From: Candidatus Omnitrophota bacterium
GTDB lineage: Bacteria; Omnitrophota; Gorgyraeia; VGKN01
Assembly: GCA_043800345.1 (NCBI GenBank)
Contig: JAZDNB010000009.1
Span: forward strand, 27,340 to 91,339
Length of the DNA: 64,000 nucleotides
Direction: 5' to 3'
Shown here: in pieces, positions 1-64,000 of the stretch
Layout of the letters: each line of letters starts with the position of its first letter
How positions within the stretch are numbered: position 1 is the stretch's first letter
The notes under the pieces: generated by a model
Told to the model about the DNA's origin: nothing
Databases searched by the model: none
Seen by the model: only the letters and a program-made list of their open reading frames with translations
Translations under genes and position numbers: made by a program

Positions 1-245
1 TAGGGGTAAACATAGATACGAGGGCACCGCCAACGAGGCAAGCCATCGTAAAGCTCCTCGGACCTCTTTCTAACATCATCCTCCTTAGCCTATCCTCATA
101 CCTCCTTGCCAATACCCAGCTCTCAGGGTTCCTCGGCGCTCTCACTATCTGGGTGGTTATCTCTTCAGCGTTCAGCATCGTTGCCTCAGTACGCGGCTAT
201 ACTACCTATAAGACAGGCGACCTCTACGAGGCGGTAGAGCTGCTC
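1..245 (+). repeat. Copy 1 (3' portion only) of the hydrophobic module. The window opens inside this repeat.
   Basis: Encodes GVNIDTRAPPTRQAIVKLLGPLSNIILLSLSSYLLANTQLSGFLGALTIWVVISSAFSIVASVRGYTTYKTGDLYEA. Aligns to 12328-12575 and 14455-14700. Confidence 0.85.
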
Positions 246-3200
246 AGTCAGAAAGACATATCTCCACCAGAAGACACGGTATCAAAACTCGAAAAACTAC
301 CGGAAGTTTTGGTTTCTGCCCAGGATTTTATTAGCGGTGAACATGATGATAATATAGCGAATGATGTTAACACATTATTAGAATCGTATAAGTCTTTTCC
401 GGTATTGGCTGTTATAAGCCTTGTATTGGTACATCTACGTGCACAAGGGCTTAATAAAACAGAATTTTTAAAATCACCCATCGGAAGAAAATTATTATTG
501 AGCAACAGCCAGTTAGATTTCATTTTAGAAATAGCCCGCTTGGGTCTCATAGATAACCTTGAGCAAAAACTTGCCCCGGAGAATGAGAATGCCTTGCTTG
601 AGGCATTACAAAGGCTTTCTGCTATGACAGGAGGCCAAATTTCTATAAATGAGATTTTTGAAAGCATAATTATAGCTTTTAAAATTGAACAGATGAATTT
701 TGGTATTGAAAAAGGTAATTACCGTTCTTCTTTGATAAAAAGGTCAAGGTCTAAAGATAGACATGTTGAAATACCTCTTGCAACAAAGGGGTATTACAAG
801 TTTTTAAAGCGTCTAAGGAGAGAGAAGGTAAATAATATCGTTACCGAGAGATATGTAGCGATGATGGTAGATTTTGATGACACGATAACGCTCGATATGA
901 TAGCAGAGGAATTGAGAAAAGGACATAGGCTTGCCGTTAATACGGCACGAACGGCAGTAAATCTGTATTTGTTCCAGGCGTTACTTGATAAATATGGACT
1001 TACCGAGGAACAGAAAGGGTATCTCACCATATATATGGATATGGGAGCACGGAAATTTACTTATTCGAACAAACAATTTATTGAATCAGAAGAATTTAGG
1101 GCATATTGGTCTGATCATGAGCTACTGGGATACGGAGAAATTTGGGTTGCCCTGCAGAGTACCCTGGAAATGAACGGTTACTCAGGTGATCTTATTACGC
1201 AAACAGCTCCTTATAAATTATATGTTGATATAGGAAAAGATACACCAGGTTCTGTTGCAGAGTTAACCAAAAAGTCCGACTCTATCGCTCGGGACCTACA
1301 GAATAATTTAAGGAAACTTGGATATAATCTCACGGTTATAAGGGCAGGAGATTCAAAGATTATTATTTATCCTGCAGGTATAAATAAACAACGCGCAGCA
1401 GTAGACTATGCCTCATCCCTCGGAGTTTCTCAGGATAAAATTCTTAAACTTGATGACCGCGGGGCAAGCTGTTTTAATAACGGCTTCAGCCTGGTGATGA
1501 TGCCGGGTGCAATTTGGCTTGATGCGGATACAAGGACCGATTTTGCCATTGTTATTACCCCTTCTGATTTACAGAATGAACTTGGGGGACTAAAAAGAGG
1601 ATATGAGGCGACATCGTCTATCCTTGGAACATTTATTATCCTTTCACAGTTACCAGCAGGTACGGATTCGCAATTTATCTCTCTTGTTAAGGGGTTATAT
1701 TCGTTGGATAGAGAAGTGCGTGCACGTACCATACATATGTTAGCGCGCTATAATACCGAACTAGCTATCAGGTATTTAATCGCCTCATTATATGATGATA
1801 AGCAAACAAGCCAGGTAGCGCTTGATTATCTTATTAATTTGAATGTCGGCGACGGGACAGTTGAACGGTTATTAGTTGAAGCCGTAAATCAACCGGAAAA
1901 GTTTTTAGAATTACCGTATACTCAATGTGCTATTCAGAAGGCAAAGAAGAGATCAGCCTCCAGGGTGATCCGCGGATTAAGCCTTCAGGCATTAGCGCAA
2001 AGAGGTTTGGAATTTGTTGACAGACGATCGCTAGCAATCGATGTTCGTGAAATAATAGAAAAAACCCTTAAGACCGATCCGTGGACATGTGCCCAGGAAA
2101 TTTTGGTGTATGCGCAGACAGGCGCAGAAGGCGTAAAAGAATTTCTTATTGAACTGGCAGCACAGGAAAATGTAGAGATACGTGATGCAGCCCTACAGGG
2201 CCTCCTTTATTTGTTAACGGTTGATGATAAACCTTTCTTTTATAAGGCATATGAAAAATCACGTAATAAAATAATATTTGCATCTGTTGCGGGAAAAGTT
2301 TTTGCAGATGATTTAGACGGGTTTTTATCTATCTTAAAGAAAGCTGAAGATGCATCTGTGCGCAGTGCGCTCATCCGCTCACTAGTTTATTCAAAAGTAG
2401 ATAGTGAGATTATGGGGCAAATGCTGCTTGAGTGGGTGCAAGAAAACAGAGTTGATGAAAAAGAGATAATCGCCGTTGCTTTTATAGCAGGAGAAAGATG
2501 TTTACCGCAGCTAAGCAAACAACTTTTTTCTTATCTTTCAGCAACAGCAAGCGTCGAAATTCGTCTAGCAGTTACTATTGCCCTGCACCAGATTATATCA
2601 GTCTTGCCCGTTTCCCAGAATAATCTAAGAGACGACATAATCTCAGGATTATCGCTCGAAGCAGCTAAGACATTAAGTATTAATCCAGAGTTAAGCTCTT
2701 TTATTACCAGAAGTATCACCGGTTTGTTGGGATATCCTGATGTTTCTACTTTTCCCATAGAGAATTATTCCGAGAAGATGGTGAGAGATATAGAAAAGTT
2801 GTGCAGACAAAACGAATATATACTTTCTGTTCGCCTTGCACCTTCATCGCTGACCAAGGGATATTGGGTACCCGGTTCAGACATAGACCATATTAAAGTA
2901 TATCTTGACGCCCGTGCCGATGTGCAAGAAATTAAAACTTTAAAAGATGCGTTTGTAAGTATATTCAAGAGATACGGGGTATTTTTATCGATTGAACCCG
3001 TGAGAGTTGAAACGGTTACCCCTGATGCAATACCGTCTCCTCAGGATGAAAGTAAAGCCAAATTGGCATTATGGGATAACGGTGTTTTTTATTGGGATTA
3101 TGGAAGTATTTATCAGCTTGGTGAAGATTTTGAGAATTGGCTTTATGAAGGTAGATTTGTAAATCCAAAATTTGAATATCGTATCCTTATGATGTTCTAT

Positions 3201-6200
3201 TTGGGTTATTTAAGCAGGGAAAAAATTGAGCGTATACTCAAAGTCGGCCAGGTTCTTCCGGAAGAACTGGAAATTGTAAGAAGACGTATTCTTAGCACAC
3301 TGGATATACCTATTTCTGCTAACGCGCGCCGTGTATTATCATATCTGCATATTCTGACAATGGCAGGAAGTCTTACTGAAATTTATCCAAAATTGATATT
3401 GCCGGCATATCGTAGAGATTATTTTTTGAAAGGCTTGATTGAATTAGGGAATATCGGGCTGGTAACTTTGGATACCGAATCGGGAATGCTAACCACCCCG
3501 TTTTATCACTATGAAAGTAAGATACAGGTGGTTGATGCGTTACAAGAACCTGGAATCTTGAAATGGTTAAAGGCCCGGATGGAACCGGGGCTCTATGCAC
3601 GGGATATTTGCGTTATGATATCTTCAGTTCAAGAAGCCGACCTTGCTATTAATAAGGCATTAGAAGAAGGTTTACCTCAGGTGCAACTATTTATCTCCCC
3701 GGGTAAGGATTTTGATGCAAAACAGGTCGGACAGATATTAGATTTCATAGATAAACGGCGAGCAGAATTAGAAAATTTCCCAATCCTTGCAGGAATAAAA
3801 CTATCTATTACGCCTGATAGCGATATACTTTCGCTTAGAGAATCGGTAGGAATTGCAAACGGGCCTTTGGTAAAACTCTTGAGGGAAAAACATATGCGCC
3901 TTGACTGTATTTCTTTTTCAAATGTCCGCATCCCGTGGATAGACATTGCTACGCGTACCAATGGGTTGGAAATACTAAGACACAATCTTGACAGCCTCCA
4001 TTTTTTTACGTCCTCTGCCACTATCCATCATCTTGATATCGCGAGGATTGAAATAAGTGCCTCTGAAGTTGAAAAATTAGTTGACTTAATTGATGGGGGA
4101 AAGCTTGAACCTAATAAATTAGAGAAAATATTTGCTATGTTAGCAGAATTCGGTATTCAAGTTGAATTGCCCGAAGCTCGTCTTGGACAAGATAAGGTAA
4201 GTATTTATTTTGAGGAAGTAATCAAAAGTTATAATGCTCGAGCTCCGCCGTCTAGACAGATTCAATTTACGGATTCCTCGCGCCATACAGTAGCACTCCT
4301 CCCTGTAGTAAAACGGCTTGGTGTATTAGAAGAAACCTTGCAGCAGATTTTTGAATCACGTCGGTTGAGCGAACAACTCATAGCATATCTTGATTCATAT
4401 TTAACCGCCCATTATACCCGTTTTGATGGAGATCTCGAGGCCCTTATCACCTCCCTTATCGATTCCTATTCCTTAGAATTAAAAACAGACTTTTCTCAAG
4501 TAATATATACGGGTAGAGAAAAAGGCATAGATCACTCCCTCTGGAACGATATGCCGGAGGAATTACGCAGGGTACTTATAAGGCGTAAATTAGACGGAGC
4601 AGATATAAGTAAAGATATAGCGCATTTCCTCGGAAATATTAAACCGGAAGACATCGAGTGGTTTGACATAGAAGATTTTTCTGTAAGAACACGCCATATC
4701 TATAAAATAAATTATAAAATTCAAGTTAAAATCAAGAATGTTCCAACTCCTATCTCCGTCTTTGTTAAAATCACTACTTCTGCCGAAGAAACATTTTGGG
4801 GTGAAACTGCACAACTATTGGGTTTATCCAACCTAAGGGTCGTTGGCCTCCCCGAGAAAGGAAAAGGTCTCTTGCTTATCGAGGCAGGGCCCGGCAGGAC
4901 TCTTGATGACATTTCAGCCAATGATTTACAAAACCGTGATATTGCCAAGGCAGTATTCTCTGCGTTAGGCTCATATGCGCTCCATGATGTGCTTTCCATA
5001 GGAGATGCCTCTTTAGCCAATAATTTAGTTGGTGAAAATATCAGCAATATCCTCTCAATAGATCATGTTGAGTGCCTGCGTAATGAACTTAATATCGGAG
5101 TCCAGTATAAGGCCGATAGAAGGGGTTTGTATCTGGTTACAAAATTACGCGATACACTTAGCCCTGAAGATATCACAGAATTGCTGGTAGCCTATGAAAA
5201 GTCATATATAGCGTCATATATGCACATTTTAAAGAATGCAGATGATATAGAACGCCTTATCATTAAGTATTTTGGTCAAGATAGCGATGCACTGGGCATA
5301 TTTAGAAAAAATCTTTTGCTCGTAGGATCTGATATTTGCGGATTTTTTGATACAAGCGAGAAAATGATCCTTGCGGATATGCCGATAACCAAGGCAATGG
5401 AACATATCCGAAACAAAGTCACCGATCAGGATCAGGCCCGAATAACAGCGCGGGAGGTTATGAATGAAATGGGACTTACTTCGGAGCTCCATATCAAGTT
5501 AATCAACGATGCATTATTCTCGGAACTATCCATAAAGGATACGCTTAGCCAATTAAGAAGGGTCGATATCTCGCAGCCATCAGGTCAACTGGAAAACTGT
5601 GTTATGAAAATTTTACGTAGGCTTGCAGAAAAACAGCTTTTGCAGGAACCGGAAATAGTGGGGATGTTAGACAACATGATAGCGGAAAATGAGGAGATTG
5701 TGCAACAGCTTAGAGCCGGTAGAAGCACATATGTTCCGCAATTACTCTTAGATCATCAGAGCGTTGAAGATTTAACAAGAGCATTCAATGCTATGGGCAG
5801 TCTTTATGGACGGTTGAGATTTTATAATTGGCGGACCAAAATAGACGAAAGGGGAGGTGTAAATAGAGATTGGGATTTTGAACACGGCAGCATGGAAGAA
5901 TTTGACGAATATCTAAGAGAGAATAATGTCTACTGGGCTTATTATAACAGAACCCATTCCGGTGAACATAAGAGGGATCTGAAAGATCGCGTAAGCGGGC
6001 TTGAAATACCTATTTCCCACCAAAAGGAAGGATTACGCACTATAGCCGATGTTATTAAAAAGACGGTAATAGATTTTATACATCAAAAATACGGCGAAGA
6101 CCTGGACGTTGAAGTAATCAGTATCCGCGTCAACGGAAGCAGATTTTATAAATTATCCACTACTGATAAAGCCGCAGATATAGACAATGTAACGGTAGTG

Positions 6201-9200
6201 ACTGCCAGAAGAGATGGTCAGGAAATTCCGATACGGGATATTATATATGAACTTCCCCTCTCGGCCCGTATACCGGGAATTAATTTAACGGGAATGGCGA
6301 TTACAAGTTCCTATTATGTTAACGGACATTCGCACGATCCTCATACAATGCTTACCTACGTTTCATCTTTGAGATCAGGTATTCCTATAGTAGGTCCCCA
6401 TGCATATCAAAGTACTATGCCCGAAGATATACAACTTTTGGATGTGATTAATCTGATAGGGAGCGGTTCCGATTATCTAAGGAGAGGGCCGGGCTATTAC
6501 CGGAAATGGGTAAATAGAACTGCCGAAGTATATCTAGTACTTTTTAAACTGGGACTGCTGGAGAACTTTGACCTTAACGCCCATACTGCCATGATAGATA
6601 AAATTCATAATGCCATCATTAGTAACGATCAGAAATTCTTAAGTGAATTTCTTGCTTGGGCACAAGGTGAAGAAGAGCATTTGACCGCGCTTGTTATAAA
6701 ACGACTTGAGGAATATTCGCACAGAAGAAAGCTGGTCTTATTAAACGGATTTTATTCAACGGCTGATTCCGAAGAAGCATCTGCCTTACAAGATACCCTA
6801 AGAAGTTTAAATAGCGAGTTTGACGATATACAATCTGCGCACAAAGAGATTCCCGTAACAGAACATTATTGGAGCGGTTGGCATCATAGGTTGCACCGTT
6901 GCTATGATGATACGGCTTCACTCGAATCTCACAAAGAACTTTTGGCCGCAGAAGATAAAACATTTGATATCACTTTAGCGCAGAAAAGTCCATATGGAGA
7001 TATTTTAAATGCCCTTTTTGAACGTTATGCTTTAACAACCGGTATAGCCGGAATTATGTTTTCTTCGCAAGAGGCATGGGCATATTCGATTTATCTTGCA
7101 TTAGCGAAAAATCCACATACCCCCGTTACATTATTAAGACAAATTTATAACGTGGTAGAGGCCATGAAGGAAGGAGGGCGAAATGTGCTCGCGCCTTCCT
7201 CCGTCTTCTACCAGATTGAACTTGCCTTGGCAAACAATGTAAATATTGATACCAAACTGCTTAAAAAAATTGCAAATGCCAATTTACCTGATAGTGAAAT
7301 TGGTATAGCTGCACAAAAGACATTAAAAATTAGAGCAGCAGCCAAAGAATTGGCCAAAAGCAACAATTTGCTAATCGCCTATCGTGCAGCAAAAAAACTG
7401 CAGGATTATGGAAGTGTCGTGTCGCCCCTGCTTGTACGCATGATTAGAAATATAAATCCAAAAGATATGTTTACGCCTTTATTGGCAACCAGGATTTTGG
7501 GTACTGTCGGTGATGTAACGGCAACCAGTACTTTAATCGATTTATTAAACCAAGCGTCAAATCATTATTTGGGGAAAGACCACAAAGAAGCCCTGGGATA
7601 TTTTGCCGCAGAGGCGCTCGGCAATATTGGTGATGATAGAGCAATAACCGTCTTATTCAGTCATCTAGGATTTTTCCGATATGACGATGCAATAAGGAGG
7701 GCGACCCATTCGCCGGTTGCCTTTGCCGCAACGCAATCATTGCTTAAAATGAATAAAGATCCTGAAATGACCTCCGCTATTAATCAAAAAGTAATTAGGT
7801 ATATACACGATATTTTAACGTATGATGGAGATATGAATACAAATAACATGGAATATATAGAATTTTGCTATCGCAGCCAAAATATAGTGTACCTTTTAGC
7901 ACGCCTTGACATGGATAGACAGGAAAAAATAACCCTGTTAAAAAAGGTTATTGAAAAAACATCCGAGGTAATGATGCCGGATCTTCTGATGATAGAGATA
8001 ATGCATGAGGCAATTTCCGCACTCGGTGAGCTTAAGGCCGAAGAATGCGTGCCGCTTTTAATAGCGACTTTCTATGACAAACGTGCTCCTCCGGAAGTCA
8101 GAGCAGAAATTATCGAGGCGCTAGGAGATATTGGAACTACTGTGGCAGCAGAATTTATAAAAAATATTGCAGCGACACATGAAAAGAAACCCAAGCCGCA
8201 AGTAAATGTGGACCCGGAACGACTTGTTTATAATGCACTCAGCAGGACAATGCTTCGTTTAGATGCCCGCCAGCATAAAGTTACCGAAGACCACGGTTTA
8301 AAAATTTGGCATGCAAGTTTTCATGGATTGTATGATAGCGGCATCAGGGGGTTAGGTTTCCCCGATGGTGGCGGACAAATTTATTATCACATCTCAGTTG
8401 CTAAACAACTTGGCATGCTCGATGAAGATTTAGAGGTAAGGTCGCTTGTACGCGCAAGCGGTAGTCAGGATTGGGATATAAATGTTGATTTTGGTGCGCC
8501 TATTGACAGACTAAGTGCCCGTGCCGAATTAGACAGGATACCATTTGGCCCGGACGGCGTTATCAATAGGTATGACCTTTGGCACTTTATGGATGATTTT
8601 GACAGGAATATGACAAGATATATGGAATATGCCGGTATGCCGGATGTACTCCATATACATTCAGCTGATGCAGGAACTCTAGCGCTCGCACGATGGGCAA
8701 AATCCCATAATATCCCTGTCGTATTCGTTGTTCACTCTCCGGGACTCGTTAAACTCGAAGCCCTTACCGCATCGCGCTTACCTATATTACGAACAATAGG
8801 TGAGGATCCGCGCAGAGAATTCTTGGGGCTTAAAGAATCAATGGAATTAATAATGAGAATCGAGGCTGAAAATGAATTCTTGGAACTCTCCGATAAAGTC
8901 GTAACCTATACTGATCATGAAATTCGGGAACAATGGAAAGGCTATCCTGCCTATGAAGCCGCAATTAGAGCAAATAAGTTTTACACAATATACCCGGGTA
9001 TTGACCATGATGTTTTTAAACCCACCTCTGCCTTGACTCCTGAGGAATTGGAACGGACGAAACCTGTCAGAGACAGGATAATCAACGAGATAAGAAGGCA
9101 GATTAAAGAGGCAGGTATAATAGGGCCCGTATTTTCCATAGGGACTCTGGCTCGATTAGTCCAGAGGAAGAATTTTGAAGGTTTGGTTGAATCCTGGACA

Positions 9201-12200
9201 CAGTCAAGCGTACTGGTAAATAATAGCGTTATATTTATAGCGGGTGGTTCTGCGGATGTGCTTATGAAAGGGGAGACAACCGAGGCTCTGCGCGGAACAG
9301 AAAAAGAGATTTACCGCTCAATGGTTGAAAATGCTCGTAGAGTTCAGACCGAAGACGGACAGGACGCATCTAAACGGTTGATATTCTTAGGAAATTTAGA
9401 GCATGAGACCGACGTACCCGAATATATGCGTATTCTTGCCGATGGTATCCCGCAAGAAGGAGTAGAGCACCCGCGGCCCGATCATCCGGAGGATTGGGCG
9501 GTGTATCCTTACGGCGTATTTATCAATCCGGCTTTATATGAACCGTTTGGCTTTACACTTCTTGAATCAGCTGCCTGCGGTGCCATACCGATTATGACCG
9601 CTAACGGTGGCGCTATAGAAGTTATCGATGAAGCTGTAAACGGATTTATCGTCAATCCTTCCGCACCCGAGAGTATCAGAAGAGCATTGCTCACCGTATT
9701 TTTCTCTTCCAATAGACAGACGATGAGTGAGGCGGCTATAACCAATGTAGAGCGTAACTTTTCATGGCCTCGACATGCAAGGGAAACTTTAAAGGTATAT
9801 AGAACCGTTACGGGAGAAGAAACGGAGGTAGCGGAATCCCTTGTCCAAAAAACATTTGATTATTATGATTCTTTTATAGCAGCGCCACAATATGTTGTGT
9901 CAGAAACTACTTTTACTCCGGAAGCGAAGATAGATGTATTGTTGGTTGAACCGCAGGATTTTGTAGACACGGCAGTTGCAATAGGAAAAGATATAATAGG
10001 CAGGTTCTCCGATCGCAGTTTAAGAGAGAAGATAGAAGAATACCGAAAGAGGGAAGTTAGAGAAAGAGTAAATCATGAAATCTTGAGAGCAGAAAGTATT
10101 TTCCAAGAGGCAGAGCGTATCAGGAGTGAAAATCCGGACAGCAGGGGTGCAGAAGAATTTGTTAAGAAAACCATTAGTTTGTATGCCCAAGCAGAAAATA
10201 TATATGCGAAGATCGGCGTGGCATTAAGATCTCCCGATGATATTATATCAAGACAGCAACAAATAGCACGGCTTAGAGAAAGCTATATCGTTACCTCAGG
10301 CTATGAGGATACAAGGCCTGATCAAATATGGTATGTTACCTGCTGCGACAGAGATATCGAGCCTCTTCTAGGGAGTTATCTTGAAGAATTAAAACTGTGG
10401 GGTTTCGGAGGAGACAGGATATATGATCCTATAGAGGGAGGAACTTATTATAAAAAAGTTGAGATAGCCATTTTTGAAGATAGCACTGACGAAACGATTA
10501 TTAACAAAAATTTAGCCATAATTGAAAAATATAGAAGTCTGGGGTTGAAAATCAGGTATTGCGGAATCGAAGATTCTTTAGTGAAAGATGCTCCCGAACT
10601 CGGCCCAAGAGACCGTGTTAGAAAACAGTTATGGTATACAAGCCAGAGAGATATTATCAGGTTTTTTGGTAAAGAGCGTGCATTAAGACTGCTGGGGATG
10701 TCGCCAGAGAAATTTGATCTGCCGGCAGAAAGACAGATTACAGAGACAGGGCGCAGAGGTTATGGCAATGCGAGAGAAGGGGTGCGGTTATGGGCGTTAT
10801 ATGAATATAATCGTATGCCTCATAATGTGCTTTTGGGTAGCATAGACGATGATGAGCCTATCGGTCAAATAATTCAGTCAGCAAGCGGCTACAAGGTACT
10901 AAGGCATGCAACTAACTGGTTTAATAACTATGGGAGAATGTTTGAGCGCTATCCCGACATTTCCATACTCTCCGGTAACGTTACGGGCGATAGCGCAATC
11001 GAAGGCGTTGCCCCAAATATTTTTGTTAAGACCTGCAGCCACTTATTGACATTGCTTGACTTTGCCTCGTTTCGTTCGCCACATGATGCTTGGCCTGCTG
11101 AAGACGATATAAGAGAATTATATAGAGCCCAGGCACCAAATCCTGCTTATGGGCTTAATCCCACAGCGCATGCGCATATTAATGAAAATATGGCAGCGCG
11201 GAAATATGCTCAGGCAACCAAGAAACAGTATCGTTTCCCAATCCCAGAACAAGGGCAACTGACGTTAGGTGAACAATTGAGGATGATTTTAGAAGACATA
11301 AATTCTGTATATTTTGGAAGATGGCTTACGAGGCCTATTCTTTATAGACATGGGGGAGTAGTAATCGGAGCCCAAGATGAGCCCATTCCTTATATAAGAA
11401 AAGCGCCTGAAGGTCCGGTCATGGGCGGCCTTCTTTTAATGCGGAAAGATGCTTTTGTCTCATGGCCTTTGCCAAAAGGCGGTTTTCATGATTTACGTTA
11501 TGCAAGTCCTACACATCTGCGCCTACTCCCGAAGTTCGGATTCCCCGTGCATGGAGTTTTTATGCCTGCGCGTCATCAAAGGACACAGGAATATCGTTTT
11601 GATCTAATGCAGAGCGAGGAAATGCTCGATTTTCAAAAAAAGATAAATTATGGATTGGAAGATGAAATTGGTAACAGGTTATTTTTTGCAATGCTAGATT
11701 TTTATCATATTGATAGCGCTGAAGGTTTACAGACCATGCCGTTTGATGCATCGGTATTTGCTCGAGAACACCCGGAGATTTACGATAGAATTGTGAAAGA
11801 TGCCGTACGCACTCAAATTACAAATATAAAAGAAATTAATCGGCTTGTCGGCTTACTTAAGGCGATGTTTAACCAGCAATATTGGTGGCAACTGGATTCG
11901 AATTTTACGCAGGCCATAACAGAGTTAAAACGATTTGTAGCTATAGCAGAGGCAAATTATGGAACATACGATATTACGGATCTTAACGTACGGATTAGAC
12001 ACTATATGGAAGAAACAGGATTTGCAGCTTTAACCGCATATCTTAACGGAATGCGTGACGGGATTGAGGTAGTGCATTCTGTTATTTCAGAAAAGATTAC
12101 ACTTCCTCCGGTAAAGTCTGTTTCCGAACTACCTATATCGGAACCGCAAACCCAATCCACCCTTGCCAATTTCTTCACCTACGCCCTGAAAGGTAAGTTT

Positions 12201-15200
12201 ACCGTCTTAAACTGGATAACGAGGATACTGGGACTACCCGCCATAGTTATGGAAGAACTCATCTCCCATTATCTTATCGGTAATTTCTTTGCACGGGTAC
12301 ATCTCCAGAGCCCAACCTTGAGCTATGTAGGGGTAAACATCGATACAAGAGCACCTCCTCTGCGTCAAGCCATCGTAAAGCTCCTCGGACCTCTTTCTAA
12401 CATCATTCTCCTTAGCCTATCCGCATACCTCTTATCTTCTACCCATCTTTCCGGGCTCCTTAGCGTAATTACCGCCTGGTCTTTAGTTGCCTCAGTACTC
12501 AGCATCGTTGCCTCAGTGCGCGGCTACGCTACCTATAAGACAGGCGACCTCTATGAGGCGGCGCAGCTCTTAAAAGGGAAATACCCAAGACTTATTTCTT
12601 TCCTGGGAATTGAAGAAAGCCGCCTGCTTAGCACACTTTCTAAAATTTCTATTACGTGTGCAATAGCGGCAGTCGTTACCCTTTATTCATTCTTCCGTGT
12701 TAATATCTTCTCCTCTTATACGCGCCCTATAGTCGGAGCGGATGTTTTTATATCTTTCCTGGCCGTTGCTGCATGGTTAATGTGGGTCCGCGAAATCTTT
12801 AATACTATATTTAACAGGGCATTATACATCTTGCGTAAGGGAATTCCCGAACTTACCAGAAGATCTCTTGTTGTTCTTATTGCTACAGGCATTATTGTTA
12901 TGACAAGCGTACTGGCTCCTTTCACCCCGACACTTAACTCAGACACATCTTATATGGCTAGTACGAGTACCCCCCTGGTTCAAAAAAATAATTTTGCCCA
13001 GCTCCCCAGTCAGCGCCTTCCAATAATTCAGGTGACGCCGGAGCTATATCGTGCGCCCGCAGCGCAAGAAGCACTGAGACAGATCACAAAAGAAGAACAG
13101 ACGACCCTTAACGTTATTTTCTCCGAATATGTTGCCCTAAAGAATACGCTAAGAAATAACGGGATAACACAAGAAGAAATCAATGCGCAGGCCGCCCGTT
13201 TTCTTACATCTCAGCTTAGCGCCAGGTGCCCAAGGCTTTATCCTCTATACCGGGAATTTGAAAGACTGTGTACGCGCTATGGCGAAGAAGGGCGCGTTCT
13301 CTTAGCGCTTGGTGCCGGAAGGGATCCTATTTTTGCCCCCCTTATCTCATTTTTTTCCGGTTATCTCGGATTTGGAAAGTATATCAAAGGCGAAGTTCCT
13401 ACTCATGCGGCATTAGTCTCATTAACAGGAGAGGGTAGTCCCATCATGTATGAGATGATACCGGGAAAAGACGTACGCGCTACCTCATTGATCGAATTTT
13501 TCATGCGGTATCCAACCGCGCAGTTATATCTCTTCCCGAAGACCGATACGACGTTGTTTGACGAATTATCCGTTTATTTACAACAACAGGTGGGGGCTAA
13601 GTCAGCATTCGGATATTTCAGCTGGGTTAACGGAAGATTTTTCGGAGGTTATTGCAGTGAATTTATTTATTCAGTGCTTATCAAGATATTTGGAAGTCAT
13701 TTTTCCATAGCACTTCCCGCATATCCACCTACAAACGGATGGTTGTTTTTTAGTCCTTTTGTGATGGGCTCAAAGATCATCTCGCCTCTGCAGCTGGGAG
13801 GATTAACAATTGACGGTAAGCCGCTCCAGCTTATATTTGAAGGTCCCGGATTTAGCGAGACTGTTGCTGCTGCCTTAGTAAGAAATATAGGTAACCTATT
13901 TATATGGGCAGGAAATCGCCTCATCAATGTAGTTAACAATACTGTCAGTCCGGTCTTCCAGCAGGTCCTGTTGTTTGTAGCAACAGGCGTTATACCTTTA
14001 CTGGTATTAGCAAAGAGAAGATTATTTTCATCCCGCCCCGCGCAAGAAACAACAAATGAGGCAGAAGCCGAAGGGCTAACTCTTCGAGAAAAATTAGAAA
14101 TAATCAGCGGAGTCTCCTTCATAGAGATTTTAGTAATTAAACTTTTATCCAACTATGTCGCCATCCCCCTTGCAATAGCGATACCGCTTTTGGCTTCTTT
14201 CATTTTATATGCAGCAGTAAAAAGAATCCCTCTTGAAACACAGGAAGATGCGCGGGATATTGATAAACGCGATACTACCCAATCCGCCCTTGCCAATTTC
14301 TTCACCTACGCCCTGAAAGGTAAGTTTACCGTCTTAAACTGGATAACGAGGATAGTGGGACTACCCGCCATAGTGATAGAGGAGGTCATCTCCCACTATC
14401 TTATCGGTAATCTCTTCGCACGGGTACGTCTGCAGAGACCGACCTTAGGCTATGTAGGGGTAAGCATCGATACGAGGGCACCGCCAACAAGGCAAGCCAT
14501 CGTAAAGCTTCTCGGTCCTCTTTCTAACATCATCCTCCTTGGCCTCTCCGCATACCTCCTTGCCAATACCCAGCTCTCGGGGCTCTTGAGCGCTCTCACT
14601 ATCTGGGCAGTTATCTCTTCAGCGCTCAGCATCGTTGCCTCACTACGCGGCTACACTACCTATAAGACAGGTGACCTCTATGAGGCGGCGCAGCTACTTA
14701 GGAAGACCAAAAAGCAACTTGAGCTGTCAGCAGATGATGAAATAATGCTAGGTACCATGACTCACGGGTGGGGTACCGGCATAAGATGGATGGTAGAGAA
14801 AGAGTCGATACGAGACCTGTGGACAATATCCAAACAATTTGAATTCCAGTTTGGCAATCTAAAAAAACGTTTTCTAAAAACCGAACATGCAAAACTATCT
14901 CCCTATGAACAGAAAATTTTCGATAAATTGGGAGAGCTCTACGTAGCGCTTACCGCATATAAACCTTCTTCGGTAACAATAGGAAAAGCGCTGGAAGGAA
15001 TTCTCAGCGAAGCAAGACGTCAGGAAGGAATTGACATTGCCGAACTCGGGGCTGCCCTAACAGAACTAGAGCAACGTTACGCAAATATTGAGAATGAATT
15101 TAAGCAACAGAAAACCCATGAAGAAATCGCCGCTAACCTCAAACAGGCAATGGCAGCGGCGCTACGTGCTATGATGCCCGGAACCCTGCAAGAAGAAATC

Positions 15201-18200
15201 ACAAGCCATCCTTTCTGGGGCAGGGCAATAGGATTTATGGTAGAGCATTATATTCCCGTAAGAGATCCTCGATATGTGGGCAGGCCCATCCAGGAACTTT
15301 ACCTCATCCTTCAGGAAACCATTAACACGTTATTTACCGAATACCATTACAAACAAGACGGACAGTATGAAGATAGCTATAAAGAAGTCAAGGCAAGAGC
15401 CAGAGAAAACGCTCTGCTTGCAGTAGGGATTATCCGTCCGATACTGAATGAAGTTTTTCAAAACGGCCCTCAAGTGGTTATCGGCGAAGATGAAAATCTG
15501 CGGCGTATCGTTACAAGTTTAGAAAATCAAAAACGGCATCTTACAGAACTTGACTATCAGGAATATATCGCACTTGCGCCTGAAGAAAGAAAATCAAGGG
15601 AGCCGGTTATCACCCGCATGGTCGAAGAAGAACGCAGCAAAAAAATGCATTGGCTTGCGTGGCCTGGACAGAATGAGTTCATCCATGAATTATTTATGGT
15701 GCGTGCTGAAGTATTAATCGGCGAAGATGCAAATTTGCACCACAGGTTTGCAAACTTAATAAGACAGAAACGGCGTCTTGCAGAACTTGCCTATCAGGAA
15801 TATATCGCACTTGCGCCTGAAGAAAGAAAATCAAGGGAGCCGGTTATCACCCGTATGGTCGAAGAAGAACGTAGCAGAAAAATACTTTGGTTTGCCTGGC
15901 CGGGACAGAATAAATTTATCCATGAATTATTTATGCTGCGCGCCGAACTGGAGACAGTGTATCTGTTAGCAATTGCCGGCAATACGATGGATTTTGGAGA
16001 CCAAAAGTTTGTCGCGCGCATTGAACAGGCACAGAAAGAAGGAAAAAGCAGTTTTGACTTTCTGCTTGAAGATGTGGTGAAGATATTTGAAGACGGCCTG
16101 AGTGCTCCTCATAACGTGGATGAAATGTTGGCAGATTTAGTAAAAGGAAGAAACCTCTTAGGAGCCAGACAAAAAAGAATGGGTGACGATTTTTCAGATG
16201 AATATCGTCCGAAGATTACCGTCCTATACGATAATGCGGGAGAGGATATACTGGAATTACTGCACGTTGAATTTTTATTACGATTAGGATTTAACGTGAA
16301 TATGGCAGGAAGGGCACTTCCCGTAATAAACGATGCTACGGCCGATGAATTACGAGATATAGTTACCTGTGTATCATTCCCCGACTATATGGACCGCGTG
16401 GACAAGGCCCGGAAAGCGCTGGGGATTAAAAATGACGCTGCCTGGCGCCAGCTTACACGGCTCAGAGGCGACTTCAACGTGAATTTTAGGATAAGACAAA
16501 GATGTAAGGCATTATCAAGCGGCTCTCGTCTCTACGGAACCGTTCCTGCGCAAATGAGCGAGGAATGCAAAAAAGAAATAGCAGAGTCCTTTATGGTTAT
16601 CGGTTTTGGCCAGGGGAATTTTGAAAGCGTATGGCCGGTATTATGGACACGGCCGTTTTATCATGTCCTGATGCTTAAGACCGCGGCACGGCTTGGAAAG
16701 ACGTTTTCCGACCATTTTAAGGATATGAGCAGGATTATCCTCTGCAATCCGGCGACAAACCGCGAAGAAGAAGAAAAGGCGGAGCAACAGCTGGCGGTAT
16801 CGGCAGGAGGTCTGAAGGCGTTAAATGCCGACGATCCAAGAGTTATAGCCGTGCTTAACGCAATGCGTGCCCACTTCGGAGAAAGGCTTCCAAGCTCGTT
16901 ATCCAATATATTTATCAGGGTCGAAAATTTTATTCCCGGCGGTGTAGTTGGCGAGACGCAGATAGCTATGGCGGCAGAGCGGGCAGTAAAGAAGATGTTC
17001 GGCAAAAACGTGCTTATCGGCCCTGACGAAGAGCAGCTTAGGCTCTTAGGGCAGGCGGGCAATGAAGATATGTGGTTTGTGGTGCTGAGCGGTAAGTACT
17101 TATATATAGGAGATAATACCCACATAGGACCGAATTCCATAGTGGATAATAGCCGGCTTGGCGCTAATTGTCTCGTGGTAGATTCAATGCTGGATAATAC
17201 CTCGCTAAGCGCCGGTACGACCGCAAGGCGTTTAATAAACCGCAGGGGGATTTTATCAAGAGGCCTGAAACTTGAAGATTATGGGGAGATTATGGAGCAT
17301 GGCAGCATTGAGCCGCTCTCGGCAAGAAAGGTGTTTCTGCGCGAGTTACGCAAAAAAGGAGTTACGATAATTGCCCCCTGGCTTACCTATATTGATTCCT
17401 CTGTCACCGCAGATCAGATAGAAGAAGGCGTAGTGCTGCTTCCCGGCGTAGTTATCAGGCAGGATGATGAGGCCAAAGGAAGCGTCCGCATAGGAAAGGG
17501 ATGCGTTCTTGGTTTGGGCGCAAAGATAACAAATACCGTTATAGAATCTTCCGTAGAAAGGCCTACCGAGGTTATTTCCTCATCATTAATGGATTGCCAT
17601 GTTGGAAGCGGTATTAAGATGACATTGGAAGAGCTAGAAAGAGAATCGATCGTTTCCGGCACTTTAAAACCACAGGAAGAACAATTACCGGTCGGATTAT
17701 TATTTGATGAACAGGGTAGCATAACAGGAAGACGTTACAGGATCAACCCACATTCTGTTTTAGAGACAGTATCTAACGAGGAGTATTACCGCCTAAGCCA
17801 AGCCGCCATGAAGGAATATCGGCAGGACTTAAGAAAAAGGCTTGCCGATAGCAGGGAAAAGGCTGAGGAGCTCGCCAAAGAAAAGGGAAGGCCTGTGACA
17901 GCGCGTAAGAGGAATAATGTAACACGATCAATAGAGTTTGTATTATCGCTTGCGCATCTGCCTCAGATATTGGCAGAGCGGTACGTATATGATTGTTTGT
18001 CAAAGACTACAGCCGTTTCTCCCTTGCAAAGGAGCAAGGAAAGGTATAACCGGGCGGCTTTTTGCGAACATCCCTTTGCAGATGATAATGAGACCACATA
18101 CTATTCATTCTTAAGAAGAGAACTCTATAAGATACCGGATGAATCAAAACGTCTTATATGCGCCTTAAAACTTGTTGCATTGGGTAATTACTTTGACCGG

Positions 18201-21200
18201 GATGAGGTATTAAGGAGCGATGGAAAGTTTGCCCATCTGGTACGCCTTATCAGAGAAGATGGGCTCGAGAAGGCATTAGATGATGAGGATATCAGACGTT
18301 ACTTCAGCGCGACATTTGAAGACTCGCAACAGTTTGTTGACGATTTACTAGCTTCTCAAAAGGGGATAAGGACGATAGATGCAAGGGGCAAGGGAACGGT
18401 TCTTCTGAGCGCAAATGACTGCGGTCTAGAAGCGGCTATGCATATGATTCTTGCAGAAGCGCTGACCGATTGCAACTTTAAAGTCGTTATCACGGCAAAT
18501 AACAGTCCTATGGGGCATGATTTAGACGTACGAGACGTCCATGACTTATTCGGTAAAGACAAAAGCGCGGTAGTAAGGGTTTATGGAAAAGAACAATTGG
18601 TGAGCGAAGAATTGGTGCGCTGTTTCAACGAAGGAAGGGTGAGGGTTATTTCAGACGGTTCCGGCACCCGCGGTATCAATCCTGTCGATGTGAGTAGTGA
18701 TTTATACGATGTTATAATGAATCAGGAAGACGCATTGGCATGGATATTGACAGGCGGTTCAAACCTGTCGAATGTTCTTCCGGTGGGACGTGAAATTCCG
18801 CAGCCGAAACTTTACCTTGCTAACAATGACCGTAAAGTACAGATTGTTGTCGGCAAGGCAAATATGAATGTTGAAGAAGAAAGGGCCCTTATCTATTATC
18901 AGCCATATAAGAAAATCTTAAAAATGGAGAGGGATCTTGAAGAACAGTGGAGCGAAATTAGCGACGAATTAATGATTCAGCCCTCGTTTATGGTATGGAC
19001 GAGAGAATGGCACGATGAGAGAAAAGTGCCCCAATTTGCAAAAAATGCTACCTCTAAGATAAAGGAAGCGTTGAGATTTCTTGAAACAAAAGATGAATCG
19101 CTGATCCGCCGAGCACGGTTGCTTGAAGTTGAACTGGTAGAATCGGGCCCGCATATAAAAACTAGATTCCGCAGTAGTTTTGATAAGGTATTTTTTGTCA
19201 ATCCTAAGACCGGCACCGTCTATATAGACAAGAAATTTTTTGAATCCGTTATTGTAAGAAAAGACAGCGAGCTTATCCTGGCTACTATTTTAGGCAAAGC
19301 CGCTACTATGGTGCAATCCCTGGAGACCTATGAAAGGGAAAATCACATAATTTCAAAAGAAGCGATTAGCAGTTGCAACAGGCTGAGCGAGACAACGGGA
19401 AAAATGATCTATCTGGAATTTGATAATGTAGTCGATGATTTCTTGGCAACCGAAGAAACGAAAGCGGCAAGAAGCAGAACGGAGCGGTTTATTAATATAT
19501 TACCCGCCCGCATAAGGCCGGCAATATCAAGGAGTTTGGAGCAAATAAATACCCTGTTGCTTAAGGCCCTGGACGGGATTCACAAACGGCTCTGCGAGAT
19601 AGTGTTTAACCAAGCGCATCTCTCAAGATTGACAAATGACCTTGAGTTGGTTGCCGATGCGATTAAAGTAAAAGATCTGCGTAACAAGCGCATAAAAAAT
19701 ATCCTTAATGGTCTCGGCGGCTCGTTTGTGCGTTTTAGCACTCTTCGTATGATATATAGGGTTTTGATGTTTGGTAATTATCTTACCTATCGCGGCATAG
19801 GCAGAAACGGAGAGGTAAGAAGCGTAGCGCTTAACCATATAAGCAGCCATGGCGTTTACAATTTCTTACGGGTCATCGATGATTTTCAGAGGGGCAGAAA
19901 CGTTAATTTGGGAGAGCTTAGTGTATATGTCCAAAATTACTCAGAATTATTAAAAGATATCCGCAGCCACCTTGAGTATTTACAAACCGTACATAAACGC
20001 TTAGCGGCTATACCATCCGTAGAATACAGAAACGGTATTCATATAACCTATGAACGTTGGGCAGGAGGAAGTATTTATGAATTTGTCATCAATAACGAAA
20101 ATATATCCATAGGGGAAGTCGTAAAAGTCATAGAAGAAATCGCCTCAGAACAGTCGCATGAGCCCCGGACTCTGGAACCCGTAGGCGTGGTGAGAGAAAT
20201 GCCGACATTCAGGTTGCTTGGCAGGCCCGGCGTAATCGGCGGCTTCTTTAGAGTTCGTGGAGGAAAAATAGATGCAGGGATACAGCAGGTTATACTTAGT
20301 CAGCAGTCAGAGCGTCGCACAAAAGCCCAGGCGTATTTCCCAAAAAGAGAGGTTACCTACGGATATATTGCCCCTGAGGCATTGCATCCTCTTGCGGCTA
20401 CATTTATACAGATGAGAGAATTTTCTGATGACGCTGAGGGGTACAACGAGGCAGAGGATTTTGTAAACGCAATTACAAAAGCAAAAACCCCGAAGGATAT
20501 TCTCTATGCAGCATTTTTCCAGGCAATGACGCCTCACAAACCAAGGGAATTTTCACATAAAAAAACGAAATATATCTTGGACCTTGACCTTATTGAAATC
20601 TTAGGCGAGGTCTTATTCATTCTTGGGCAGTTCAAGGAAAGCGATTTTCCTGAAGGCAGTTACCTATATTGGCATGAGGCTATGAGGGCGCTGAAGGCCT
20701 CAATGCTTTCTCAGGAGGTTGCCTCGCACCAGGTGAGGTTAGATCCAATGGTGAAAGAAGTCGTTATAGATTTATTTAGCAAAATTAAAAAAGCAAACCT
20801 TCATAACCATCTTAGCGGATCGGTACGGCCTGAGCTACTGCTCATTACCCTCTTAAAAAGCTATAAGGCGCGCGAGAGATTTGTAGAAGTGATAGTTGTA
20901 AACGACGAGCAGGTCTACCGCAATAAAAGGAAATATAAGACATTGCAGGAGGCATACGAAGAAGACAAAACTCAGGATCCCCGCATAGAGGCGCTGAGTT
21001 TTAATGAATGGGTTGACCTTAAATTCCGCAGGGCATTTGAACTTCCTTCCGATTCAATGAAGATATTAAGTTCATTCATTTCGCAATATTCTGATACCTA
21101 CGGTTTTGACTGTCTCAGAGAGCTTGATATAAGAGAGCTTCTTAAGTCAGAGCCCGTACTTGTAGAACAATGGCAAAACGCAGTGCGCCATATGTGGTCT

Positions 21201-24200
21201 TTTATAGAGTATAAACCTTTTGAGGCGAGAAATGAAATTGACCTCATGGGATATTTTTATAAGCTTGAGCCTGTCTATTGCGTGCTTAAGAGCGACATCG
21301 GAAACGAGGCCACCCGTCTCTTTGTAAAAGATTTAGCCATAGACCTTTTTACCAAAGACGGGGTTAGAGTTTTTGAGCTTATGACCGCAGGTTCCTCCCA
21401 GACCGCGGTTATGGAAACGGGCGGTGTTATACGTCAAAAAAGCAGAGAAGCTATAGCCATAGAACTTGAAAATAAACTTGTCCCTACGCTTGAAGGATTA
21501 ATAGAGGCGGAAAAAGAACTTAACGGAAAGCTTGCCACGGGACTGCAGGTTCTTTTGCTCAAGGAGGACTATAGAAATTTGGGTGTTGAAAAAATGCGAA
21601 TAGAACAAGAAGCGCTCAGTCGTGCCGGAGATTTAAGCGGCGAAGATATTATTAAATATATATTAGGCCCATACAGACAGAGAACAGGCGTGACTAATGA
21701 AGATTTAGAACTTACTCTGGGAACAAGGGTTTTTAACAGAATGAGGAATGCCATGGGGACCGGAGGGGTGACCAGGCAGATAGCCGATGAAATAGGGCCA
21801 GAGGCACTCCAGAGGATATATGTACGTCTTGAAGTCCTGGCAAGGGTTCAGGAGGTTATCGACGCCCAGGTTGACGGTATTATTGCATTAAAAGAAAGAT
21901 GGCAGACTGAAAAGCCGGAATATGCCCAGCGTTTAGTATCTATTGGTACTGCGGGAGAGGAAATTGATTTTGTCTCTTGGACCCACAGAAGGGCGCTGCG
22001 CAAAGCCTCTCAATATGGTTTTAAAATTACCGCGCATGCTGGTGAAGAAATAAGAGATCCGATTGCGTCGGTGGAAAGGGTTAAGTATGTTGCCAAATCC
22101 GTGGATGACGGCGGCTATCAGGCAAACAGGGTTGACCATGCCACTATTATTTCGGTCCATCCGGAAAGACTGCAGGGTTTCCGTTCTCCCAGAGAGCTAT
22201 TTGAGTTGCGCCAAAAACAAATAGAAGCTACCCAGCTTTTGGTGCAGATGGGGGTTCCCGTTACCAAATGCCTGGTAAGTAACCGTTGGATAAGCAAAGT
22301 ACTCCTGGGGGATGATGAGATGCAAATACACTTTTTGTTAAAGATTATGCCTTCCTTGATTGTCCTCTCCCCGGACAACCGCCAAGTATTCGGCAGGGTT
22401 GATGGTGTATCGGAAGAGCTAATCCGCGCCGATACCTCTCCGACGCTTGAAGAGTTATGGGAGTATAATTGCAATATTCGCTACGGAGAATTGTTGACTA
22501 TTGTCGATAATGGTTTTCGGTCTACATTTGTCCAGCCGGAACGGGTGCAAAGCGTATTAGCTTCTGAGCCCGAAGAAACGTCCCGGCTAGCCGCTACCTC
22601 CGGTGCCGAAGAAGAAGCCATAGGCCCAGAGGAAGGGTTTACCGCGAAATCCCTTATAAGCATGTTTATCGGCATTGGCTTAGGCGCACTGCTTGGTATA
22701 GCCTTCCACAGCGTGCTTGCCGGCGGTATTGTCGGTTTTATTTTCTTTAGCCAGATACTTTCAATAATTATAGCGACTTCAAGGTTGAAACATCCGGTTC
22801 TTATAGAGGATGGTAACGTAAAAGCACTCAAAGAAAGACCTGCGCTTTCCAATTTCTTTAAGCTCGCAGGACATACCGCCGATACCGTATATATTAACCC
22901 TTACCTTCCGGAATTCTTCCAGAGATGGTACCTGTTCCACGAGCAGAATGAACAATTGCTGGAAAAAAGACTGCCCAAGCCCATTACGGAACTCATCGCA
23001 ACCGCCTTAGATGTCAGCTATATTCCTATCTCCGTAGGTAGTCTTATGCTTCAGAAGGCAAAGAGTATCCAGGCAAGAATACCCTCCGGTATTTTTGTAT
23101 GGAAAAAAACGGAAGCGTTTCCTTCCGTCCCAGTATCGTCAGGTCTTGATGAGCAGGTATTTGTAAGCGAAGCATCAAGGAGGGAAATCGTCTTTTTTGG
23201 CTCAGGATACATAGGTTTAGTTGCCGCCGCCTGTCTTGCGGATAAGGGGCACAACGTGACGCTTATCGATGTCAACGAAGATACGATTAGCAAATTGCAA
23301 AAAGGCGAGATCCATATTTATGAGCCCGGGCTTAAAGACCTAATAGCAAGAAATAAAGAACGGTTACACTTTGTGTTAAATAGAGCGGGTACCGATACCC
23401 CCGAAGCAGTAGCTGCCACAGAGAGAGCCGATATTATTTATACCTGTGTCGGAACGCCCCAGTCCGACGACGGTTCGGCAAATCTGACATACGTGAAAGA
23501 AGTCGCTACTACGCTTGGAAAGGTCCTTAAAAACGTCTCACGCGATAAGATAATCATCATGAAGTCCACGGTTCCCATAGGGACAACGGAAGGCGAGAAT
23601 TTCGGGGAGGTTATCTATTCCATTGTAGATGAACAATCGCGGAAGTTTATCCATCTTGTAGATAATCCTGAATTTACACGGGAAGGCCAGGCGGTTTCTG
23701 ATTTTATGAAACCGGATAGAACCGTGATAGGAATAAAAGAAGCCGATGCATATGCGCAAGCAGAGATGCGCCTTTTTTATTCGGCTTTCGAAGGCAAAGG
23801 ATACGGAGAATTCCTGCTCACCGACGTGCGGAGCGCAGAACTTATAAAATACGGTTCAAACGGTTTTCTCGCCCTCAAAATTTCATTTATCAACGAACTT
23901 TCTATTCTTGCCGAAAGGTTCGGATTCGATATAAAGATAATAGCCGATCATATCGGAAAAGACCGTCGCATCGGCAGGGCATTCTTAAATGCCTCCCTGG
24001 GTTTCGGCGGTTCGTGTTTCCCGAAAGATGTCCAGGCATTCTGCCATACCGTTGAGATGGCGGGGGTAAGCGATGAAATACCGCATCAGGTAATAGATGT
24101 AAACGAACGACAGAAGAAACGGTTTGTAAAAAGAATCGCCGATTCCTTAAGGAAAGTTGGCGCGCAGGGTCCGGTGACTGTTTCTGTCTGGGGGCTCGCG

Positions 24201-27200
24201 TTTAAGGATAACACCGACGATATACGGGAATCCTCTTCCCTGTATATCATAAGGGATCTTATTGAATCCGCCAAAGCAGCCGGTATTGATATAACAATCA
24301 GGGCCTATGACCCTAACCCGGGCGCATGTCATAATACGAGCTCAAGAACTATAGCCCAGGGAGGGCTTAAAGAACTTATCGACGAAGGAAGCGTCATAAT
24401 ATGCGACAATATCGAAGAGTCGCTTGAAGGCTCTTATGCGATGGTAATTGCCACGGAATGGAAGAATTGGTCAAGGCAGACAGGCAGACCTTTTGGCTTA
24501 AATGATAAGAAAAATCTAAGATACATAGAGGGACGTTTAAAAGGCAGGCTGATATTTGACGGAAGAAACCTCATCGACAAACCGGCACTGCTGGGGACAG
24601 GTCTTACCTATCACTCTGTAGGTCGGCCCGTCTATTACGGCAATTACATTAAAAATTTTATAAGCTCGTTCATAAATCTTTTTAGGCAATGCACCTTCTA
24701 TGGATATGTAATATACTATTGCCTCTCGACCCCCGGATATCGCAGGTTATTATTCAAGAAGGAAGGTCTTGGCTTTACCCTTTGGGAACTTGGCAGACTT
24801 TCAGCGCTTTATTTGAAAGCAACCTTTGCCTATATCATATATGAAGTTGCCGAGAATAAAGGAGCAAACGGCGACGAAGTGCTTAAGGGAATGGGTTATG
24901 ACAGGCGTATCGGCCCCGAATATTTTAAACCAACTCCGGGTAGAGGAGGCCCCTATCTGCCCACGGCAACGAAACTCCTGGTCCAGATAGGAGAAGATTT
25001 CCTCAAACGAGAAGACATTCCCGACGTTACCGATAAACAAAAGCAGCTTCGAGCCAGGGTAAGAAATCTGGAGTTATTAGCAAGCATCGATAAGGCCAAT
25101 GAAGGCCAGGTTATCAAGGTTATGGCGCGCTTAAGAACAGCCCTCGGCGTTGAAAAGGTTGCCGGCGGAAATATAGCCGTATTAGGTACCGCTTATAAAG
25201 GCGCGGCATCTTCTATAGAAGGTTCTGTCGCCATGCGCATTATCACAGACCACCTTGCCTATTGTAGTAGTATAGTAGTATTTGAGCCTGATCCCGAAGC
25301 AAGGGCCAGGGCAAAGAAGATGCTTAAAAATTCCACCAATGTCATTTTTGCCGAAAACATGGATGACTTAAAGAACAAGGCAAGGGGGGTCGGCGGGTTA
25401 GATGCACTCTTAATTCTCACTGATAATGAGGAATTTAAATTGCTCGATACCTCCGGTATTAGAAAGCGTACCGCCAAGATGGTCGTATATGATACCTGTA
25501 ATGTGACAGATCCGGCGAATTTTACGGACAAACCCCATGTTATTTATATCAGAACGGGAAGACCCATGTTTATGGGAATGGAAGTGCTTCCAAGAAACGG
25601 AAACAGAGGCTCGCCTGTTTTGGCGCGAGCAGCCGAAACCCAGCACTCTCTCTTGGTGTCAACCCTCTATAATAACTTTAATTCTGCCGGCACGATTATC
25701 ACACGGATTGTATGGGGCGTGCTGTGGCTTACTGCATTAGTGACAGTCGGGATAAGCCATGAGTTTACCCATATGATATCCGCCCTTAGCCTGTCCCTGA
25801 AAGTAACAAGAAAACGCGAATTCTACAAAGGCAATATTTCGATTGACGGACCTCCCCAAAGGGTTAATATTGCAAAGGCCCTTGCCCCGCTTGCCGGACC
25901 GTTTATCATCCCGCTTTTCCTAACCGCCGTTTCTTTACTGTTAAATGTTCAAATCGACATACCCAATTGGATAAAAATCCTCTACTTAGGTTTTAGCGTA
26001 GTATCTTTCATATATGACCTGTCGTCCGAAGGAGACCTTGCCGAACTATACCGTCCCCTTAAAGGGAGAGTTCAGAATTTCGCCTCAAAGTTATTCGGGG
26101 CCGATGCGAGCCTATTACCAAAAAAGATAGGATTAGCCGTAGTTATTTTCGGAACTATAGGCCTGCTTAATATTGTTTTAATGTGTATTTTTCTCCCATA
26201 TCCCGATGTATTACTTATTCTCTGGGGTAATTTTGGTTTTGGTGTTTTGCTGTTCATTTTTGCAATATTGGGATGGCTGGATACTCTATCCGAACGCATA
26301 GAAAAATTCTATTACATGCATCTATGGCAAAAAGCGCTCCCCTCATACTATACACACGAGGCTTGGAAGGTGGCAAAGGAAAACAGGGTTATTTTCCCAT
26401 ATCTACACGGAGAGGGAAGCAGGGTATCGGAACCGAATACGTACAAATATTTTACCCTTTTCAAATTCGGCGATCCTGAGGCAATAAGAGAATATTCGGA
26501 ATATATGGCGAGCCATATTCGCTATGACATTTCGTCGGATATAGAACCGGAAGAATCAGAATATTATGATTTTTTTGACCCCGAAAAATGGGTTGTATTA
26601 TCCAAGGTTCACCCGGTTCCACCATTACACTCGACACAAATGCTCGGACGTTTATTAGCAGAACGCCTTAAAGTTAAACTCGTAAGCCTGAACGAGCGCA
26701 GTTCTTTCGGAAACTACTCTAAACTTTCACTGGATGAGCGAGAAAAAGTAGTTTATGGGAATTTGGTTGTAGAAAATCCAGAAGAAGTGCGCGGTAAAAA
26801 TGTCATCATATATGACGATGTGAGTATAAGCGGTTTTACCCTGATGGAAATGGCCCGTGCGGCATTTGCGGCAGGCGCCAGGTCCGTAAGAGCCTATACG
26901 ATGTTTGATCCGAAAAATGACCCGAAGTTTGAAATAGGGGCATATAGATATCTGATGTATGAACATCCTGAACTTGTACTACCTATTTTGCAGAGCGATA
27001 TGTCCATAGCGCAGACAGCCATAAAATATCTGATGCGTTTTGCAAGCGAATCGCCCGATGCCTTTGAAAATTTGATGAGACAGGTGAAAGATGAGCGACT
27101 CAGAGAAATTTTAGATCTCGTTACGTCATACCTGCAAATTACATCAAAGGAAGATACGCTTAATCCTACCCCACTCTTTAACATCATTACATCGTTACTT

Positions 27201-30200
27201 CCTGCTCGTGCCTATGCAGAGCGTCCGGACTCCGAGGTTAAACCTGTCGAGATAGGTTTTGCTGTTACCGTTGATAGAGATGGCAAAACAGAAGTGGATC
27301 ATTCTTTAAATGCAAATGCAATCTTTTCTACGCCTGAGATAATAGAACAAGTCGGTGCTCATTTAGCAAAAGCCGTTGATGATAGTATCGACATAAGCAG
27401 GTTTACGCCAGGTGCATATCCGGCCGGGCTCCATATAGTTGCGCCTAATCGTTCCGGAATGCTGACTGCAATAGCATTAGAGAGACAGTTAGGGTGTTCC
27501 CTGCACCGTTTTGATGAAGATTTTCCATGGTTAAAAAAGGGCGATGCAATAATCATAGCTATAGATAAGCCAACCCGGGAACTTCTTAAGATATTAAAAA
27601 TATGCGAGGCAAAGGGGATTTTTGTAGCAGCGGTTTGTACATTGACAAAAAATAATATCTCTAATGTAGAGAAGTATTTAAAAAGGAAAGGCATTCCTTT
27701 TGTATCTTCACCTCATATTCATACGATGTTCGGGGATTTAAATGTTGATATGCAGGACAGAGAACTCTTAGCACCTTTGTTGACTGGAGAATCTTCTCTC
27801 GGCGAAAGATTACAAGGCCTCAAACAGTTAAAAGACAAATCGTTGCGGGGGACATTGCCAAATGAATTTTGCGATTCCATGTTAACCGCCATGGAGGACT
27901 GGCCGAGTCCTTCGCTTGCGGTATTATACGCTTATCAGATGGGCTATAACTACATTACTTTTACTGATAGGCGGGATATAACGCCTGAAGCAACCAAAGA
28001 GGCGCTCGAGGCCGCGCGAATACTGAAAATTTCCGTATGCAGTCCGTATTATACGACGCTTAAAAGGGCAACGTATTATCCCGAAGAAATTGCTCTGCAA
28101 ACGCAATTGCTTAGCGCCATCCCTGAACTTGATATGTTTCAGAGAAAGGTAAAAGAGTCCCGCGGGGTTCTAAAGAGAGGAATAGAGCACTTAAATAAAG
28201 ACGGTATCACGAGTCCTGATCCATACCTGGCATTATCGGCGCAATATTCAAGACAGATCGAAGAGATTGTGCAAGCCTTATGTCCGGTAGTGCTTGAACA
28301 TTTAAGAAGAACTATCCCCGGATTCAAATTAACAGAACAGGATTTTGCACTCTGCATAGGCGGTTCTGCCGCAGGAAGAACAGCTACATTAGCATCAGAT
28401 TTAGAGGTTGATTTTATTGCACGAGACGAAAAGAGCGCAGATGCCGTTACGGAACATTTTGCACCGCTACTAGCCCAGTGCTTACGAACAATCGGAATTG
28501 AGATAACGCCGCCCGATGACTTATTCCGCGCACAGCTTAGAGAACGCCATCTCATTAAAGTAGATAAGCTATTTGACTATCGGGTTGGGGCGTATTCAGA
28601 GCAGGCAAAAGGTTTAATTCGGGCGTTAAGCTATGAATTTGCGTGGGGCTCAAAAGATGTTTATAGTAATTTTATGGCAAGCGTACCTCCTGAACTTAAA
28701 CCCGATATTCCTCATGACATCATGTCACGTATGACAGAGTTCACCGATGGTTATCTGCGTCTATCCGAAGACGGAGAGGGGGAGTTTGACGGGCGTAATT
28801 TCGTAGTATCTGTTGATAGCGAGCGCGACTTAATAATGAACGTGCAGCGTTCATTAAGAGTATTCCAGATAGGTTTATTTGAGAGCCTGGTAAGGAAGTT
28901 GCCGCAATATCTTATGTCAGGTCTGAATCCATCGCTTACTGAGGATGCAATACCGCGAACTATCCCCGAACTTCTTGTTTTCATGAATGAGAGAGGATTT
29001 TTCGGAGATATTATTCCGCAGCAGGAAATAGAGAAGGTTGTTCTGGCCTGGAAACGTACTATTATGGCGCGCCAGATAAAAGTTGCATTAACAGGTGGGC
29101 TTAATAGTGCAGTCAGCTTAGGACAGTTGCCGCCTACGCTTTTGAATGATTTCGTAATCCTGCACGATTTTATCTTAAGTCATGTGATAACGAGAAGGTC
29201 TATTTTTCAGACTAAGATACAAAGATTATTGGGAGAACTGGCATTTTCCATATTTACACGTCTCATGAGAGATGCAGCGGATACTACTTATGATGAAAAT
29301 AGCAGACATTTTGATATCCGGGGGACTATGCGTCATGCTGTCACGGAACAGTCAAGGCTCTTAGAAGCCGTGCGCTATTTAAGGGAGGCGGCCGCTGCAT
29401 ATGCTGCTGGAGATGCGGAGGCATATGAAAAATCCCTGCGCGCCTACGGCGAATACCAGCGAGCTCTCTATGAAGATTTAAAAATTAATTATAGAAATAC
29501 GGATCCTTCGCTTGAGGTCCTCTGCGAATTCGCTAACAAGCTGCCCAAGGTTCTCGGTGCATCGCATATCCCCGGCTGGGGAGGAAATATCGGTATTTGG
29601 GCAGACGAAAAGGATGTAATCGCAATACGCAGAACAATAACAAACTTTATCCGCTCAGACGGTTATCGTAATGTACTTCAAAAACAATACCCAGATCTTT
29701 CTCCGAAGGAGATAAACGAAAAGGTTATGGCAACCGTTAGGGGAGTTATTATATTTACTCCCGGGCCTGCTGCAAATACCGTGATTGAGGGAGATGTAGA
29801 CAGATTGATAGAAGCCTTAAGGGATCCCAATTCTTCAACAGTTGCTTTATTAAAGAAAATCTACGGAGAAGAAGATACTTACAGGGATGGACAGAAATTC
29901 GCATATTATGAGCTGGCGCGCCAAAGATATCTCAGCTTGCTTGAGGAATTTAAGAGGCTCCATCCTGATGCAAAAAATATTGTCGTATCCCGAAGCGGTG
30001 GCAGGGTTATTTTTGCAGGGACACATTCAGATTATCACTACGGGAGGGTTCTTAATGCACCTACATTATCCGATACTCTGGTTGTGATGGCCATAAATCC
30101 ATTGTCGAATCAGGTTCAGGCAAACACCATGGATGAATTATTCCCGCAAGCCAGTTTTAATCCGGAACGCCTTGATATTATAAACATTCCAAAAGAAGAC

Positions 30201-33200
30201 TTAAACACAACCCAATGGTACCGATATGTCGCATATACGCTTTATTTCCTATCTCAGATGATACGTCGGTCAGAAGGAAGGACTCTCGATCAACCCGGGT
30301 TGTATATCTTAGTTGACGGCAGACCCGAGGATAAGGCACTGCCCGTAGGAGCGGGGCTCAGTTCTTCGGCGGCATTAGACGTTGCAGTTTCAATCGCCTT
30401 CCTTGGGTTAACCGGAAGAAAACTTACCGCAAGCCAGATTACGGCTGCCTGCCAGGAAGCAGAGCATGCCTTAGGTTTCCCCTGCGGAGCACAGGATCCG
30501 TTCGGGGCTATGCGCGGTTGGCTTCCCGGCGCAGAGCCGGATAAAATGTACGGACAGCTTATGGACTGTCTGCCAATGGTGGATGCAGGCGGTAGGCCTG
30601 TTTTTAATGCAGAACTTGTAGAGCTACCACCAGGACTTAATGCCGTATTAATAAATACAGGCGCAAAGAGCCCAAGATGGCCGCTTGAATTTTCCGCAAG
30701 AGTTGCCGAAGGAATGCTGGGTACGTTTATGTTAGCGCATATGTTACGTCAGAGATTCCAGACTCAGTTTGACGGACTTCTCAGAGAAGGCGATATGGAG
30801 GAAAGATACTATAGCGATGAAGCAAGCGGTGTCAGGGTAAAACCCGAAAATGCGGGAACATTCCCCTTATTTTATAAACCTTTCCTTGTTTCTTTTCCGG
30901 AACTAAGAAGACTGGGAATAGATATAAGCGAAAGAGAGCTGGCGCATATGATAGATATGCTGCCAAAAGATATGACCAAGGCGCAACTGGTAAAGATTCT
31001 GGGATGGTTACTGTATAACGATCTTTTTGCTTTAGGCGGGCTTAAAGAAGAAAATGTCGATGCTGTGTTTACGATGCTTGCAAAAGGCATTGAGGCAAGT
31101 TTCGACGGCAAAGACTTCGAAAGAGAACGATTGGAAGAGCTAAAAGCTGCGATTAGAAATGAACTAAAAGCGCAGGTAAGCATGCAGGAATTAGAACCTC
31201 CGTCTGCGTCAGTAACAGTTTTTGAAGAATCAAAAGTAGCGAAAGCCTCAGAAGTAGAAGAGAAAGATATAAGAGGCGTAATAAGGGATGATCACGATAG
31301 GCTTTATTCCGAAGCAATGGGGGAGGCATTGGCATTGAGGGCCGTAACCCAGCCCACCAATGTGGTTATATGTCTTACTACGTATGAAAGCGCGGAGTTT
31401 ATAGAACGAACACTCGATGAAATCATGAAAGAAATAAAATACTTCCCCAATTTTTACCGTGTTCAGATATTTGTGTCTCCAAACGGACCGGGATGTAATG
31501 AGATAACAAGCCGAATACAAGAATTTTTCCGCACCAGGGCGCCCGGTTTTGCTTCCCGTGTTTCTGTCTTGCCGCTTACCTTGGGAGGACAAATGTATGC
31601 ACAGCAGTCGATGGTCAAGACGATTAAGGCGCATCCAAAATTTTTCGGGGAAAATCCGATGTTATTATGGATAGAAGATGATGTAAGATTTCTAGACGGT
31701 TCTCTCTATAAAGTTGCGGAAACGTTAAGGACACAGACGATAGAAAAACGCCAGGCCCTCCTTGTAGGGTGCCGCAAAGTCAGGCTTAATCCGGAATCGG
31801 TAAGACAAAAACCGCAAGGGATTTTAAGAAGAATTATGGGCTCAGTCCTTAACGGCAGCGAAAATGAGGATTCGCTCACCAGGACACAACACCTTTCGCG
31901 GGCTATCCCTTCCATGACAGGTTCGAACCTGGCGTTATGGGCTGATGCATGGCCTCTTCGAACATACGATGCGCTTCTCTATAATAAGGTTGGCATTTAT
32001 CCCGATACCGTGCTGCTCAATCTCTTTCATCACTCGGTTCCCGAAGCGGGCATGCGTACCATACCGGTTGAAGATGCAGTAGTATATCAACTTTCGTCGA
32101 GTTCCTTTAGTGAGCGTTTGAGCCGTGAGACAGCTCCCCGCTCAAGAGAAAATTATTTTCCTGTAAGACACGGAAGGATTCTTATAAGCGGTACTCCTCA
32201 TCCGCTTGACTCACTGAAAACGCGTATAACAGTTTTCCTGCGCTACCTCGTCTATGCATACCTGACCGAGCCAACGAGGCGCCGCATAACAAGATCCGGT
32301 TTGACAAAAAGTATAGAAGAAGCCACCTGGACAAGGGCGCAAGAAACATTGGATTGGTCTGACAAAAATACGGATGTCATTCAAGTCAGAACCCTGGATT
32401 CTCATAGACCCGAACATCGTATCCTGCAAGAAGGGATTACTTTTACACAACAACTGTTAGCATATAAATATGCTAGAGAAGATAGGATGGTGCAGGGAGG
32501 AGAAAGATTTGGCATACGTGCAAAGGAAATAGAAAACTCGCCAGCTGCAACATTAGCTATACGGGTTATGAACAAAACACTTAGCCGCCTTAGGAGGGAA
32601 TATCCTCACTCCCGATATAGTGTCGATGACTATAAGCATCTTTTGGCGTATTCTGTACTTGCGCAAGGCTCGCCAAGCGAGATCAGGGCGTTTAAGGTAT
32701 TTTTATTGTCAGGGATGAGTGCAAAAGCAATGAAAAAACGTATTGTCGAAATGCTGAAAAATGGTTTATATGACCTGGTAGAACGCGAAATTCTAAATAT
32801 AGTGGATGCCGATACTATAGATGATGTTCTTCCTTATACGATAGCATATGATAATACTATTTCGCCCAAAAAACGCATAGAGATACTGCTTACCTATCTT
32901 ACTACGGGACAACTGCTTTATAAGGCGGAAGAATTAATCCCTGAAAGATTAGCGCAATCGTATGCAGATATATATAATCAATATACGAACCCTTCAGGGA
33001 AGTGGTTATTTAAAACTACCGATGCGGTATCGTGCGCGCGGCTCTTTAAAGCAAAGCGGCGTATCGCCAAAGGTAACATGGCAGCGGTTGAAAAGTTAAA
33101 CAGAGAGTTTATCCGAGGGTATTACCAGCTTAACCCAAGACAGCGAGCGCAATTAAGTTTGGCACTTCTTAATGAAGAAAACCCGCAATTGTTAGAGCGG

Positions 33201-34280
33201 CGCGTTGTCCCTTCCCCGGAAGCACTCGGTCTGATTTGCGTAGATACCAAAGTCGGAACCCTTGATATTGTAACCGACCCACAGTATACAGCCGAGCATC
33301 CGGAAGCCTCCTTTGCCATGGAAGCGGGAAGCGAAACTACTAATGCCGCCCTGGCACTTGCGAATCTTGGATATGGTGGAATTACGCTTATTCGTCCTAC
33401 CGGTACCGGATTGGTTGGTCAATATTCCAGAAAAAGCATTGAGCAGTATAAAGGTATAACGCCAGTATTCGTCGATACAAAACATGATGATAGGCCGTAT
33501 ATTGCATTGTCTCCTGCGCCGCAGTCTATTCTAAGTCCCCCGAGGCATACTATTAGTCTAACCGAACGCCGTAGGCTTCTCGCTGCTTTTAATGAAAGCC
33601 TGCAAACATCAAAAGAAGCAAGGATGGTACTTATGAGCGGGACCTCATTTGGCGCCATAGACATTATACCCGAGGTCATCGCAAAAACAAAAGAACGAGG
33701 TCTTAAAAGTGCGCTCATATTAGGAGAGGGTTGGCCAAAAGAGTTGGTACTAGACATTATTGCACATCAACCCGATATAATGACAATGAACAAAGATGAA
33801 TTTAAAGTATTATGCGCATATACGCTTGGAGAGAGGGAAACGGCAGCTATAATGTGGGATACTGTTACAGGAGAAGAGATTGCCGCGCTCGCACAAAAAA
33901 TTGCAGATAAAACCAAAGGTATTATCTGCGTTACTCTTTCCGATAAAGGAGCCGTTGTCGCTACAGCCGAGGAGAGTTTTATAGCAAGCAGCACGCAACA
34001 AGCAACCGCAAAGACTACGTTACGTTGCGGAGATGCTTTTACCGGTTATTTTGTCTTGGAATTATTACGCGGCAATACGTTAGGCGAAGCTTTAAAATTT
34101 GCAGTTTGTGCCTCAAGTGCCAAGGCGCAAATTTCCGGACCACAGTTTCCCGACCGTGCTCAAATTGAACAATTGGCACCTCCCGTGATTGCACGTCCGG
34201 TTATTCATGAAATTAAACCTATGAGTGCTCCGTTCTTAGATGATTTAGAAGCCGAAGAAGCTCTTGCTAGGTGTCTGTAA
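1..34280 (+). CDS. Giant multidomain megaprotein, 5'-partial (more than 11,375 aa in window). Reading frame 3 is open from nt 3, so the gene starts upstream of the window. The ATG at 153 is only the first in-frame Met. Stop is TAA at 34278-34280.
   Basis: No stop codon in frame 3 from nt 3 to 34280. The upstream 150 nt encode GVNIDTRAPPTRQAIVKLLGPLSNIILL..., which matches repeat modules inside the ORF. All antisense ORFs across this span are under 160 aa. Many conserved enzyme motifs occur in this frame (see domain features). Confidence 0.9.
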   Translation, partial: GVNIDTRAPPTRQAIVKLLGPLSNIILLSLSSYLLANTQLSGFLGALTIWVVISSAFSIVASVRGYTTYKTGDLYEAVELLSQKDISPPEDTVSKLEKLPEVLVSAQDFISGEHDDNIANDVNTLLESYKSFPVLAVISLVLVHLRAQGLNKTEFLKSPIGRKLLLSNSQLDFILEIARLGLIDNLEQKLAPENENALLEALQRLSAMTGGQISINEIFESIIIAFKIEQMNFGIEKGNYRSSLIKRSRSKDRHVEIPLATKGYYKFLKRLRREKVNNIVTERYVAMMVDFDDTITLDMIAEELRKGHRLAVNTARTAVNLYLFQALLDKYGLTEEQKGYLTIYMDMGARKFTYSNKQFIESEEFRAYWSDHELLGYGEIWVALQSTLEMNGYSGDLITQTAPYKLYVDIGKDTPGSVAELTKKSDSIARDLQNNLRKLGYNLTVIRAGDSKIIIYPAGINKQRAAVDYASSLGVSQDKILKLDDRGASCFNNGFSLVMMPGAIWLDADTRTDFAIVITPSDLQNELGGLKRGYEATSSILGTFIILSQLPAGTDSQFISLVKGLYSLDREVRARTIHMLARYNTELAIRYLIASLYDDKQTSQVALDYLINLNVGDGTVERLLVEAVNQPEKFLELPYTQCAIQKAKKRSASRVIRGLSLQALAQRGLEFVDRRSLAIDVREIIEKTLKTDPWTCAQEILVYAQTGAEGVKEFLIELAAQENVEIRDAALQGLLYLLTVDDKPFFYKAYEKSRNKIIFASVAGKVFADDLDGFLSILKKAEDASVRSALIRSLVYSKVDSEIMGQMLLEWVQENRVDEKEIIAVAFIAGERCLPQLSKQLFSYLSATASVEIRLAVTIALHQIISVLPVSQNNLRDDIISGLSLEAAKTLSINPELSSFITRSITGLLGYPDVSTFPIENYSEKMVRDIEKLCRQNEYILSVRLAPSSLTKGYWVPGSDIDHIKVYLDARADVQEIKTLKDAFVSIFKRYGVFLSIEPVRVETVTPDAIPSPQDESKAKLALWDNGVFYWDYGSIYQLGEDFENWLYEGRFVNPKFEYRILMMFYLGYLSREKIERILKVGQVLPEELEIVRRRILSTLDIPISANARRVLSYLHILTMAGSLTEIYPKLILPAYRRDYFLKGLIELGNIGLVTLDTESGMLTTPFYHYESKIQVVDALQEPGILKWLKARMEPGLYARDICVMISSVQEADLAINKALEEGLPQVQLFISPGKDFDAKQVGQILDFIDKRRAELENFPILAGIKLSITPDSDILSLRESVGIANGPLVKLLREKHMRLDCISFSNVRIPWIDIATRTNGLEILRHNLDSLHFFTSSATIHHLDIARIEISASEVEKLVDLIDGGKLEPNKLEKIFAMLAEFGIQVELPEARLGQDKVSIYFEEVIKSYNARAPPSRQIQFTDSSRHTVALLPVVKRLGVLEETLQQIFESRRLSEQLIAYLDSYLTAHYTRFDGDLEALITSLIDSYSLELKTDFSQVIYTGREKGIDHSLWNDMPEELRRVLIRRKLDGADISKDIAHFLGNIKPEDIEWFDIEDFSVRTRHIYKINYKIQVKIKNVPTPISVFVKITTSAEETFWGETAQLLGLSNLRVVGLPEKGKGLLLIEAGPGRTLDDISANDLQNRDIAKAVFSALGSYALHDVLSIGDASLANNLVGENISNILSIDHVECLRNELNIGVQYKADRRGLYLVTKLRDTLSPEDITELLVAYEKSYIASYMHILKNADDIERLIIKYFGQDSDALGIFRKNLLLVGSDICGFFDTSEKMILADMPITKAMEHIRNKVTDQDQARITAREVMNEMGLTSELHIKLINDALFSELSIKDTLSQLRRVDISQPSGQLENCVMKILRRLAEKQLLQEPEIVGMLDNMIAENEEIVQQLRAGRSTYVPQLLLDHQSVEDLTRAFNAMGSLYGRLRFYNWRTKIDERGGVNRDWDFEHGSMEEFDEYLRENNVYWAYYNRTHSGEHKRDLKDRVSGLEIPISHQKEGLRTIADVIKKTVIDFIHQKYGEDLDVEVISIRVNGSRFYKLSTTDKAADIDNVTVVTARRDGQEIPIRDIIYELPLSARIPGINLTGMAITSSYYVNGHSHDPHTMLTYVSSLRSGIPIVGPHAYQSTMPEDIQLLDVINLIGSGSDYLRRGPGYYRKWVNRTAEVYLVLFKLGLLENFDLNAHTAMIDKIHNAIISNDQKFLSEFLAWAQGEEEHLTALVIKRLEEYSHRRKLVLLNGFYSTADSEEASALQDTLRSLNSEFDDIQSAHKEIPVTEHYWSGWHHRLHRCYDDTASLESHKELLAAEDKTFDITLAQKSPYGDILNALFERYALTTGIAGIMFSSQEAWAYSIYLALAKNPHTPVTLLRQIYNVVEAMKEGGRNVLAPSSVFYQIELALANNVNIDTKLLKKIANANLPDSEIGIAAQKTLKIRAAAKELAKSNNLLIAYRAAKKLQDYGSVVSPLLVRMIRNINPKDMFTPLLATRILGTVGDVTATSTLIDLLNQASNHYLGKDHKEALGYFAAEALGNIGDDRAITVLFSHLGFFRYDDAIRRATHSPVAFAATQSLLKMNKDPEMTSAINQKVIRYIHDILTYDGDMNTNNMEYIEFCYRSQNIVYLLARLDMDRQEKITLLKKVIEKTSEVMMPDLLMIEIMHEAISALGELKAEECVPLLIATFYDKRAPPEVRAEIIEALGDIGTTVAAEFIKNIAATHEKKPKPQVNVDPERLVYNALSRTMLRLDARQHKVTEDHGLKIWHASFHGLYDSGIRGLGFPDGGGQIYYHISVAKQLGMLDEDLEVRSLVRASGSQDWDINVDFGAPIDRLSARAELDRIPFGPDGVINRYDLWHFMDDFDRNMTRYMEYAGMPDVLHIHSADAGTLALARWAKSHNIPVVFVVHSPGLVKLEALTASRLPILRTIGEDPRREFLGLKESMELIMRIEAENEFLELSDKVVTYTDHEIREQWKGYPAYEAAIRANKFYTIYPGIDHDVFKPTSALTPEELERTKPVRDRIINEIRRQIKEAGIIGPVFSIGTLARLVQRKNFEGLVESWTQSSVLVNNSVIFIAGGSADVLMKGETTEALRGTEKEIYRSMVENARRVQTEDGQDASKRLIFLGNLEHETDVPEYMRILADGIPQEGVEHPRPDHPEDWAVYPYGVFINPALYEPFGFTLLESAACGAIPIMTANGGAIEVIDEAVNGFIVNPSAPESIRRALLTVFFSSNRQTMSEAAITNVERNFSWPRHARETLKVYRTVTGEETEVAESLVQKTFDYYDSFIAAPQYVVSETTFTPEAKIDVLLVEPQDFVDTAVAIGKDIIGRFSDRSLREKIEEYRKREVRERVNHEILRAESIFQEAERIRSENPDSRGAEEFVKKTISLYAQAENIYAKIGVALRSPDDIISRQQQIARLRESYIVTSGYEDTRPDQIWYVTCCDRDIEPLLGSYLEELKLWGFGGDRIYDPIEGGTYYKKVEIAIFEDSTDETIINKNLAIIEKYRSLGLKIRYCGIEDSLVKDAPELGPRDRVRKQLWYTSQRDIIRFFGKERALRLLGMSPEKFDLPAERQITETGRRGYGNAREGVRLWALYEYNRMPHNVLLGSIDDDEPIGQIIQSASGYKVLRHATNWFNNYGRMFERYPDISILSGNVTGDSAIEGVAPNIFVKTCSHLLTLLDFASFRSPHDAWPAEDDIRELYRAQAPNPAYGLNPTAHAHINENMAARKYAQATKKQYRFPIPEQGQLTLGEQLRMILEDINSVYFGRWLTRPILYRHGGVVIGAQDEPIPYIRKAPEGPVMGGLLLMRKDAFVSWPLPKGGFHDLRYASPTHLRLLPKFGFPVHGVFMPARHQRTQEYRFDLMQSEEMLDFQKKINYGLEDEIGNRLFFAMLDFYHIDSAEGLQTMPFDASVFAREHPEIYDRIVKDAVRTQITNIKEINRLVGLLKAMFNQQYWWQLDSNFTQAITELKRFVAIAEANYGTYDITDLNVRIRHYMEETGFAALTAYLNGMRDGIEVVHSVISEKITLPPVKSVSELPISEPQTQSTLANFFTYALKGKFTVLNWITRILGLPAIVMEELISHYLIGNFFARVHLQSPTLSYVGVNIDTRAPPLRQAIVKLLGPLSNIILLSLSAYLLSSTHLSGLLSVITAWSLVASVLSIVASVRGYATYKTGDLYEAAQLLKGKYPRLISFLGIEESRLLSTLSKISITCAIAAVVTLYSFFRVNIFSSYTRPIVGADVFISFLAVAAWLMWVREIFNTIFNRALYILRKGIPELTRRSLVVLIATGIIVMTSVLAPFTPTLNSDTSYMASTSTPLVQKNNFAQLPSQRLPIIQVTPELYRAPAAQEALRQITKEEQTTLNVIFSEYVALKNTLRNNGITQEEINAQAARFLTSQLSARCPRLYPLYREFERLCTRYGEEGRVLLALGAGRDPIFAPLISFFSGYLGFGKYIKGEVPTHAALVSLTGEGSPIMYEMIPGKDVRATSLIEFFMRYPTAQLYLFPKTDTTLFDELSVYLQQQVGAKSAFGYFSWVNGRFFGGYCSEFIYSVLIKIFGSHFSIALPAYPPTNGWLFFSPFVMGSKIISPLQLGGLTIDGKPLQLIFEGPGFSETVAAALVRNIGNLFIWAGNRLINVVNNTVSPVFQQVLLFVATGVIPLLVLAKRRLFSSRPAQETTNEAEAEGLTLREKLEIISGVSFIEILVIKLLSNYVAIPLAIAIPLLASFILYAAVKRIPLETQEDARDIDKRDTTQSALANFFTYALKGKFTVLNWITRIVGLPAIVIEEVISHYLIGNLFARVRLQRPTLGYVGVSIDTRAPPTRQAIVKLLGPLSNIILLGLSAYLLANTQLSGLLSALTIWAVISSALSIVASLRGYTTYKTGDLYEAAQLLRKTKKQLELSADDEIMLGTMTHGWGTGIRWMVEKESIRDLWTISKQFEFQFGNLKKRFLKTEHAKLSPYEQKIFDKLGELYVALTAYKPSSVTIGKALEGILSEARRQEGIDIAELGAALTELEQRYANIENEFKQQKTHEEIAANLKQAMAAALRAMMPGTLQEEITSHPFWGRAIGFMVEHYIPVRDPRYVGRPIQELYLILQETINTLFTEYHYKQDGQYEDSYKEVKARARENALLAVGIIRPILNEVFQNGPQVVIGEDENLRRIVTSLENQKRHLTELDYQEYIALAPEERKSREPVITRMVEEERSKKMHWLAWPGQNEFIHELFMVRAEVLIGEDANLHHRFANLIRQKRRLAELAYQEYIALAPEERKSREPVITRMVEEERSRKILWFAWPGQNKFIHELFMLRAELETVYLLAIAGNTMDFGDQKFVARIEQAQKEGKSSFDFLLEDVVKIFEDGLSAPHNVDEMLADLVKGRNLLGARQKRMGDDFSDEYRPKITVLYDNAGEDILELLHVEFLLRLGFNVNMAGRALPVINDATADELRDIVTCVSFPDYMDRVDKARKALGIKNDAAWRQLTRLRGDFNVNFRIRQRCKALSSGSRLYGTVPAQMSEECKKEIAESFMVIGFGQGNFESVWPVLWTRPFYHVLMLKTAARLGKTFSDHFKDMSRIILCNPATNREEEEKAEQQLAVSAGGLKALNADDPRVIAVLNAMRAHFGERLPSSLSNIFIRVENFIPGGVVGETQIAMAAERAVKKMFGKNVLIGPDEEQLRLLGQAGNEDMWFVVLSGKYLYIGDNTHIGPNSIVDNSRLGANCLVVDSMLDNTSLSAGTTARRLINRRGILSRGLKLEDYGEIMEHGSIEPLSARKVFLRELRKKGVTIIAPWLTYIDSSVTADQIEEGVVLLPGVVIRQDDEAKGSVRIGKGCVLGLGAKITNTVIESSVERPTEVISSSLMDCHVGSGIKMTLEELERESIVSGTLKPQEEQLPVGLLFDEQGSITGRRYRINPHSVLETVSNEEYYRLSQAAMKEYRQDLRKRLADSREKAEELAKEKGRPVTARKRNNVTRSIEFVLSLAHLPQILAERYVYDCLSKTTAVSPLQRSKERYNRAAFCEHPFADDNETTYYSFLRRELYKIPDESKRLICALKLVALGNYFDRDEVLRSDGKFAHLVRLIREDGLEKALDDEDIRRYFSATFEDSQQFVDDLLASQKGIRTIDARGKGTVLLSANDCGLEAAMHMILAEALTDCNFKVVITANNSPMGHDLDVRDVHDLFGKDKSAVVRVYGKEQLVSEELVRCFNEGRVRVISDGSGTRGINPVDVSSDLYDVIMNQEDALAWILTGGSNLSNVLPVGREIPQPKLYLANNDRKVQIVVGKANMNVEEERALIYYQPYKKILKMERDLEEQWSEISDELMIQPSFMVWTREWHDERKVPQFAKNATSKIKEALRFLETKDESLIRRARLLEVELVESGPHIKTRFRSSFDKVFFVNPKTGTVYIDKKFFESVIVRKDSELILATILGKAATMVQSLETYERENHIISKEAISSCNRLSETTGKMIYLEFDNVVDDFLATEETKAARSRTERFINILPARIRPAISRSLEQINTLLLKALDGIHKRLCEIVFNQAHLSRLTNDLELVADAIKVKDLRNKRIKNILNGLGGSFVRFSTLRMIYRVLMFGNYLTYRGIGRNGEVRSVALNHISSHGVYNFLRVIDDFQRGRNVNLGELSVYVQNYSELLKDIRSHLEYLQTVHKRLAAIPSVEYRNGIHITYERWAGGSIYEFVINNENISIGEVVKVIEEIASEQSHEPRTLEPVGVVREMPTFRLLGRPGVIGGFFRVRGGKIDAGIQQVILSQQSERRTKAQAYFPKREVTYGYIAPEALHPLAATFIQMREFSDDAEGYNEAEDFVNAITKAKTPKDILYAAFFQAMTPHKPREFSHKKTKYILDLDLIEILGEVLFILGQFKESDFPEGSYLYWHEAMRALKASMLSQEVASHQVRLDPMVKEVVIDLFSKIKKANLHNHLSGSVRPELLLITLLKSYKARERFVEVIVVNDEQVYRNKRKYKTLQEAYEEDKTQDPRIEALSFNEWVDLKFRRAFELPSDSMKILSSFISQYSDTYGFDCLRELDIRELLKSEPVLVEQWQNAVRHMWSFIEYKPFEARNEIDLMGYFYKLEPVYCVLKSDIGNEATRLFVKDLAIDLFTKDGVRVFELMTAGSSQTAVMETGGVIRQKSREAIAIELENKLVPTLEGLIEAEKELNGKLATGLQVLLLKEDYRNLGVEKMRIEQEALSRAGDLSGEDIIKYILGPYRQRTGVTNEDLELTLGTRVFNRMRNAMGTGGVTRQIADEIGPEALQRIYVRLEVLARVQEVIDAQVDGIIALKERWQTEKPEYAQRLVSIGTAGEEIDFVSWTHRRALRKASQYGFKITAHAGEEIRDPIASVERVKYVAKSVDDGGYQANRVDHATIISVHPERLQGFRSPRELFELRQKQIEATQLLVQMGVPVTKCLVSNRWISKVLLGDDEMQIHFLLKIMPSLIVLSPDNRQVFGRVDGVSEELIRADTSPTLEELWEYNCNIRYGELLTIVDNGFRSTFVQPERVQSVLASEPEETSRLAATSGAEEEAIGPEEGFTAKSLISMFIGIGLGALLGIAFHSVLAGGIVGFIFFSQILSIIIATSRLKHPVLIEDGNVKALKERPALSNFFKLAGHTADTVYINPYLPEFFQRWYLFHEQNEQLLEKRLPKPITELIATALDVSYIPISVGSLMLQKAKSIQARIPSGIFVWKKTEAFPSVPVSSGLDEQVFVSEASRREIVFFGSGYIGLVAAACLADKGHNVTLIDVNEDTISKLQKGEIHIYEPGLKDLIARNKERLHFVLNRAGTDTPEAVAATERADIIYTCVGTPQSDDGSANLTYVKEVATTLGKVLKNVSRDKIIIMKSTVPIGTTEGENFGEVIYSIVDEQSRKFIHLVDNPEFTREGQAVSDFMKPDRTVIGIKEADAYAQAEMRLFYSAFEGKGYGEFLLTDVRSAELIKYGSNGFLALKISFINELSILAERFGFDIKIIADHIGKDRRIGRAFLNASLGFGGSCFPKDVQAFCHTVEMAGVSDEIPHQVIDVNERQKKRFVKRIADSLRKVGAQGPVTVSVWGLAFKDNTDDIRESSSLYIIRDLIESAKAAGIDITIRAYDPNPGACHNTSSRTIAQGGLKELIDEGSVIICDNIEESLEGSYAMVIATEWKNWSRQTGRPFGLNDKKNLRYIEGRLKGRLIFDGRNLIDKPALLGTGLTYHSVGRPVYYGNYIKNFISSFINLFRQCTFYGYVIYYCLSTPGYRRLLFKKEGLGFTLWELGRLSALYLKATFAYIIYEVAENKGANGDEVLKGMGYDRRIGPEYFKPTPGRGGPYLPTATKLLVQIGEDFLKREDIPDVTDKQKQLRARVRNLELLASIDKANEGQVIKVMARLRTALGVEKVAGGNIAVLGTAYKGAASSIEGSVAMRIITDHLAYCSSIVVFEPDPEARARAKKMLKNSTNVIFAENMDDLKNKARGVGGLDALLILTDNEEFKLLDTSGIRKRTAKMVVYDTCNVTDPANFTDKPHVIYIRTGRPMFMGMEVLPRNGNRGSPVLARAAETQHSLLVSTLYNNFNSAGTIITRIVWGVLWLTALVTVGISHEFTHMISALSLSLKVTRKREFYKGNISIDGPPQRVNIAKALAPLAGPFIIPLFLTAVSLLLNVQIDIPNWIKILYLGFSVVSFIYDLSSEGDLAELYRPLKGRVQNFASKLFGADASLLPKKIGLAVVIFGTIGLLNIVLMCIFLPYPDVLLILWGNFGFGVLLFIFAILGWLDTLSERIEKFYYMHLWQKALPSYYTHEAWKVAKENRVIFPYLHGEGSRVSEPNTYKYFTLFKFGDPEAIREYSEYMASHIRYDISSDIEPEESEYYDFFDPEKWVVLSKVHPVPPLHSTQMLGRLLAERLKVKLVSLNERSSFGNYSKLSLDEREKVVYGNLVVENPEEVRGKNVIIYDDVSISGFTLMEMARAAFAAGARSVRAYTMFDPKNDPKFEIGAYRYLMYEHPELVLPILQSDMSIAQTAIKYLMRFASESPDAFENLMRQVKDERLREILDLVTSYLQITSKEDTLNPTPLFNIITSLLPARAYAERPDSEVKPVEIGFAVTVDRDGKTEVDHSLNANAIFSTPEIIEQVGAHLAKAVDDSIDISRFTPGAYPAGLHIVAPNRSGMLTAIALERQLGCSLHRFDEDFPWLKKGDAIIIAIDKPTRELLKILKICEAKGIFVAAVCTLTKNNISNVEKYLKRKGIPFVSSPHIHTMFGDLNVDMQDRELLAPLLTGESSLGERLQGLKQLKDKSLRGTLPNEFCDSMLTAMEDWPSPSLAVLYAYQMGYNYITFTDRRDITPEATKEALEAARILKISVCSPYYTTLKRATYYPEEIALQTQLLSAIPELDMFQRKVKESRGVLKRGIEHLNKDGITSPDPYLALSAQYSRQIEEIVQALCPVVLEHLRRTIPGFKLTEQDFALCIGGSAAGRTATLASDLEVDFIARDEKSADAVTEHFAPLLAQCLRTIGIEITPPDDLFRAQLRERHLIKVDKLFDYRVGAYSEQAKGLIRALSYEFAWGSKDVYSNFMASVPPELKPDIPHDIMSRMTEFTDGYLRLSEDGEGEFDGRNFVVSVDSERDLIMNVQRSLRVFQIGLFESLVRKLPQYLMSGLNPSLTEDAIPRTIPELLVFMNERGFFGDIIPQQEIEKVVLAWKRTIMARQIKVALTGGLNSAVSLGQLPPTLLNDFVILHDFILSHVITRRSIFQTKIQRLLGELAFSIFTRLMRDAADTTYDENSRHFDIRGTMRHAVTEQSRLLEAVRYLREAAAAYAAGDAEAYEKSLRAYGEYQRALYEDLKINYRNTDPSLEVLCEFANKLPKVLGASHIPGWGGNIGIWADEKDVIAIRRTITNFIRSDGYRNVLQKQYPDLSPKEINEKVMATVRGVIIFTPGPAANTVIEGDVDRLIEALRDPNSSTVALLKKIYGEEDTYRDGQKFAYYELARQRYLSLLEEFKRLHPDAKNIVVSRSGGRVIFAGTHSDYHYGRVLNAPTLSDTLVVMAINPLSNQVQANTMDELFPQASFNPERLDIINIPKEDLNTTQWYRYVAYTLYFLSQMIRRSEGRTLDQPGLYILVDGRPEDKALPVGAGLSSSAALDVAVSIAFLGLTGRKLTASQITAACQEAEHALGFPCGAQDPFGAMRGWLPGAEPDKMYGQLMDCLPMVDAGGRPVFNAELVELPPGLNAVLINTGAKSPRWPLEFSARVAEGMLGTFMLAHMLRQRFQTQFDGLLREGDMEERYYSDEASGVRVKPENAGTFPLFYKPFLVSFPELRRLGIDISERELAHMIDMLPKDMTKAQLVKILGWLLYNDLFALGGLKEENVDAVFTMLAKGIEASFDGKDFERERLEELKAAIRNELKAQVSMQELEPPSASVTVFEESKVAKASEVEEKDIRGVIRDDHDRLYSEAMGEALALRAVTQPTNVVICLTTYESAEFIERTLDEIMKEIKYFPNFYRVQIFVSPNGPGCNEITSRIQEFFRTRAPGFASRVSVLPLTLGGQMYAQQSMVKTIKAHPKFFGENPMLLWIEDDVRFLDGSLYKVAETLRTQTIEKRQALLVGCRKVRLNPESVRQKPQGILRRIMGSVLNGSENEDSLTRTQHLSRAIPSMTGSNLALWADAWPLRTYDALLYNKVGIYPDTVLLNLFHHSVPEAGMRTIPVEDAVVYQLSSSSFSERLSRETAPRSRENYFPVRHGRILISGTPHPLDSLKTRITVFLRYLVYAYLTEPTRRRITRSGLTKSIEEATWTRAQETLDWSDKNTDVIQVRTLDSHRPEHRILQEGITFTQQLLAYKYAREDRMVQGGERFGIRAKEIENSPAATLAIRVMNKTLSRLRREYPHSRYSVDDYKHLLAYSVLAQGSPSEIRAFKVFLLSGMSAKAMKKRIVEMLKNGLYDLVEREILNIVDADTIDDVLPYTIAYDNTISPKKRIEILLTYLTTGQLLYKAEELIPERLAQSYADIYNQYTNPSGKWLFKTTDAVSCARLFKAKRRIAKGNMAAVEKLNREFIRGYYQLNPRQRAQLSLALLNEENPQLLERRVVPSPEALGLICVDTKVGTLDIVTDPQYTAEHPEASFAMEAGSETTNAALALANLGYGGITLIRPTGTGLVGQYSRKSIEQYKGITPVFVDTKHDDRPYIALSPAPQSILSPPRHTISLTERRRLLAAFNESLQTSKEARMVLMSGTSFGAIDIIPEVIAKTKERGLKSALILGEGWPKELVLDIIAHQPDIMTMNKDEFKVLCAYTLGERETAAIMWDTVTGEEIAALAQKIADKTKGIICVTLSDKGAVVATAEESFIASSTQQATAKTTLRCGDAFTGYFVLELLRGNTLGEALKFAVCASSAKAQISGPQFPDRAQIEQLAPPVIARPVIHEIKPMSAPFLDDLEAEEALARCL
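860..1530 (+). other. HAD-superfamily phosphatase-like domain (IIB-like) in giant protein 1. Motif I is intact (FDDTIT); the C-terminal GDxxND motif is degenerate (LDDRGAS).
   Basis: MVDFDDTITLD matches the DxDxT motif I. Downstream ...GINKQRAAVDYASSLGVSQDKILKLDDRGASCFNNG follows the HAD-IIB layout (sucrose-phosphate phosphatase type). Confidence 0.45.
2790..3080 (+). other. Minimal Pol-beta-type nucleotidyltransferase motif (GS-x9-DxD)
   Basis: RLAPSSLTKGYWVPGSDIDHIKVYLDA. Confidence 0.35.
4690..5110 (+). other. Protein-kinase-like (aminoglycoside/choline kinase APH fold) domain, possibly a pseudokinase
   Basis: VKITTSAEE...LPEKGKGLLLIEAGPGRTLDD. SIGDASLANNLV matches HGDxxxxN with I in place of H. 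SIDHVE matches the IDxE (DFG-equivalent) position. Confidence 0.3.
7400..8170 (+). other. HEAT / PBS-lyase-type alpha-helical repeats
   Basis: Repeated xxALGxIGDxxAxxxL units, for example ILGTVGDVTATSTLIDLL, AAEALGNIGDDRAITVLF, AISALGELKAEECVPLLI and EIIEALGDIGTTVAAEFI. Confidence 0.55.
8290..9810 (+). other. GT-B glycosyltransferase domain (GT4), sucrose-phosphate synthase / sucrose synthase-like
   Basis: FHGLYDSGIRGLGFPDGGGQIYY resembles the SPS N-terminal motif HGLIRG...DTGGQVKY. The C-terminal EPFGFTLLESAACGAIPIMTANGGAIEVI is the canonical GT1/GT4 E-x7-E nucleotide-sugar binding motif. Confidence 0.7.
12155..12575 (+). repeat. Copy 2 of a ~420-nt hydrophobic (multi-TM) module: STLANFFTYALKGKFTVLNWITRI...SHYLIGN...VGVNIDTRAPP..RQAIVKLLGPLSNIILL...RGYxTYKTGDLYEA
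   Basis: About 80-90% nucleotide identity to 14280-14700 and (3' half) to window nt 1-245. The first ~70 nt are identical between copies 2 and 3. Confidence 0.85.
14280..14700 (+). repeat. Copy 3 of the hydrophobic module. Its 3' 245 nt are about 90% identical to window nt 1-245.
   Basis: Direct nucleotide alignment: taggggtaagcatcgatacgagggcaccgccaacaaggcaagccatcgtaaagc... versus window start taggggtaaacatagatacgagggcaccgccaacgaggcaagccatcgtaaagc... Confidence 0.85.
15483..15950 (+). repeat. In-frame tandem duplication, 2 x ~237 nt (79 aa); near-identical copies
   Basis: Both copies encode ...L(T/A)EL(D/A)YQEYIALAPEERKSREPVITRMVEEERS(K/R)K..W(L/F)AWPGQN(E/K)FIHELFM(V/L)RAE. Long runs of identical nucleotides between the two copies. 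Confidence 0.85.
15960..16770 (+). other. DUF89 (ARMT1-like damage-control sugar-phosphate phosphatase) -like domain, copy 1
   Basis: KITVLYDNAGEDILELLHVEFLLRLGFNVNMAGRALPVINDATADEL matches the DUF89 core (DNAGxE...D..L...V....K..P..ND.T..E). Confidence 0.4.
17080..17620 (+). other. Left-handed parallel beta-helix (hexapeptide-repeat) domain, nucleotidyl/acyl-transferase C-terminal type
   Basis: IGDNTHIGPNSIVDNSRLGANCLVVDSML and VVLLPGVVIRQDDEAKGSVRIGKGCVLGLGAKITNTVIESS show [LIV]-G-x-x-x-x hexad periodicity. Confidence 0.5.
17930..18860 (+). other. DUF89-like domain, copy 2 (more divergent)
   Basis: GTVLLSANDCGLEAAMHMILAEALTDCNFKVVITANNSPMGHDLDVRDV parallels the DNAGxE...ND.T motif of copy 1. 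Confidence 0.3.
20750..22400 (+). other. Adenosine/AMP-deaminase-like metal-dependent hydrolase domain
   Basis: NLHNHLSGS matches the HxHLDGS metal-binding motif. FKITAHAGEEI matches HAGE. RVDHATII matches the downstream His/Asp region. Confidence 0.55.
22650..22790 (+). other. Transmembrane hairpin (ISMFIGIGLGALLGIAFHSVLAGGIVGFIFFSQILSIIIATS)
   Basis: About 40 consecutive hydrophobic residues with Gly-zipper-like GxxxG spacing. Confidence 0.5.
23185..24640 (+). other. UDP-glucose/GDP-mannose 6-dehydrogenase domain. The N-terminal Rossmann domain, central catalytic domain and C-terminal domain all appear intact.
   Basis: IVFFGSGYIGLVAAACLA matches the NAD-binding GxGYVG. NPEFTREG matches NPEFLREG. 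LGFGGSCFPKD carries the catalytic Cys. GLAFKDNTDDIRESSS matches the FK..TDD.R.S motif. LIFDGRNLI forms the C-terminus. Confidence 0.8.
24780..25570 (+). other. Second, degenerate UDPGDH-like central plus C-terminal domains, with no Rossmann domain and no catalytic Cys
   Basis: LKGMGYDRRIGPEYFKPTPGRGGPYLPTA aligns to GIGLDxRIGxxFLxAGxGFGGSCFPKD with the Cys replaced. VLGTAYKGAASSIEGS parallels GLAFKxxTDDxRxS. MVVYDTCNVTD parallels FDGRNxxD. Confidence 0.5.
25690..26300 (+). other. Polytopic membrane module with HExxH in a predicted TM helix (GISHEFTHMISAL), resembling M50/site-2 proteases
   Basis: HEFTH lies inside a hydrophobic stretch and is followed by four or more further hydrophobic helices. 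Confidence 0.3.
26600..26910 (+). other. Type I phosphoribosyltransferase (PRTase) domain
   Basis: GKNVIIYDDVSISGFTLMEMA matches the PRPP-binding motif (hydrophobic x4 - DD - hydrophobic - x - SG - x - T). Confidence 0.6.
27420..27660 (+). other. Second, degenerate PRTase-like segment
   Basis: GLHIVAPNRSGMLTAIALERQLG...GDAIIIAIDKPTRELL. Confidence 0.25.
28150..28900 (+). other. GlnD/GlnE-type nucleotidyltransferase motif region
   Basis: FALCIGGSAAGRTATLASDLEVDFIA matches the G[GS]-x9-10-[DE]-h-[DE] Pol-beta NTase signature as seen in GlnE/GlnD. Confidence 0.4.
29950..31100 (+). other. GHMP kinase domain, galactokinase-like
   Basis: GRVIFAGTHSDYHYG matches the galactokinase signature GRxNLIGEHTDY. 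LPVGAGLSSSAALDVAVSIAF matches the GHMP ATP-binding motif PxGSGLSSSAAL. Confidence 0.7.
31340..32100 (+). other. GT-A (GT2-like) glycosyltransferase domain
   Basis: NVVICLTTYESAEFIERTL resembles the GT2 N-terminal ...IPTYN..E.L...L motif. LWIEDDVRF supplies the DxD-type acidic motif. Confidence 0.4.
33220..34160 (+). other. pfkB-family (ribokinase-like) carbohydrate/nucleoside kinase domain at the C-terminus
   Basis: EAGSETTNAALALANLGYGGITLI resembles the ribokinase GG.G.N.A.A.A.LG motif. C-terminal TTLRCGDAFTGYFV resembles the pfkB DTxGAGDxF signature. Confidence 0.5.
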
Positions 34281-34297
34281 TTTTATATTGCGAAATA

Positions 34298-34326
34298 TTG
34301 AAAGTTATAGCAAAATAAGGTATAAT
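34298..34326 (+). promoter_or_regulatory. Sigma70-type promoter for giant gene 2: TTGAAA (34298-34303), 17-nt spacer, TATAAT (34321-34326)
   Basis: Consensus hexamers with optimal 17-nt spacing in a 146-bp AT-rich intergenic region. The ATG is at 34427. Confidence 0.55.
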
Positions 34327-34426
34327 TTAAGTATAACATATTTTAAACATTACTATTATGTAGTTTTAATTAACTTTTATAATTGCATAAATAATTATAC
34401 ATAAATTTAAAAGGTTAATCCTAGAT

Positions 34427-37400
34427 ATGATAGACTGGCAAACAGGAAATAAAAAATTTTGGATTCGCATAATAGCCATTATAATAGCCGAGGTTTTCTT
34501 TTTCACCGGTTTTGACCTTCCATGGGAAACTAATAGCCTGGCATACGCGGCCAGCGAAAAACTAGTTCCCCCCCTTAAGACCGATAAGGAAGGAACGGAT
34601 AGCAGAGAGGAAAATAGGGCAAATGTAATTAGTGCGTCTCTCCTTGTCTATTCGGAACTTTTCCCTCAATTATCCCCCCGCGAGATAATGCAGAAAGTTT
34701 CTAATGAACTGTGTTTTCCCATCACCTGGTACAATGCAATGGGTACCTTTCTGGAAGAGGAAAATGTTAACCCCCGCCATTATATTTTTGAAATTGGAAA
34801 TAAATATTATGAAGTAAAACTGGACATAGTAGAAAAAACCGTGATACAGCATCTAAGAGAGGTGCAACAAATAGTTATGGCACAAAAAATACAGCAAGGT
34901 GAATTTGTGTGTTTAGCTGATATTGTGCCTCAGGGATTGTTGACCGAAGCCAACCAAGGTAAGGCCAACATGAACATTTCCGAAGTAACCCTTCCGGAGG
35001 GAGTACACACTGTATTTAAAGTTGATGACGAAGGAAACATGAATATGGTATCGCAAGATGCGTTGCTAGAAGAAGCCAGAGAGGGCGTAGAATATAACAG
35101 CCTGTTTTTAAAAGTAGGTACGGTTGCCTATATAGTTTTATTAAGGGTCGGACTAGGTGCCGTAGGACCGGAGAATTTACCAAAAGAATTAGTAGAGATT
35201 ATCGGCACTAAAGCAGTAGAAGAATTATTGGCGTTAGATATGGCAAGACATGAAGAGCTTGGTTCGCTCGATGCTCCTTTCGTGCTTCGGTTCATGGATG
35301 TAACTGCTGCCTCTGAAACTCATTTTATGCTTGTAGAGAGCAAGGGAGGAGCGCTCCTGGATAATGAAGCGCGAAATATAACGGTGCTTGAAGTTGAAGC
35401 GGCGAATGTTGATTTTCCAGAATGGATGTGGCCGCGGCCTCACTCACCTCCGCAAGAGAACTCTTTTTTAGTCGCAGTTCTTCCTATCAAGCTTTCTATT
35501 GCCTCTACTACTACGGTAGCGGGTCTATCTGAAGATAAAGATTCAAGAAGAGAAACTGCGGGATTTCCTTCTCAAGATGAGGCCCTTCAACTTGTACAAG
35601 AAGCAAGTCAACATTTAAAAAGGGATGGTATAGTAGCGATTGGAAGTGACCCTTCCAGCATGACTTTTTTGGCGCCACAAGCTGTTGACTCAAAAGCCTC
35701 ACCGCTTCAAACCATACATCCTCAACAAACAAGCAGTGCTATTGTTAATGTTTCAAACACTGCGGCAGCAACTCCTGAGTTGCAGATAATAACCAGTACA
35801 ATAACGCCATCTCAGGAATTTACACCACCCACAGCCACCACAGCAGCCGTTTTCCCTGCAGGAACCACAACTCTTTCTTCTCGACTACCCACGGACATAG
35901 CCGGCACAGTAACATCATCGCAGGAATTTACAGAACCTGTCACTACAGTTCTATCTGCAATATCTCCTGAGGCATCAGTAGCTTCTCCCAAACCGCAAGT
36001 AGCAGTCACTTCAGTAACGCCGTCGCAGGAATTTGCAGCACCCATAGCCGTCGCAGGAGCTGTTATATCTGCAGAAACCACAACTATTTCTCCTGAACCG
36101 CGAGTAGTAGCTAGTACAATAGTACCATCGCAAGAATTTGCGAAGCCCACTGCTACAGTAGAAACCGTTATATCTCACACTATTCCTGTTCAAGCAATAT
36201 CTGTACCTCTAGGAGAAGGGGTAAGAGAGAGAGCTCAAAGAGCAATTACACCTTTAGCCGAGCGATATAGACGAGAGTCGCTAAAGATGCGCGAAAAATT
36301 GAATACATATACACCGCTTGAAAAGGTGTTGTCCGAAGAAATCCTGCCCGAACTAAAAAGATTATTTACACAATATCTTGAACATCCTGAGACTAGCAGG
36401 GAAAGTGGGCCTATTGCGGCGTTTCTTGTTTCTGGAGAAAGCGGAAGCGGGAAGACAACAAGTGTGAAACTAGCCAAAGAATTGTTTATTAAGGAATTAA
36501 CTGCTCTTGCCCTTAAAAAAGGCCGACAAATCGTAGAACCCGTTCTGCACTTACTTTTTGATGACTATATGTTACAGCAAGAAGATAGACCTATTGATCC
36601 CGCGACAGACAAAACTACAGAAAATCCACTTGAGAAATTTCAGATAGAAAGATTCCTGAAAGATTTGACAGCCCTCTTAAAAGGAAAAACAATCTATAAG
36701 CCCGTGTTTGATTCTGATACCAGAGGCCGTGTTAAGTTTGGATTAGATGATAGGGGGATATATGTGGTAAGCGGCTATGTTAAATTTGGTGATGAACGGA
36801 AAGAACTTAAATGTTATATAGAAGTAGATAGTCACACGCAAGTACCTTATCTTGTATTCGAAGGTAAACGATATACAGAGATGCCTTTTAGCTCAATCCC
36901 GATATCCGTTCGAAGGAATGAAAAAGGGAATATCGTTGTCAATATCAGGGGGAGCGATAATGTGATTATTAGTAATGAAGCAGGAGATATTTTTGTTTCT
37001 GCGGGTGATGTCAAGAGAACTCTCGAAAAAGAGAAACAATTAGAGGCGCTTGAAATAATATCACCCCAGGACAAGGTATTGATTATAGAGGGAATTTTGA
37101 CACTTTTTGATAAGGATTTGTGTGACAGATGCCTCACTATGGCGGTGAGAGGAGATTTTGATGCGCGCATACTACGCCAGCTTATCAGAGCGAGTAAAGA
37201 AACAGGACGTAAAACAAGTGACGAGGAATTTATTCGGCATCGTATCGAACTGGTAAATCAGGAAGAGGTTCCCTATGTTATTCCTACACTGAAAAATGCA
37301 CAATGGACTGTTACTACTCTCTCCCGCTCGGAGGCTATTTATGTTTTGTATAGGCATGGACAGCTAGAAAATCCTACTGCCAAGGTTCGCGGTGTCCTTA

Positions 37401-40400
37401 GACAATTAAGAATAGATCCTGCCGATTTAATGAAAGATTTACGGGATGTATATTTTGATGTGATTAAGGCCAGGTTAAGAACCGGGGGCGGTATAGAAAG
37501 CGAAACCACTGGCACTTCATTCAAGGTATTTATTGATACCGCAGGTCTGGTAATCAAGGTTCCTTTGGCGTCGTTTAGAAAAAAATTTGAAGATGAATTT
37601 ACCTCATTTTTCAATACCATTCTTAAAAAGAGGTTGGGCGGTATTATGGTACCGGGAGCTATAGTTAATTTAGGCACTGGCGGTTTGGGGCTTCATGTAA
37701 AACGATATGTAGGAAATGAAGAGAGGGAGCTGGAATGGGTTCTTATTCAGAATAGAGTAGAGCCACTGCGTACAAGGATTACAAGACTGGTTGCTCATGG
37801 TAACATAACCAAAGCCAAGCGGTTAATAGACCAGTATTTTGCACTTCAAAAAGAAATGTGGGCGCGGGGAGTTTTAGACACAGATCCAAAATTTATGGAA
37901 AAATACGGGCTCATGATTATTAACGGAGAAGAACGCTTGGTAGTGATCGGGGTAGACGGTTTGACTGCCAATGCCGATTTGTATGATCAGGAATTATATA
38001 GAAAAGATACTATACGTCCTGTTCATAAGAATCTCCCCTCTGTTGAACTTTTACAATATTATTACAAACAAGCAAACCAAATGCCATCTAAGGAAGATTT
38101 TATAGCGCGTCATTTTGAAACAAGAGAAGGAATGAAAAGAGCGCATACAGTGCCCGACATATCGGATATTGAAATAGCAAAGGAGCAAATGGGCCTTATT
38201 GTCTCAAGAGTAAAAGATGCTAAGATAAAAAGATTAAGAGAACTTTTTAGGACCATACGTTACGGCGCTGACAATCCATTTATTTACTGGGTGAAATTAT
38301 ATCTGGATACTATGTACGCCGATGCACCCCAATATAAAGTTGTAAATTCCCTCTACGAACAACTATTAAAATCTCCGAGTCTGATAGGGGCAGGACGTAT
38401 TGACGTTACATCGATAAGCGACTTAATTAAGGCTATGCCTCAGGCTGCTGAGTTGACCGCTTCTGAAATATACAATATTGCTGATGATATAAGTTCTTAC
38501 ACTCTGCTTCCAACAACAGAAAGTAAATCGGTAGCAAGCGCTCCTTCGTCCATCACAGCCGTCTCATGGCCTAATTTTATTGCGGGGGCATTAGCGGCAG
38601 GAATTATAATCATCCTGCAATATATGAATGTACTCCCTTACCAATATCTCGGCCTTATAAGCTTTATTTATTTTATTTCATTTTTGATTATCCACGAGCT
38701 TGGCCACTGGAAAGATACCGGATTTAGGAAATTTCCTCTCGGGGAACTTTTCAGTAAAGAAGGTATCTCCATACCGGGCTCGGAGGGCCTTTCGGGTATC
38801 AGGATTTCTTTTGCTTTCTTTATCGCCTCCATAGCGTTATTTGCGCTCTCTGCGATTTTCTTACCCCATTACGCAATATATCTTCTGCCCGCCGTTATCA
38901 TAAATTTTATCTATGCTGCTTCAATAGGAGATTGGAAAGATACACTGGCTAAAGTTCGGTTATCAGAACTCCAAAAGGGTACGGTAACCGCAGAAGAAGA
39001 TATTACCTTTTCAATAACAAGGGATTTTGCACAGAAATTTGTGCAAGGTGTCTATGATAATCTTGTGCCCGATGTTCTTAAACGCGTACGGGAAGGCGCA
39101 AGATTAAAACCGAGCATAAAAGAGGACGTGTTTAGTATCAATCCGATGGATGTCTCGGAGAATAGGCGTCTTATGAACAAGGCGCTTGATGATCTAATTG
39201 AGCATGAAGGGGACAGTGTTGAATTTACCATCCTTATGGGAGGACTGGCATCCCGCATGAGGAAAGAGCCTCCCGGAGAGCCTACTCAGGCATTGTTGCG
39301 GGATTATGTAACATGGTTATATAGCCAAGGGTTTGACCCCTTCGCATGGCTTCAGGAACGTTTGGGTATCTCGATAGATAAAAACGATATTAATGCACTG
39401 GCCTTAAATTATCCCACGAAAGGCATAATGCCTGTCGGCGTAGACGGGGAAGGCAGGTTTATCACCAAGGTCGGGGAATTTGCTATCGGTATTCGCAGGT
39501 TACAGGAACTTGTGAATGAAGAACGCAGAAGGCGCGGTAAGGCCGGGAACCCTATTAAATTCAAGATTATTTTAGCCGGAAACGAAGAGGCATATGATGC
39601 GGTTATGGATTGGGACCTTAGGGTCAATAATTACTATGGCCTTGAGCCCGGTCAATTTGAGCCTGCCAATGAGGTATTAGGGCGTTCTTTCGTATCCACG
39701 CCGGAATATGTGATGCGATATGCAGAAAATTTTGGCGGCCGTGACAGCGAAAGGTTTAAAAAAGCCATGCAGGCCGCAGAAGAGAGAAAAGGGGAGGTAC
39801 TTCCGGAGCTGACACCCTGGGGTCATGCTGAGTTTTTAATTCAGACCATCTCAAGCGGCCGCATTATAGAAAAAGCGAGGCGCGGTGCCTTTGCAAACTT
39901 TGTGCGCAATGTTGATAATAGCGGTGCAAAGATTGACTGGATGTGGCTTGTGGAATACGGAAAGGCCCTTGAGGCTCGCGAGCAGGGCAAGGAAATCGGC
40001 TTGGCCCTTGAAGTGAGCCAGCGTCCGCAGGGCGCAAGCGGAAAAGGCGGAGGATATTTTAAACTCGAAAAAGATGGGGAAACCCGCGATATTGTCCTTG
40101 AAGATTCGATATTGCAGATGGTGCGGAAGAATATCCGTCAGAGCGATTGTGCGCAGCTTGAAGAGAGAGGGTTTCATGTTGTTGTCGTTAGGGAGTATGA
40201 TTCAAAAATTATACCGAAGCTTGAGACACAAAAAGCTATGGTGCTTGATGCTTCCCAAGAACTTATTGACCTTCTTCCGGAAGAGATTATAACTACTCGC
40301 GGTACGCGATTAACTAAAGATAAAGTTTTAGAATGGATAAAAGAATACGGGAACACGCTCCCGCTCAACAAACGGCTTGAGATTTATTATAACCCGCAGA

Positions 40401-43400
40401 CAAAAGAAGTTGTGGCATATGAACAGCTGGTAGACCGCAGCTCATATTATGTAAATAATGCGGTAGGCACACTCTTCTGGGATGTTATATTAAAAGATAT
40501 TTTTGGATCATCGGTTGAAGAAATACTTGCGCTGGAGTCTCTTCCTGCGCAAAAGCAAAGGGAAGAGCTGCACAGAATAGCGGAACAGGGCCGTGTTAAA
40601 GCAAATCTTATTTTTGAACCCAAACCGCGCGTTACCGAAGACGAGGTAATCCCCATTATCCGCCCGGAAGGCAATATGTGGGACCTCTTAAAAGCAGTGC
40701 GGACGCTGGTGATAGGAGTAGAGTCGACCGAATCAGCGGCGCGCTCTATTGCTATGGATCCGGAAAATTCCAGGAGTTATGAAGAACAGACCCGTTTTGC
40801 GCCTGTCAAAAGCTGGCTGGATTCTGACCTGTATGCAAAAGATCTCAATAAGACCATCCTTGATTATATGCTTTACGGAGATATTTTCAATCCTGCTTCG
40901 GCCCTGCCCTATCCCCGTAAGGCTCAGGAAATGAGCATAGCGGAACTTTTAGTGGAATATCTTCACAAGGTTCCAGGTTCGGAACATTATTTTGATCACC
41001 CTCTTATGCGCGAAAATTTAATCTCTTATTTAGACGGCAGTCCGCACATCGCCGTTCCTTTAGCGTCTACTTCTGAAAAAATCAAGGTATATGCGGTTCG
41101 TGCAGACATGGGGGTTATTCTTATTGCGCTCAATCTCGGAGAATTTACATATCCGGATCCGCGCGACGGCCGCCAGAAGGCATGGACCTCGCTTTACGGA
41201 AGGAAGAGCATTGAAACAGTGTTGGGCAGAGAGTCATTGGATGAATTGGGAAGCGTTTACCAGGCACAGGATGTTGTTACCTCAGAGGTTTATAGAAGGT
41301 ATACCGTCGCCGATTTAGTAAGAGACGGTCTTGATATCGGAATACCGGAACCCGGTATTCATATAGTACGTTTGACTCCCACAGGCCAGATCAATGAAGG
41401 CGTTGTTCAACCGGTTCCCAGCGAAGATTTTTCTGATATCCTTGCCCTTGCCGTAAAAGGGGCAGTAGCCGGAGAGTTGACGGCAGCCGAGAAGATAGGC
41501 CAAGAAATTTTGAGATTATCCGAAGAAAATCCCGCTCTGCTTAAGACAAAACTGCAGGAGATTACCCGCCTTAGCCCGGAACGTGCGCAGGAAAAATTCG
41601 GATCTGACGGAATATGTGCGGTTATGGCATTAATAGCCACAGTTATACCCGACTTATTGATTGATATGAAGGATTGGAATAGAGAAACATATGATGCCCT
41701 GAGCGATATAGTTACCTATAAAGACAATGCCGATTTATTCAGAGAAGGAAAACTTACTATCCACCTGACAGATCGCAAAACTGCCCTTGTGATTTCCAAG
41801 TCATTTAAAGACAGGCGTCTTTTTATCCCCATACACTTTGCATCGCGTCCTTATCGCCTTACTGACGGTAAAGCATGGTTTAGGATATTGGATCTGGACT
41901 CGGTAGGCGTGTATTCAGACAGGACGTGTTACAGGGTCTATGATTATACGCTTATGCACGAAGAAGGGAAAAGAGGCGGTTTTTATGCTACAGAACATGT
42001 CGGTGAAGATCTTGTCGAGAACGGCTGGGCAATAGGAGTTCCCGTGATTAATGTCGGGACAAAGACAGAGCAGAATGCCCCGCTTCGTTTCCAGATTTTA
42101 GAACTTTACAGGGTGAGTATTGATACGACGTTGACTGGTCCTAGAATTATGGCCGAGATAGTATCTTCTGCTAGCATGCTTACACAAGGGAGAACGTTAA
42201 GAGATGTATTACACAAAATCTCTTCCGTTATTTCCAGATTACAAGTTAGTATCAGTAATCCAAAGACATTACGTAAGCTCTTCTTCTTGCTGGTAATAAG
42301 TGGTTTTGTTTTATTCTTATTAACGGGATGTGCTCCGACCCCGACCGTTAGCGAGAAACCGTTTCTTTTAACACTCATGGAAAATACTGTTAAACTAGCG
42401 CTGTATCTTATTGCAATTGCTGTCGCTGTCTTTGCCGTGATTATTTATGCTATTAGCGGGTTAATAAGCGAAATTATACGTCTCTTTGTAAGAAGAATTA
42501 TGCCCCTATTGCGATCTAGCATTAAAAAACAATCTCCCCATATAGATGTTACAGGACCTCCGCTTCCTTCAGGCCCATTATTTGAAAGATTGTGGGAAGG
42601 AATAGGAGAGTTAACCCCTGACTGGGAAAGAATGACTCTCGTAGCCAATGTGGTACTTGAGCTTATGCAGGCTCGGGAAGAACCGGTGGCACTCGATGAT
42701 CTTTTAGGCCCGTGCCTTGCCCTCCTTAGTGCACATGGTTTTTTTGACACCCCTGTTAAGGTCAGTGAATTATTACATCGCCTGGTAGCGTGCGGTGCGC
42801 TCAGGGAAGAAGGCGGAAGATATGCACTGGCATTACCGGCGCGCATAGTTGCGGTTAAGACAGATAATGTGTATTACATACTAAAAGATATTAAAACTGC
42901 ATTGGACAATATACGAGGCAGAAAACAGGAGGCCTCGGTTAATTTAGAAAATATTATCAGAGAGTATGCGCAGGCAGCTGAATTATGGCCTATGTATCCG
43001 CTAGAGAATCGTTGGCCTATTTTAAGAGCGGTGGCCCTGCTTGATAAAGCTGACCAAAAGCTTTTGATACGCTTCCTTAAATCAAAACCGTCATTACAGA
43101 AATATTACCTTGTCGATTCAATACTGCTTATGTGTAAGGAATTGTCGAAAAATTGGCTTAAGACCCAGGCTTCTCATTTGATAGGACGTACTGTTTACTA
43201 TATAACCAGCGAGTGCTGGCATCTTGCAGGGGGGCTTGGCCGCGTATCGCAATATCATACTGCGGCAATGAAGCAATTGGTCGGAAACAATGCACAAGTT
43301 GCCACAATAGAGCCGTACTATCGTTATAGGCTTAATAAGAGCGGTGAATTAGAAGAAATTGATTACGGTAGTTTACCAATACCCGTTGAGGATCTTCGAG

Positions 43401-46400
43401 CAGAGCCTATTTTTGAATATGAAGTAACCGTCAAAGGAAAACAGGTTACTGCGCAGGTTTTTAAGGGAAAAAATAAGTTAGGTCTAGAGGTTTATTTGAT
43501 AAGAGACAAGGAAGACTATTATACGCGGATGCTCTATAGATATAGTCAATATGGTACGGCAAGCTGGGAAGAATTTTCCGAGTTCATATCCAGAGCCTCG
43601 CTGGAACTAGTAGAGCGGTTAGAATCCGAAAACAAAAAGAAAATGGGAAACAACTGGAAGGCGCCCGTGGTCATTGCAAACGACGGACAACTGGGGGTCT
43701 TTCCTCTTTTCAGGCGTATGCATTATGCCGCAAGCGAGATATTTGGCAATATCCTCGTTTGGTTTGTTACGCATACGTATAAAAATAGGGGTGTTTTTGA
43801 AGGCCGTGATGCAACCGGCCTGGGCTTAAATAATGCGGATAGGGCAAGTACGGTGAGTGCCGTAATCAGAGATGATGTTGCGCCGCGCGATCCGCAGGTA
43901 GCATTAACAGCAGTAACAAACGGCGATAATAGGGAATATTCGGCAAAGGTATTCAGGGAGATATTGCTTGGTTTATTCCCCGATGCGGATGTAGAAGAGC
44001 CTACTATAGAACAGATAATAGCCGCAAAACAGGAAGCCAAGCGCAGGTTAAATCTAAATCCCGACCAGATTGTAATCTCGTATTCCGGCAGGCTTGTTGA
44101 AGAAAAGGCGGGACGTAAAAGGGCATTTACAGATTCCAATATACTGGATTGGGTCAAAGCAGGGGCGCAGGTGATTATCTATGGTAATGTGCAGGCGCAC
44201 ACACAGGCTATGTACGATGATCTGAAAGCACTTGAGGCAAGATTAAATACAGCAGGTTATCCCGGGAAACTTATCGTAATGACGGGTTGGGGCATTACCG
44301 AACAGCTTGATTTATTAGCGGCAACCGATATCCAGGTCCAGGATTCTGACCGTGCGACAGGGGCCTCTGAATATACCGAGGCAGATATCTCGGCTAACGG
44401 AGGACTGCAATTTGGTCCGCCCTGGCTTGAGGGAATCATACAGCGCCAGGGTGTTGTCTTAAACCGGAATGTTGCCGGTTGGGGTAACACGATAATTCCG
44501 AGGGATTATTCACCCGAAGCATATTTGGAAGCGCTTATGTGGGCAGTGAGCACTTTTAAAGAAAATCGTGAAAAATTTGCCGCATACCAGGCTACCTCGG
44601 TAAGGTTAAGCCGCATATTGGAGGCATTATTAACGGGCGCGGAATATCTAAGACAGTGTGATAGGGCAGTGCGCCTAAAAGAAAACCCGCTTGAGCTCTT
44701 GACAGATTTTATTAAAGGAGACAGGGATGTTGAAAGGTATTTAGGGACCGAACGTACAAAAGCAGATTTAGTGGGCTATTTAGACGCTAATGCCTCGGCA
44801 ACACCCAGGGAATTTCATGAAAAAGAAACTGCGATTTTCCCGCTCAAATCCATGGCAGAAAAAATCAAACTATATGCCGTGAAACTTTCGGGAGAAGTTT
44901 TTATCGTTGCCGTTAATACGGGAGAATTCCAATATCAGGGTCAGAAGATAAAAAAGGCATGGAGCCTACTTTATTCTACGCAGAGCCTTGAAGCACTCTT
45001 AGGAGGGGAGGATATCTATGAGCTCTTTAACGTATATCAGGTCGAAGATGCGGTATCTACCGTAGGCGAGCTTTATGGGCGCTATGCGGTATGGGAATTA
45101 TTAGACCGCGGCCTGTCTATCGGTGTACCTGAGCCGGGGCTGCAGATTCTGAGGCTAAGAAGAACCGAAGAAGTAAGAAAAATGCCGAAAAAAGAAATTG
45201 TAAAACAGAATATCCCGAATATGATAGCAGCCGCAATCAACGAAGAGATTATAGAAGGAACCAGCTCGCCTGCGGAATTGTTAACCCATATCATCCCGCA
45301 GTATGTCAACCGTCCGGATGAACTAAAAGATATACTGAGAGAAATTTCCGGCCTTGCCCTTGATGATGCGCGTGCGATGTTTTCCGAAGAGGGGATTCCC
45401 GCAGTTATGGCATTTGTCGGTTTTCTCGTTCCGGAACTTCTTGAGGAGATGAAGGACTGGAATAGCGAGGTCTATAGTATGCTTGATTCGGCGATAAATA
45501 ACGGATTAAACCGGGATTTATTCAGGGAAGGAGAAATCGGATTTCACAAGGCAGACAGAAACACTGCCCTTGTGCTTTCGAGGACTCTTAACGGCCGTCG
45601 CATATTTGTCCCCATCCATTTTGCGAAAAAACCGTATGATGAAGCAGAAGGCAAGGTGCGCTTTAAAGTAGACGGAATGGGTGCGTTGGGTTATGAAGGG
45701 CAAGCTACCCATACGATATTTGACCATATCATGCGATCCTTTTATCCTCCACTATATACCGGTGATGATTTAGCGCGCGGATGGAGGATAGATATTCCCG
45801 TGGTTTCAGGCAAGAAAGATACCAATGGTTTTATTCAGCACGGATGGCGTTTTCAGATTTTGGAAATAGACGCACCCGTGAGTGCGTGGGATATTGTTGA
45901 TCAATTAGGCGAGAGTGCCGCGTCAGCATTAGAATATTTCATTACACCAAGGCAGGCGAAAGACAATAAAACTATTTGTCAGATTGCAACGAGGTTTGTC
46001 GGGCCGTGGGATGAAATAGAGACAAAGATACTTTCCGAGGTAGAAACATTGGGGCTGCCTAAAAATGCCCTTGTACATCTTGTGGGCGCGCTTCCCGTTG
46101 GAATGATGAGCCACAAGTTGAATGATTTCCAGATACCTCATGATGGCAGGGCGACAGGTTTATATTGGTTGGACGTAGAGGGTAAAGGCAAGGTCGTTAT
46201 TAAAAATCCGTATAACGGCCAAAACGGCATGACTGCTTCAATGTTTTCCATTACTGATCCGGCAGGGAACAAGGGTAAGATAGCGTCCATCGCTGCAAAA
46301 TTACATGAGGCAGGGTATCGGGCAGTAATTGATTTTGCCGGTCATGTGGCGGTTGACAGTCCGATTGTTTTCGAACATCCGGATTGGTTTAAGCCATATT

Positions 46401-49400
46401 TACTTGGAGGCAGCCAGGATATTGATCCTGAGCTTATTGACGCCGAAATATTAACAGCATCTAACGGCGAGGCATTCTTATTGTATCTTGATGATAGAGA
46501 CGACAGATGGGCGGATATTTTTAGACGGAATCAGAGTCTGAGCTGGGGGCATGTAAAAGGCCAGCCTCATAAAATCAGGGTTTTGTTAAGGCATCATACG
46601 GGTATCGGCCCCATGAGCGATACCGCAAGCCTCAACTGGGATTTGCCCGAAGTAAGAAATTGGGCGATAGGTATCCTTCGCGGGTGGCACGATGCGGGGA
46701 TTGACGGTTTTCGATGTGACCTTGCGCAAAATGTCCCCGATATATTCTGGAGAGAAGCAAGAGCCGCTTTATCTGGGGCAGTCTTTTTGCATGAAGATTA
46801 TGCTTCGAGCGAGCAAAAAAGAATAAGGCAGACAGTAACGGGCGTAGATGGTTTTTATAACCATGAGCTTTATAATGCCATGCGCGAAAAAAATCCTCAG
46901 CGTATCCGAGATTTACTCGCTCAGCAGGCTTCTTACCTGCGGCATTTAGTCAATTATATGGGCAATCATGATGAGAAATTGGCATTAGCGATTTGCGGAG
47001 GGAACAGAGACCGCCTTATGGCGGCCGAGACAATTATCCAGACCTTGCCCGGTTATAGTATGTATTACTGGGTGCAGGCAAAGGGATGGCAGTGGCAGGG
47101 AGAAGAAATCAAAAGAGAGCTTACCTATGAATCTTTTATGGCACTCTCGGAAAAAGAGAAAGAAGACCCCGCGGTTTTAAGCGGATATAGAAAATTAGAG
47201 AAAATAACGGATCAGCCCTTGTTTAAGGATAGTGCCGAGATTACCGTTCTTGAGTCAGATAACCCTTCTTTTGTAGCATATAGAAGACATTGCCTAAGCG
47301 AAGAGTTCCAGGATGAAAACGCCGTAGTTATTGTTAATTATTCTGACAGCGCAAATATCGGAACGGTTAAATTAGTCCCTGAACAATTGGGCGCTCCCGG
47401 GGGGGCAGAAGAGCGATATTTTTTCCTTTACGATACTATCCAGGATAAGTTGTACCTCTATACTGACAGTGAACTAAGAGATTTCAAACAGAATCTGGTG
47501 CCATGGGAAAGCAGGGTATATCTTGTAAGAGAGATTCATAACCCAAGCGAGGTACTTAAATCGTATAAACGCGGTTTAGGAGATATTAAACTGTTGAATA
47601 TAGAAAAATTATCAGAGCAATCCCTTCCGGTTAGCCAGAGACTGTTACTTCAGGCTGAGATTGGGAGGTTCGTAAAAGATGTCGGGACGGGAAACGGTAG
47701 TTTTTTACAAAAGATGGAAGAAGTTTTTGGTTGGGAAAAAATTGATTGTGACGAGGCTTCCAATATCTTTGCACTTTTATTGCAGGAAAAATTCAGAGAA
47801 CTCGGCTATGAAATTCCGATTTCAGCAACAGGTTCAGAGAGAATACAGTTTATCAATATGGAGGTCCAATCGGTTGCAGTACGCCCCTGGCCGCATTATT
47901 GCATTGTTGTATATTGGGATAATAAACCATGGCTCTATATCGACTCATCTTTTTCCAGATTCTTCAGGTATGACAGAGAACATACCTATGAGGTTTTATG
48001 TGAACCTCTTGACTCGGTAAGTGCATCTCGGATAGAACAAATCATAAGACAAAAAGGTGTCGAGGTGGGTATACTTACGGTTAATGCGGATGAGAAATGG
48101 CATGTACCCTCTTTTGATTCTGCCGCTGTCAGGGATACGGTGATGAAAAATGCGAAGATGCGAGCCGTACTTATGTGGTTTTTACACTCTGCACCAAGAG
48201 ATGAAGAAGAGGTAGCGCCCGCGCAAGCGCGTACCGAGAGAAAAGAAGAAAAAGCGCGTTCTGCCGTATCCTGGGTCAACATTGGCGTTGCAAGCCTTGT
48301 AGTGGGCGTCATTGCTATTCTGCAATATATGAATGTACTCCCTTACCAATATCTCGGCCTTATAAGCTTTATTTATTTTATTTCATTTTTGATTATCCAT
48401 GAGCTTGGCCACTGGAAAGACGCCGGTTTTAGAAAATTTTCCTTCGGTGAACTCTTTACCAGAGAAGGTATCTCAATTCCCGACTCGGAAGGCCTGCCGG
48501 GGATTGTTACAAGTTTAGGCCTCGTCTTCTGTTTATCAACCCTCTTTGTGGTGTCATCTTTATTCCTGTCGCACTATTCAGCGTATCTTATTCCCGCAAT
48601 TGTCATAAATTTAATTTTTGCCTTATCGGTAGGGGACTGGAAAAAAGCACTCATAGAGACAAAGATTGACCGTCCCCTGCGTATACTCACCCCTCTTGGA
48701 AAACGTGCGCGGTTAATAATAAACGAATATGCCCCGTTCCTGCGCAGGGCGGTTACTCATCTTAACGATAACCAGATAGGGCTTATCAGTTTAGCTGCGC
48801 TGGCCGTACTTGGTGCGCTCGTTATAGTGTTGAGAGTTGACGTGTATGCGGTGCCCTTAGCAGGTCTTAGTATACGCAAGGTTTCAACTAACGGCCCCGG
48901 CGGCGATACCGATAGTTCTTCCGCAAATGCCTTGGCCGCTCATATAAGGCAGGAATTCGGAAAACCAGAGCTATATCTTAATAAGCCCGCATTTACAAAG
49001 CAGGAAATACGCCAGCTTCTTAGTTTGCTTCCGAGCATGAAGAGCCGCATGAGGTATATAGACCAGATAGTAGAACGTATCGTGTATGCGCGTAGAATAA
49101 AAGAATTTGAATCGCTTGACGATTTGCGGGTAAGGGCGCGCCTGCCTTACCGAGTAATGAGAGATTTTGAGCTTTTAATTACCGGCGGCGTGCTTATGGA
49201 TGTCCCCTTGGGGGAAAGAAGGCTTGTGCATAAGAGGGCCGTAAGAGAGCCGTTAAGCGAAGAGGTTATTAGTACGGGCCAGATAGTTTCAGAAAGACTT
49301 TCTCAAGAGACAGAGCGGTTGCGCGACATATTCAAGCTTTTATCCGCCGTCGGTAAATCCGAGGATCTTCCTCGCGGTATAAGAGATGAATTGGAACGCA

Positions 49401-52400
49401 GGGGGTATCACGCATTATTTAATCTCTCGCCGGCGTACCAAGAGGCATTATTGCTGCTTCTTGAAATAAAATTTCTCTATAGCATTAGGTTCACCGCGCG
49501 GGAGCGAACCAGATATCTTTTGTATGTAGAGGCTCATGATAAACGTAAATACGAATTATTTATGCGGTTGTCAGCCAAAGATCAGGATTCGGCTGCTATG
49601 GTACGCAGGAAATGGTTTAAAGGTATTGATATTGCACTGCTCGCCGAAGAGATAGCGCTCTATCTTAAGGGGGAGCATCCTCGCGACAAGGCATTTGCCG
49701 ATTTTATTAAGGTTGCAAGAAGAGGCAAGGGCAGGTTGCTGCTCAATGAGCTTATAAAAATACTCTCCCCGCTTTCGCAAAACGCTCTCTCCCTTAATTT
49801 TTCAAAACGAAATTTAAGGCTCGCCTATCTTCTTAAAACATGCAAAGAAATTCTAGGAGAGGTTACAAAAGAAGATAAGGCCGGATTATTGCAGTCTCTT
49901 AATATTCCCTCGGAAGACGACCTTTTGGCTATAGATATCGGGATACTTAAAGAGAGCATTTATAGGCTTAGACAATATGGGCTTACCGTTACCGCAGAAA
50001 GGCTAAGGCTTGACGAAGGCGAGATAGCGGGAGAGTTTCAAAAAGAAATTGCCGGTTTTATAGGAATGCTTGCAGGAAGCGATGAAGAGCAAATACGAAA
50101 TGCGGTGCAGAGACTTAAGCTTATGTATATGCTGCAACCAAAGCTTTTCATGAAGGGTACCTCCGATGGAAAAGACCTGGGTAGTCATAGGTCTTCCATC
50201 GTCCCGGTAAAGAGCGCGGTAAAACTTACTTATTTCGGAGGGGATGAAATAAACTGCGGTGGAATACTCATAGAAGACGGCCGGGAAAAATTAAAAACGA
50301 GCCTGCTCATTGACCCCGGTATAAGCATGGATAGAGAAGCGGAACTCTATTCTAAGATATATATGCGCGACAGGGTAGTGCACCTGGGGATAAGAGACCG
50401 GCTTATTAACGGTCTTATGCCAAGACTTAAGGGCTTATACAGGCCGGACCTTACCGAACCAAGCATGAAAATATCGGCTGCTACGCCTCCCGTAGACGGT
50501 ATTTTGGTAACACACGCTCATATAGACCACATAGGAAATATTGCGTATATCAGGAATGATATCCCCATATGGGTAAGCCCCGAGACGCGTGCGGTTTTAC
50601 GCACATTGGATAAAACAGGCGCAGACATAAAAAATGAATATTTTGATTTTGTAGACAGAGAAACCGGAAGAATGATCCGCAGAAAGATAAATGTGTTTGA
50701 ATATGATGTGCCCTTTATGGTAGGCAAACTTAAGGTTATAGCTAAGCGCGTTGATCATTCGGCAGTAGGTGCGTGTGCGTTTTTTGTAGAAACATCCCAG
50801 GGCTGGGTTTCATATGTCGGGGATATGAGGATGAACTATTCAAGAGATACCGCGGGTACGCTACGGTCGTTTAAGAACCGGACAGAGGATTATATCGAGG
50901 CGGCGCGTCAGCTGTCTCCCGTGGTGCTCTATATAGACGGAACAAATTTTGAGAAACCTCATACCAAAGATACCGAAGAGGATATCGGCAAAAGAACAGA
51001 TGAGCTGTTACAAGGCGATGAAGTAAAAAGAAAACCCGTAGTAGTGAGTTTTAGTTATTTAAATCTGGAAAGGATGAAAATCTTTCTTGAGGCTGCGAAA
51101 AGAAACGCAAGAAAGCTTGTCATCTCCATGAAAGAGGCATATCTGCTTGAATCTCTTAAAGAGATTTTCCTTAGAATGTACTTGGCAAAAAATGGATTTG
51201 AAGAGTTGATTATAATCGTCGATAGGGCAGATATGGCGGCGAGGGTATTACTCCACAGGAAAGAAGAGGGGGCGTTACGCGATGTCATGCTTTGCGGAGT
51301 TATGGTACATATGGAGAACTATTATGCAAGTGGGCTTCTACAGGCTTGTATGGGTTCCGTTGATGCACAACAAGCACAATTAATAGCCTTGGCGCTCGGT
51401 TACAGCAAAGGCAAGCCCCCTAAAACCGACAAGGGCATACCCGAAGCCCGAATAGAGGAATTATTTACCGGCGAAACCGCAGAGGCCATTGCGGCGCGTG
51501 CCGTATTTTTCAAGTGGTTGCATGGTGTGCAAGAAGTTAAGGCGCCGGATGAAATAATGGAGCAGATAGCCGGGCGTTATGTGATTGAGCAGGGCATGGT
51601 GAATGCTGAGGCGGAAAAAGTAAAAACCGAGGGCCACGAGATGCAAAAGTTACTTAAAGAAACCTTTGCGGTATTAGAAAAAACTAACCTGGAAGATCTC
51701 TCCGAGAAAATAGAAAAATTTAGCATGGAAGATTACGGCTATCCCGATCTTGAAAAGGAAGAAGGGTTGCTCGTATATCAGGCCAGAAAAAAAACCGGCA
51801 CATATGACGAAACAAAAGATTACCGCAGGTTTGAAAGGTCCATTCTTGCCAACCCGCGCATACGACGGATAAGAAAAGAAGAAGCCGCTCAACAAAAAAG
51901 CGAACTAATGATTTGTCTTAATACCTACGAGATATCCGAGATACTTGGTATTTTTAAATACGGAGAAGGCGGGGTACATATATATTCTCAATCGCCTCCG
52001 TTTAACGTTGAAACCGAGATAGCCGAAGATAAACTGGATGAATGGCTGGCTGATTATAAAATGACCAAGCGCTATATCCATGCCTCCGGCCATCTTACGG
52101 CAGAACAGATTCCCGATGCGGTGCGCACGATACAACCCGCAAGCGTTTATGTAGTCCATTCCAAAAACAGGGGGTCGCTTGCGCGGATGCTGAGAGAAAA
52201 TGTCATGGCGCAGGGACAAACTACTGTAGTGCTCTACGCCAAGCAATATTCCCTGCTTGAAGGTGAGAGCCGATTTGAATCCCTTCCGGAAGATGTTGCA
52301 AAGATGCTCCCTGAAGCCTCAAGGATATTTTTAAGCCGTCTTACCAAGGACCAGATAGCGGGCATTGTCGAGGAACTGAGCGTTGTCAAAAAGGACGTTA

Positions 52401-55400
52401 CCATCCAGGAGGAAATAAGCGCTATCTTCAGGGATGCGAAACGAAGAGCGAGAATTTTTACGTATGCAGAAAGGCCGGATTCAAAAAACATCGATGATAT
52501 TGCCGATAAAATAGAAGAGCTGCGGCTGTACTTTAAAAGTCAGCTTATAAGGATCCAGATGCAGGAAATGCTCGGTGTGGTCTCCGGTGAAGAACTAAAA
52601 AATGCGAGGTTGGTTCTTTCTGACCGTATCTTCAATGCGCTTGTTGATGAAATAGCAATGCCAAGCCTGATAGCGAGGCTTACCGATAGCATAAAAGAGA
52701 ATACCGGCATATCAATGACAGCGGCGCGAAAAGAAGCGAGAAACATATTTGTATACAGAATAAAGAGAAAATCCGCCGCATTGCTTTTCCATCACTGGGA
52801 AGAGACTAGGGGACCGCTTCGCTTTATGATGATATTTAAGGAAGGCATGAAACCGCTCTATGCCAAACTTGTTACCGGGATAGTTTATGATACCGTAGCG
52901 GAATTTTTTAAAGGATTAGAAGGCGAATTCGAACTTCCCGTACCCGTTGGCGGCAGCATAGATGCCGCAATACGAATAATGGCAAAAGGAGAGCAGGTAC
53001 TCCGTGAGGATGAAAAGGAATATGCGAAAGATATCATCGACGGCCTTGTAATGGCGGTAGCGGACAAAGATCTTATGAAGCAGTTAAAGACAATGGCTCT
53101 TCTATATGCAAGCAGGGGCGTGAGCAGATTACGCAGACGTCCCGAGCAAGGACCAACGCCTGTCGACAGGACCTATGAGGCTATAGTCAATATTATAACA
53201 GAGCTTATTCAAACTATAGCAAGCGGTGATGTCGTGCTTTCCGAAAAACAAGTGAGCGCTTTTTCCTCATTGATAGCCACGAGGATTCTTTCGGAGGTAG
53301 CAAGACAGTTGACGTCGGGAGAAATTACGCTGTCTGAGTTGGCGCGTATTTTAAGGAGCCTCGGTGCCTTAACCGCCTCCCCCCGTAAATCATCACCCGG
53401 ACAGAAAGAACAAGACACAGGTATAAGTATTTCTTCTCCGATAAAAGATATCATCGTTTCGGTAATAACGCGACCTCCTGCAGTTTTAATTGGCATGGAA
53501 TTAATACTGGATATCGGTAACCGTAGTGCGCTCTTTAATTCCATCACTCAATTTTTAATGTACGGCGGGAAAATTATTATGAGCGTGGAGGCAGACAATT
53601 CACAAGTTACCTATGAATTCAGAAAGGCCTTGGTGACATATATCAGGGGTCTTTATCCGTTGGGCGCGCCGGAAGATATGACAGGCGGAATAATTTTAGA
53701 GGATAGCGGAAGGTATTATAATCTGGATAATATATCTTTAAAAGACATTCCCAGGACAGATGTTACCCTATCAGATGATAAACCCCTCAAAGAACAGCTT
53801 GAGGAGCTCATAAAGATCATACGAAAGCAGACCAATGAGATGAGTTTAACCGAGGAAACCGAATGGTATAAAACAAACATAGCTTTGCTTGCGCAGCATG
53901 GTTTAGCGGACAAAGGTGATAAACTTGCACGGGATAGATTTTTACCCCACAAAATTAAACTTTTGAAAGAATTCTCTCTTGACCTGGGGATGATTGATAG
54001 GTATGCACTTTCGACTCTCCAGAGGCGTATCGCAAATCTTAAAGCATACGGTAGCGAGGTAACCGCCAGCAATCTTAGATTGACAAAAGAGCAGTTAGTC
54101 AGGACATACCGCACGACAGTATTACAGTTGCTTCAGAAAGAGCCTGCCGAAGATGTGATCGTGCGCCTTAAAGAACTTTTTAAACTTCAACCCGCTTTAT
54201 TTATGTCAGTGACTGCGGGAGGACGTTTGCTCGGGCAAAGAAGAAAAGATGTAATACCCGAGGCAGTAGGAGGTATTACCTTCTATGGTTCCGTAGGCAA
54301 GATAGGTGGCAATATCATAATGGTTCGGGATGTGGACAGTAAAATAGTTTTAGATATGGGTGCCGCAGGGCACAGTTGGGGAGAATATTTTTCCGGGTGG
54401 AGTAGTTTTAAAGTTCATGAGATGGTAGACGGAAGTCTTGAAGTTGGAATATTGCCGTGGTTGCCTGATGCCATGAGGGAGGATATGTTAAAAGGTAAAA
54501 GCGGCATGATTCCTATCGAGAGCCAAGGCGTAAAGGCGGTTCTTCTTACCCACGCACATCTTGACCATGTTGAGAGCCTTTATGCTCTTGATCCGGATGT
54601 GCTGGTTATTTGCTCCGAAGAAACAAAAGCGACGCTGGAAACGCTTCAGTGGCAGACGCCGGGGAGCATTAGGACGGAGTTAGTTGAGGTAAAAGACAGA
54701 ACCGATATGACTACCATTCCTTATCCGAGATTACCGCGTAACATGGTTACCTTCAGGAGGGATACCCCGTTTCAGGTAGGTTCTTTTAAAATAACGCCTG
54801 TGAGGGTGGGGCATTCCGTACCTTCCGATGCCTTTGTAGTAGAGACTTCTATGGGTAAGATCGTATATACCGGTGATCTCACCGTGCAGAGTCATGACGG
54901 GGCCCGTACGAGAGAATTTTTTGATATGCTTGCTAAAGAACATAATATCCTTGCGCTTATCACGGAAGGCGTTAATGTGCGTTATGAAAAACCCGCTACC
55001 ATCGCAACCGAAGAGGAATATGCACAACGCACAGACCAGATTATCAAGGCGTCAAAAGGAAAGCCTGTTTTTACAAGTTTTTCCTGGATGTATGTGAATA
55101 GGCTTAAAACGTATTATGCACTTGCCAAGGCAAATAAGAGGAAATTAGTAGTACCTCTTAGGAGTCTCTATTATGCGATGAAATTACGCGAACTCGGTTA
55201 TGATATACCCGACCTTTTAAGCGATCCGGATGTGCTCGTTCATGTTCCGGAGAGAAAATGGCAGTACACTATACATCAGTTTATCTATCAGTTGTTCGGA
55301 AAGGTGGCCGACGTAAGAGGAACAAAGGTCAGGCAAAAATTGCCCACCCAGACTAAGATATACGGCGAACTTCCCGACGAAAGAATGGTTAATTCGGAAT

Positions 55401-58400
55401 GGTTATCCAAGGCGCGCAATTACCGCGACCTTATCGTGATCTTGCCGCTTCCTCAGCTTAACGAATGGGATACTATTTTACCCCATTACGATTCGCCTTT
55501 TATATATTCATTAGGAGCGGTATTTAATAAGGACATGGAACAGCTCCAGGAAAAAATACGTCAATGGACAGATAAATACGAATTGGTCTGGGAGAATCTG
55601 TATGTATCTCCCCATATAGAAGAAGCGGACCTGGTCGAGGCAATACGTAGGGCGGTTGATGCCGGTTCTAAGTACGTACTCCCCATTCATACGGAATTTC
55701 CCGAGAGGTTCGGACAGCTTCTTCCGTCATCTGACGCATTCATGTTGTCTGAACCGCTGAGAGAATATACGCTCTTAAAAAGCGAGGATAGGGTCCGTAT
55801 TGCGCATTCCATGCTTCAGATTGAGGGCTTAGAGGGCCCCTTAGTTGATTTTATTAACAACGCTACGGATGCTGATAGTATCAGCCTGCTGGAAGATGTA
55901 CATAGTACGAAAGATAAGACTCGGTTTGATTCGGAAATAAAAAGTTTGATTACGGATTTTGAATCAAAGGTTATGCGGGTTTCGGAGGAAGATTTTGTTC
56001 GTATTGTCCGCGCATATGTTACGGGCCAGACTCTCAGATTAAGGATACGCGCCGAATATTCGCTTGCCTCTGCGGATGAAATAGCCAGAGAATATGCAGC
56101 GCTTTATTCGGCACTGCTTGAGACTGTGGTAGGATTTAACAGATTAAATAATCCTTTACCGGATTTACGTATGTTTGTCGCAGTAGTCGTAGGGGATTTC
56201 TCGAACATCGGAAAAAATCTTAAAGACGCGCAGATTATCTTCACGTATGATGCCCCAAGGGAAAGTAAGGGCGCGCGGAGTGCGGTAATCCTCAGCCGCC
56301 TTACCTCGGAAATGATGTACAAAATAACGGGCGTAGTAGGCATCGATCCCGCAAACGATTTTGATAAAAGGTTATCTTTCGTAAGAGAAAGAATAAATGC
56401 CCTGAATTTCTGGACGGTCAAAAGAAACCGCGATAAAGCAAAGCTTGCGTACGCACCTGCCTATGCAGGAGGCGGCGATGCCACCCTGGTGCAGGAATTA
56501 GCAACGATTCTTAAGACCGCACGTGTCATACAGGAGAGAGAAGTTATAGCAGAACTGCCTGATGGCCTAAAGGAGATATTTGAACCCTTGCGCGGAAAGC
56601 TCTCCAGGAATTCCGAAAGGCTTTTGGGTAGATTAAAAACAGCCGACGCCGTGAGACTTTTGAATTCGCTCTCAAGAGTAAAAAGCCGTGCCGATATGGA
56701 GACGGAACTCGCCCAGTATGAAAGGATAAAAGCTACCGGTAATGCGGCGTTATATTACTACCAGGCTCAGATGTTGCGCCTTGAGGTCGCCGGTATATAC
56801 CATGCGGTAAGCGACGATGAGTTAAGAAGTCAGAAGATTATCCTTGCCGGGTTATGCAAGATAGAGACCTCGGTCGCAGAAACTAAGCCTCAAGCAGAAC
56901 CGCCTGTTATGGTAAGCGCTCAGATGTCTATCCAGCAACAGGTGGAACGTGCATGGCAGGATGAGAACGGGCAGTTAAACCAGATAAAAAGGCGCCTTGA
57001 AGGTTTAATAGAAGAGATAGCGCAGGGCTATTCCCTTGTAGTTATTGCCCCTCATAATCTTGTTGGCTTGCCCATAGATGCCGATTCTTTCACTTTTGCC
57101 ACAACCGTATATCACAGGTTAAGCAGTGAGGCGGAAAAAATAGGAAGAAAGGTAGTTGTTATTACCGATCCTTCCGAGGCAAAAGATGCCGCGAATACGC
57201 TTTATATTTGTATTTTTCCGATATCTCATCAAAACGAAGGTTATGTGGATGCCGATAAACAAATGCTTCGCCTGCCGGAGGTAAAAGGAAAACGGGCCCT
57301 ATTCGTAGGAGACGTTCGCTTTTATCAGCCCGACGCATACAAGCGGAAGGATTCCTTCGGTTTTGATACGATGGTCGTTCAGGATCATCATCAATGGAAC
57401 GATGAATTTATAGAGAAAATGGATGCTTTTTCCGACGAACACACGCTTTTTGTTAACAACCATCTCATACTTAAAGATGAAAAGGCCGATACCTATGCTA
57501 CCGGCGCATTCTGTGCAGACCTCATGGGGACGGAACTTGATCCCTGGTATCTCTTTGCAAAACAATTATCCCTTTTTGGCGATAAGTATCACTTGCATTT
57601 TTCAAAGTTTACTCAAGGGCTTGATGTAAAAGAGGCTGAATATGTCGCTGAAATGCTCACCCTATGCGGTACATATCTGCAAGGTTGGAGCGCAACCACT
57701 GTCCAAAAAAACAAGGTTGTGGCAGAGATTATTGAAACGGTTTCTTCAAGCGATTCTTTCGGCCAATTAAAAGAGAACCTTGAACGAATTACCTCCCTCA
57801 AATTCGGAGCTGATTTTACAAAATGGCACAGGGGCATTATGCAAGACGTGGAAGATTCTATAAGAGATTTTCTTGTCTCTGACGACAAGATTTATTTTTA
57901 TCGCATACAATCAAAAGATAACATAGCGCTTCTTGTTCATAGGATAGTATTCGGCCGTCTTAACGCACTGGGTGAATTTAAAGACAGGATACTCATACAT
58001 TATTATGTCAGAGAAGACGGCAATCTGGATGTGCTTTTAGCGCGGGGGTCTGATTTTACCGCAATCGATGTAAGCGATGTATGTCTGCACGGTCCTGAGG
58101 GAAAATCCTGGGGAGGTGGACATAAAGACCGGGCAGGTTTTAGTACGGCAAGTGTAAAGGAATGGATGGGTGAGGACGCAGAGCAGGGCCAGGAAAAAGT
58201 GCTGGATTTCATTCTTTCCAACCTCAAGGAACAATACGTCCGTTACTATGGGCCAATACGTTATATAAGCGATGTTCATGGTAGCCCTGAGTTGGTAGAA
58301 CAGCAACTTATAGATGCACTTACATGGGCGGGTAATGGCGGCATAGTGATATGCGAACAACTTACCGAAAAGGATCTTGACATATACAGAAGAGTGGCGC

Positions 58401-59404
58401 AGGGAGAACTTTCTCCTTCGCGGCTAGACGATAACCGGGAAATCAAAAAACACTTAAGAGAGAGCGGTTCGCTGCATCCGGAAACGGAGTTTATGATTTT
58501 GAGGGTGTTAAACGGCCTCCGCGGGATGGGAACAGAGCTTCGTGTTGAAACGGCGCCCGAATTGACGCTTACTGCGGAATCGGATACCGATGCTTACCTG
58601 GGATATTTGGATTATGCATCGCTGCGGTTTATTGACGGAAACAGCGAGGAAGCGCTTCAGAACATGAATTTAGCTCTTACGTACTTTGCAAGACATTTGT
58701 CCGAACGCGATAAGATACTCGAAACATTTATAAAAGAATTGCGCAGAAAAAATCCTGCCCAACGGATAGTGGTAGTAAGGGGATACTGGCATACGGGAAT
58801 AGCAATAAAGCTGGCACAAGAACAGACTTCAGGAACGGTTGAAATAAAAAGGCTTACGCCGCGAAGAAAGGGCATTGTTTTTAATCAACTCTCCGAGCTT
58901 ATAAGGAGGGACTGGATGAGTGCAAACCTAAGCACAGAAGACAGGGATAAATTTGCTCTACCTGAAGAGCAAAAAGAACTTATGCTGCTACGTCAACTGA
59001 TAAGCGCGTTTCTAGAAACGGCATATCAGGGAGAAAGGGAACGTTTCATGCTTGATATGACATTAAGAAAAGTCACCGATAGAATGAACCGGCAGGATAT
59101 GGAAAATTTATGCAAATTTGTCAAAGAAAGCATGAGGCAAAATGCACTTGTTACGGCTATGTTTGAGGACCTAGATAAGACAACAAGTGCGGCAAAAGAC
59201 AGAAAGCTTGATGAAGAAATAAAGGCAATCGCAACGGGATATATTTTACGTTGGATGCGCGATAACGGGAAAATAAAAGATGAAGAGCTAAAGTATTTTC
59301 CGGACATAAATATGTTTATGCTTAATGCAACTACTGCTAGTTCCGGAGAACCTGAGCTAGGTACTCTCCCGGACACCCTCCGCAAAACAGAAACTACTTT
59401 ATAG
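34427..59404 (+). CDS. Giant multidomain megaprotein (8,325 aa) with an N-terminal signal-anchor (MIDWQTGNKKFWIRIIAIIIAEVFFFTGF)
   Basis: Uninterrupted 24,978-nt ORF with an ATG start. It is preceded by a consensus promoter and an AAAGG Shine-Dalgarno about 13 nt upstream. Conserved enzyme motifs occur along its length. Stop is TAG at 59402-59404. Confidence 0.9.
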   Translation: MIDWQTGNKKFWIRIIAIIIAEVFFFTGFDLPWETNSLAYAASEKLVPPLKTDKEGTDSREENRANVISASLLVYSELFPQLSPREIMQKVSNELCFPITWYNAMGTFLEEENVNPRHYIFEIGNKYYEVKLDIVEKTVIQHLREVQQIVMAQKIQQGEFVCLADIVPQGLLTEANQGKANMNISEVTLPEGVHTVFKVDDEGNMNMVSQDALLEEAREGVEYNSLFLKVGTVAYIVLLRVGLGAVGPENLPKELVEIIGTKAVEELLALDMARHEELGSLDAPFVLRFMDVTAASETHFMLVESKGGALLDNEARNITVLEVEAANVDFPEWMWPRPHSPPQENSFLVAVLPIKLSIASTTTVAGLSEDKDSRRETAGFPSQDEALQLVQEASQHLKRDGIVAIGSDPSSMTFLAPQAVDSKASPLQTIHPQQTSSAIVNVSNTAAATPELQIITSTITPSQEFTPPTATTAAVFPAGTTTLSSRLPTDIAGTVTSSQEFTEPVTTVLSAISPEASVASPKPQVAVTSVTPSQEFAAPIAVAGAVISAETTTISPEPRVVASTIVPSQEFAKPTATVETVISHTIPVQAISVPLGEGVRERAQRAITPLAERYRRESLKMREKLNTYTPLEKVLSEEILPELKRLFTQYLEHPETSRESGPIAAFLVSGESGSGKTTSVKLAKELFIKELTALALKKGRQIVEPVLHLLFDDYMLQQEDRPIDPATDKTTENPLEKFQIERFLKDLTALLKGKTIYKPVFDSDTRGRVKFGLDDRGIYVVSGYVKFGDERKELKCYIEVDSHTQVPYLVFEGKRYTEMPFSSIPISVRRNEKGNIVVNIRGSDNVIISNEAGDIFVSAGDVKRTLEKEKQLEALEIISPQDKVLIIEGILTLFDKDLCDRCLTMAVRGDFDARILRQLIRASKETGRKTSDEEFIRHRIELVNQEEVPYVIPTLKNAQWTVTTLSRSEAIYVLYRHGQLENPTAKVRGVLRQLRIDPADLMKDLRDVYFDVIKARLRTGGGIESETTGTSFKVFIDTAGLVIKVPLASFRKKFEDEFTSFFNTILKKRLGGIMVPGAIVNLGTGGLGLHVKRYVGNEERELEWVLIQNRVEPLRTRITRLVAHGNITKAKRLIDQYFALQKEMWARGVLDTDPKFMEKYGLMIINGEERLVVIGVDGLTANADLYDQELYRKDTIRPVHKNLPSVELLQYYYKQANQMPSKEDFIARHFETREGMKRAHTVPDISDIEIAKEQMGLIVSRVKDAKIKRLRELFRTIRYGADNPFIYWVKLYLDTMYADAPQYKVVNSLYEQLLKSPSLIGAGRIDVTSISDLIKAMPQAAELTASEIYNIADDISSYTLLPTTESKSVASAPSSITAVSWPNFIAGALAAGIIIILQYMNVLPYQYLGLISFIYFISFLIIHELGHWKDTGFRKFPLGELFSKEGISIPGSEGLSGIRISFAFFIASIALFALSAIFLPHYAIYLLPAVIINFIYAASIGDWKDTLAKVRLSELQKGTVTAEEDITFSITRDFAQKFVQGVYDNLVPDVLKRVREGARLKPSIKEDVFSINPMDVSENRRLMNKALDDLIEHEGDSVEFTILMGGLASRMRKEPPGEPTQALLRDYVTWLYSQGFDPFAWLQERLGISIDKNDINALALNYPTKGIMPVGVDGEGRFITKVGEFAIGIRRLQELVNEERRRRGKAGNPIKFKIILAGNEEAYDAVMDWDLRVNNYYGLEPGQFEPANEVLGRSFVSTPEYVMRYAENFGGRDSERFKKAMQAAEERKGEVLPELTPWGHAEFLIQTISSGRIIEKARRGAFANFVRNVDNSGAKIDWMWLVEYGKALEAREQGKEIGLALEVSQRPQGASGKGGGYFKLEKDGETRDIVLEDSILQMVRKNIRQSDCAQLEERGFHVVVVREYDSKIIPKLETQKAMVLDASQELIDLLPEEIITTRGTRLTKDKVLEWIKEYGNTLPLNKRLEIYYNPQTKEVVAYEQLVDRSSYYVNNAVGTLFWDVILKDIFGSSVEEILALESLPAQKQREELHRIAEQGRVKANLIFEPKPRVTEDEVIPIIRPEGNMWDLLKAVRTLVIGVESTESAARSIAMDPENSRSYEEQTRFAPVKSWLDSDLYAKDLNKTILDYMLYGDIFNPASALPYPRKAQEMSIAELLVEYLHKVPGSEHYFDHPLMRENLISYLDGSPHIAVPLASTSEKIKVYAVRADMGVILIALNLGEFTYPDPRDGRQKAWTSLYGRKSIETVLGRESLDELGSVYQAQDVVTSEVYRRYTVADLVRDGLDIGIPEPGIHIVRLTPTGQINEGVVQPVPSEDFSDILALAVKGAVAGELTAAEKIGQEILRLSEENPALLKTKLQEITRLSPERAQEKFGSDGICAVMALIATVIPDLLIDMKDWNRETYDALSDIVTYKDNADLFREGKLTIHLTDRKTALVISKSFKDRRLFIPIHFASRPYRLTDGKAWFRILDLDSVGVYSDRTCYRVYDYTLMHEEGKRGGFYATEHVGEDLVENGWAIGVPVINVGTKTEQNAPLRFQILELYRVSIDTTLTGPRIMAEIVSSASMLTQGRTLRDVLHKISSVISRLQVSISNPKTLRKLFFLLVISGFVLFLLTGCAPTPTVSEKPFLLTLMENTVKLALYLIAIAVAVFAVIIYAISGLISEIIRLFVRRIMPLLRSSIKKQSPHIDVTGPPLPSGPLFERLWEGIGELTPDWERMTLVANVVLELMQAREEPVALDDLLGPCLALLSAHGFFDTPVKVSELLHRLVACGALREEGGRYALALPARIVAVKTDNVYYILKDIKTALDNIRGRKQEASVNLENIIREYAQAAELWPMYPLENRWPILRAVALLDKADQKLLIRFLKSKPSLQKYYLVDSILLMCKELSKNWLKTQASHLIGRTVYYITSECWHLAGGLGRVSQYHTAAMKQLVGNNAQVATIEPYYRYRLNKSGELEEIDYGSLPIPVEDLRAEPIFEYEVTVKGKQVTAQVFKGKNKLGLEVYLIRDKEDYYTRMLYRYSQYGTASWEEFSEFISRASLELVERLESENKKKMGNNWKAPVVIANDGQLGVFPLFRRMHYAASEIFGNILVWFVTHTYKNRGVFEGRDATGLGLNNADRASTVSAVIRDDVAPRDPQVALTAVTNGDNREYSAKVFREILLGLFPDADVEEPTIEQIIAAKQEAKRRLNLNPDQIVISYSGRLVEEKAGRKRAFTDSNILDWVKAGAQVIIYGNVQAHTQAMYDDLKALEARLNTAGYPGKLIVMTGWGITEQLDLLAATDIQVQDSDRATGASEYTEADISANGGLQFGPPWLEGIIQRQGVVLNRNVAGWGNTIIPRDYSPEAYLEALMWAVSTFKENREKFAAYQATSVRLSRILEALLTGAEYLRQCDRAVRLKENPLELLTDFIKGDRDVERYLGTERTKADLVGYLDANASATPREFHEKETAIFPLKSMAEKIKLYAVKLSGEVFIVAVNTGEFQYQGQKIKKAWSLLYSTQSLEALLGGEDIYELFNVYQVEDAVSTVGELYGRYAVWELLDRGLSIGVPEPGLQILRLRRTEEVRKMPKKEIVKQNIPNMIAAAINEEIIEGTSSPAELLTHIIPQYVNRPDELKDILREISGLALDDARAMFSEEGIPAVMAFVGFLVPELLEEMKDWNSEVYSMLDSAINNGLNRDLFREGEIGFHKADRNTALVLSRTLNGRRIFVPIHFAKKPYDEAEGKVRFKVDGMGALGYEGQATHTIFDHIMRSFYPPLYTGDDLARGWRIDIPVVSGKKDTNGFIQHGWRFQILEIDAPVSAWDIVDQLGESAASALEYFITPRQAKDNKTICQIATRFVGPWDEIETKILSEVETLGLPKNALVHLVGALPVGMMSHKLNDFQIPHDGRATGLYWLDVEGKGKVVIKNPYNGQNGMTASMFSITDPAGNKGKIASIAAKLHEAGYRAVIDFAGHVAVDSPIVFEHPDWFKPYLLGGSQDIDPELIDAEILTASNGEAFLLYLDDRDDRWADIFRRNQSLSWGHVKGQPHKIRVLLRHHTGIGPMSDTASLNWDLPEVRNWAIGILRGWHDAGIDGFRCDLAQNVPDIFWREARAALSGAVFLHEDYASSEQKRIRQTVTGVDGFYNHELYNAMREKNPQRIRDLLAQQASYLRHLVNYMGNHDEKLALAICGGNRDRLMAAETIIQTLPGYSMYYWVQAKGWQWQGEEIKRELTYESFMALSEKEKEDPAVLSGYRKLEKITDQPLFKDSAEITVLESDNPSFVAYRRHCLSEEFQDENAVVIVNYSDSANIGTVKLVPEQLGAPGGAEERYFFLYDTIQDKLYLYTDSELRDFKQNLVPWESRVYLVREIHNPSEVLKSYKRGLGDIKLLNIEKLSEQSLPVSQRLLLQAEIGRFVKDVGTGNGSFLQKMEEVFGWEKIDCDEASNIFALLLQEKFRELGYEIPISATGSERIQFINMEVQSVAVRPWPHYCIVVYWDNKPWLYIDSSFSRFFRYDREHTYEVLCEPLDSVSASRIEQIIRQKGVEVGILTVNADEKWHVPSFDSAAVRDTVMKNAKMRAVLMWFLHSAPRDEEEVAPAQARTERKEEKARSAVSWVNIGVASLVVGVIAILQYMNVLPYQYLGLISFIYFISFLIIHELGHWKDAGFRKFSFGELFTREGISIPDSEGLPGIVTSLGLVFCLSTLFVVSSLFLSHYSAYLIPAIVINLIFALSVGDWKKALIETKIDRPLRILTPLGKRARLIINEYAPFLRRAVTHLNDNQIGLISLAALAVLGALVIVLRVDVYAVPLAGLSIRKVSTNGPGGDTDSSSANALAAHIRQEFGKPELYLNKPAFTKQEIRQLLSLLPSMKSRMRYIDQIVERIVYARRIKEFESLDDLRVRARLPYRVMRDFELLITGGVLMDVPLGERRLVHKRAVREPLSEEVISTGQIVSERLSQETERLRDIFKLLSAVGKSEDLPRGIRDELERRGYHALFNLSPAYQEALLLLLEIKFLYSIRFTARERTRYLLYVEAHDKRKYELFMRLSAKDQDSAAMVRRKWFKGIDIALLAEEIALYLKGEHPRDKAFADFIKVARRGKGRLLLNELIKILSPLSQNALSLNFSKRNLRLAYLLKTCKEILGEVTKEDKAGLLQSLNIPSEDDLLAIDIGILKESIYRLRQYGLTVTAERLRLDEGEIAGEFQKEIAGFIGMLAGSDEEQIRNAVQRLKLMYMLQPKLFMKGTSDGKDLGSHRSSIVPVKSAVKLTYFGGDEINCGGILIEDGREKLKTSLLIDPGISMDREAELYSKIYMRDRVVHLGIRDRLINGLMPRLKGLYRPDLTEPSMKISAATPPVDGILVTHAHIDHIGNIAYIRNDIPIWVSPETRAVLRTLDKTGADIKNEYFDFVDRETGRMIRRKINVFEYDVPFMVGKLKVIAKRVDHSAVGACAFFVETSQGWVSYVGDMRMNYSRDTAGTLRSFKNRTEDYIEAARQLSPVVLYIDGTNFEKPHTKDTEEDIGKRTDELLQGDEVKRKPVVVSFSYLNLERMKIFLEAAKRNARKLVISMKEAYLLESLKEIFLRMYLAKNGFEELIIIVDRADMAARVLLHRKEEGALRDVMLCGVMVHMENYYASGLLQACMGSVDAQQAQLIALALGYSKGKPPKTDKGIPEARIEELFTGETAEAIAARAVFFKWLHGVQEVKAPDEIMEQIAGRYVIEQGMVNAEAEKVKTEGHEMQKLLKETFAVLEKTNLEDLSEKIEKFSMEDYGYPDLEKEEGLLVYQARKKTGTYDETKDYRRFERSILANPRIRRIRKEEAAQQKSELMICLNTYEISEILGIFKYGEGGVHIYSQSPPFNVETEIAEDKLDEWLADYKMTKRYIHASGHLTAEQIPDAVRTIQPASVYVVHSKNRGSLARMLRENVMAQGQTTVVLYAKQYSLLEGESRFESLPEDVAKMLPEASRIFLSRLTKDQIAGIVEELSVVKKDVTIQEEISAIFRDAKRRARIFTYAERPDSKNIDDIADKIEELRLYFKSQLIRIQMQEMLGVVSGEELKNARLVLSDRIFNALVDEIAMPSLIARLTDSIKENTGISMTAARKEARNIFVYRIKRKSAALLFHHWEETRGPLRFMMIFKEGMKPLYAKLVTGIVYDTVAEFFKGLEGEFELPVPVGGSIDAAIRIMAKGEQVLREDEKEYAKDIIDGLVMAVADKDLMKQLKTMALLYASRGVSRLRRRPEQGPTPVDRTYEAIVNIITELIQTIASGDVVLSEKQVSAFSSLIATRILSEVARQLTSGEITLSELARILRSLGALTASPRKSSPGQKEQDTGISISSPIKDIIVSVITRPPAVLIGMELILDIGNRSALFNSITQFLMYGGKIIMSVEADNSQVTYEFRKALVTYIRGLYPLGAPEDMTGGIILEDSGRYYNLDNISLKDIPRTDVTLSDDKPLKEQLEELIKIIRKQTNEMSLTEETEWYKTNIALLAQHGLADKGDKLARDRFLPHKIKLLKEFSLDLGMIDRYALSTLQRRIANLKAYGSEVTASNLRLTKEQLVRTYRTTVLQLLQKEPAEDVIVRLKELFKLQPALFMSVTAGGRLLGQRRKDVIPEAVGGITFYGSVGKIGGNIIMVRDVDSKIVLDMGAAGHSWGEYFSGWSSFKVHEMVDGSLEVGILPWLPDAMREDMLKGKSGMIPIESQGVKAVLLTHAHLDHVESLYALDPDVLVICSEETKATLETLQWQTPGSIRTELVEVKDRTDMTTIPYPRLPRNMVTFRRDTPFQVGSFKITPVRVGHSVPSDAFVVETSMGKIVYTGDLTVQSHDGARTREFFDMLAKEHNILALITEGVNVRYEKPATIATEEEYAQRTDQIIKASKGKPVFTSFSWMYVNRLKTYYALAKANKRKLVVPLRSLYYAMKLRELGYDIPDLLSDPDVLVHVPERKWQYTIHQFIYQLFGKVADVRGTKVRQKLPTQTKIYGELPDERMVNSEWLSKARNYRDLIVILPLPQLNEWDTILPHYDSPFIYSLGAVFNKDMEQLQEKIRQWTDKYELVWENLYVSPHIEEADLVEAIRRAVDAGSKYVLPIHTEFPERFGQLLPSSDAFMLSEPLREYTLLKSEDRVRIAHSMLQIEGLEGPLVDFINNATDADSISLLEDVHSTKDKTRFDSEIKSLITDFESKVMRVSEEDFVRIVRAYVTGQTLRLRIRAEYSLASADEIAREYAALYSALLETVVGFNRLNNPLPDLRMFVAVVVGDFSNIGKNLKDAQIIFTYDAPRESKGARSAVILSRLTSEMMYKITGVVGIDPANDFDKRLSFVRERINALNFWTVKRNRDKAKLAYAPAYAGGGDATLVQELATILKTARVIQEREVIAELPDGLKEIFEPLRGKLSRNSERLLGRLKTADAVRLLNSLSRVKSRADMETELAQYERIKATGNAALYYYQAQMLRLEVAGIYHAVSDDELRSQKIILAGLCKIETSVAETKPQAEPPVMVSAQMSIQQQVERAWQDENGQLNQIKRRLEGLIEEIAQGYSLVVIAPHNLVGLPIDADSFTFATTVYHRLSSEAEKIGRKVVVITDPSEAKDAANTLYICIFPISHQNEGYVDADKQMLRLPEVKGKRALFVGDVRFYQPDAYKRKDSFGFDTMVVQDHHQWNDEFIEKMDAFSDEHTLFVNNHLILKDEKADTYATGAFCADLMGTELDPWYLFAKQLSLFGDKYHLHFSKFTQGLDVKEAEYVAEMLTLCGTYLQGWSATTVQKNKVVAEIIETVSSSDSFGQLKENLERITSLKFGADFTKWHRGIMQDVEDSIRDFLVSDDKIYFYRIQSKDNIALLVHRIVFGRLNALGEFKDRILIHYYVREDGNLDVLLARGSDFTAIDVSDVCLHGPEGKSWGGGHKDRAGFSTASVKEWMGEDAEQGQEKVLDFILSNLKEQYVRYYGPIRYISDVHGSPELVEQQLIDALTWAGNGGIVICEQLTEKDLDIYRRVAQGELSPSRLDDNREIKKHLRESGSLHPETEFMILRVLNGLRGMGTELRVETAPELTLTAESDTDAYLGYLDYASLRFIDGNSEEALQNMNLALTYFARHLSERDKILETFIKELRRKNPAQRIVVVRGYWHTGIAIKLAQEQTSGTVEIKRLTPRRKGIVFNQLSELIRRDWMSANLSTEDRDKFALPEEQKELMLLRQLISAFLETAYQGERERFMLDMTLRKVTDRMNRQDMENLCKFVKESMRQNALVTAMFEDLDKTTSAAKDRKLDEEIKAIATGYILRWMRDNGKIKDEELKYFPDINMFMLNATTASSGEPELGTLPDTLRKTETTL
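35770..36200 (+). repeat. Thr/Ser/Pro-rich tandem repeats (~38 aa x 4) each anchored on PSQEF
   Basis: TPSQEFTPPTATTAAVFPAGTTT.., SSQEFTEPVTTVLSAISPEAS.., TPSQEFAAPIAVAGAVISAETT.., VPSQEFAKPTATVETVISH. Confidence 0.7.
36380..36960 (+). other. Uridine kinase / phosphoribulokinase-family P-loop kinase-like domain
   Basis: Walker A AAFLVSGESGSGKTTSVKLAKELF matches the UK/PRK pattern G.SGSGKTT. Confidence 0.45.
38560..38950 (+). other. M50 (site-2 protease)-like intramembrane HExxH module A
   Basis: ILQYMNVLPYQYLGLISFIYFISFLIIHELGHW has HELGH inside a TM helix. Three further hydrophobic helices follow, then SIGDWKDT. Confidence 0.4.
39100..40350 (+). other. UDPGP-family nucleotide-sugar pyrophosphorylase domain (UDP-glucose / UDP-GlcNAc pyrophosphorylase type)
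   Basis: FTILMGGLASRMRKEPPGEP parallels L(N/A)GGLGT(S/R)MG..GPK. FVRNVDNSGAKIDWMWL parallels NIDNLGA.VD. Confidence 0.5.
41050..42130 (+). repeat. Diverged internal duplication, copy A (~350 aa) of protein 2
   Basis: SEKIKVYAVRADMGVILIALNLGEFTY...GIPEPGIHIVRL...GICAVMALIATVIPDLLIDMKDWNRETY...DLFREGKLTIHLTDRKTALVISKSFKDRRLFIPIHFASRPY...WRFQILE aligns residue by residue with copy B. Confidence 0.7.
43180..44480 (+). other. GT-B glycosyltransferase domain, glycogen/starch synthase-like (GT5/GT4)
   Basis: YYITSECWHLAGGLGRVSQ parallels KTGGLGDV. VVIANDGQLGVFPLF parallels HAHDWQTAL.P. ISYSGRLVEEKAG parallels GRL..QKG. AQVIIYGNV matches the downstream block. Confidence 0.45.
44830..45880 (+). repeat. 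Diverged internal duplication, copy B
   Basis: AEKIKLYAVKLSGEVFIVAVNTGEFQY...GVPEPGLQILRL...GIPAVMAFVGFLVPELLEEMKDWNSEVY...DLFREGEIGFHKADRNTALVLSRTLNGRRIFVPIHFAKKPY...WRFQILE. Confidence 0.7.
46150..47130 (+). other. GH13 (alpha-amylase family) catalytic domain
   Basis: Region I-like AVIDFAGHVAVD. Region II AGIDGFRCDLAQNV (GxDGFRxDaa, nucleophile Asp). Region III FLHEDYA (catalytic Glu). Region IV YMGNHDEK (NHD). Confidence 0.55.
48300..48670 (+). other. M50-like intramembrane HExxH module B. About 115 nt are near-identical at the DNA level to module A.
   Basis: ILQYMNVLPYQYLGLISFIYFISFLIIHELGHWKDAGFRKF. Nucleotides 48308-48430 versus 38600-38720 differ at only a few positions. Hydrophobic helices and SVGDWKKA follow. 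Confidence 0.45.
50200..52180 (+). other. RNase J-like metallo-beta-lactamase + beta-CASP module 1
   Basis: LTYFGGDEINCGGILIEDG parallels the RNase J start (LGG..EIG.N). ILVTHAHIDHIGNIAYI matches HxHxDH. VDHSAVGACAFFVETSQGWVSYVGDMRM parallels HS.PDS.G..IET..G.IV.TGDFK. YIHASGHLTAEQIPDAVRTIQPASVYVVHSKNR parallels HVSGHA...E......KP...IPVHGE. Confidence 0.6.
54260..55710 (+). other. RNase J-like metallo-beta-lactamase + beta-CASP module 2
   Basis: ITFYGSVGKIGGNIIMVRDVDSKIVLDMGA, VLLTHAHLDHVESL, VGHSVPSDAFVVETSMGKIVYTGDL, YVSPHIEEADLVEAIRRAVDAGSKYVLPIHTEF. Confidence 0.6.
57020..58200 (+). other. DHH/DHHA1 phosphoesterase domain (NrnA/RecJ-like nanoRNase / pAp phosphatase family)
   Basis: LVVIAPHNLVGLPIDADSF resembles DHH motifs I/II. 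MVVQDHHQWN carries the DHH motif. WGGGHKDRAGFS matches the DHHA1 GGGH motif. Confidence 0.5.
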
Positions 59405-59541
59405 TCACCTAAACGTAATCTTGCCCCATAGTATAATTCGATAATGATGCAATATCCTTAAGAGAAACCCGTATATTTCCACTTTTTAAAACAGATTAAA
59501 TAAGTTGATATGGTATTGAATTTTTTTGTAATTATGCAAAA

Positions 59542-59563
59542 AAACTGTATCAAAACTGTATCA
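59542..59563 (+). promoter_or_regulatory. Tandem 11-bp direct repeat AAACTGTATCA x2, 17 nt upstream of the -35 element; candidate transcription-factor site
   Basis: aaactgtatca aaactgtatca lies directly in front of the promoter at 59580. Confidence 0.35.
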
Positions 59564-59579
59564 TGAACGGAGAATTTCC

Positions 59580-59608
59580 TTGACAAAATGAAAGGAGGTG
59601 CATATAAT
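59580..59608 (+). promoter_or_regulatory. Sigma70-type promoter for the efflux-like operon: TTGACA (59580-59585), 17-nt spacer, TATAAT (59603-59608)
   Basis: Perfect consensus hexamers with 17-nt spacing, about 150 nt upstream of the TTG start at 59755. Confidence 0.6.
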
Positions 59609-59635
59609 AATAAAAAATTTTAATCCCACACTACG

Positions 59636-59686
59636 CCCCGCGTTGCGGAATGGGTGTGACTGTGCTCTATGAACCTGCGTTCATAG
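59636..59686 (+). promoter_or_regulatory. Two small hairpins in the 5' leader: CCGC-gtt-GCGG (59636-59648) and CTATGAAC-ctgc-GTTCATAG (59667-59686)
   Basis: Perfect inverted repeats with 4- and 8-bp stems. No T-tract follows, so they are not intrinsic terminators. Possible leader structure or operator. Confidence 0.35.
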
Positions 59687-59754
59687 GCGCGAGATTGGAA
59701 AAATAGAAACCACGGGTATTAACCCATGGAGCTTCATAAAAAGGATTCAAATTA

Positions 59755-62454
59755 TTGAGCAAAAAATGCTCCTTCCTTTTAAGAATTCTTTCCTTCCTTT
59801 TTGTTTTATCTTTATATAGCGCAGATTCGTTTTCTGTTGAATTTCATTCCTTACAAGTTAGAGATATAAACGTAAAAATCCTCAAAGATATAACCCGAAT
59901 AACCGTTACTGCCGATAAACCCATTGTGTATTATGAAACAGACGAGTTTGAGGAACCCTATACCCTCATAATAAGCATTCCGGAAGCCACACTTTCTTTT
60001 TCTGACGAACCGCATATGATCATGCCGCTTAAAACTCCATATGTGAGCGAGGTGAGATTACACCAGTTATACGACCGTCTTGCCTATCCTCCCAGGATCC
60101 TCAGAATAATCATTGAATGTAAACAAAAACCGGAATATACAATAGATACGACAGCAAATAATATAACGATGAATATTGACATAGGCGCGTCAAAGGCTCT
60201 CTCGCCACAGAAAGACAAAGAAAAAATTAGTCAGGAAGTATCTACAGAGAAATATCAGGCGCGCATAGGAGAAGCAAAAGAAAAAATCTTTGAGGATTCC
60301 CTTAAGCAGGCACAGGAGAAAGAGCTTAGGGTAATGCTTGAGGAAGAGAAAAAGGAACGTCTCTTAGCAAAAGAAGCACAAAGAGTAAAAGAAGAGGCAA
60401 GACAGAGAGAGCTTAAGCAGTTAAAAAATGACCTCCAAAAAGCTATTCAGCAGGAACGCTACGAAGAGGCGGCGCGGCTCCGTGATACAATTAAAAAGCT
60501 AGAAAAAAAAGAGATGCTTGAAGAAGCCCCCTTAAAAGAAGCACCGCAACCTATAGAAAAAAGGCAACCATCAAGGGCGGGGGAGGCGCTTAGTAGGCCG
60601 TTACGAAAAGAGAGTCAGATTGACGCTCTCAAACAGAGACAGAGAGAGGCAGCAAAAGAAAAAGCACTGGAAAAAGCCCTTCAAGATACAATGCGCGAAG
60701 AAGAAGAAAAAACATTCCCGGAGGCCCAGGAAGATACGAGAGAAGAAGAACAAATTGTCCCGGAGGAAGAGGTGCCTCAGGAGGAGTATGCGCCTCCCCC
60801 GGATCAGGAACATAGCTCGGCAATGGAAGAAGAGCTTTTGCGTTTACAGAAGCAAGAAGAAGTATCTAGAGAGCCCATCGAAGAGGTTGTGCAACCCTCT
60901 TTTAAAGAGGAGCCAGAGAAAAAATCGGCAAGAAAAAAAATAGAGGAGAAACCGCAGGAAGAGCCGGTAAAGAAAGAATCCGGCAAGACAAAAGGAATTG
61001 AACAGAAACCTCCTACAGTTGAAGAACTCCTCCGGAAAGGGGAAGAAGAAAGTAAAATAGTAGGTGCCGCGCCTAAAAAAGAAGAAAAAAAACCAAAGAA
61101 AAAAATAGCAACATTACAAGAGTGTATTGATATAGGACTTGAAAACCACCTTCCCGCAAAGATAGCGCTTGATGAAGTGAAATTAGCAGAACTCAAGCTA
61201 ACAGAGGCAAAAAGGGCACTGTTTCCTTCGGCACAGTATAGAATTAACCAGACCGAAGGCGATATATATGATATCGGATTTATGGAGCGGGAATATACCC
61301 TTAAGATGGAACAGCCGCTTTATTACGGGGGGAGATTAGGCGATGCGGTAAAGAAAGCCCAGCTTAACCTTGAAATTGCAAAACGTAACTATAATAAGGT
61401 GAAAAGCGACCTTATAGAAAAAATAGAGGCAAATTTCTATAGTTTTGTAGGTGCGCAGATGGTAGTTGCGGCCCAGGAAGAATTAAAAGCTGAGGCAGAG
61501 CATATACTGGGTATTGCAAAGCGAAGGTTTGATATGGCGATGTCGACCGAGGTTGAATACTTAAACCTGCAAAACCTGTATGCACAGATACTCTACCAGA
61601 TCAATGCGGCACAGATGGAGATGGGCTCAGCCAAGGTACAGCTTGAACATACACTGGATTTGGACCCATCATATGAGATCGAAATTAAAGAACCGCTGCA
61701 GTATGCAAAGATAGATATAGACCTTGATAAAAGCCTTGCACTCGCATACCAAAACAGAACTGAATTATTTATCAGTGAATTGACAGTAAGAGTGAATGAA
61801 CTTGAAGAAAAAATCACTAAAAATAAAAATCGTTTTAAGATAGATTTTACCGGTTCTTACGGTGAAGGAGGCGGTGCTTATGAGAGTGAGTCGCTTACCC
61901 TTGGCAATACCTGGTATGCTGGTTTTTTATTTACAAAGCCGTTAGGAGGAAATACTATTAGCTATAATTTTACCAAAGATGCAACCGCACCCAAACTTGG
62001 CCAGAGCTCAAGAACGGGCTCCCAATCTCACATATGGGAATTTAATCTGCTTAACAATATTGGACGCTACTCGGAAGAAAAAAGCGCTCAAATAAACTTG
62101 AAAAAATCCATTAGTGATTTGAATGAGATGAAGAAAACTGTGTCAAGCGAGGTAAGGGAGACATTTTTTAGATATGAAAAAGCCATTATGCAGGTGGACG
62201 GCGCCACGATAAAAATTCAGTTGCGGCAAAAATCGATTGAAGTGAATCAGACGAAAGTCGATTTAGATGAAGCGCTTTTATCCGAGCTTCTTGAAAGCAA
62301 AATAAAACTTACCGACGAGAAAGTTGCATATTTAAATGCGATAAACAGTTACTATAGCGCAATTTCTAGCATTAATAAAGCTATTGGGTTAGTCGGTTTC
62401 TATCAGGTAGAAACTCCGCCGCAGGAAGTAGCCGTGCCGGGAGGAAAAAAATAA
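59755..62454 (+). CDS. Outer-membrane efflux factor (TolC-like) with an N-terminal signal peptide, an AMIN domain and a long K/E-rich coiled coil containing a UVR motif. Predicted TTG start.
   Basis: Signal peptide MSKKCSFLLRILSFLFVLSLYSADS. AMIN-like beta-rich segment FSVEFHSLQVRDINVKILKD...NITMNIDIG. UVR-like motif QQERYEEAARLRDTIKKLE. C-terminal region LQECIDIGLENHLPAKIALDEVKLAELKLTEAKRALFPSAQYRI... is typical of outer-membrane efflux protein (OEP/TolC) repeats. AAAAAGG lies 11 nt upstream of the TTG. Confidence 0.7.
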   Translation: MSKKCSFLLRILSFLFVLSLYSADSFSVEFHSLQVRDINVKILKDITRITVTADKPIVYYETDEFEEPYTLIISIPEATLSFSDEPHMIMPLKTPYVSEVRLHQLYDRLAYPPRILRIIIECKQKPEYTIDTTANNITMNIDIGASKALSPQKDKEKISQEVSTEKYQARIGEAKEKIFEDSLKQAQEKELRVMLEEEKKERLLAKEAQRVKEEARQRELKQLKNDLQKAIQQERYEEAARLRDTIKKLEKKEMLEEAPLKEAPQPIEKRQPSRAGEALSRPLRKESQIDALKQRQREAAKEKALEKALQDTMREEEEKTFPEAQEDTREEEQIVPEEEVPQEEYAPPPDQEHSSAMEEELLRLQKQEEVSREPIEEVVQPSFKEEPEKKSARKKIEEKPQEEPVKKESGKTKGIEQKPPTVEELLRKGEEESKIVGAAPKKEEKKPKKKIATLQECIDIGLENHLPAKIALDEVKLAELKLTEAKRALFPSAQYRINQTEGDIYDIGFMEREYTLKMEQPLYYGGRLGDAVKKAQLNLEIAKRNYNKVKSDLIEKIEANFYSFVGAQMVVAAQEELKAEAEHILGIAKRRFDMAMSTEVEYLNLQNLYAQILYQINAAQMEMGSAKVQLEHTLDLDPSYEIEIKEPLQYAKIDIDLDKSLALAYQNRTELFISELTVRVNELEEKITKNKNRFKIDFTGSYGEGGGAYESESLTLGNTWYAGFLFTKPLGGNTISYNFTKDATAPKLGQSSRTGSQSHIWEFNLLNNIGRYSEEKSAQINLKKSISDLNEMKKTVSSEVRETFFRYEKAIMQVDGATIKIQLRQKSIEVNQTKVDLDEALLSELLESKIKLTDEKVAYLNAINSYYSAISSINKAIGLVGFYQVETPPQEVAVPGGKK
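59833..60185 (+). other. AMIN domain (peptidoglycan-associated beta-sandwich found in AmiC and PilQ N-termini)
   Basis: FSVEFHSLQVRDINVKILKDITRITVTADKPIVYYETDEFEEPYTLIISIPEATLSF...VSEVRLHQL...PRILRIIIECKQKPEYTIDTTANNITMNI shows the alternating-strand pattern typical of AMIN. Confidence 0.5.
60190..61090 (+). other. K/E/Q-rich low-complexity coiled-coil linker containing a UVR-like motif (60448-60506)
   Basis: QQERYEEAARLRDTIKKLE matches the UvrB/UvrC UVR motif. The surrounding sequence is an EEKKER-type charged repeat with poly-A nucleotide runs. Confidence 0.5.
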
Positions 62455-62499
62455 AATTTTGTATAATGATATCTCAATAAAGAATACGAGGAGGTAAAC

Positions 62500-63852
62500 A
62501 TGCCGCTTAAGAAAAAAAAGCTTTTCTTTATGGTGTTTATAGTCATAGCAGGTGTCCTTATTCTCTACGCCTATAACACATTTATAAGAAAACCAAAACC
62601 GCTTAAAGAGGAAGGGGTAAAAAAAGAAGAGGTTCAGAAAGAAGAACAGATTATACCGGTACGAGTCTTTAAGGTTGCAAAACAGGATTTTGTCGATTAT
62701 TTTCCCAGCATGGGTACTGCAAAGGGCGCGGCGGAGGTGAATCTTAAATTTGAAGCCACAGGTGCTATTGAGGCACTGAACTATAAAGAGGGTGATGTAA
62801 TAAAAAGAGGCGATGTGATCGCTACATTAAATCAAAGAGATGCACAGCTTAATATTGAATACAATAAGTCTAAGTTAAAAACAGCCCAGGCAGAGACTCA
62901 GGCAGTTAAGAAACGCCTGGAGGTATATCAAAAGCTCTATGAAGCAGGTTCAATCATAAAAGCAAAATTGGATGAGATAACGCAGGAATTTGAGGTAGCA
63001 AAATCAAAGGTAGAAACGGCGAAGCTCGAGGTGGAACACGCTGAAAATGAGCTGGAGAAACAATCCCTCTTTGCGCCGATAGACGGAGTCCTGACGGCAA
63101 AGGATGTCGAGATCGGAGAACTTGCAAATGCCAATACAAAGGTGGGGACTCTTAGCGATCTCAGTGTTATGTATATAGAAATAGGGCTTACCGAGAGCGA
63201 TATCGAGAAGATAAAGGTAGGACAGACTGCAAAGCTTAATTTTGATACATACCCCAACCAAGAGTTTAATGGTGTTATTGATAACATATTCCCGCAGATA
63301 GAAGGTAAAAGCAGGACCCTTACGGTAAAAATAAAGGTTGATAACAAGGATTTGCTGATTAAGCCGGGGATGTTTTCCAGGGTAGCAATAAAAATATTCG
63401 AAAAAAAAGATGCCTTGCTTATACCGGTTGGCGCCTTACGGGGTAAAGAAGGAAAGTATTTCCTATTTTTAGCAAAACAAGAGGGGGCTGCGCCACAGCA
63501 AGAGGACAAAAAAGAAGAACCGGGAAAATACGTGGCCCTCCAACGGGAAGTGAAGCCGGAATATAGGACAATAGAATCAGCTGTTATCAAAGAAGGCTTA
63601 AGCGAGGGAGATCTGGTGGTTACGGAGTCGCAGGGGGAACTGAAGGACAAAAGCCCCTGTGAAGTATTAGAAATACAAGAATCCGGTTCTAAAGAATCGC
63701 AAAAAACGGAATCGGAAAATGAACAGCCCATGCTAGAAAATCCGGAGTCTGCCCAGCCTCCGTCAAATTTGCTGGACATGCAAAAAATTATGGAAGAAAA
63801 ACTTAAAGATAAAAATGCCGAATCTGAGCAACCGGACGTAAGTCAAGAATAG
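62500..63852 (+). CDS. HlyD-family membrane-fusion (periplasmic adaptor) protein of a tripartite efflux system
   Basis: Strong Shine-Dalgarno GAGGAGG 6-7 nt before the ATG. N-terminal TM anchor MPLKKKKLFFMVFIVIAGVLILYAY. Lipoyl/biotinyl-like segment KEGDVIKRGDVIATL. Coiled-coil hairpin rich in A/E/K. Beta-barrel segment VGQTAKLNFDTYPNQEFNGVIDNIFPQIEGKSRTLTVKIKVDN typical of RND/ABC efflux MFPs. Charged low-complexity C-terminal tail. Confidence 0.75.
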   Translation: MPLKKKKLFFMVFIVIAGVLILYAYNTFIRKPKPLKEEGVKKEEVQKEEQIIPVRVFKVAKQDFVDYFPSMGTAKGAAEVNLKFEATGAIEALNYKEGDVIKRGDVIATLNQRDAQLNIEYNKSKLKTAQAETQAVKKRLEVYQKLYEAGSIIKAKLDEITQEFEVAKSKVETAKLEVEHAENELEKQSLFAPIDGVLTAKDVEIGELANANTKVGTLSDLSVMYIEIGLTESDIEKIKVGQTAKLNFDTYPNQEFNGVIDNIFPQIEGKSRTLTVKIKVDNKDLLIKPGMFSRVAIKIFEKKDALLIPVGALRGKEGKYFLFLAKQEGAAPQQEDKKEEPGKYVALQREVKPEYRTIESAVIKEGLSEGDLVVTESQGELKDKSPCEVLEIQESGSKESQKTESENEQPMLENPESAQPPSNLLDMQKIMEEKLKDKNAESEQPDVSQE

Positions 63853-63874
63853 CCACCATACACACTATAGGCCT

Positions 63875-64000
63875 ATGAAGTATCGTGTAATGTTAGTCAC
63901 AATACTAGGGTTCATTTCTTTTTACTATCGGTTTTCTTTTGCCGATACGGTAGTTTTAACTAGCGGTGTTGAAGAAAAAGGTATAGTTGTCGAAGAATAT
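63875..64000 (+). CDS. Start of a secreted or membrane protein (MKYRVMLVTILGFISFYYRFSFADTVV...), 3'-partial at the window end
   Basis: ATG 22 nt after the previous stop. Hydrophobic signal-peptide-like N-terminus. The frame is open to the end of the window. The RBS is weak. Confidence 0.3.
   Translation, partial: MKYRVMLVTILGFISFYYRFSFADTVVLTSGVEEKGIVVEEY

Follow-up and report, generated by a model that had tools for sequence, protein, structure and literature searches.

Two giant multi-enzyme genes of an Omnitrophota bacterium and the predicted membrane tethering of their products

Two giant genes and their enzyme modules

Do two adjacent giant genes, filled with enzyme modules and followed by efflux genes, encode one metabolic system, and on which side of the membrane would its enzymes work? 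The first-pass annotation of this DNA (a window of 64,000 nt, analysed here as a whole) proposed a membrane-embedded factory that salvages nucleic acid and sugars in an organism with reduced biosynthesis. Its two giant genes with many enzyme modules, and most of its enzyme calls, were recovered on the + strand.

1..34280, + strand: ORF1, giant gene (>11,425 aa; the called ORF, 153..34280, has 11,375 aa)
34298..34326, + strand: promoter-like site, TTGAAA-17-TATAAT (11/12), in the AT-rich 146-bp gap 5' of ORF2
34427..59404, + strand: ORF2, complete giant gene (8,325 aa)

The ORF1 frame stays open as far as base 1, which puts its 5' end outside the window and makes the gene longer than shown; of one giant gene the region covers the 3' 40%, of a second the whole. 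At 44% GC, stop-free stretches of 34 kb and 25 kb rule out a chance origin for both. The source is Candidatus Omnitrophota (an NCBI protein from a MAG of this taxon matches the downstream ORF3 at 100% identity), and ORF1 and ORF2 belong to the multi-enzyme ("Archaeovorin"-like) class of giant membrane proteins already described from this phylum.

Modules were called from Pfam, NCBIfam, PDB or motifs. Approximately 60% of the residues in the two proteins have no recognisable domain, leaving a minority of the sequence to support any pathway reading. Only the UDP-glucose 6-dehydrogenase (UDPGDH) passed a curated family cut-off; the other enzyme modules scored far below theirs, as superfamily-level matches, and their substrates are therefore guesses. 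The modules fall into two themes, the first of which is UDP-sugar formation with glycan and alpha-glucan chemistry.

8298..9797, + strand: SPS-like GT4/GT1 glycosyltransferase (ORF1 aa ~2716-3215; TIGR02472, 197.8 bits, cut-off 576)
23184..24581, + strand: complete three-domain UDPGDH, catalytic Cys present (ORF1 aa 7678-8143)
24807..25514, + strand: second UDPGDH copy, central and C-terminal domains, lacking the N-terminal domain (ORF1 aa 8219-8454)
29943..30542, + strand: galactokinase (GalK)-like GHMP kinase (ORF1 aa 9931-10130)
33234..34187, + strand: pfkB-family sugar kinase (ORF1 aa 11028-11345)
39194..40126, + strand: UDPGP-family (UDP-sugar pyrophosphorylase-like) module, from motifs (ORF2 aa 1590-1900)
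40943-42175 and 44693-45922, + strand: two paralogous domains of ~410 aa and unknown function, flanking GT5 (ORF2)
43193..43837, + strand: GT5 glycogen/starch-synthase-like N-terminal domain (ORF2 aa 2923-3137; 53 bits)
46304..47470, + strand: GH13 alpha-amylase-family module (ORF2 aa 3960-4348; motifs GFRCD and NHD; weak GlgE_C match)

The UDPGDH call was upheld by TIGR03026 (428 bits against a cut-off of 189.8), by PDB 2y0e (286 bits) and by the catalytic motif GGSCFPKD. The proposed galactokinase has GalK-like GHMP motifs (GRVIFAGTHSDY, PVGAGLSSSAA and CGAQDP) and a score below the family cut-off; the glycogen-synthase-like and GH13 calls also held. Three others needed amendment: the SPS-like glycosyltransferase is real but, at about nt 8300-9800, lies outside the stretch to which it had been assigned; the "ribokinase-like" enzyme is of the pfkB family but nearer 1-PFK/hexose kinase (63 bits) than ribokinase (40 bits); and the UGPase has UDPGP-family motifs (LMGGLASRMRK, PWGHAEF and NVDNSGAKID) but a Pfam match of only E=0.14.

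The second theme is nucleoside, nucleotide and RNA handling.

20775..22532, + strand: ADA-superfamily deaminase with a ~350-aa insert (ORF1 aa 6875-7460)
26616..26933, + strand: type I phosphoribosyltransferase (PRTase), motif VIIYDDVSISGFT (ORF1 aa 8822-8927)
36359..37348, + strand: uridine-kinase/PRK-like P-loop module with a ~120-aa insert (ORF2 aa 645-974)
49919..52276, + strand: beta-CASP metallo-beta-lactamase (MBL) nuclease module 1, RNase J-like (ORF2 aa 5165-5950)
53981..55756, + strand: beta-CASP MBL nuclease module 2 (ORF2 aa 6519-7110)
57044..58126, + strand: DHH/DHHA1-like phosphoesterase candidate, from motifs only (ORF2 aa 7540-7900)

Adenosine deaminase was confirmed at the level of the ADA superfamily, its metal and catalytic motifs (HxH, HAGE, H, D) being invariant across ORF1 and two other giant proteins, P0001 and P0002. 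Uridine kinase likewise stands as a uridine-kinase-like module (50 bits, below the family cut-off; PDB 3w8r). Both predicted RNase J modules are complete beta-CASP MBL nucleases (HAHIDH and HAHLDH, plus motifs B and C), whose top PDB match is 2az4, followed by RNase J. Of the several PRTases claimed, one was found and a search for a second yielded nothing. The "nanoRNase" has DxD, DHH and GGGH motifs but no match in Pfam or PDB searches, and its AlphaFold model has a pLDDT of 37. The first-pass annotation had also raised the possibility that most modules are catalytically dead; catalytic motifs are present in those examined, and are retained, not degraded, in more than ten.

Membrane modules and predicted topology

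Hydropathy supports the description of both proteins as membrane-embedded, with strongly hydrophobic helices clustered in each.

22650..22772, + strand: two-helix membrane hairpin (ORF1 aa 7500-7540)
25695..26282, + strand: cluster of four membrane helices that carries HEFTH...GD (a distant HExxH-module copy; ORF1 aa 8515-8710)
38555..38962, + strand: HELGH four-helix membrane module, copy 1 (ORF2 aa 1377-1512)
42263..42466, + strand: membrane hairpin with lipobox LLTGC ending its first helix (ORF2 aa 2613-2680)
48260..48832, + strand: HELGH membrane module, copy 2, then a strong fifth TM helix (ORF2 aa 4612-4802)

HExxH membrane modules were found almost only in very long proteins. Neither the HExxH nor an Asp downstream of it varies among 16 copies in 12 proteins; in three ORF1 copies the first His is gone. 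Purifying selection acts on the membrane modules (dN/dS 0.19-0.30 between paralogous copies).

Topology was read only from Kyte-Doolittle hydropathy and K/R counts, using TM parity, the positive-inside rule and cofactor needs. The HELGH modules and hairpins are predicted to be N-in/C-in, and four helices separate UDPGDH from the PRTase, so the NAD-, PRPP- and ATP-dependent modules would stay on one side. We infer that the modules dependent on ATP, UTP, NAD or PRPP lie on the cis (cytoplasmic) side; HTH_8 and sigma-70 region 4 domains, whose functions are cytoplasmic, occur in other HELGH-module proteins. An exception would be the uridine-kinase-like module: the N-terminal helix of ORF2 (aa 11-29) is N-in by charge and would send it to the outside if a weak helix at aa 347-365 did not bring the chain back. 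The beta-CASP pair and the DHH-like module come after the strong fifth TM helix (ORF2 aa 4784-4802), C-terminal of which hydropathy revealed no convincing TM helix; this nuclease/phosphoesterase tail is probably exposed at the outer surface of the inner membrane.

With moderate confidence, we favor the interpretation that these members of a described class are membrane-tethered enzyme chains making activated sugars and recycling nucleosides and bases in the cytoplasm, with the ORF2 tail probably outside. Each polypeptide would be a chain of highly divergent enzyme modules with catalytic motifs kept, tethered to the inner membrane by hairpins or four-helix clusters, several of which carry the conserved HExxH...D signature. 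The cofactor-dependent modules would form an array on the cytoplasmic face, whose output may be activated sugars for glycan synthesis and which may also recycle nucleosides and bases. Observed directly are the ORFs, their modules and motifs, the hydrophobic clusters, the taxon and the synteny, whereas topology, enzyme activities and physiological role are inferred.

Efflux genes and alternative readings

Downstream of ORF2, an "AMIN-TolC/HlyD exporter" had been proposed.

59580..59608, + strand: sigma-70 promoter of perfect consensus, TTGACA-17-TATAAT (12/12), before ORF3; conserved at the related locus L002
59755..62454, + strand: ORF3, outer-membrane factor of the OEP/TolC family (OEP 109 bits; UVR; marginal AMIN match)
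62500..63852, + strand: ORF4, RND-type periplasmic adaptor (MFP)

The outer-membrane factor was verified, with AMIN marginal; assignment of ORF4 to type I HlyD was rejected, as TIGR01730 (RND adaptor) scored 217.8 bits against a cut-off of 94.9. The RND pump gene lies beyond the window's end, and syntenic relatives continue with ACR_tran pumps. From their promoter, the efflux genes are predicted to be a transcription unit separate from the giant genes, and the tie between the two sets is positional only.

Two related Omnitrophota genomes have a giant gene in the same place, upstream of efflux genes (identity 66% for the MFP and 56-59% for TolC). We compared these giant genes through their C-terminal 2,182 and 3,283 aa only. 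Over those portions, the sole part shared with ORF2 is the HExxH membrane module; the relatives have instead signal peptidase II, HATPase_c, DUF218, methyltransferase, GNAT and Fe-ADH domains. Enzyme content turns over completely between related genomes in the available portions, which is unexpected for a core metabolic array, and the salvage set does not appear to be a conserved pathway as far as this partial C-terminal view goes.

This lack of conservation bears on the original proposal, in which giants and exporter constitute one envelope-spanning system of a biosynthetically reduced epibiont or predator, degrading host RNA and glycans outside and salvaging the products inside. As a "salvage factory" living off a host, the pair is partly plausible. 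The enzyme set and its motifs are there, and the predicted partition fits, with the nucleases and DHH-like tail following an N-in/C-out helix and the kinases, PRTase and deaminase on the cis side; a giant protein from Elusimicrobia combines an ADA-like module of the same unusual subtype with an RNB ribonuclease, a host-associated life is presumed for Omnitrophota, and a giant gene adjoins the efflux set in three genomes. However, searches of the window yielded no nucleoside phosphorylase, 5'-nucleotidase, NMP kinase or importer, and the neighboring RND efflux genes, with their own conserved promoter, would export rather than import. The affinity of the pfkB module for hexose-phosphate kinases and the motif-only nanoRNase call also weigh against the proposal, and reduced biosynthesis conflicts with the encoding of nucleotide biosynthesis by >75% of Omnitrophota species (Seymour et al.). 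As a whole, we consider it unlikely.

Self-processing polyproteins, in which the HExxH...D modules, and possibly the internal lipobox, would cut the chain and the giant ORFs would act as fused operons that ultimately yield separate enzymes, are an idea to which we also give a low probability, though it is compatible with the membrane-tethered chains that we favor. The invariant HExxH and Asp, the position of the modules between enzyme blocks, the purifying selection on them, their near restriction to very long proteins, the lipoprotein-type signal within ORF2 and the signal peptidase II domain in the giant gene at the related locus L001 are consistent with cleavage, which West-Roberts 2023 (10.1101/2023.11.21.568195) raised as an open question. 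Conversely, Pfam and PDB profile searches revealed no similarity of the module to protease families, its AlphaFold model has low confidence (pLDDT 56) and the first His is lost in three ORF1 copies.

Nucleases and deaminases are common toxin domains, and enzyme modules are replaced and shuffled very quickly from one related genome to another, as happens at arms-race loci. Both points would suit surface-exposed or delivered weapons, with nucleases, deaminase and sugar enzymes acting on or in prey, a hypothesis already published for Omnitrophota giant proteins (West-Roberts 2023). We regard predation as quite improbable here: most modules need ATP, UTP, NAD or PRPP, the positive-inside analysis puts these on the cytoplasmic side, the visible flank has no T2SS or T4P genes, and searches of the window turned up no signal peptide, adhesin, dockerin, lytic transglycosylase or cell-wall hydrolase. 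Finally, an artefact (assembly chimera or decayed gene), for which no supporting evidence was found, is scarcely credible given the long stop-free frames, the retained motifs, the low dN/dS and the giant genes in the same position in two other assemblies.

Comparison with known systems

The efflux set resembles RND tripartite systems (OMF-MFP-RND, AcrAB-TolC type), in that ORF4 passes the RND adaptor model and ORF3 is of the OEP family; unlike these, ORF3 has an N-terminal extension with UVR and the marginal AMIN, and the relatives have TPR/PDZ and HAMP proteins between adaptor and pump. The HExxH module we take to resemble the core of a site-2 protease (peptidase M50), homology not being implied: in both, HExxH ends one TM helix of a compact helical membrane module and an Asn...Asp motif ends a later one. 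It differs in lacking an M50 match in Pfam or a PDB profile match, in an Asn-Asp spacing one residue longer than in NxxPxxxLDG and without the Pro, and in being repeatedly embedded inside giant proteins.

Like ORF1, P0001 (5,860 aa; JAKLIF010000001.1; Elusimicrobia MAG RA.bin80) and P0002 (4,423 aa) carry the ADA-like subtype with the ~350-aa insert (23-25% identity over ~600 aa, all metal ligands kept). In P0001 it is accompanied by an RNB exoribonuclease, and P0002 shares ARMT1/DUF89 with ORF1; nothing else aligns beyond the ADA-like part, and P0001 comes from a different phylum and has different neighbors from the Omnitrophota giant genes.

Also close are the published Omnitrophota giants. 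The commonest Archaeovorin domains are HEAT, GT5 and GT1 (West-Roberts 2023), and "multi-enzyme metabolic clusters" have starch-synthase, GT1 and kinase content with HEAT scaffolding, 94% of proteins having TM helices or a signal peptide and some multi-enzyme giants being read as periplasm-facing (Nielsen & Lui 2026, 10.64898/2026.06.07.730766). Unlike these, ORF1 and ORF2 are smaller (>11.4 and 8.3 kaa, against catalog thresholds of >=10 kaa and >=30 kaa), the window showed no SecA_DEAD, C39, methyltransferase or NUDIX domains, and the visible neighbor of ORF2 is an RND efflux set rather than T2SS/T4P. In searches of the two papers by related terms, the nucleotide-handling arm (ADA-like, PRTase, uridine-kinase-like, two beta-CASP and DHH-like modules) and the HExxH membrane module were not found. 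In common with the published giants, ORF1 and ORF2 come from the same phylum, have many enzyme families tiling one polypeptide, contain HEAT repeats, GT5 starch-synthase-like, GT1/GT4 and kinase modules, are highly divergent and little conserved between genomes, and have several TM helices, a few for every thousand residues.

Two giant genes and their enzyme modules

The window contains four genes, all on the + strand, as defined by ORF calls:

153 to 34280 as listed, + strand: ORF1, a giant gene of 11,375 aa (more than 11,425 aa with its open 5' frame)
34427 to 59404, + strand: ORF2, a complete giant gene of 8,325 aa
59755 to 62454, + strand: ORF3, an OMF/TolC-family gene
62500 to 63852, + strand: ORF4, an RND-type adaptor (MFP) gene

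Beyond these, the only ORFs of at least 150 aa were three short antisense ones. The frame of ORF1 is open back to base 1, and its first 50 codons specify a membrane module that is repeated twice further inside the gene, indicating that the true start lies upstream of the window. At the window's GC content of 44%, stop-free frames of 34 kb and 25 kb cannot be of chance origin. ORF3 is identical (100% over 899 aa) to the NCBI entry 'MAG: TolC family protein [Candidatus Omnitrophota bacterium]', and is therefore encoded in an Omnitrophota genome. In each giant protein, recognisable modules cover ~30-34% of the length and membrane clusters ~5-7%, while ~60% has no recognisable domain.

Enzyme content was examined by scanning overlapping 1,000-aa tiles against Pfam and NCBIfam, by motif searches and by PDB sequence searches, which together recovered nearly every enzyme listed in the first-pass annotation. 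The predicted identity of one module as UDP-glucose 6-dehydrogenase (UDPGDH) is unambiguous: it scored 428 bits against the TIGR03026 cut-off of 189.8, has three domains, aligned over its full length to PDB 2y0e (286 bits) and carries the catalytic Cys in GGSCFPKD. A second UDPGDH copy in ORF1 is without the N-terminal domain. All other modules fell far under the curated family cut-offs, yet kept their key residues. Judged by its motifs, the enzyme set is real and does not look catalytically dead.

Among the modules for nucleosides, nucleotides and RNA, the adenosine deaminase-like (ADA-like) module scored 35.8 bits against 216.55 for TIGR01430, but its HxH, HAGE, third His and Asp are invariant in three giant proteins. 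It carries a ~350-aa insert, and a PDB sequence search with the region gave no match. A homologue search with ORF1 aa 6866-11375 returned only two distant giant proteins, both matching at the ADA-like module, and a scan of genome contigs with the ADA-like alignment returned a single locus, that of P0001, a giant protein from an Elusimicrobia MAG. Where more than one PRTase had been called, we found one type I module, with VIIYDDVSISGFT, but no second. The annotated uridine kinase corresponds to a P-loop module whose best PDB match is 3w8r, although it reached only 50 bits against 180; similarly, the kinase described as ribokinase-like is a pfkB kinase, but one that matches 1-phosphofructokinase/hexose kinase better (63 bits) than ribokinase (40 bits). 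The two modules called RNase J are complete beta-CASP metallo-beta-lactamase (MBL) nucleases, but scored 63.7 and 23.7 bits against the TIGR00649 cut-off of 400. The first has the MBL motif HAHIDH with SGH and VVHS as motifs B and C, and the second HAHLDH with SPH and PIHT; their closest solved structure is the uncharacterised beta-CASP protein 2az4, with RNase J next. Motifs alone (IDADS, DHH and GGGH, at plausible spacing) lie behind the call of a nanoRNase in the DHH-like region, for which there was no Pfam, NCBIfam or PDB match and an AlphaFold model of pLDDT 37.

In the sugar-active set, the GalK-like module contains GRVIFAGTHSDY, PVGAGLSSSAA and CGAQDP, and scored 61 bits against the TIGR00131 cut-off of 226.65, with its N-terminal half alone aligning. 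The proposed UGPase has the motifs LMGGLASRMRK, PWGHAEF and NVDNSGAKID, but its Pfam match was no better than E=0.14. The glycogen-synthase-like glycosyltransferase was borne out by a GT5 N-terminal domain (53 bits), as was GH13 by its GFRCD and NHD motifs, and the SPS-like glycosyltransferase is a real module, albeit one located at ~nt 8300-9800, outside the range in which it had been placed.

Several other features were observed. The best NCBIfam matches of the PRTase module (window 26616-26933, ORF1 aa 8822-8927) are very weak (~20 bits) ones to ComF/GntX DNA-utilisation proteins, and a weak HHH_6 helix-hairpin-helix match (E=0.06) lies just past the fifth transmembrane (TM) helix that follows the second membrane module of ORF2 (window ~49064-49204, ORF2 aa ~4880-4926); both hint at nucleic-acid uptake, but neither is strong enough to be interpreted. 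A GlmU-like left-handed beta-helix (hexapeptide) segment sits between two ARMT1/DUF89 damage-control phosphatase-like modules (window 15900-18720, ORF1 aa ~5250-6189), and just upstream of the first of them a ~80-aa unit is duplicated in tandem (69% identity; window 15444-15950, ORF1 aa 5098-5266). A DUF294 nucleotidyltransferase-like match occurs at window 28254-28511. Either side of GT5 is a pair of paralogous ~410-aa domains (35% identity; window 40943-42175 and 44693-45922, ORF2 aa 2173-2583 and 3423-3832), for which there was no Pfam match and no meaningful PDB profile match.

A recurrent HExxH membrane module and predicted topology

Kyte-Doolittle hydropathy, the sole basis of all topological predictions given here, identified ~20 strong hydrophobic segments in ORF1 and ~12 in ORF2. 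Hydrophobic 19-mers cluster at aa ~4025-4257, 4601-4829, 7500-7540 and 8515-8705 of ORF1, and at aa 11-29, 1385-1501, 2618-2676 and 4614-4802 of ORF2. Self-comparison revealed that the membrane clusters are paralogous, with a four-helix module recurring in both ORFs. The two copies in ORF2 (aa 1377-1512 and 4612-4747; window 38555-38962 and 48260-48667) are 63% identical, and ORF1 aa 4000-4141, ORF1 aa 4709-4850 and the copy at the window start share at least 82% identity among themselves. In window coordinates, these ORF1 copies and a more distant one lie as follows:

25695 to 26282, + strand: distant copy (ORF1 aa 8515-8710)
1 to 250, + strand: degenerate copy (window start)
12150 to 12575, + strand: degenerate copy (ORF1 aa 4000-4141)
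14277 to 14702, + strand: degenerate copy (ORF1 aa 4709-4850)

In the ORF2-type module, the second helix ends in HELGH and the fourth in N-x8-D(W). A profile search found the module in only 10 of 1.84 billion cluster representatives, nine of which are 1,017-5,918 aa long, so that outside the window it is almost confined to other very long proteins; a word-based homologue search and a metagenome profile scan each gave none. Across 16 aligned copies drawn from 12 proteins, the HExxH and the downstream Asp are invariant, and dN/dS between the paralogous copies of the window is 0.19-0.30. Neither Pfam nor a PDB profile search gave a match to the module, and AlphaFold returned a low-confidence four-helix bundle (pLDDT 56). 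The alignment of the module-bearing proteins to ORF2 is limited to the module itself; their other domains include HTH_8, HD, HAD, methyltransferase, phosphorylase, GT87, sigma-70 region 4, AceK/ABC1-like kinase and HATPase_c.

Applied to the HELGH modules and two-helix hairpins, the positive-inside rule would leave both of their ends on the K/R-rich side. Four helices make up the cluster that separates UDPGDH from the PRTase, GalK-like and pfkB modules, so that all these modules would be on one side, and since they require NAD (UDPGDH) or PRPP and ATP (the others), we infer that this shared side must be the cytoplasm. The DNA-binding domains in other module-bearing proteins point again to the cytoplasmic face. 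The second HELGH module of ORF2 is followed by a fifth helix (window 48776-48832, aa 4784-4802), which is the most hydrophobic segment of that protein (score 2.87) and has ten K/R in the 47 residues ahead of it. By hydropathy, no convincing TM helix occurs in the remaining 3,523 aa (to window 59401), a tail that comprises both beta-CASP nucleases and the DHH-like region and is therefore predicted to be trans, on the outer side. All three are predicted to be cofactor-independent hydrolases. For ORF2 aa 1-1380, a stretch that contains the uridine-kinase-like module, the side is ambiguous.

A further candidate helix, ORF2 aa 2396-2414, was rejected, being part of a repeated globular domain that has no such segment in its paralogue. 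An internal lipoprotein-type signal, KTLRK-LFFLLVISGFVLFLL-TGC, was observed in the middle of ORF2 (window 42263-42334, aa 2613-2636).

Related loci and the downstream efflux genes

Two related genomes, GCA_964506845.1 (locus L001) and GCA_020052955.1 (locus L002), encode TolC homologues of 56-59% identity and adaptors of 66%. In both, the gene order is giant gene, OMF, MFP, TPR/PDZ protein, HAMP protein and ACR_tran pumps, and the giant gene (more than 8,467 aa in L001, more than 9,075 aa in L002) is truncated by a contig end. When the C-terminal 2,182 and 3,283 aa of these two giant proteins were compared with ORF1 and ORF2, alignment was obtained at the HELGH module only. Orthology with ORF1 or ORF2 was rejected for these C-terminal parts, which instead contain a signal peptidase II in L001 and HATPase_c, DUF218, methyltransferase, GNAT and Fe-ADH in L002. 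The enzyme set is thus not conserved in the portions compared, and this turnover at a syntenic locus argues against a conserved pathway. The two relatives also have modules in common, arranged differently along the chain (aa 1-420 of the L001 protein with aa 2857-3265 of the L002 protein, 49% identity; aa 1656-1814 with aa 1768-1926, 68%; L001 1-6547, L002 1-9849), which points to module shuffling in this gene class. Within the C-terminal portions compared, the enzyme content of the locus is, on these alignments, shuffled or replaced far faster than the neighbouring genes. The signal peptidase II (Peptidase_A8) domain of the L001 giant gene lies at L001 ~4517-4726.

The first-pass annotation described the downstream genes as an envelope-spanning AMIN-TolC/HlyD exporter. 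Efflux genes do adjoin ORF2 (ORF3, OEP, 109 bits; ORF4, adaptor, 217.8 bits against a cut-off of 94.9), but the relatives' gene order, running on to ACR_tran pumps, indicates that the exporter is probably an RND-type tripartite system, whose pump, present in L001 and L002, would lie beyond the window end. Type I secretion of the giant proteins through TolC/HlyD was rejected: ORF4 conforms to the model for an RND adaptor, ACR_tran pumps occur in the relatives, and the giant proteins are rich in TM helices, with no C-terminus of the RTX type. A sigma-70-like site (11/12 match) was found in the AT-rich gap ahead of ORF2, and a perfect TTGACA-17-TATAAT, conserved in sequence in L002, lies 147 nt ahead of ORF3. 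Having their own promoter, the efflux genes look like a separate unit; no terminator was found after ORF2. The ORF3 leader downstream of the perfect promoter (window 59615-59760) has an unusually stable fold (-44.4 kcal/mol, z = -4.1) and contains an 8-bp perfect hairpin, CTATGAAC...GTTCATAG; this leader is absent from L002, which shares the promoter, and is different in L001. An Rfam search of the window and the leader gave no matches.

Possible functions and comparison with known giant proteins

The first-pass annotation proposed a salvage factory, in which scavenged nucleic acid and sugars are converted into nucleotides and activated sugars. We consider this interpretation partly supported, having weighed the following. 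In its favour, the enzymes are real and do not look catalytically dead, they include a coherent sugar arm (GalK-like to UDPGP-like to UDPGDH to GT4 and GT5, with GH13), and the predicted cis/trans split would place nucleases outside and salvage enzymes inside. Moreover, the same odd kind of ADA-like module occurs alongside an RNB exoribonuclease (172 bits) in P0001, the 5,860-aa Elusimicrobia protein, and alongside ARMT1, as in ORF1, in a third giant protein (P0002). However, the set has no steps that would join NMPs to either the kinases or the PRTase, and no importer: neither a nucleoside phosphorylase, 5'-nucleotidase or NMP kinase, nor a nucleoside/base importer, was found in the window (Pfam E<=1, NCBIfam E<=0.01). 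The pfkB module is not clearly a ribokinase, the enzyme set is unconserved in the compared C-terminal portions at the relatives' syntenic locus, the adjacent system is an exporter and not an importer, with a promoter of its own, and most of each giant protein has no annotation. Further, members of the phylum usually synthesise nucleotides themselves: > 75% of 204 Omnitrophota species representatives encode pathways for nucleotides and for all 20 amino acids (Seymour et al. 2023), which weakens the premise of a biosynthetically reduced organism.

A more elaborate and, in our judgment, improbable reading is that the giant ORFs are topologically partitioned, self-processing polyproteins that form a single-gene, trans-membrane scavenging line, with enzyme content swapped rapidly between related genomes. 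Under this scheme the rare HExxH...D module, like a site-2-protease core, would punctuate the chain and release or position enzyme blocks, and an outward nuclease/phosphoesterase arm would be coupled to an inward nucleoside/base salvage and UDP-sugar arm. The module resembles the core of site-2 proteases, a lead rather than an established membership; HExxH is common to both, but the module's second motif differs from the NxxPxxxLDG of peptidase M50, and neither Pfam nor PDB profile searches found M50 homology. The substrates may come from a host, and the HExxH modules or the internal lipobox (ORF2 aa 2613-2636) may be sites of cleavage of the chain.

Omnitrophota giant genes have been interpreted in the literature as serving attack on the cell walls of prey, as secreted CAZymes and as enzyme arrays that face the cytoplasm. 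Were the salvage reading true, it would tie giant genes to host dependence via nucleotide and sugar scavenging, and not via cell-wall lysis. The present locus is small enough to be tractable and offers several concrete tests of giant-gene function: (i) a cis/trans split is predicted that would set cofactor-dependent enzymes apart from nucleases needing no cofactor, (ii) its conserved HExxH membrane module is a candidate processing site, and (iii) at a single syntenic position, enzyme modules are shuffled from one related genome to another.

Two descriptions of such proteins bear on ORF1 and ORF2. 'Archaeovorin'-type giants are defined by HEAT repeats, a GT5 glycogen-synthase-like domain, GT1 and many TM helices, and were speculated to turn degradation products into storage glycans, with cleavage raised as an open question (West-Roberts et al. 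2023, 10.1101/2023.11.21.568195). A 'multi-enzyme metabolic cluster' class combines sugar-metabolism and kinase modules with HEAT scaffolding; in that catalog, 94% of proteins have TM helices or a signal peptide, singletons make up 80% of the sequence clusters, and inner-membrane-anchored, cytoplasm-facing enzymes are one surviving hypothesis (Nielsen & Lui 2026, 10.64898/2026.06.07.730766). Neither a nucleotide-handling arm nor the HExxH module came up in term searches of these two papers. Class length is at least 10 kaa (Nielsen & Lui) or more than 30 kaa (West-Roberts), whereas ORF2 (8,325 aa) is under both; ORF1, cut by the window, exceeds 11,425 aa. SecA_DEAD and/or an N-terminal C39/S8 peptidase, with T2SS/T4P neighbours, are features of the class; none of these turned up in the window, the ORF1 N-terminus and upstream flank being outside it. 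As in the class, ORF1 and ORF2 have many distinct enzyme Pfams, none dominating and including HEAT, GT5 and GT1, as well as multiple TM helices (by Kyte-Doolittle only). The locus is one more example of a described class. The best-supported conclusion is that ORF1 and ORF2 are new, comparatively small members of the known Omnitrophota class of multi-enzyme giant membrane proteins. Two themes dominate the predicted enzymes, UDP-sugar/glycan chemistry and the handling of nucleosides, nucleotides and RNA; on hydropathy, most of these enzymes probably face the cytoplasm, while the nuclease tail is probably outside.

Follow-up and report, generated by a model that had tools for sequence, protein, structure and literature searches.

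Candidatus Omnitrophota encode very long proteins, one of which carries a complete UDP-glucose dehydrogenase (UGDH) followed by a second, truncated copy of the same enzyme whose active-site residues have been replaced. The question raised by this locus is what the second copy does and, in particular, whether it could stand in for the partner subunit of a normally dimeric enzyme, as a preliminary description of the DNA had suggested. The analysis covers the window, that is, the whole stretch of 64,000 nucleotides in which the gene lies, and the relatives of the module found elsewhere.

Architecture of the UGDH Module

The module has the arrangement N–M–C–linker–M'–C' and occupies positions 23184–25568 of the window, in frame inside an open reading frame (ORF) at 153..34280 on the forward strand (Table 1). 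It corresponds to residues 7678–8472 of a protein of 11,375 residues, and its boundaries differ by no more than 2 nt from those proposed initially (23185–25570). Copy 1 (23184–24632) is a complete UGDH with every catalytic motif; copy 2 (24780–25568) consists of a second UGDH central domain and a second C-terminal domain, without a NAD-binding domain. In agreement with this, PF03721 matches the region once (E = 1.7e-50), and PF00984 and PF03720 match two stretches each.

The preliminary description of an intact UGDH with all its motifs, followed by a degenerate copy lacking the Cys and the Rossmann domain, is borne out by the location of the quoted motifs, the Pfam matches and the TIGR03026 assignment given below. 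The degenerate copy does lie downstream, but not "directly after" the live copy: the two are joined by a linker of 49 residues that is modelled with low confidence. This linker shows weak similarity to that of an orthologue, P0360, and is missing or much shorter in three further relatives, P0370, P0408 and P0507 (group B). Another FDGRN sequence, at nt 28785, occurs by chance, with no UGDH domain detected at that place.

Table 1. Features of the UGDH module (window positions; residues of the 11,375-residue protein).
Feature	Position (nt)	Strand	Residues	Details
Copy 1 NAD-binding (Rossmann) domain, N	23184..23789	+	7678-7879	PF03721, E 1.7e-50; own domain HMM, 189 bits; GSGYIG at 23199; NPEFTREG at 23664
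Copy 1 central (dimerisation) domain, M	23823..24122	+	7891-7990	PF00984 profile positions 1-93 of 94
Motifs in M				AELIKYGSN (catalytic Lys/Asn helix); DRRIG loop; catalytic Cys in GFGGSCFPKD at 24000
Copy 1 UDP-sugar-binding domain, C	24177..24632	+	8009-8160	PF03720; FKDNTDDIRES; FDGRN at 24555; ends in HSVGRP
Linker	24633..24779	+	8161-8209	49 residues, aromatic and hydrophobic; pLDDT <50 at model residues 485-530
Dead copy central domain, M'	24780..25160	+	8210-8336	second PF00984 stretch; 4A7P match, E 1e-12
Start of M'	24780	+		LWELGRLSALYLK; catalytic Lys replaced by Glu, Asn by Leu
DRRIG loop kept in M'	24900-24914	+	8250-8254	Arg 8252
GRGGPYLPTA in M'	24939	+		in place of GxGGSCFPKD; followed by 19-residue insertion
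Dead copy C-terminal Rossmann-like domain, C'	25161..25568	+	8337-8472	second PF03720 stretch; ends in YIRTGRP
Motif changes in C'	25194, 25488	+		YKGAASSIEGS for FKxxTDDxRES (25194); YDTCN for FDGRN (25488)

The module is surrounded by other nucleotide-sugar enzymes (NDK, UDPGP, galactokinase, PfkB and glycosyltransferases), with a phosphoribosyltransferase and a starch-synthase-like domain also nearby, and the domain content agrees with that of published Omnitrophota long proteins. Downstream, the chain runs into membrane helices, the module being tethered between membrane-spanning segments. The membrane region with HEFTH that follows the module matched no Pfam family. Giant ORFs such as this one hold much unannotated sequence.

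The Live Copy

All three domains of a canonical UGDH are present in copy 1 (E = 1.7e-50 for PF03721, 2.7e-40 for PF00984 and 5.4e-29 for PF03720). Its score against TIGR03026, 426.7 bits with a cut-off of 189.8, places it in the nucleotide-sugar dehydrogenase family (UDP-glucose/GDP-mannose dehydrogenase). The motif set is complete, comprising the GGxCxPKD Cys, the Lys/Asn helix, NPEFxxEG, GxGxxG, TDDxR and DGRN. The catalytic columns K222, N226, R262, C278, K281 and D282 are invariant between copy 1 and 26 homologues (an alignment of 27 sequences), as are E163, E167, T344–D346, R348 and D459–N462. The predicted structure superposes on solved UGDHs with TM-scores of 0.87–0.91 (normalised to the target). 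Copy 1 is a complete NAD-dependent UDP-sugar 6-dehydrogenase that is probably active.

The likely substrate is UDP-glucose, judging from the best homologues, which are named UDP-glucose 6-dehydrogenase and share 39–41% identity with copy 1. Copy 1 stays below the NCBIfam equivalog cut-offs (419 versus 700 bits for TuaD, NF047673; 335 versus 670 for AglM), which keeps this assignment provisional.

The Degenerate Copy

Copy 2 had been expected to have a UGDH-like fold, and this expectation held. Modelled alone, it gave a pLDDT of 89.2 and a pTM of 0.87 from an input alignment of UGDHs, which favours the UGDH fold, and the top 50 Foldseek matches of the model among solved structures were all UGDHs (TM-scores of 0.72–0.76, normalised to the query). 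By sequence, copy 2 alone matches the solved UGDH 4A7P (E = 1e-12 across chain residues 222–443) and copy 1 (22% identity, E = 2e-7), which points to a homology to UGDH far beyond chance.

The loss of residues in copy 2 is selective. In a set of 62 UGDHs, 38 positions reach a conservation of at least 90%; copy 2 retains 22 of these and has lost 16. Those kept are structural Gly and Pro residues and the DRRIG loop (D55, R57, I58 and G59). Those lost include the equivalents of K204, N208, C260, K263 and D264, together with the UDP-binding residues of TDDxR and DGR, the substitutions being C to Y, K to E, N to L, K to T, D to A, TDDxR to ASSxE and DGR to DTC. With the active-site Cys, Lys, Asn and Asp and the residues in contact with UDP all exchanged, copy 2 can neither bind nor oxidise a UDP-sugar. 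Nor can it bind NAD, for the Rossmann domain is missing: the region contains a single PF03721 match, and only the 49-residue linker precedes M'. Having lost all catalytic and UDP-sugar-binding residues, copy 2 is catalytically dead. Its reading frame contains neither a stop codon nor a frameshift.

A recent tandem duplication of copy 1 was rejected as the origin of copy 2, which matches free-standing UGDHs better (63–76 bits) than it matches copy 1 (38.5 bits); the tree also contradicts it, the two copies never being sisters.

Conservation of the Module in Candidatus Omnitrophota

Besides the window protein, no fewer than four proteins contain the N–M–C–M'–C' module, and three of these carry the organism name Candidatus Omnitrophota: MDD5225744.1 (P0408), MBI3316961.1 (P0507), MBM3253025.1 (P0360) and a JGI protein (P0370). 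Their annotation goes no further than "nucleotide sugar dehydrogenase", "UDP-glucose/GDP-mannose dehydrogenase family protein" or "hypothetical". P0360, identified only by an exhaustive HMMER search (E = 1.4e-37), is an orthologue that is collinear with the window protein from the C domain of the live copy to M'C'. Overall identity between the two is 32–38%, with the same dead-copy substitutions in both, including GGPYL and YDTCN; D(R/K)RIG is shared as well. M' is 51% identical and the live C domain 41%. Beyond the module, a helicase follows in P0360 and membrane helices follow in the window protein.

Group B has the same architecture as the window protein, and its dead copies are nearly as similar to each other (45–49% pairwise identity) as its live copies (48–55%). 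Unlike the window protein, its members have short linkers, no predicted membrane segments and, in all three dead copies, DPVVG instead of DxRIG, so that the Arg donated in trans is missing. The Cys is lost in M' of both the window protein and its relatives, an insertion of 19–30 residues after the GGxxL motif is common to the five dead copies, and these cluster together in 87.5% of bootstraps. In every relative found, a live UGDH immediately precedes the dead copy, which was nowhere seen on its own, and the module is likewise fused to other nucleotide-sugar enzymes.

This pattern indicates that the dead copy is under purifying selection and that, in Candidatus Omnitrophota, the module is inherited as a unit within multi-enzyme nucleotide-sugar fusion proteins. 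The arrangement has not been described before in this group, though it is visible in public domain annotation. Word-index and peptide-pattern searches for close relatives yielded only ordinary UGDHs among 5.8 billion proteins (best E = 1.8e-13), one ordinary UGDH in GTDB genomes and no match in JGI metagenome contigs. An exact look-up of a neighbouring 450-residue protein in the collections gave no match, and for the window itself they contained no identical or closely similar sequence.

A Proposed Single-Chain Pseudo-Dimer

Canonical UGDH dimerises through its central domain, as the preliminary description had it, and each subunit receives an Arg in trans (PMC3184952, PMC4794789). This Arg contacts the glucose in the partner subunit, as seen for Arg260 of human UGDH and Arg244 of Streptococcus pyogenes UGDH (PMC3184952; PMC4794789). 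At the sequence level, the DxRIG Arg that a canonical partner provides is present in the dead copy of the window protein (residues 8250–8254).

We consider it somewhat probable that M' packs on M in the same manner as the central domains of two UGDH subunits, producing a single-chain pseudo-dimer, of which we infer the geometry, the Arg donation and the activity. The dead half would then supply the interface that the canonical enzyme takes from its second subunit and, in the lineage of the window protein, Arg 8252 of the kept DRRIG loop would probably be donated to the sugar pocket of the live copy. Arg donation was rejected as a general reason for keeping a dead partner, because the Arg is missing from the dead copies of group B and from the partner halves of two unrelated tandem fusions, P0252 and P0253. 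The broader proposal, that Omnitrophota evolved a monomeric single-chain UGDH whose activity depends obligatorily on a dead and shortened paralogue joined to it in cis (for the interface and, here, for Arg 8252), falls just short of an even chance in our judgement.

A model of the whole chain reached a pTM of 0.77, an indirect measure of contact between M and M', with about 110 of its 819 residues disordered. Copy 1 alone could yield a pTM of at most about 0.58, so that, by arithmetic, the value reached corresponds to an average inter-half error of about 5 Å. This implies, as far as the model goes, a fixed arrangement in which the position of each half with respect to the other is predicted with confidence. 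The underlying alignment had no more than 13 rows, since natural single UGDHs or fragments used as rows always align to copy 1 and never to copy 2; every row was a natural tandem UGDH fusion, which may bias the model towards the arrangement of these fusions.

The dead copy could act instead as a scaffold or sensor, docking other modules of the fusion or binding a regulatory nucleotide or sugar, without mimicking a dimer partner. Its conservation implies some function, it sits among NDK, UDPGP, galactokinase, PfkB and glycosyltransferase modules, the trans Arg is not kept in group B, and the insertion of 19–30 residues in all dead copies could create a new surface. However, with the canonical UDP-binding residues lost, a ligand could bind only at a novel site; the best conserved part is M', which corresponds to the domain used for dimerisation in canonical enzymes (PMC3184952); and, in the relatives found, the dead copy invariably follows a live UGDH and is never seen by itself. 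We regard this explanation as unlikely.

Rather improbable, too, is pairing between chains, in which M'C' of one polypeptide would dock on the live copy of a second one and so make the giant proteins oligomerise. Members of the UGDH family assemble as dimers and hexamers, and in GDP-mannose dehydrogenase the dimer is domain-swapped (PMC4794789); the flexible 49-residue linker would permit either topology. Against this, the whole-chain model sets both halves confidently within one chain, the much shorter linkers of group B favour intra-chain pairing, and the high local concentration would be expected to favour the same chain. Finally, a functionless, decaying remnant of a duplicated UGDH, tolerated in a very long ORF, would fit the loss of the catalytic residues and of the entire N domain, as well as the abundance of unannotated sequence in giant ORFs, but it is hardly credible and appears largely refuted by the conservation data, given the same substitutions in a distant orthologue, the nearly equal conservation of live and dead copies in three further proteins, the uninterrupted frame and the confidently predicted fold.

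Comparison with Known Systems

Canonical bacterial UGDHs, such as BceC (2Y0C), UgdG (4A7P) and the S. pyogenes enzyme (1DLI), are obligate homodimers. The module resembles them in the domains, catalytic motifs and fold of copy 1 and in the central and C-terminal fold of copy 2. It differs in that the second "subunit" is covalently joined, lacks the NAD domain and is catalytically dead, and in being embedded in an 11,375-residue membrane-anchored protein.

Two UGDH units per chain are also found in tandem UGDH–UGDH fusions (P0001; P0241–P0249, of about 945 aa; P0252/P0253, of 910 aa), for which no describing paper was found in the literature. Both halves of these fusions keep all three domains, whereas copy 2 of the window protein has no second NAD-binding domain. 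In P0252/P0253, one half is degenerate (no GxGYVG and no Cys), as here, but it is the N-terminal one, and the live half has no Arg-donating partner. In the tree, the halves of the tandem fusions cluster with each other and apart from the window copies, which indicates a duplication independent of the Omnitrophota module. The fusions thus appear to be a natural precedent that arose independently.

The initial rationale, a solution for an enzyme "locked into a megaprotein", proved too narrow: the module also occurs in soluble proteins of 1,312 and 1,317 residues with no predicted membrane segments, and the unrelated tandem fusions are of ordinary size.

It is well established that catalytically dead paralogues can act as partners. 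In trypanosomatids, the S-adenosylmethionine decarboxylase prozyme is a dead paralogue that activates the live enzyme by heterodimerisation. In both systems a dead homologue stands in for the second subunit of a dimeric enzyme, if the pseudo-dimer is correct; the prozyme is a separate polypeptide, whereas the partner described here is truncated and fused in cis.

Biological Significance

The module does not represent a new kind of biology, since dead partner paralogues are known and the architecture is already in public domain annotation. If the pseudo-dimer is correct, nature would have produced in this module a minimal single-chain UGDH, although the enzyme is considered to require a second subunit. 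It would show that the entire NAD domain of the partner and all its own active-site residues are dispensable, knowledge that would help to explain UGDH cooperativity and to design monomeric UGDHs. On the broader proposal of an obligatory partner in cis, it would also define an undescribed class of cis-acting pseudoenzyme activator, and a UGDH freed from homodimerisation could be coupled one-to-one to other steps of membrane-tethered assembly lines that make nucleotide sugars and polysaccharides. For the giant proteins of Omnitrophota, the module offers a defined enzymatic unit that is open to experiment and probably active, and the enzymes around it support the idea that these proteins are membrane-tethered nucleotide-sugar and polysaccharide factories.

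Domain organization of the UGDH region

The region encodes two unequal UDP-glucose dehydrogenase (UGDH) copies within the first of two consecutive giant proteins. All the UGDH motifs quoted in the preliminary description are in frame in the window, and the reported lack of a Rossmann domain in the second copy was borne out by Pfam, which detects a single NAD-binding domain, whereas the central and UDP-binding domains each match in two stretches. The resulting order, spanning aa 7678-8472, is N-M-C-M'-C', where M'C' is the second copy.

Features of the UGDH region and its surroundings (nucleotide positions in the window)
Feature	Position	Strand	Remarks
Giant ORF 1	153..34280	+	11,375 aa
Copy 1, N domain	23184-23789	+	boundary set here
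Copy 1, M domain	23823-24122	+	boundary set here
Copy 1, C domain	24177-24632	+	boundary set here
Linker	24633-24779	+	boundary set here
Dead copy, M' domain	24780-25160	+	boundary set here
Dead copy, C' domain	25161-25568	+	boundary set here
Giant ORF 2	34427..59404	+	8,325 aa; consecutive to ORF 1
TolC-like outer-membrane efflux protein gene	59755-62454		directly downstream of giant ORFs; 899 aa; UVR and AMIN matches
HlyD-type (HlyD-like) membrane-fusion protein gene	62500-63852		downstream of giant ORFs; 450 aa

Copy 1 scores 426.7 bits against the nucleotide-sugar dehydrogenase family model (curated cut-off 189.8), contains all the invariant catalytic and substrate-binding columns of a 27-sequence alignment, and its model superimposes on solved UGDHs with TM 0.87-0.91. 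Judged by sequence and model, it looks like an active enzyme. It falls below the NCBIfam equivalog cut-offs, so UDP-glucose is its likely, not proven, substrate.

The second segment is 22% identical to copy 1, and on its own it resembles the solved UGDH 4A7P (E = 1e-12, chain residues 222-443). Within the linker, positions 24690-24740 (aa ~8180-8197) encode VIYYCLSTPG, similar to a strand, IIYTCVGTP, in the NAD domain of copy 1 (pairwise E 0.022). VTLICLTH occurs at the matching position (aa ~165-180) of P0360, a related Omnitrophota protein. The linker motif may, tentatively, be the last remnant of the dead copy's deleted N domain. A second FDGRN at 28785 (aa 9545) is apparently a chance match, with no UGDH-like domain detected around it.

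The second copy as a folded, inactive UGDH half

When copy 2 was modelled alone with 62 homologues in the alignment, a confident structure was obtained (pLDDT 89.2, pTM 0.87), the alignment itself being made of UGDHs and thus favouring a UGDH fold. UGDHs account for every one of its top 50 matches among solved structures (TM 0.72-0.76; rmsd 2.6-3.4 Å over about 267 columns). A UGDH fold is therefore predicted for the second segment, and the outcome that would have refuted the pseudo-dimer idea of the preliminary description, a predicted structure without such a fold there, did not occur.

Among the 38 positions that are at least 90% conserved in the 62 homologues, copy 2 retains 22; the other 16 are lost. 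The losses include the equivalents of Streptococcus pyogenes K204, N208, C260, K263 and D264, together with the UDP-contacting T-D-D-x-R and D-G-R residues. Structural Gly and Pro residues are kept, as is the D-R-R-I-G loop. Within a UGDH subunit, only the Arg of this loop is known to act in the active site of the other subunit. In S. pyogenes UGDH, a distance of 3.1 Å separates Arg244 from the 2'' hydroxyl of the substrate in the partner subunit (PMC4794789). Copy 2 is thus predicted to be a folded, dead UGDH half.

Conservation of the module in Omnitrophota

Word-index and pattern searches returned no close relatives of the module. When 1.84 billion representatives were searched exhaustively with HMMER, P0360 stood out with an E-value of 1.4e-37 (runner-up 9e-17). 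This is a partial protein of 2,779 residues from an Omnitrophota MAG. Its collinearity with the window extends from the C domain of copy 1, across the linker and M'C', as far as Y(I/M)RTG(R/S)P, beyond which the two diverge completely. The diagnostic replacements GGPYL, D(R/K)RIG and YDTCN are common to both.

Domain HMMs built here revealed the same N-M-C-M'-C' order in three further proteins (group B), all predicted soluble fusions: P0370 (2,865 aa), P0408 (1,312 aa, with the module at aa 254-1010) and P0507 (1,317 aa), the last two from named Omnitrophota. In P0408 the module shares its chain with a nucleoside-diphosphate kinase (NDK), in P0370 with a UDP-glucose pyrophosphorylase-like domain; NDK and UDP-glucose pyrophosphorylase are enzymes making its substrate.

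Conservation of the dead copy comes close to that of the live copy. Between the window and P0360, identity is 51% for M' and 41% for the live C domain; within group B, it is 45-49% for the dead copies and 48-55% for the live copies. An insertion after the GGxxL motif is common to all five dead copies. In a neighbour-joining tree, which is crude and may be affected by long-branch attraction, 87.5% of bootstraps group these copies into one clade, and a dead copy is never sister to its adjacent live copy. On these comparisons, N-M-C-M'-C' is a conserved module and not a relic.

Double-UGDH chains have also arisen elsewhere. P0001, P0241-P0249, P0252 and P0253 are tandem UGDH-UGDH fusions, a small natural single-chain family of about 910-954 aa that is independent of the window module. 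P0268 joins a 2-hydroxyacid dehydrogenase to two different nucleotide-sugar dehydrogenases. Among P0257-P0359, many UGDHs of about 940 residues, several named as Chloroflexi-type MAGs, reach this size through an intein that carries a LAGLIDADG endonuclease (PF14890 and PF14528) and not through duplication. The module's parts belong to a well-known family, a dead paralogue acting as partner is a known principle, and public proteins already show the doubling of central and C-terminal domains in their precomputed annotation. No description of either the N-M-C-M'-C' module or the tandem fusions was found in the literature.

A proposed pseudo-dimer within one chain

A UGDH depends on the central domain of a partner. 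Most likely, this partner is here supplied in cis by the dead copy, stripped of all the parts that the partner role does not need. The whole chain of 819 residues was modelled with an alignment of 13 rows, the natural tandem fusions, giving pLDDT 73.9 and pTM 0.77; both the linker and the tail came out disordered. Copy 1 makes up about 57% of this chain and alone would, arithmetically, reach a ceiling pTM of about 0.58. To exceed this ceiling as observed, copy 2 must be positioned relative to copy 1 to within a mean error of about 5 Å, by our own arithmetic from the reported model scores. We infer that the two halves are arranged as in the canonical dimer interface.

The giant ORFs and their surroundings

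Both giant ORFs consist of Pfam domain islands separated by long stretches without a Pfam match. Besides the UGDH region, ORF 1 contains HEAT repeats, a GT4 glycosyltransferase, an ARMT1-like phosphatase, a phosphoribosyltransferase, a galactokinase-like GHMP kinase and a PfkB sugar kinase. ORF 2 carries a uridine-kinase/PRK-like stretch, a starch-synthase catalytic domain (GT5), two metallo-beta-lactamase domains and a weak alpha-amylase match. Together, these domains read like a fused pathway leading from sugar and uracil to UDP-sugar and then to polymer. The TolC-like and HlyD-type genes suggest an export system linked to the giant ORFs; for the HlyD-type protein, the public collection contains no exact match.

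A hydropathy scan revealed clusters of membrane helices in giant protein 1, with two directly upstream of the UGDH region (aa 7496-7536) and about five predicted directly downstream (aa 8515-8712; 25695-26290). The first helix after the dead copy is followed by an HExxH-like GISHEFTHM (HEFTH at 25758), reminiscent of an intramembrane metalloprotease; the 25695-26290 region matches no Pfam family at E up to 1. A direct repeat of 300 nt in ORF 1 (12150-12449 and 14277-14576; 87% identity, 2,127 nt apart) means that a membrane-helix segment, AIVKLLGPLSNIILL(S/G)LSA..., is encoded twice. It lies in the 12-14 kb stretch, the only place in the window where GC and AT skew are negative.

The content of the giant proteins matches the very long Candidatus Omnitrophota proteins described in two preprints. 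Those proteins are reported to have HEAT repeats, a "sugar metabolism" module that includes starch synthase and GT1, and membrane helices that anchor them in the inner membrane without a signal peptide. The text of neither preprint mentions UGDH, and that of the 2026 preprint contains nothing on pseudo or degenerate copies.

The role of the dead partner

Donation of the trans Arg (Arg 8252 in the dead copy) does not explain dead partners in general. In group B, the dead copies read DPVVG in place of DxRIG, and the first half of the tandem fusions lacks this Arg, always reading DPDVG. In P0252 and P0253 this Arg-less first half is itself degenerate: its GxGYVG and Cys motifs are gone, and the live second half therefore receives no trans Arg. 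Arg donation may matter in the window's lineage; the common denominator of the dead partners would be interface or structural support. The suggestion that the built-in partner is a fix for an enzyme locked in a megaprotein is too narrow, since the same module occurs in soluble proteins of 1,300 residues. It is therefore a feature of multi-enzyme fusions in the phylum and is not specific to megaproteins.

Follow-up and report, generated by a model that had tools for sequence, protein, structure and literature searches.

Site-2 proteases (S2Ps) of the RseP/SpoIVFB type (PF02163) share a three-helix catalytic core in which an HExxH motif and an aspartate ligand sit on separate helices, and they free cytoplasmic domains from membrane tethers (PMC10202637). 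YydH/LiaK, the daptide HExxH protease (NF058609, NF041824) and M50B (PF13398) are minimal helical HExxH membrane proteases; those of RiPP pathways (YydH/LiaK, daptide) are small proteins in their own right whose substrates are distinct precursor peptides. The "multi-enzyme metabolic cluster" giants of Omnitrophota (Archaeovorins) form a class of protein with very long ORFs, fused sugar and nucleotide enzymes and many membrane helices (bioRxiv 10.1101/2023.11.21.568195; 10.64898/2026.06.07.730766; PMC10066038). Cleavage of these giants has been proposed to occur via C39 and S8 peptidase domains (bioRxiv 10.1101/2023.11.21.568195). Neither M50 nor HExxH is mentioned in the main text of bioRxiv 10.1101/2023.11.21.568195 or 10.64898/2026.06.07.730766, and a full-text literature search for Omnitrophota together with "site-2 protease" found no paper.

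The window, that is, the whole 64,000-nucleotide stretch analysed here, carries two giant ORFs on its + strand, as are all features described below. Since frame 3 is open already at nt 3, the first ORF, p1 (3..34280; more than 11,425 aa), runs past the left window edge; its Pfam content (HEAT, GT4/GT1, ARMT1-like, UDP-glucose dehydrogenase, PRTase, galactokinase/GHMP and PfkB) is that of a multi-enzyme protein. The second, p2 (34427..59404; 8,325 aa), begins with a signal-anchor-like helix ahead of its enzyme domains, which comprise PRK/uridine-kinase-like, GT5 starch-synthase-like, alpha-amylase-like and two metallo-beta-lactamase domains. By their length, their many unrelated enzyme Pfams and their helix clusters, both fit the Omnitrophota class of giant multi-enzyme membrane proteins, and simple hydropathy analysis returned an inconsistent overall topology for each of them. 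The peptidase domains invoked for the published giants are soluble, whereas the candidates considered here are membrane modules. Exactly three HExxH sites occur in the ~19,700 residues of p1 and p2, compared with 0.46 (0.28 + 0.18) expected from composition: GISHEFTHM in p1 (aa 8536, nt 25758) and LIIHELGHWKD twice in p2 (aa 1423, nt 38693; aa 4658, nt 48398). An earlier note on this DNA had located all three in predicted membrane helices, and each indeed lies at the C-terminal end of such a helix, as defined by hydrophobic 19-residue windows that cover only ~5.7% of the residues of the two proteins. The independent events number two, because the p2 sites are paralogues.

The first p2 site belongs to module A (38552..38965; aa 1376-1513), an S2P-like four-helix domain with HELGH at aa 1423-1427 (nt 38693-38707), G1457 and S1461 of a GxxxS motif, N1493, S1499 and D1502 (nt 38930-38932). 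Module B (48257..48670; aa 4611-4748) is a second copy of this domain, with HELGH at nt 48398-48412 and D4737 at nt 48635-48637; the two are 63% identical over 136 aa, and module B scores 127 bits with a family HMM built from external sequences only. The near-identical DNA between the copies, put at about 115 nt in the earlier note, was roughly right in extent: 38615..38713 and 48320-48418 agree over 99 nt with a single mismatch and an 80-nt perfect run. This stretch spans helix 2 and HELGH, while nucleotide identity in its flanks is ~55-60%, and among the conserved codons of the two modules synonymous differences affect 4 of 35 inside the core versus 30 of 51 outside. It is a gene-conversion tract. 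A GDWK motif, previously thought to follow every HExxH, does so at both p2 sites (aa 1501 and 4736), but the p1 site is followed by EGDLAE. At 36 residues downstream of module B lies a lone, strongly hydrophobic helix (48776..48832; aa 4784-4802; Kyte-Doolittle 2.87, zero charged residues), which might serve as a substrate in cis or as a topology switch.

Judged by sequence, modules A and B belong to a compact domain family previously without annotation, ~135 residues and four helices long and undetected by Pfam. An exhaustive HMM search of 1.84 billion representatives recovered 11 proteins (E 3e-25 to 7e-4), and the copies found number 17, a small sample; all of them are in long multi-domain proteins or fragments, mostly from Omnitrophota MAGs, the group to which the window itself probably belongs as well. 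Across the 16 aligned modules, which are 21-60% identical, H48, E49, H52, G82, S86, N118, S124 and D127 are invariant; the 17th copy, P0008, has the same motifs, so that HExxH is kept in 17 of 17. That the glutamate in particular is invariant favors catalysis over metal binding alone. Outside the module, p2 shares no region with the other proteins bearing the family, and at least two copies are found in 4 of 12 module-bearing proteins. By this distribution the module is, to all appearances, a shuffled domain that has entered very large multi-enzyme proteins, often in more than one copy. Among the 1.84 billion representatives searched, no copy clearly stands alone; the sole short match, P0008 (244 aa), comes from a contig of 1.4x coverage and lies among same-strand ORF fragments. 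The lack of a clear stand-alone copy, together with the repeated copies per protein, would tie the function of the module to the giant proteins themselves.

The family resembles S2P in sequence profile and appears to do so in predicted fold. The best PDB match of the family profile is the Methanocaldococcus jannaschii enzyme, mjS2P (MJ0392; PDB 3B4R), with E 0.0021 for profile A5 and 0.028 without the p1 module (p1_H, below). Against 17 PF02163 proteins, hhalign gave 91.2% (profile A5) and 92.4% (family without p1_H), at E ~1e-6 to 5e-7, and the real score of 46.9 compares with 10-25 for reversed and column-shuffled control profiles. The alignment pairs HExxH with HExxH and the invariant G82-x-x-x-S86 with AGPLVS of the M50 proteins, a match that HMMER reproduces. 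The second core motif of S2Ps, G(P)xxN/S/G, opens the membrane helix after the one with HExxH, as Kinch et al. reportedly described in 2006. The modules of p1 and p2 have no match to Pfam M50 or M50B (PF02163, PF13398) even at E<=10, and an HMM search for these families, which the earlier note had proposed as a check, found no module above threshold: among 16 family members the best values are sub-threshold, at E 0.039 for M50 (two members) and 0.062 for M50B (one member). The YydH/LiaK intramembrane metalloproteases of NCBIfam are weakly matched by 4 of 16 members (best E 0.016). No module reaches a curated Pfam or NCBIfam threshold; besides M50, individual modules have named matches solely to YydH/LiaK, the daptide protease and M50B, all of them weak and far below the cut-offs. 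Foldseek against the PDB returned nothing at E<=0.001, and identity to mjS2P in structural alignment is ~21%. The M50-like reading of the earlier note gains partial support from the invariant HExxH and GxxxS and a candidate third-ligand aspartate, and falls short at the Pfam M50 thresholds. Taken together, the family appears to descend from, or to be sister to, the S2P catalytic core (MEROPS M50).

The predicted module appears to match helices 1-4 of mjS2P element by element: a short strand at the N terminus, helix 1, helix 2 with HExxH at its end, close to the cytoplasmic face, a small beta-hairpin (G-I-x-I-P-G in the family), helix 3 starting with G-x-x-x-S where mjS2P has G(P)xxS, and helix 4 bearing the Asn, with the Asp in S-x-x-D after it. 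The spacing from His to Asp is also alike, 79 residues in the p2 modules and what we take to be 94 in mjS2P, a numbering consistent with the profile alignment to 3B4R. In the module, unlike in mjS2P, a charged helix comes after just four helices and the gating helices 5 and 6 are missing. Nor is the module a free-standing protein; it forms part of chains of 1,000 to more than 11,000 residues, often in more than one copy. The third motif also differs, being N118-x5-S124-xx-D127, followed by W or L, rather than N-xx-P-xxxx-D-G. The canonical NxxPxxxxDG/LDG, which the earlier note had suggested looking for, is absent from the modules, which have neither its functionally important Pro nor its DG; the search instead yielded an invariant aspartate, D127, a candidate third zinc ligand at the predicted cytoplasmic end of helix 4, on the same face as HExxH, in a register to M50 motif 3 that is of low alignment confidence. 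Counted over 16 modules, lysines and arginines total 68 in the segment behind HExxH and 54 in the one behind helix 4, versus 2 and 0 in the two remaining loops, a distribution that suggests a cytoplasmic location for the active site and for both module ends. Since both its entry into the membrane and its exit would then be cytoplasmic, the module would tether the enzyme blocks on either side of it to the inner membrane. In contrast to RseP and SpoIVFB, the modules come with no PDZ or CBS domain in Pfam scans of p1 and p2, no evident site-1 protease and no regulator-like partner gene nearby within the window.

The p1 site lies in a more divergent module, p1_H (25656..26066; aa 8502-8638), with HEFTH at nt 25758-25772, an AGP motif (G8582 P8583) and an S-E-G-D motif whose D8628 occupies nt 26034-26036. 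Its second core motif, AGPFI, is a partial match, and because just one predicted helix precedes HExxH, p1_H would be a three-helix core. Alone against the family without it, p1_H gave 91.8% in hhalign (E 7e-7, 92 columns), and none of 60 shuffles retaining HEFTH reached its real score; in HMMER it scored a non-significant 6-7 bits, and pairwise tests were likewise non-significant. Directly against M50, hhalign gave 16.9%, so that its M50 support runs only through the family, of which p1_H is probably a more distant relative, tied to it by hhalign. The TYKTGD modules of p1, which the earlier note had regarded as degenerate relatives, are three, not two, the first being cut by the window start: the C-terminal part of module 1 (3..254), whose motif-1 region lies beyond the window, module 2 (12150..12593; aa 4000-4147) and module 3 (14277..14720; aa 4709-4856), the last 80% identical to module 2. 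Their kinship is borne out by BLASTP, in which module 2 is a paralogue of p1_H (E 3e-5, 27% identity over 181 aa). Modules 2 and 3 have lost HExxH; in module 2 ISH-YLIGN stands in its place, an alignment of SHYLIGN opposite HExxH that MAFFT reproduces, and TGD is kept, as is motif 2, present in the TYKTGD modules in the canonical form GPLSN. The BLASTP alignment extends through the three membrane helices predicted by Kyte-Doolittle hydropathy after p1_H (26112..26291; aa 8654-8713), which are homologous to the three behind TYKTGD module 2.

The best explanation, which we hold tentatively and at somewhat less than even confidence, is that the p2 modules are S2P-derived and active metalloproteases that cut the giant proteins in cis or between copies. 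In this mechanism, for which we infer zinc binding, catalysis and substrate alike, the module would hold the neighbouring enzyme blocks at the inner membrane and position a His-His-Asp zinc site, together with a catalytic Glu, on its cytoplasmic face. The protease would then cut membrane-proximal or membrane-spanning segments of the giants, within one chain or between copies, and so release or separate the enzyme blocks; the TYKTGD paralogues, their zinc site lost, would act as anchors only. Self-processing of this kind is plausible. Viral membrane autoproteases such as HCV NS2 are proteases within a long membrane polypeptide that cut their own chain. The likeness is one of analogy only, to an unrelated fold and chemistry in another domain of life.

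The TYKTGD modules also give substance to the strongest alternative, somewhat unlikely in our estimate, that all these domains are S2P-derived anchors or scaffolds that no longer cut and simply keep arrays of cytoplasmic enzymes at the membrane, the His/Glu/His/Asp cluster holding a structural metal or having some other non-proteolytic role. Anchoring alone must be selectable, since paralogues without HExxH are still kept at 80% identity. The missing Pro and DG of motif 3 and the absent accessory PDZ and CBS domains agree with such a role, and the apparent in-in topology of every module suits tethering. Against it, all 17 copies keep the catalytic Glu, which does not coordinate metal, along with N118 and S124 close to the presumed active site, and pseudo-enzymes usually shed such residues, just as the TYKTGD modules did.

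Active S2P-like proteases could instead work in trans, on remnant signal peptides, membrane-tethered regulators or other membrane proteins, with the giant as a mere carrier. Known S2Ps do cut anti-sigma factors, pro-sigma K and signal peptides in trans (PMC10202637), and the nearest named small relatives, of the YydH/LiaK type, process separate peptides. We nevertheless find this reading doubtful: the 1.84 billion representatives yielded no clearly free-standing form, P0008 being the one short match, copies recur inside single giant proteins, and the window offers no regulator-like partner close by. Chance occurrence of so short a motif in unrelated hydrophobic anchors is extremely improbable, despite the weak HMMER support at the p1 site and the non-independence of the two p2 sites (paralogues sharing a gene-conversion tract), given the excess of sites over expectation, all confined to the small hydrophobic fraction, and the p1_H score above all its shuffles; for p2 it is effectively refuted by the invariance over 17 homologous modules and the matches to S2P in profile and, apparently, in fold.

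Omnitrophota giants reach more than 100,000 residues, and the modules bear on the question of whether such proteins operate as a single chain or as cut parts. In returning to proteolysis within the giants, the family supplies a candidate for the cutting: a minimal S2P-like domain, invisible to Pfam and recurrent, with catalytic-type residues intact. This divergent domain in its unusual architecture appears to be new; Pfam-based annotation would miss it, and a family profile could improve the annotation of giant genes. It would also broaden the known range of the M50 clan by a core of four helices found only as an inserted domain. A bolder proposal, which we consider rather unlikely, is that the Omnitrophota giants are true bacterial polyproteins and the modules self-acting "anchor-and-cut" devices, which would first moor enzyme blocks at the inner membrane and then cut neighbouring membrane-proximal segments on the cytoplasmic face, within one chain or between copies, so freeing defined enzymes. 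If true, intramembrane metalloprotease chemistry would operate in polyprotein maturation, a use so far undescribed in cellular life.

The p2-type module is a conserved inserted domain that resembles site-2 proteases (S2Ps) in sequence and appears to do so in predicted fold. It resides in the second of two giant plus-strand ORFs of the window, p2 (34427-59404; 8,325 aa), which follows p1, open in frame 3 from nt 3 to its end at 34280 (>11,425 aa, the gene continuing past the left window edge). A Pfam domain scan showed both ORFs to tile many unrelated enzyme domains, and the catalog comprises HEAT repeats, GT4/GT1 glycosyltransferases, and ARMT1-like, UDP-glucose dehydrogenase, PRTase, galactokinase/GHMP, PfkB, PRK/uridine-kinase-like, GT5 starch-synthase-like, alpha-amylase-like and two metallo-beta-lactamase domains. 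The enzyme blocks are set apart by clusters of hydrophobic helices, an architecture of the "multi-enzyme" giant type described for Omnitrophota (PMC10066038; bioRxiv 10.1101/2023.11.21.568195; 10.64898/2026.06.07.730766). Large internal duplications mark both ORFs (15441-15950; 23841-25577; 40943-42175 with 44693-45922; 49919-51166 with 53981-55195), comprising in p1 a 79-aa tandem repeat, 68% identical, and a duplicated UDP-glucose-dehydrogenase-like block, and in p2 two pairs of ~400-aa blocks, 31-37% identical, one pair of which bears the metallo-beta-lactamase domains. Sigma-70-like promoter matches lie upstream of p2 (34298-34326, 11/12) and at 59580-59608 (a perfect 12/12). Two genes follow p2 within 59755-63852, one for an 899-aa TolC-like outer-membrane protein that has AMIN and UVR motifs, the other for a 450-aa membrane-fusion protein of the HlyD family. 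The two may belong to an export or efflux system with its inner-membrane component encoded beyond the window.

As the earlier note had recognized from the sequence alone, HExxH occurs three times in predicted helices, at p1 aa 8536 (nt 25758), p2 aa 1423 (nt 38693) and p2 aa 4658 (nt 48398). The GDWK motif said to trail each of them follows both p2 sites only, its place in p1 being taken by EGDL. The two p2 copies, modules A (38552-38965) and B (48257-48670), share 63% identity over 136 aa, and the near-identical DNA noticed between them is a 99-nt tract with 1 mismatch (38615-38713 and 48320-48418) that spans helix 2 and HELGH and is flanked by sequence only ~55-60% identical. Within this core, synonymous differences affect 4 of 35 conserved codons, compared to 30 of 51 outside. 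This near-identity at synonymous sites inside the core suggests that the two copies, which lie 9.7 kb from each other within one gene, underwent gene conversion recently.

When 1.84 billion representative proteins were searched exhaustively with an HMM of the module, 11 matched (E 3e-25 to 7e-4), all of them long and multi-domain or fragments of such proteins, several with two copies; their named sources are Candidatus Omnitrophota MAGs and one MAG labelled Elusimicrobiota. A genome scan added two more Omnitrophota MAG loci, and a metagenome scan with the same query returned no loci. Two complete host genes (5,918 and 4,972 aa) sit in arrays of very large genes, one of 15,781 aa. In BLAST comparisons of p2 with the family proteins, the module is the sole region in common, and it thus behaves as a shuffled domain. 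Pairwise identity among the 16 aligned modules falls to 21-60%, and eight residues are invariant in 16/16 (numbered with p2 aa 1376 as 1): H48, E49, H52, G82, S86, N118, S124 and D127. A 17th copy, in the homologous protein P0008, carries the same motifs with a ~65 aa insertion in a loop. This cytoplasmic loop after HExxH tolerates inserts at two loci: the ~65 aa in P0008 (L001 895-1629) and a proline-rich ~25 aa in L007 6-461. P0008 is also the apparent exception to the rule that family modules, often repeated, are found only within very large proteins or their fragments: at 244 aa it looks stand-alone, on a contig of 1.4x coverage with same-strand ORF fragments around it, and is probably a broken giant gene. 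A pattern search with the two-copy p2 alignment found no related loci in genome or metagenome contigs. A word-indexed protein search found no homologues of the p2 module or the 16-sequence alignment, missing long proteins within its own collection such as P0002 and P0005; queried with M50, it yielded only proteins <200 aa. The index thus seems devoid of long proteins, so that its negatives for giant-protein domains carry little weight.

Canonical S2Ps possess a three-helix core in which HExxH and the Asp of the LDG motif reside on separate helices (PMC10202637). At the level of Pfam, the M50-like nature put forward in the earlier note is not supported: neither the p2 modules nor the p1 HExxH module, nor modules 2 and 3 of the p1 TYKTGD paralogues, match Peptidase_M50 or M50B even at E<=10, and the best sub-threshold scores across family members are E 0.039 for M50, 0.062 for M50B and 0.016 for YydH/LiaK. 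Profile comparisons reach further. In the PDB, the family profile is matched best by the S2P of M. jannaschii, 3B4R (E 0.0021, or 0.028 without the p1 module), in an alignment that extends from helix 1 as far as G(P)xxS and takes in both HExxH and the hairpin. Against a reference set of 17 bona fide PF02163 proteins, hhalign gave 91.2% (92.4% without the p1 module; E about 1e-6), with a real score of 46.9 compared to 10-25 for reversed and column-shuffled controls. AlphaFold2, supplied with the 16-sequence alignment, produced a model (pLDDT 90, pTM 0.76) with four long helices, a strand at the N terminus, a small hairpin past HExxH and, last, a charged helix; a Foldseek comparison of this model with the PDB returned no significant match. 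A model from three sequences only was poor (pLDDT 53) and was set aside. The family shares with S2Ps the HExxH and a GxxxS; in place of the canonical NxxPxxxxDG its modules have an invariant Asp within N-x5-S-xx-D. This Asp is a candidate for the anticipated third zinc ligand, its register relative to the M50 motif being of low confidence. Together, the 3B4R match and hhalign uphold an S2P-like nature for the p2 modules, and we read the p2-type module as belonging to the M50 clan, as a divergent and new family not to be filed under PF02163.

The p1 HExxH module, p1_H (25656-26066), is a more distant case. It is paralogous to the TYKTGD modules of the same ORF (BLASTP E 3e-5, 27% identity over 181 aa, the alignment reaching through three further helices; z = 3.2 in a window-shuffle test), its ISHEFTHM aligning with their ISH-YLIGN; the TYKTGD modules retain a canonical GPLSN and TGD. 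Their description as degenerate relatives thus holds, although they number three rather than two: module 1 (1-254, plus strand) is cut by the window start, leaving its motif-1 region (HExxH or SHYLIGN) outside, and modules 2 and 3 occupy 12150-12593 and 14277-14720. Being paralogous to p1_H yet bearing ISH-YLIGN in place of HExxH, these modules would be catalytically dead. The 12001-14000 bin, which contains module 2 and the helix cluster after it, is the sole 2-kb bin with both GC skew and AT skew negative, probably due to T-rich hydrophobic codons and not a strand switch. Toward the family, p1_H scores 6-7 bits in HMMER, and its pairwise Smith-Waterman alignments with p2-type modules are not significant. 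A combined p1_H and TYKTGD profile showed no similarity to the PDB, M50 or the p2 family, as the HExxH-less rows dilute the signal, and p1_H alone had no PDB match. Against the family without p1_H, however, p1_H alone gave 91.8% by hhalign (E 7e-7, 92 columns from HExxH to GD), its score of 41.5 exceeding those of window-shuffled sequences (13 ± 3) and of shuffles that keep HEFTH (23 ± 5, maximum 36.6; 0/60 as high as the actual score); elsewhere in the window, helix clusters score <=20. A bona fide M50 HMM run with filters off over 21,099 residues picked out only the three HExxH modules and one trivial match, aligning both HExxH and AGP in p1 but at ~0 bits. Kinship of p1_H with the S2P-like family, as a distant relative, is therefore probable. 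Further HExxH-in-helix variants occur in homologous Omnitrophota proteins, P0001 (aa ~1815-1960) and P0007 (aa ~1925-2100 and ~1220-1390), among them HEKGH...GGPLAS...FADDG, HEILH...APMGP...SLSSDL and a degenerate HGRIH copy. Pooled, these three gave 51% against M50 by hhalign, with no statistical tie to the p1 type, and the S2P-like modules may fall into several subtypes. A by-eye grouping of p1-type modules with HExxH variants from homologues was unsupported (0.9% by hhalign for win_p1 against ext2), and its match to the family alignment was discarded as circular, p1_H being in both.

Across the 16 modules, the loop that follows HExxH holds 68 Lys and Arg in total and the stretch behind helix 4 holds 54, compared to 2 and 0 in the other two loops. 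By the positive-inside rule, both module ends, HExxH and D127 would face the cytoplasm, a predicted orientation that agrees with S2Ps and would suit the nucleotide-sugar enzymes and kinases on either side. The modules would then be in-in membrane anchors, the putative active zinc site of which lies on the cytoplasmic side. Elsewhere, a single helix is predicted at the N terminus of p2 and a strong, isolated one after module B, and p1-type modules have one helix only ahead of motif 1.

Given the strict association of the module with giant proteins, the most economical substrate would be the giants themselves, which would amount to the self-processing that the earlier note envisaged. A rival role as structural, non-proteolytic anchor has to be weighed both with the degenerate TYKTGD paralogues in the same window and with the catalytic-type residues that are invariant in the family, the non-ligand Glu included. 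A further rival, a protease acting on other proteins, has to be set beside that strict association. Chance occurrence of HExxH, observed 3 times compared to 0.46 expected from composition and in 3/3 cases ending a hydrophobic helix (such regions make up ~5.7% of residues), can in effect be dismissed for p2. Where cleavage of Omnitrophota giants has been speculated on in print, C39 and S8 peptidases are invoked (bioRxiv 10.1101/2023.11.21.568195); our literature search turned up no report of S2P-like domains in these proteins, and M50 or HExxH modules go unmentioned in the papers searched. The p2-type module thus offers a specific, mutable handle on the question of whether bacterial giant proteins are polyproteins.
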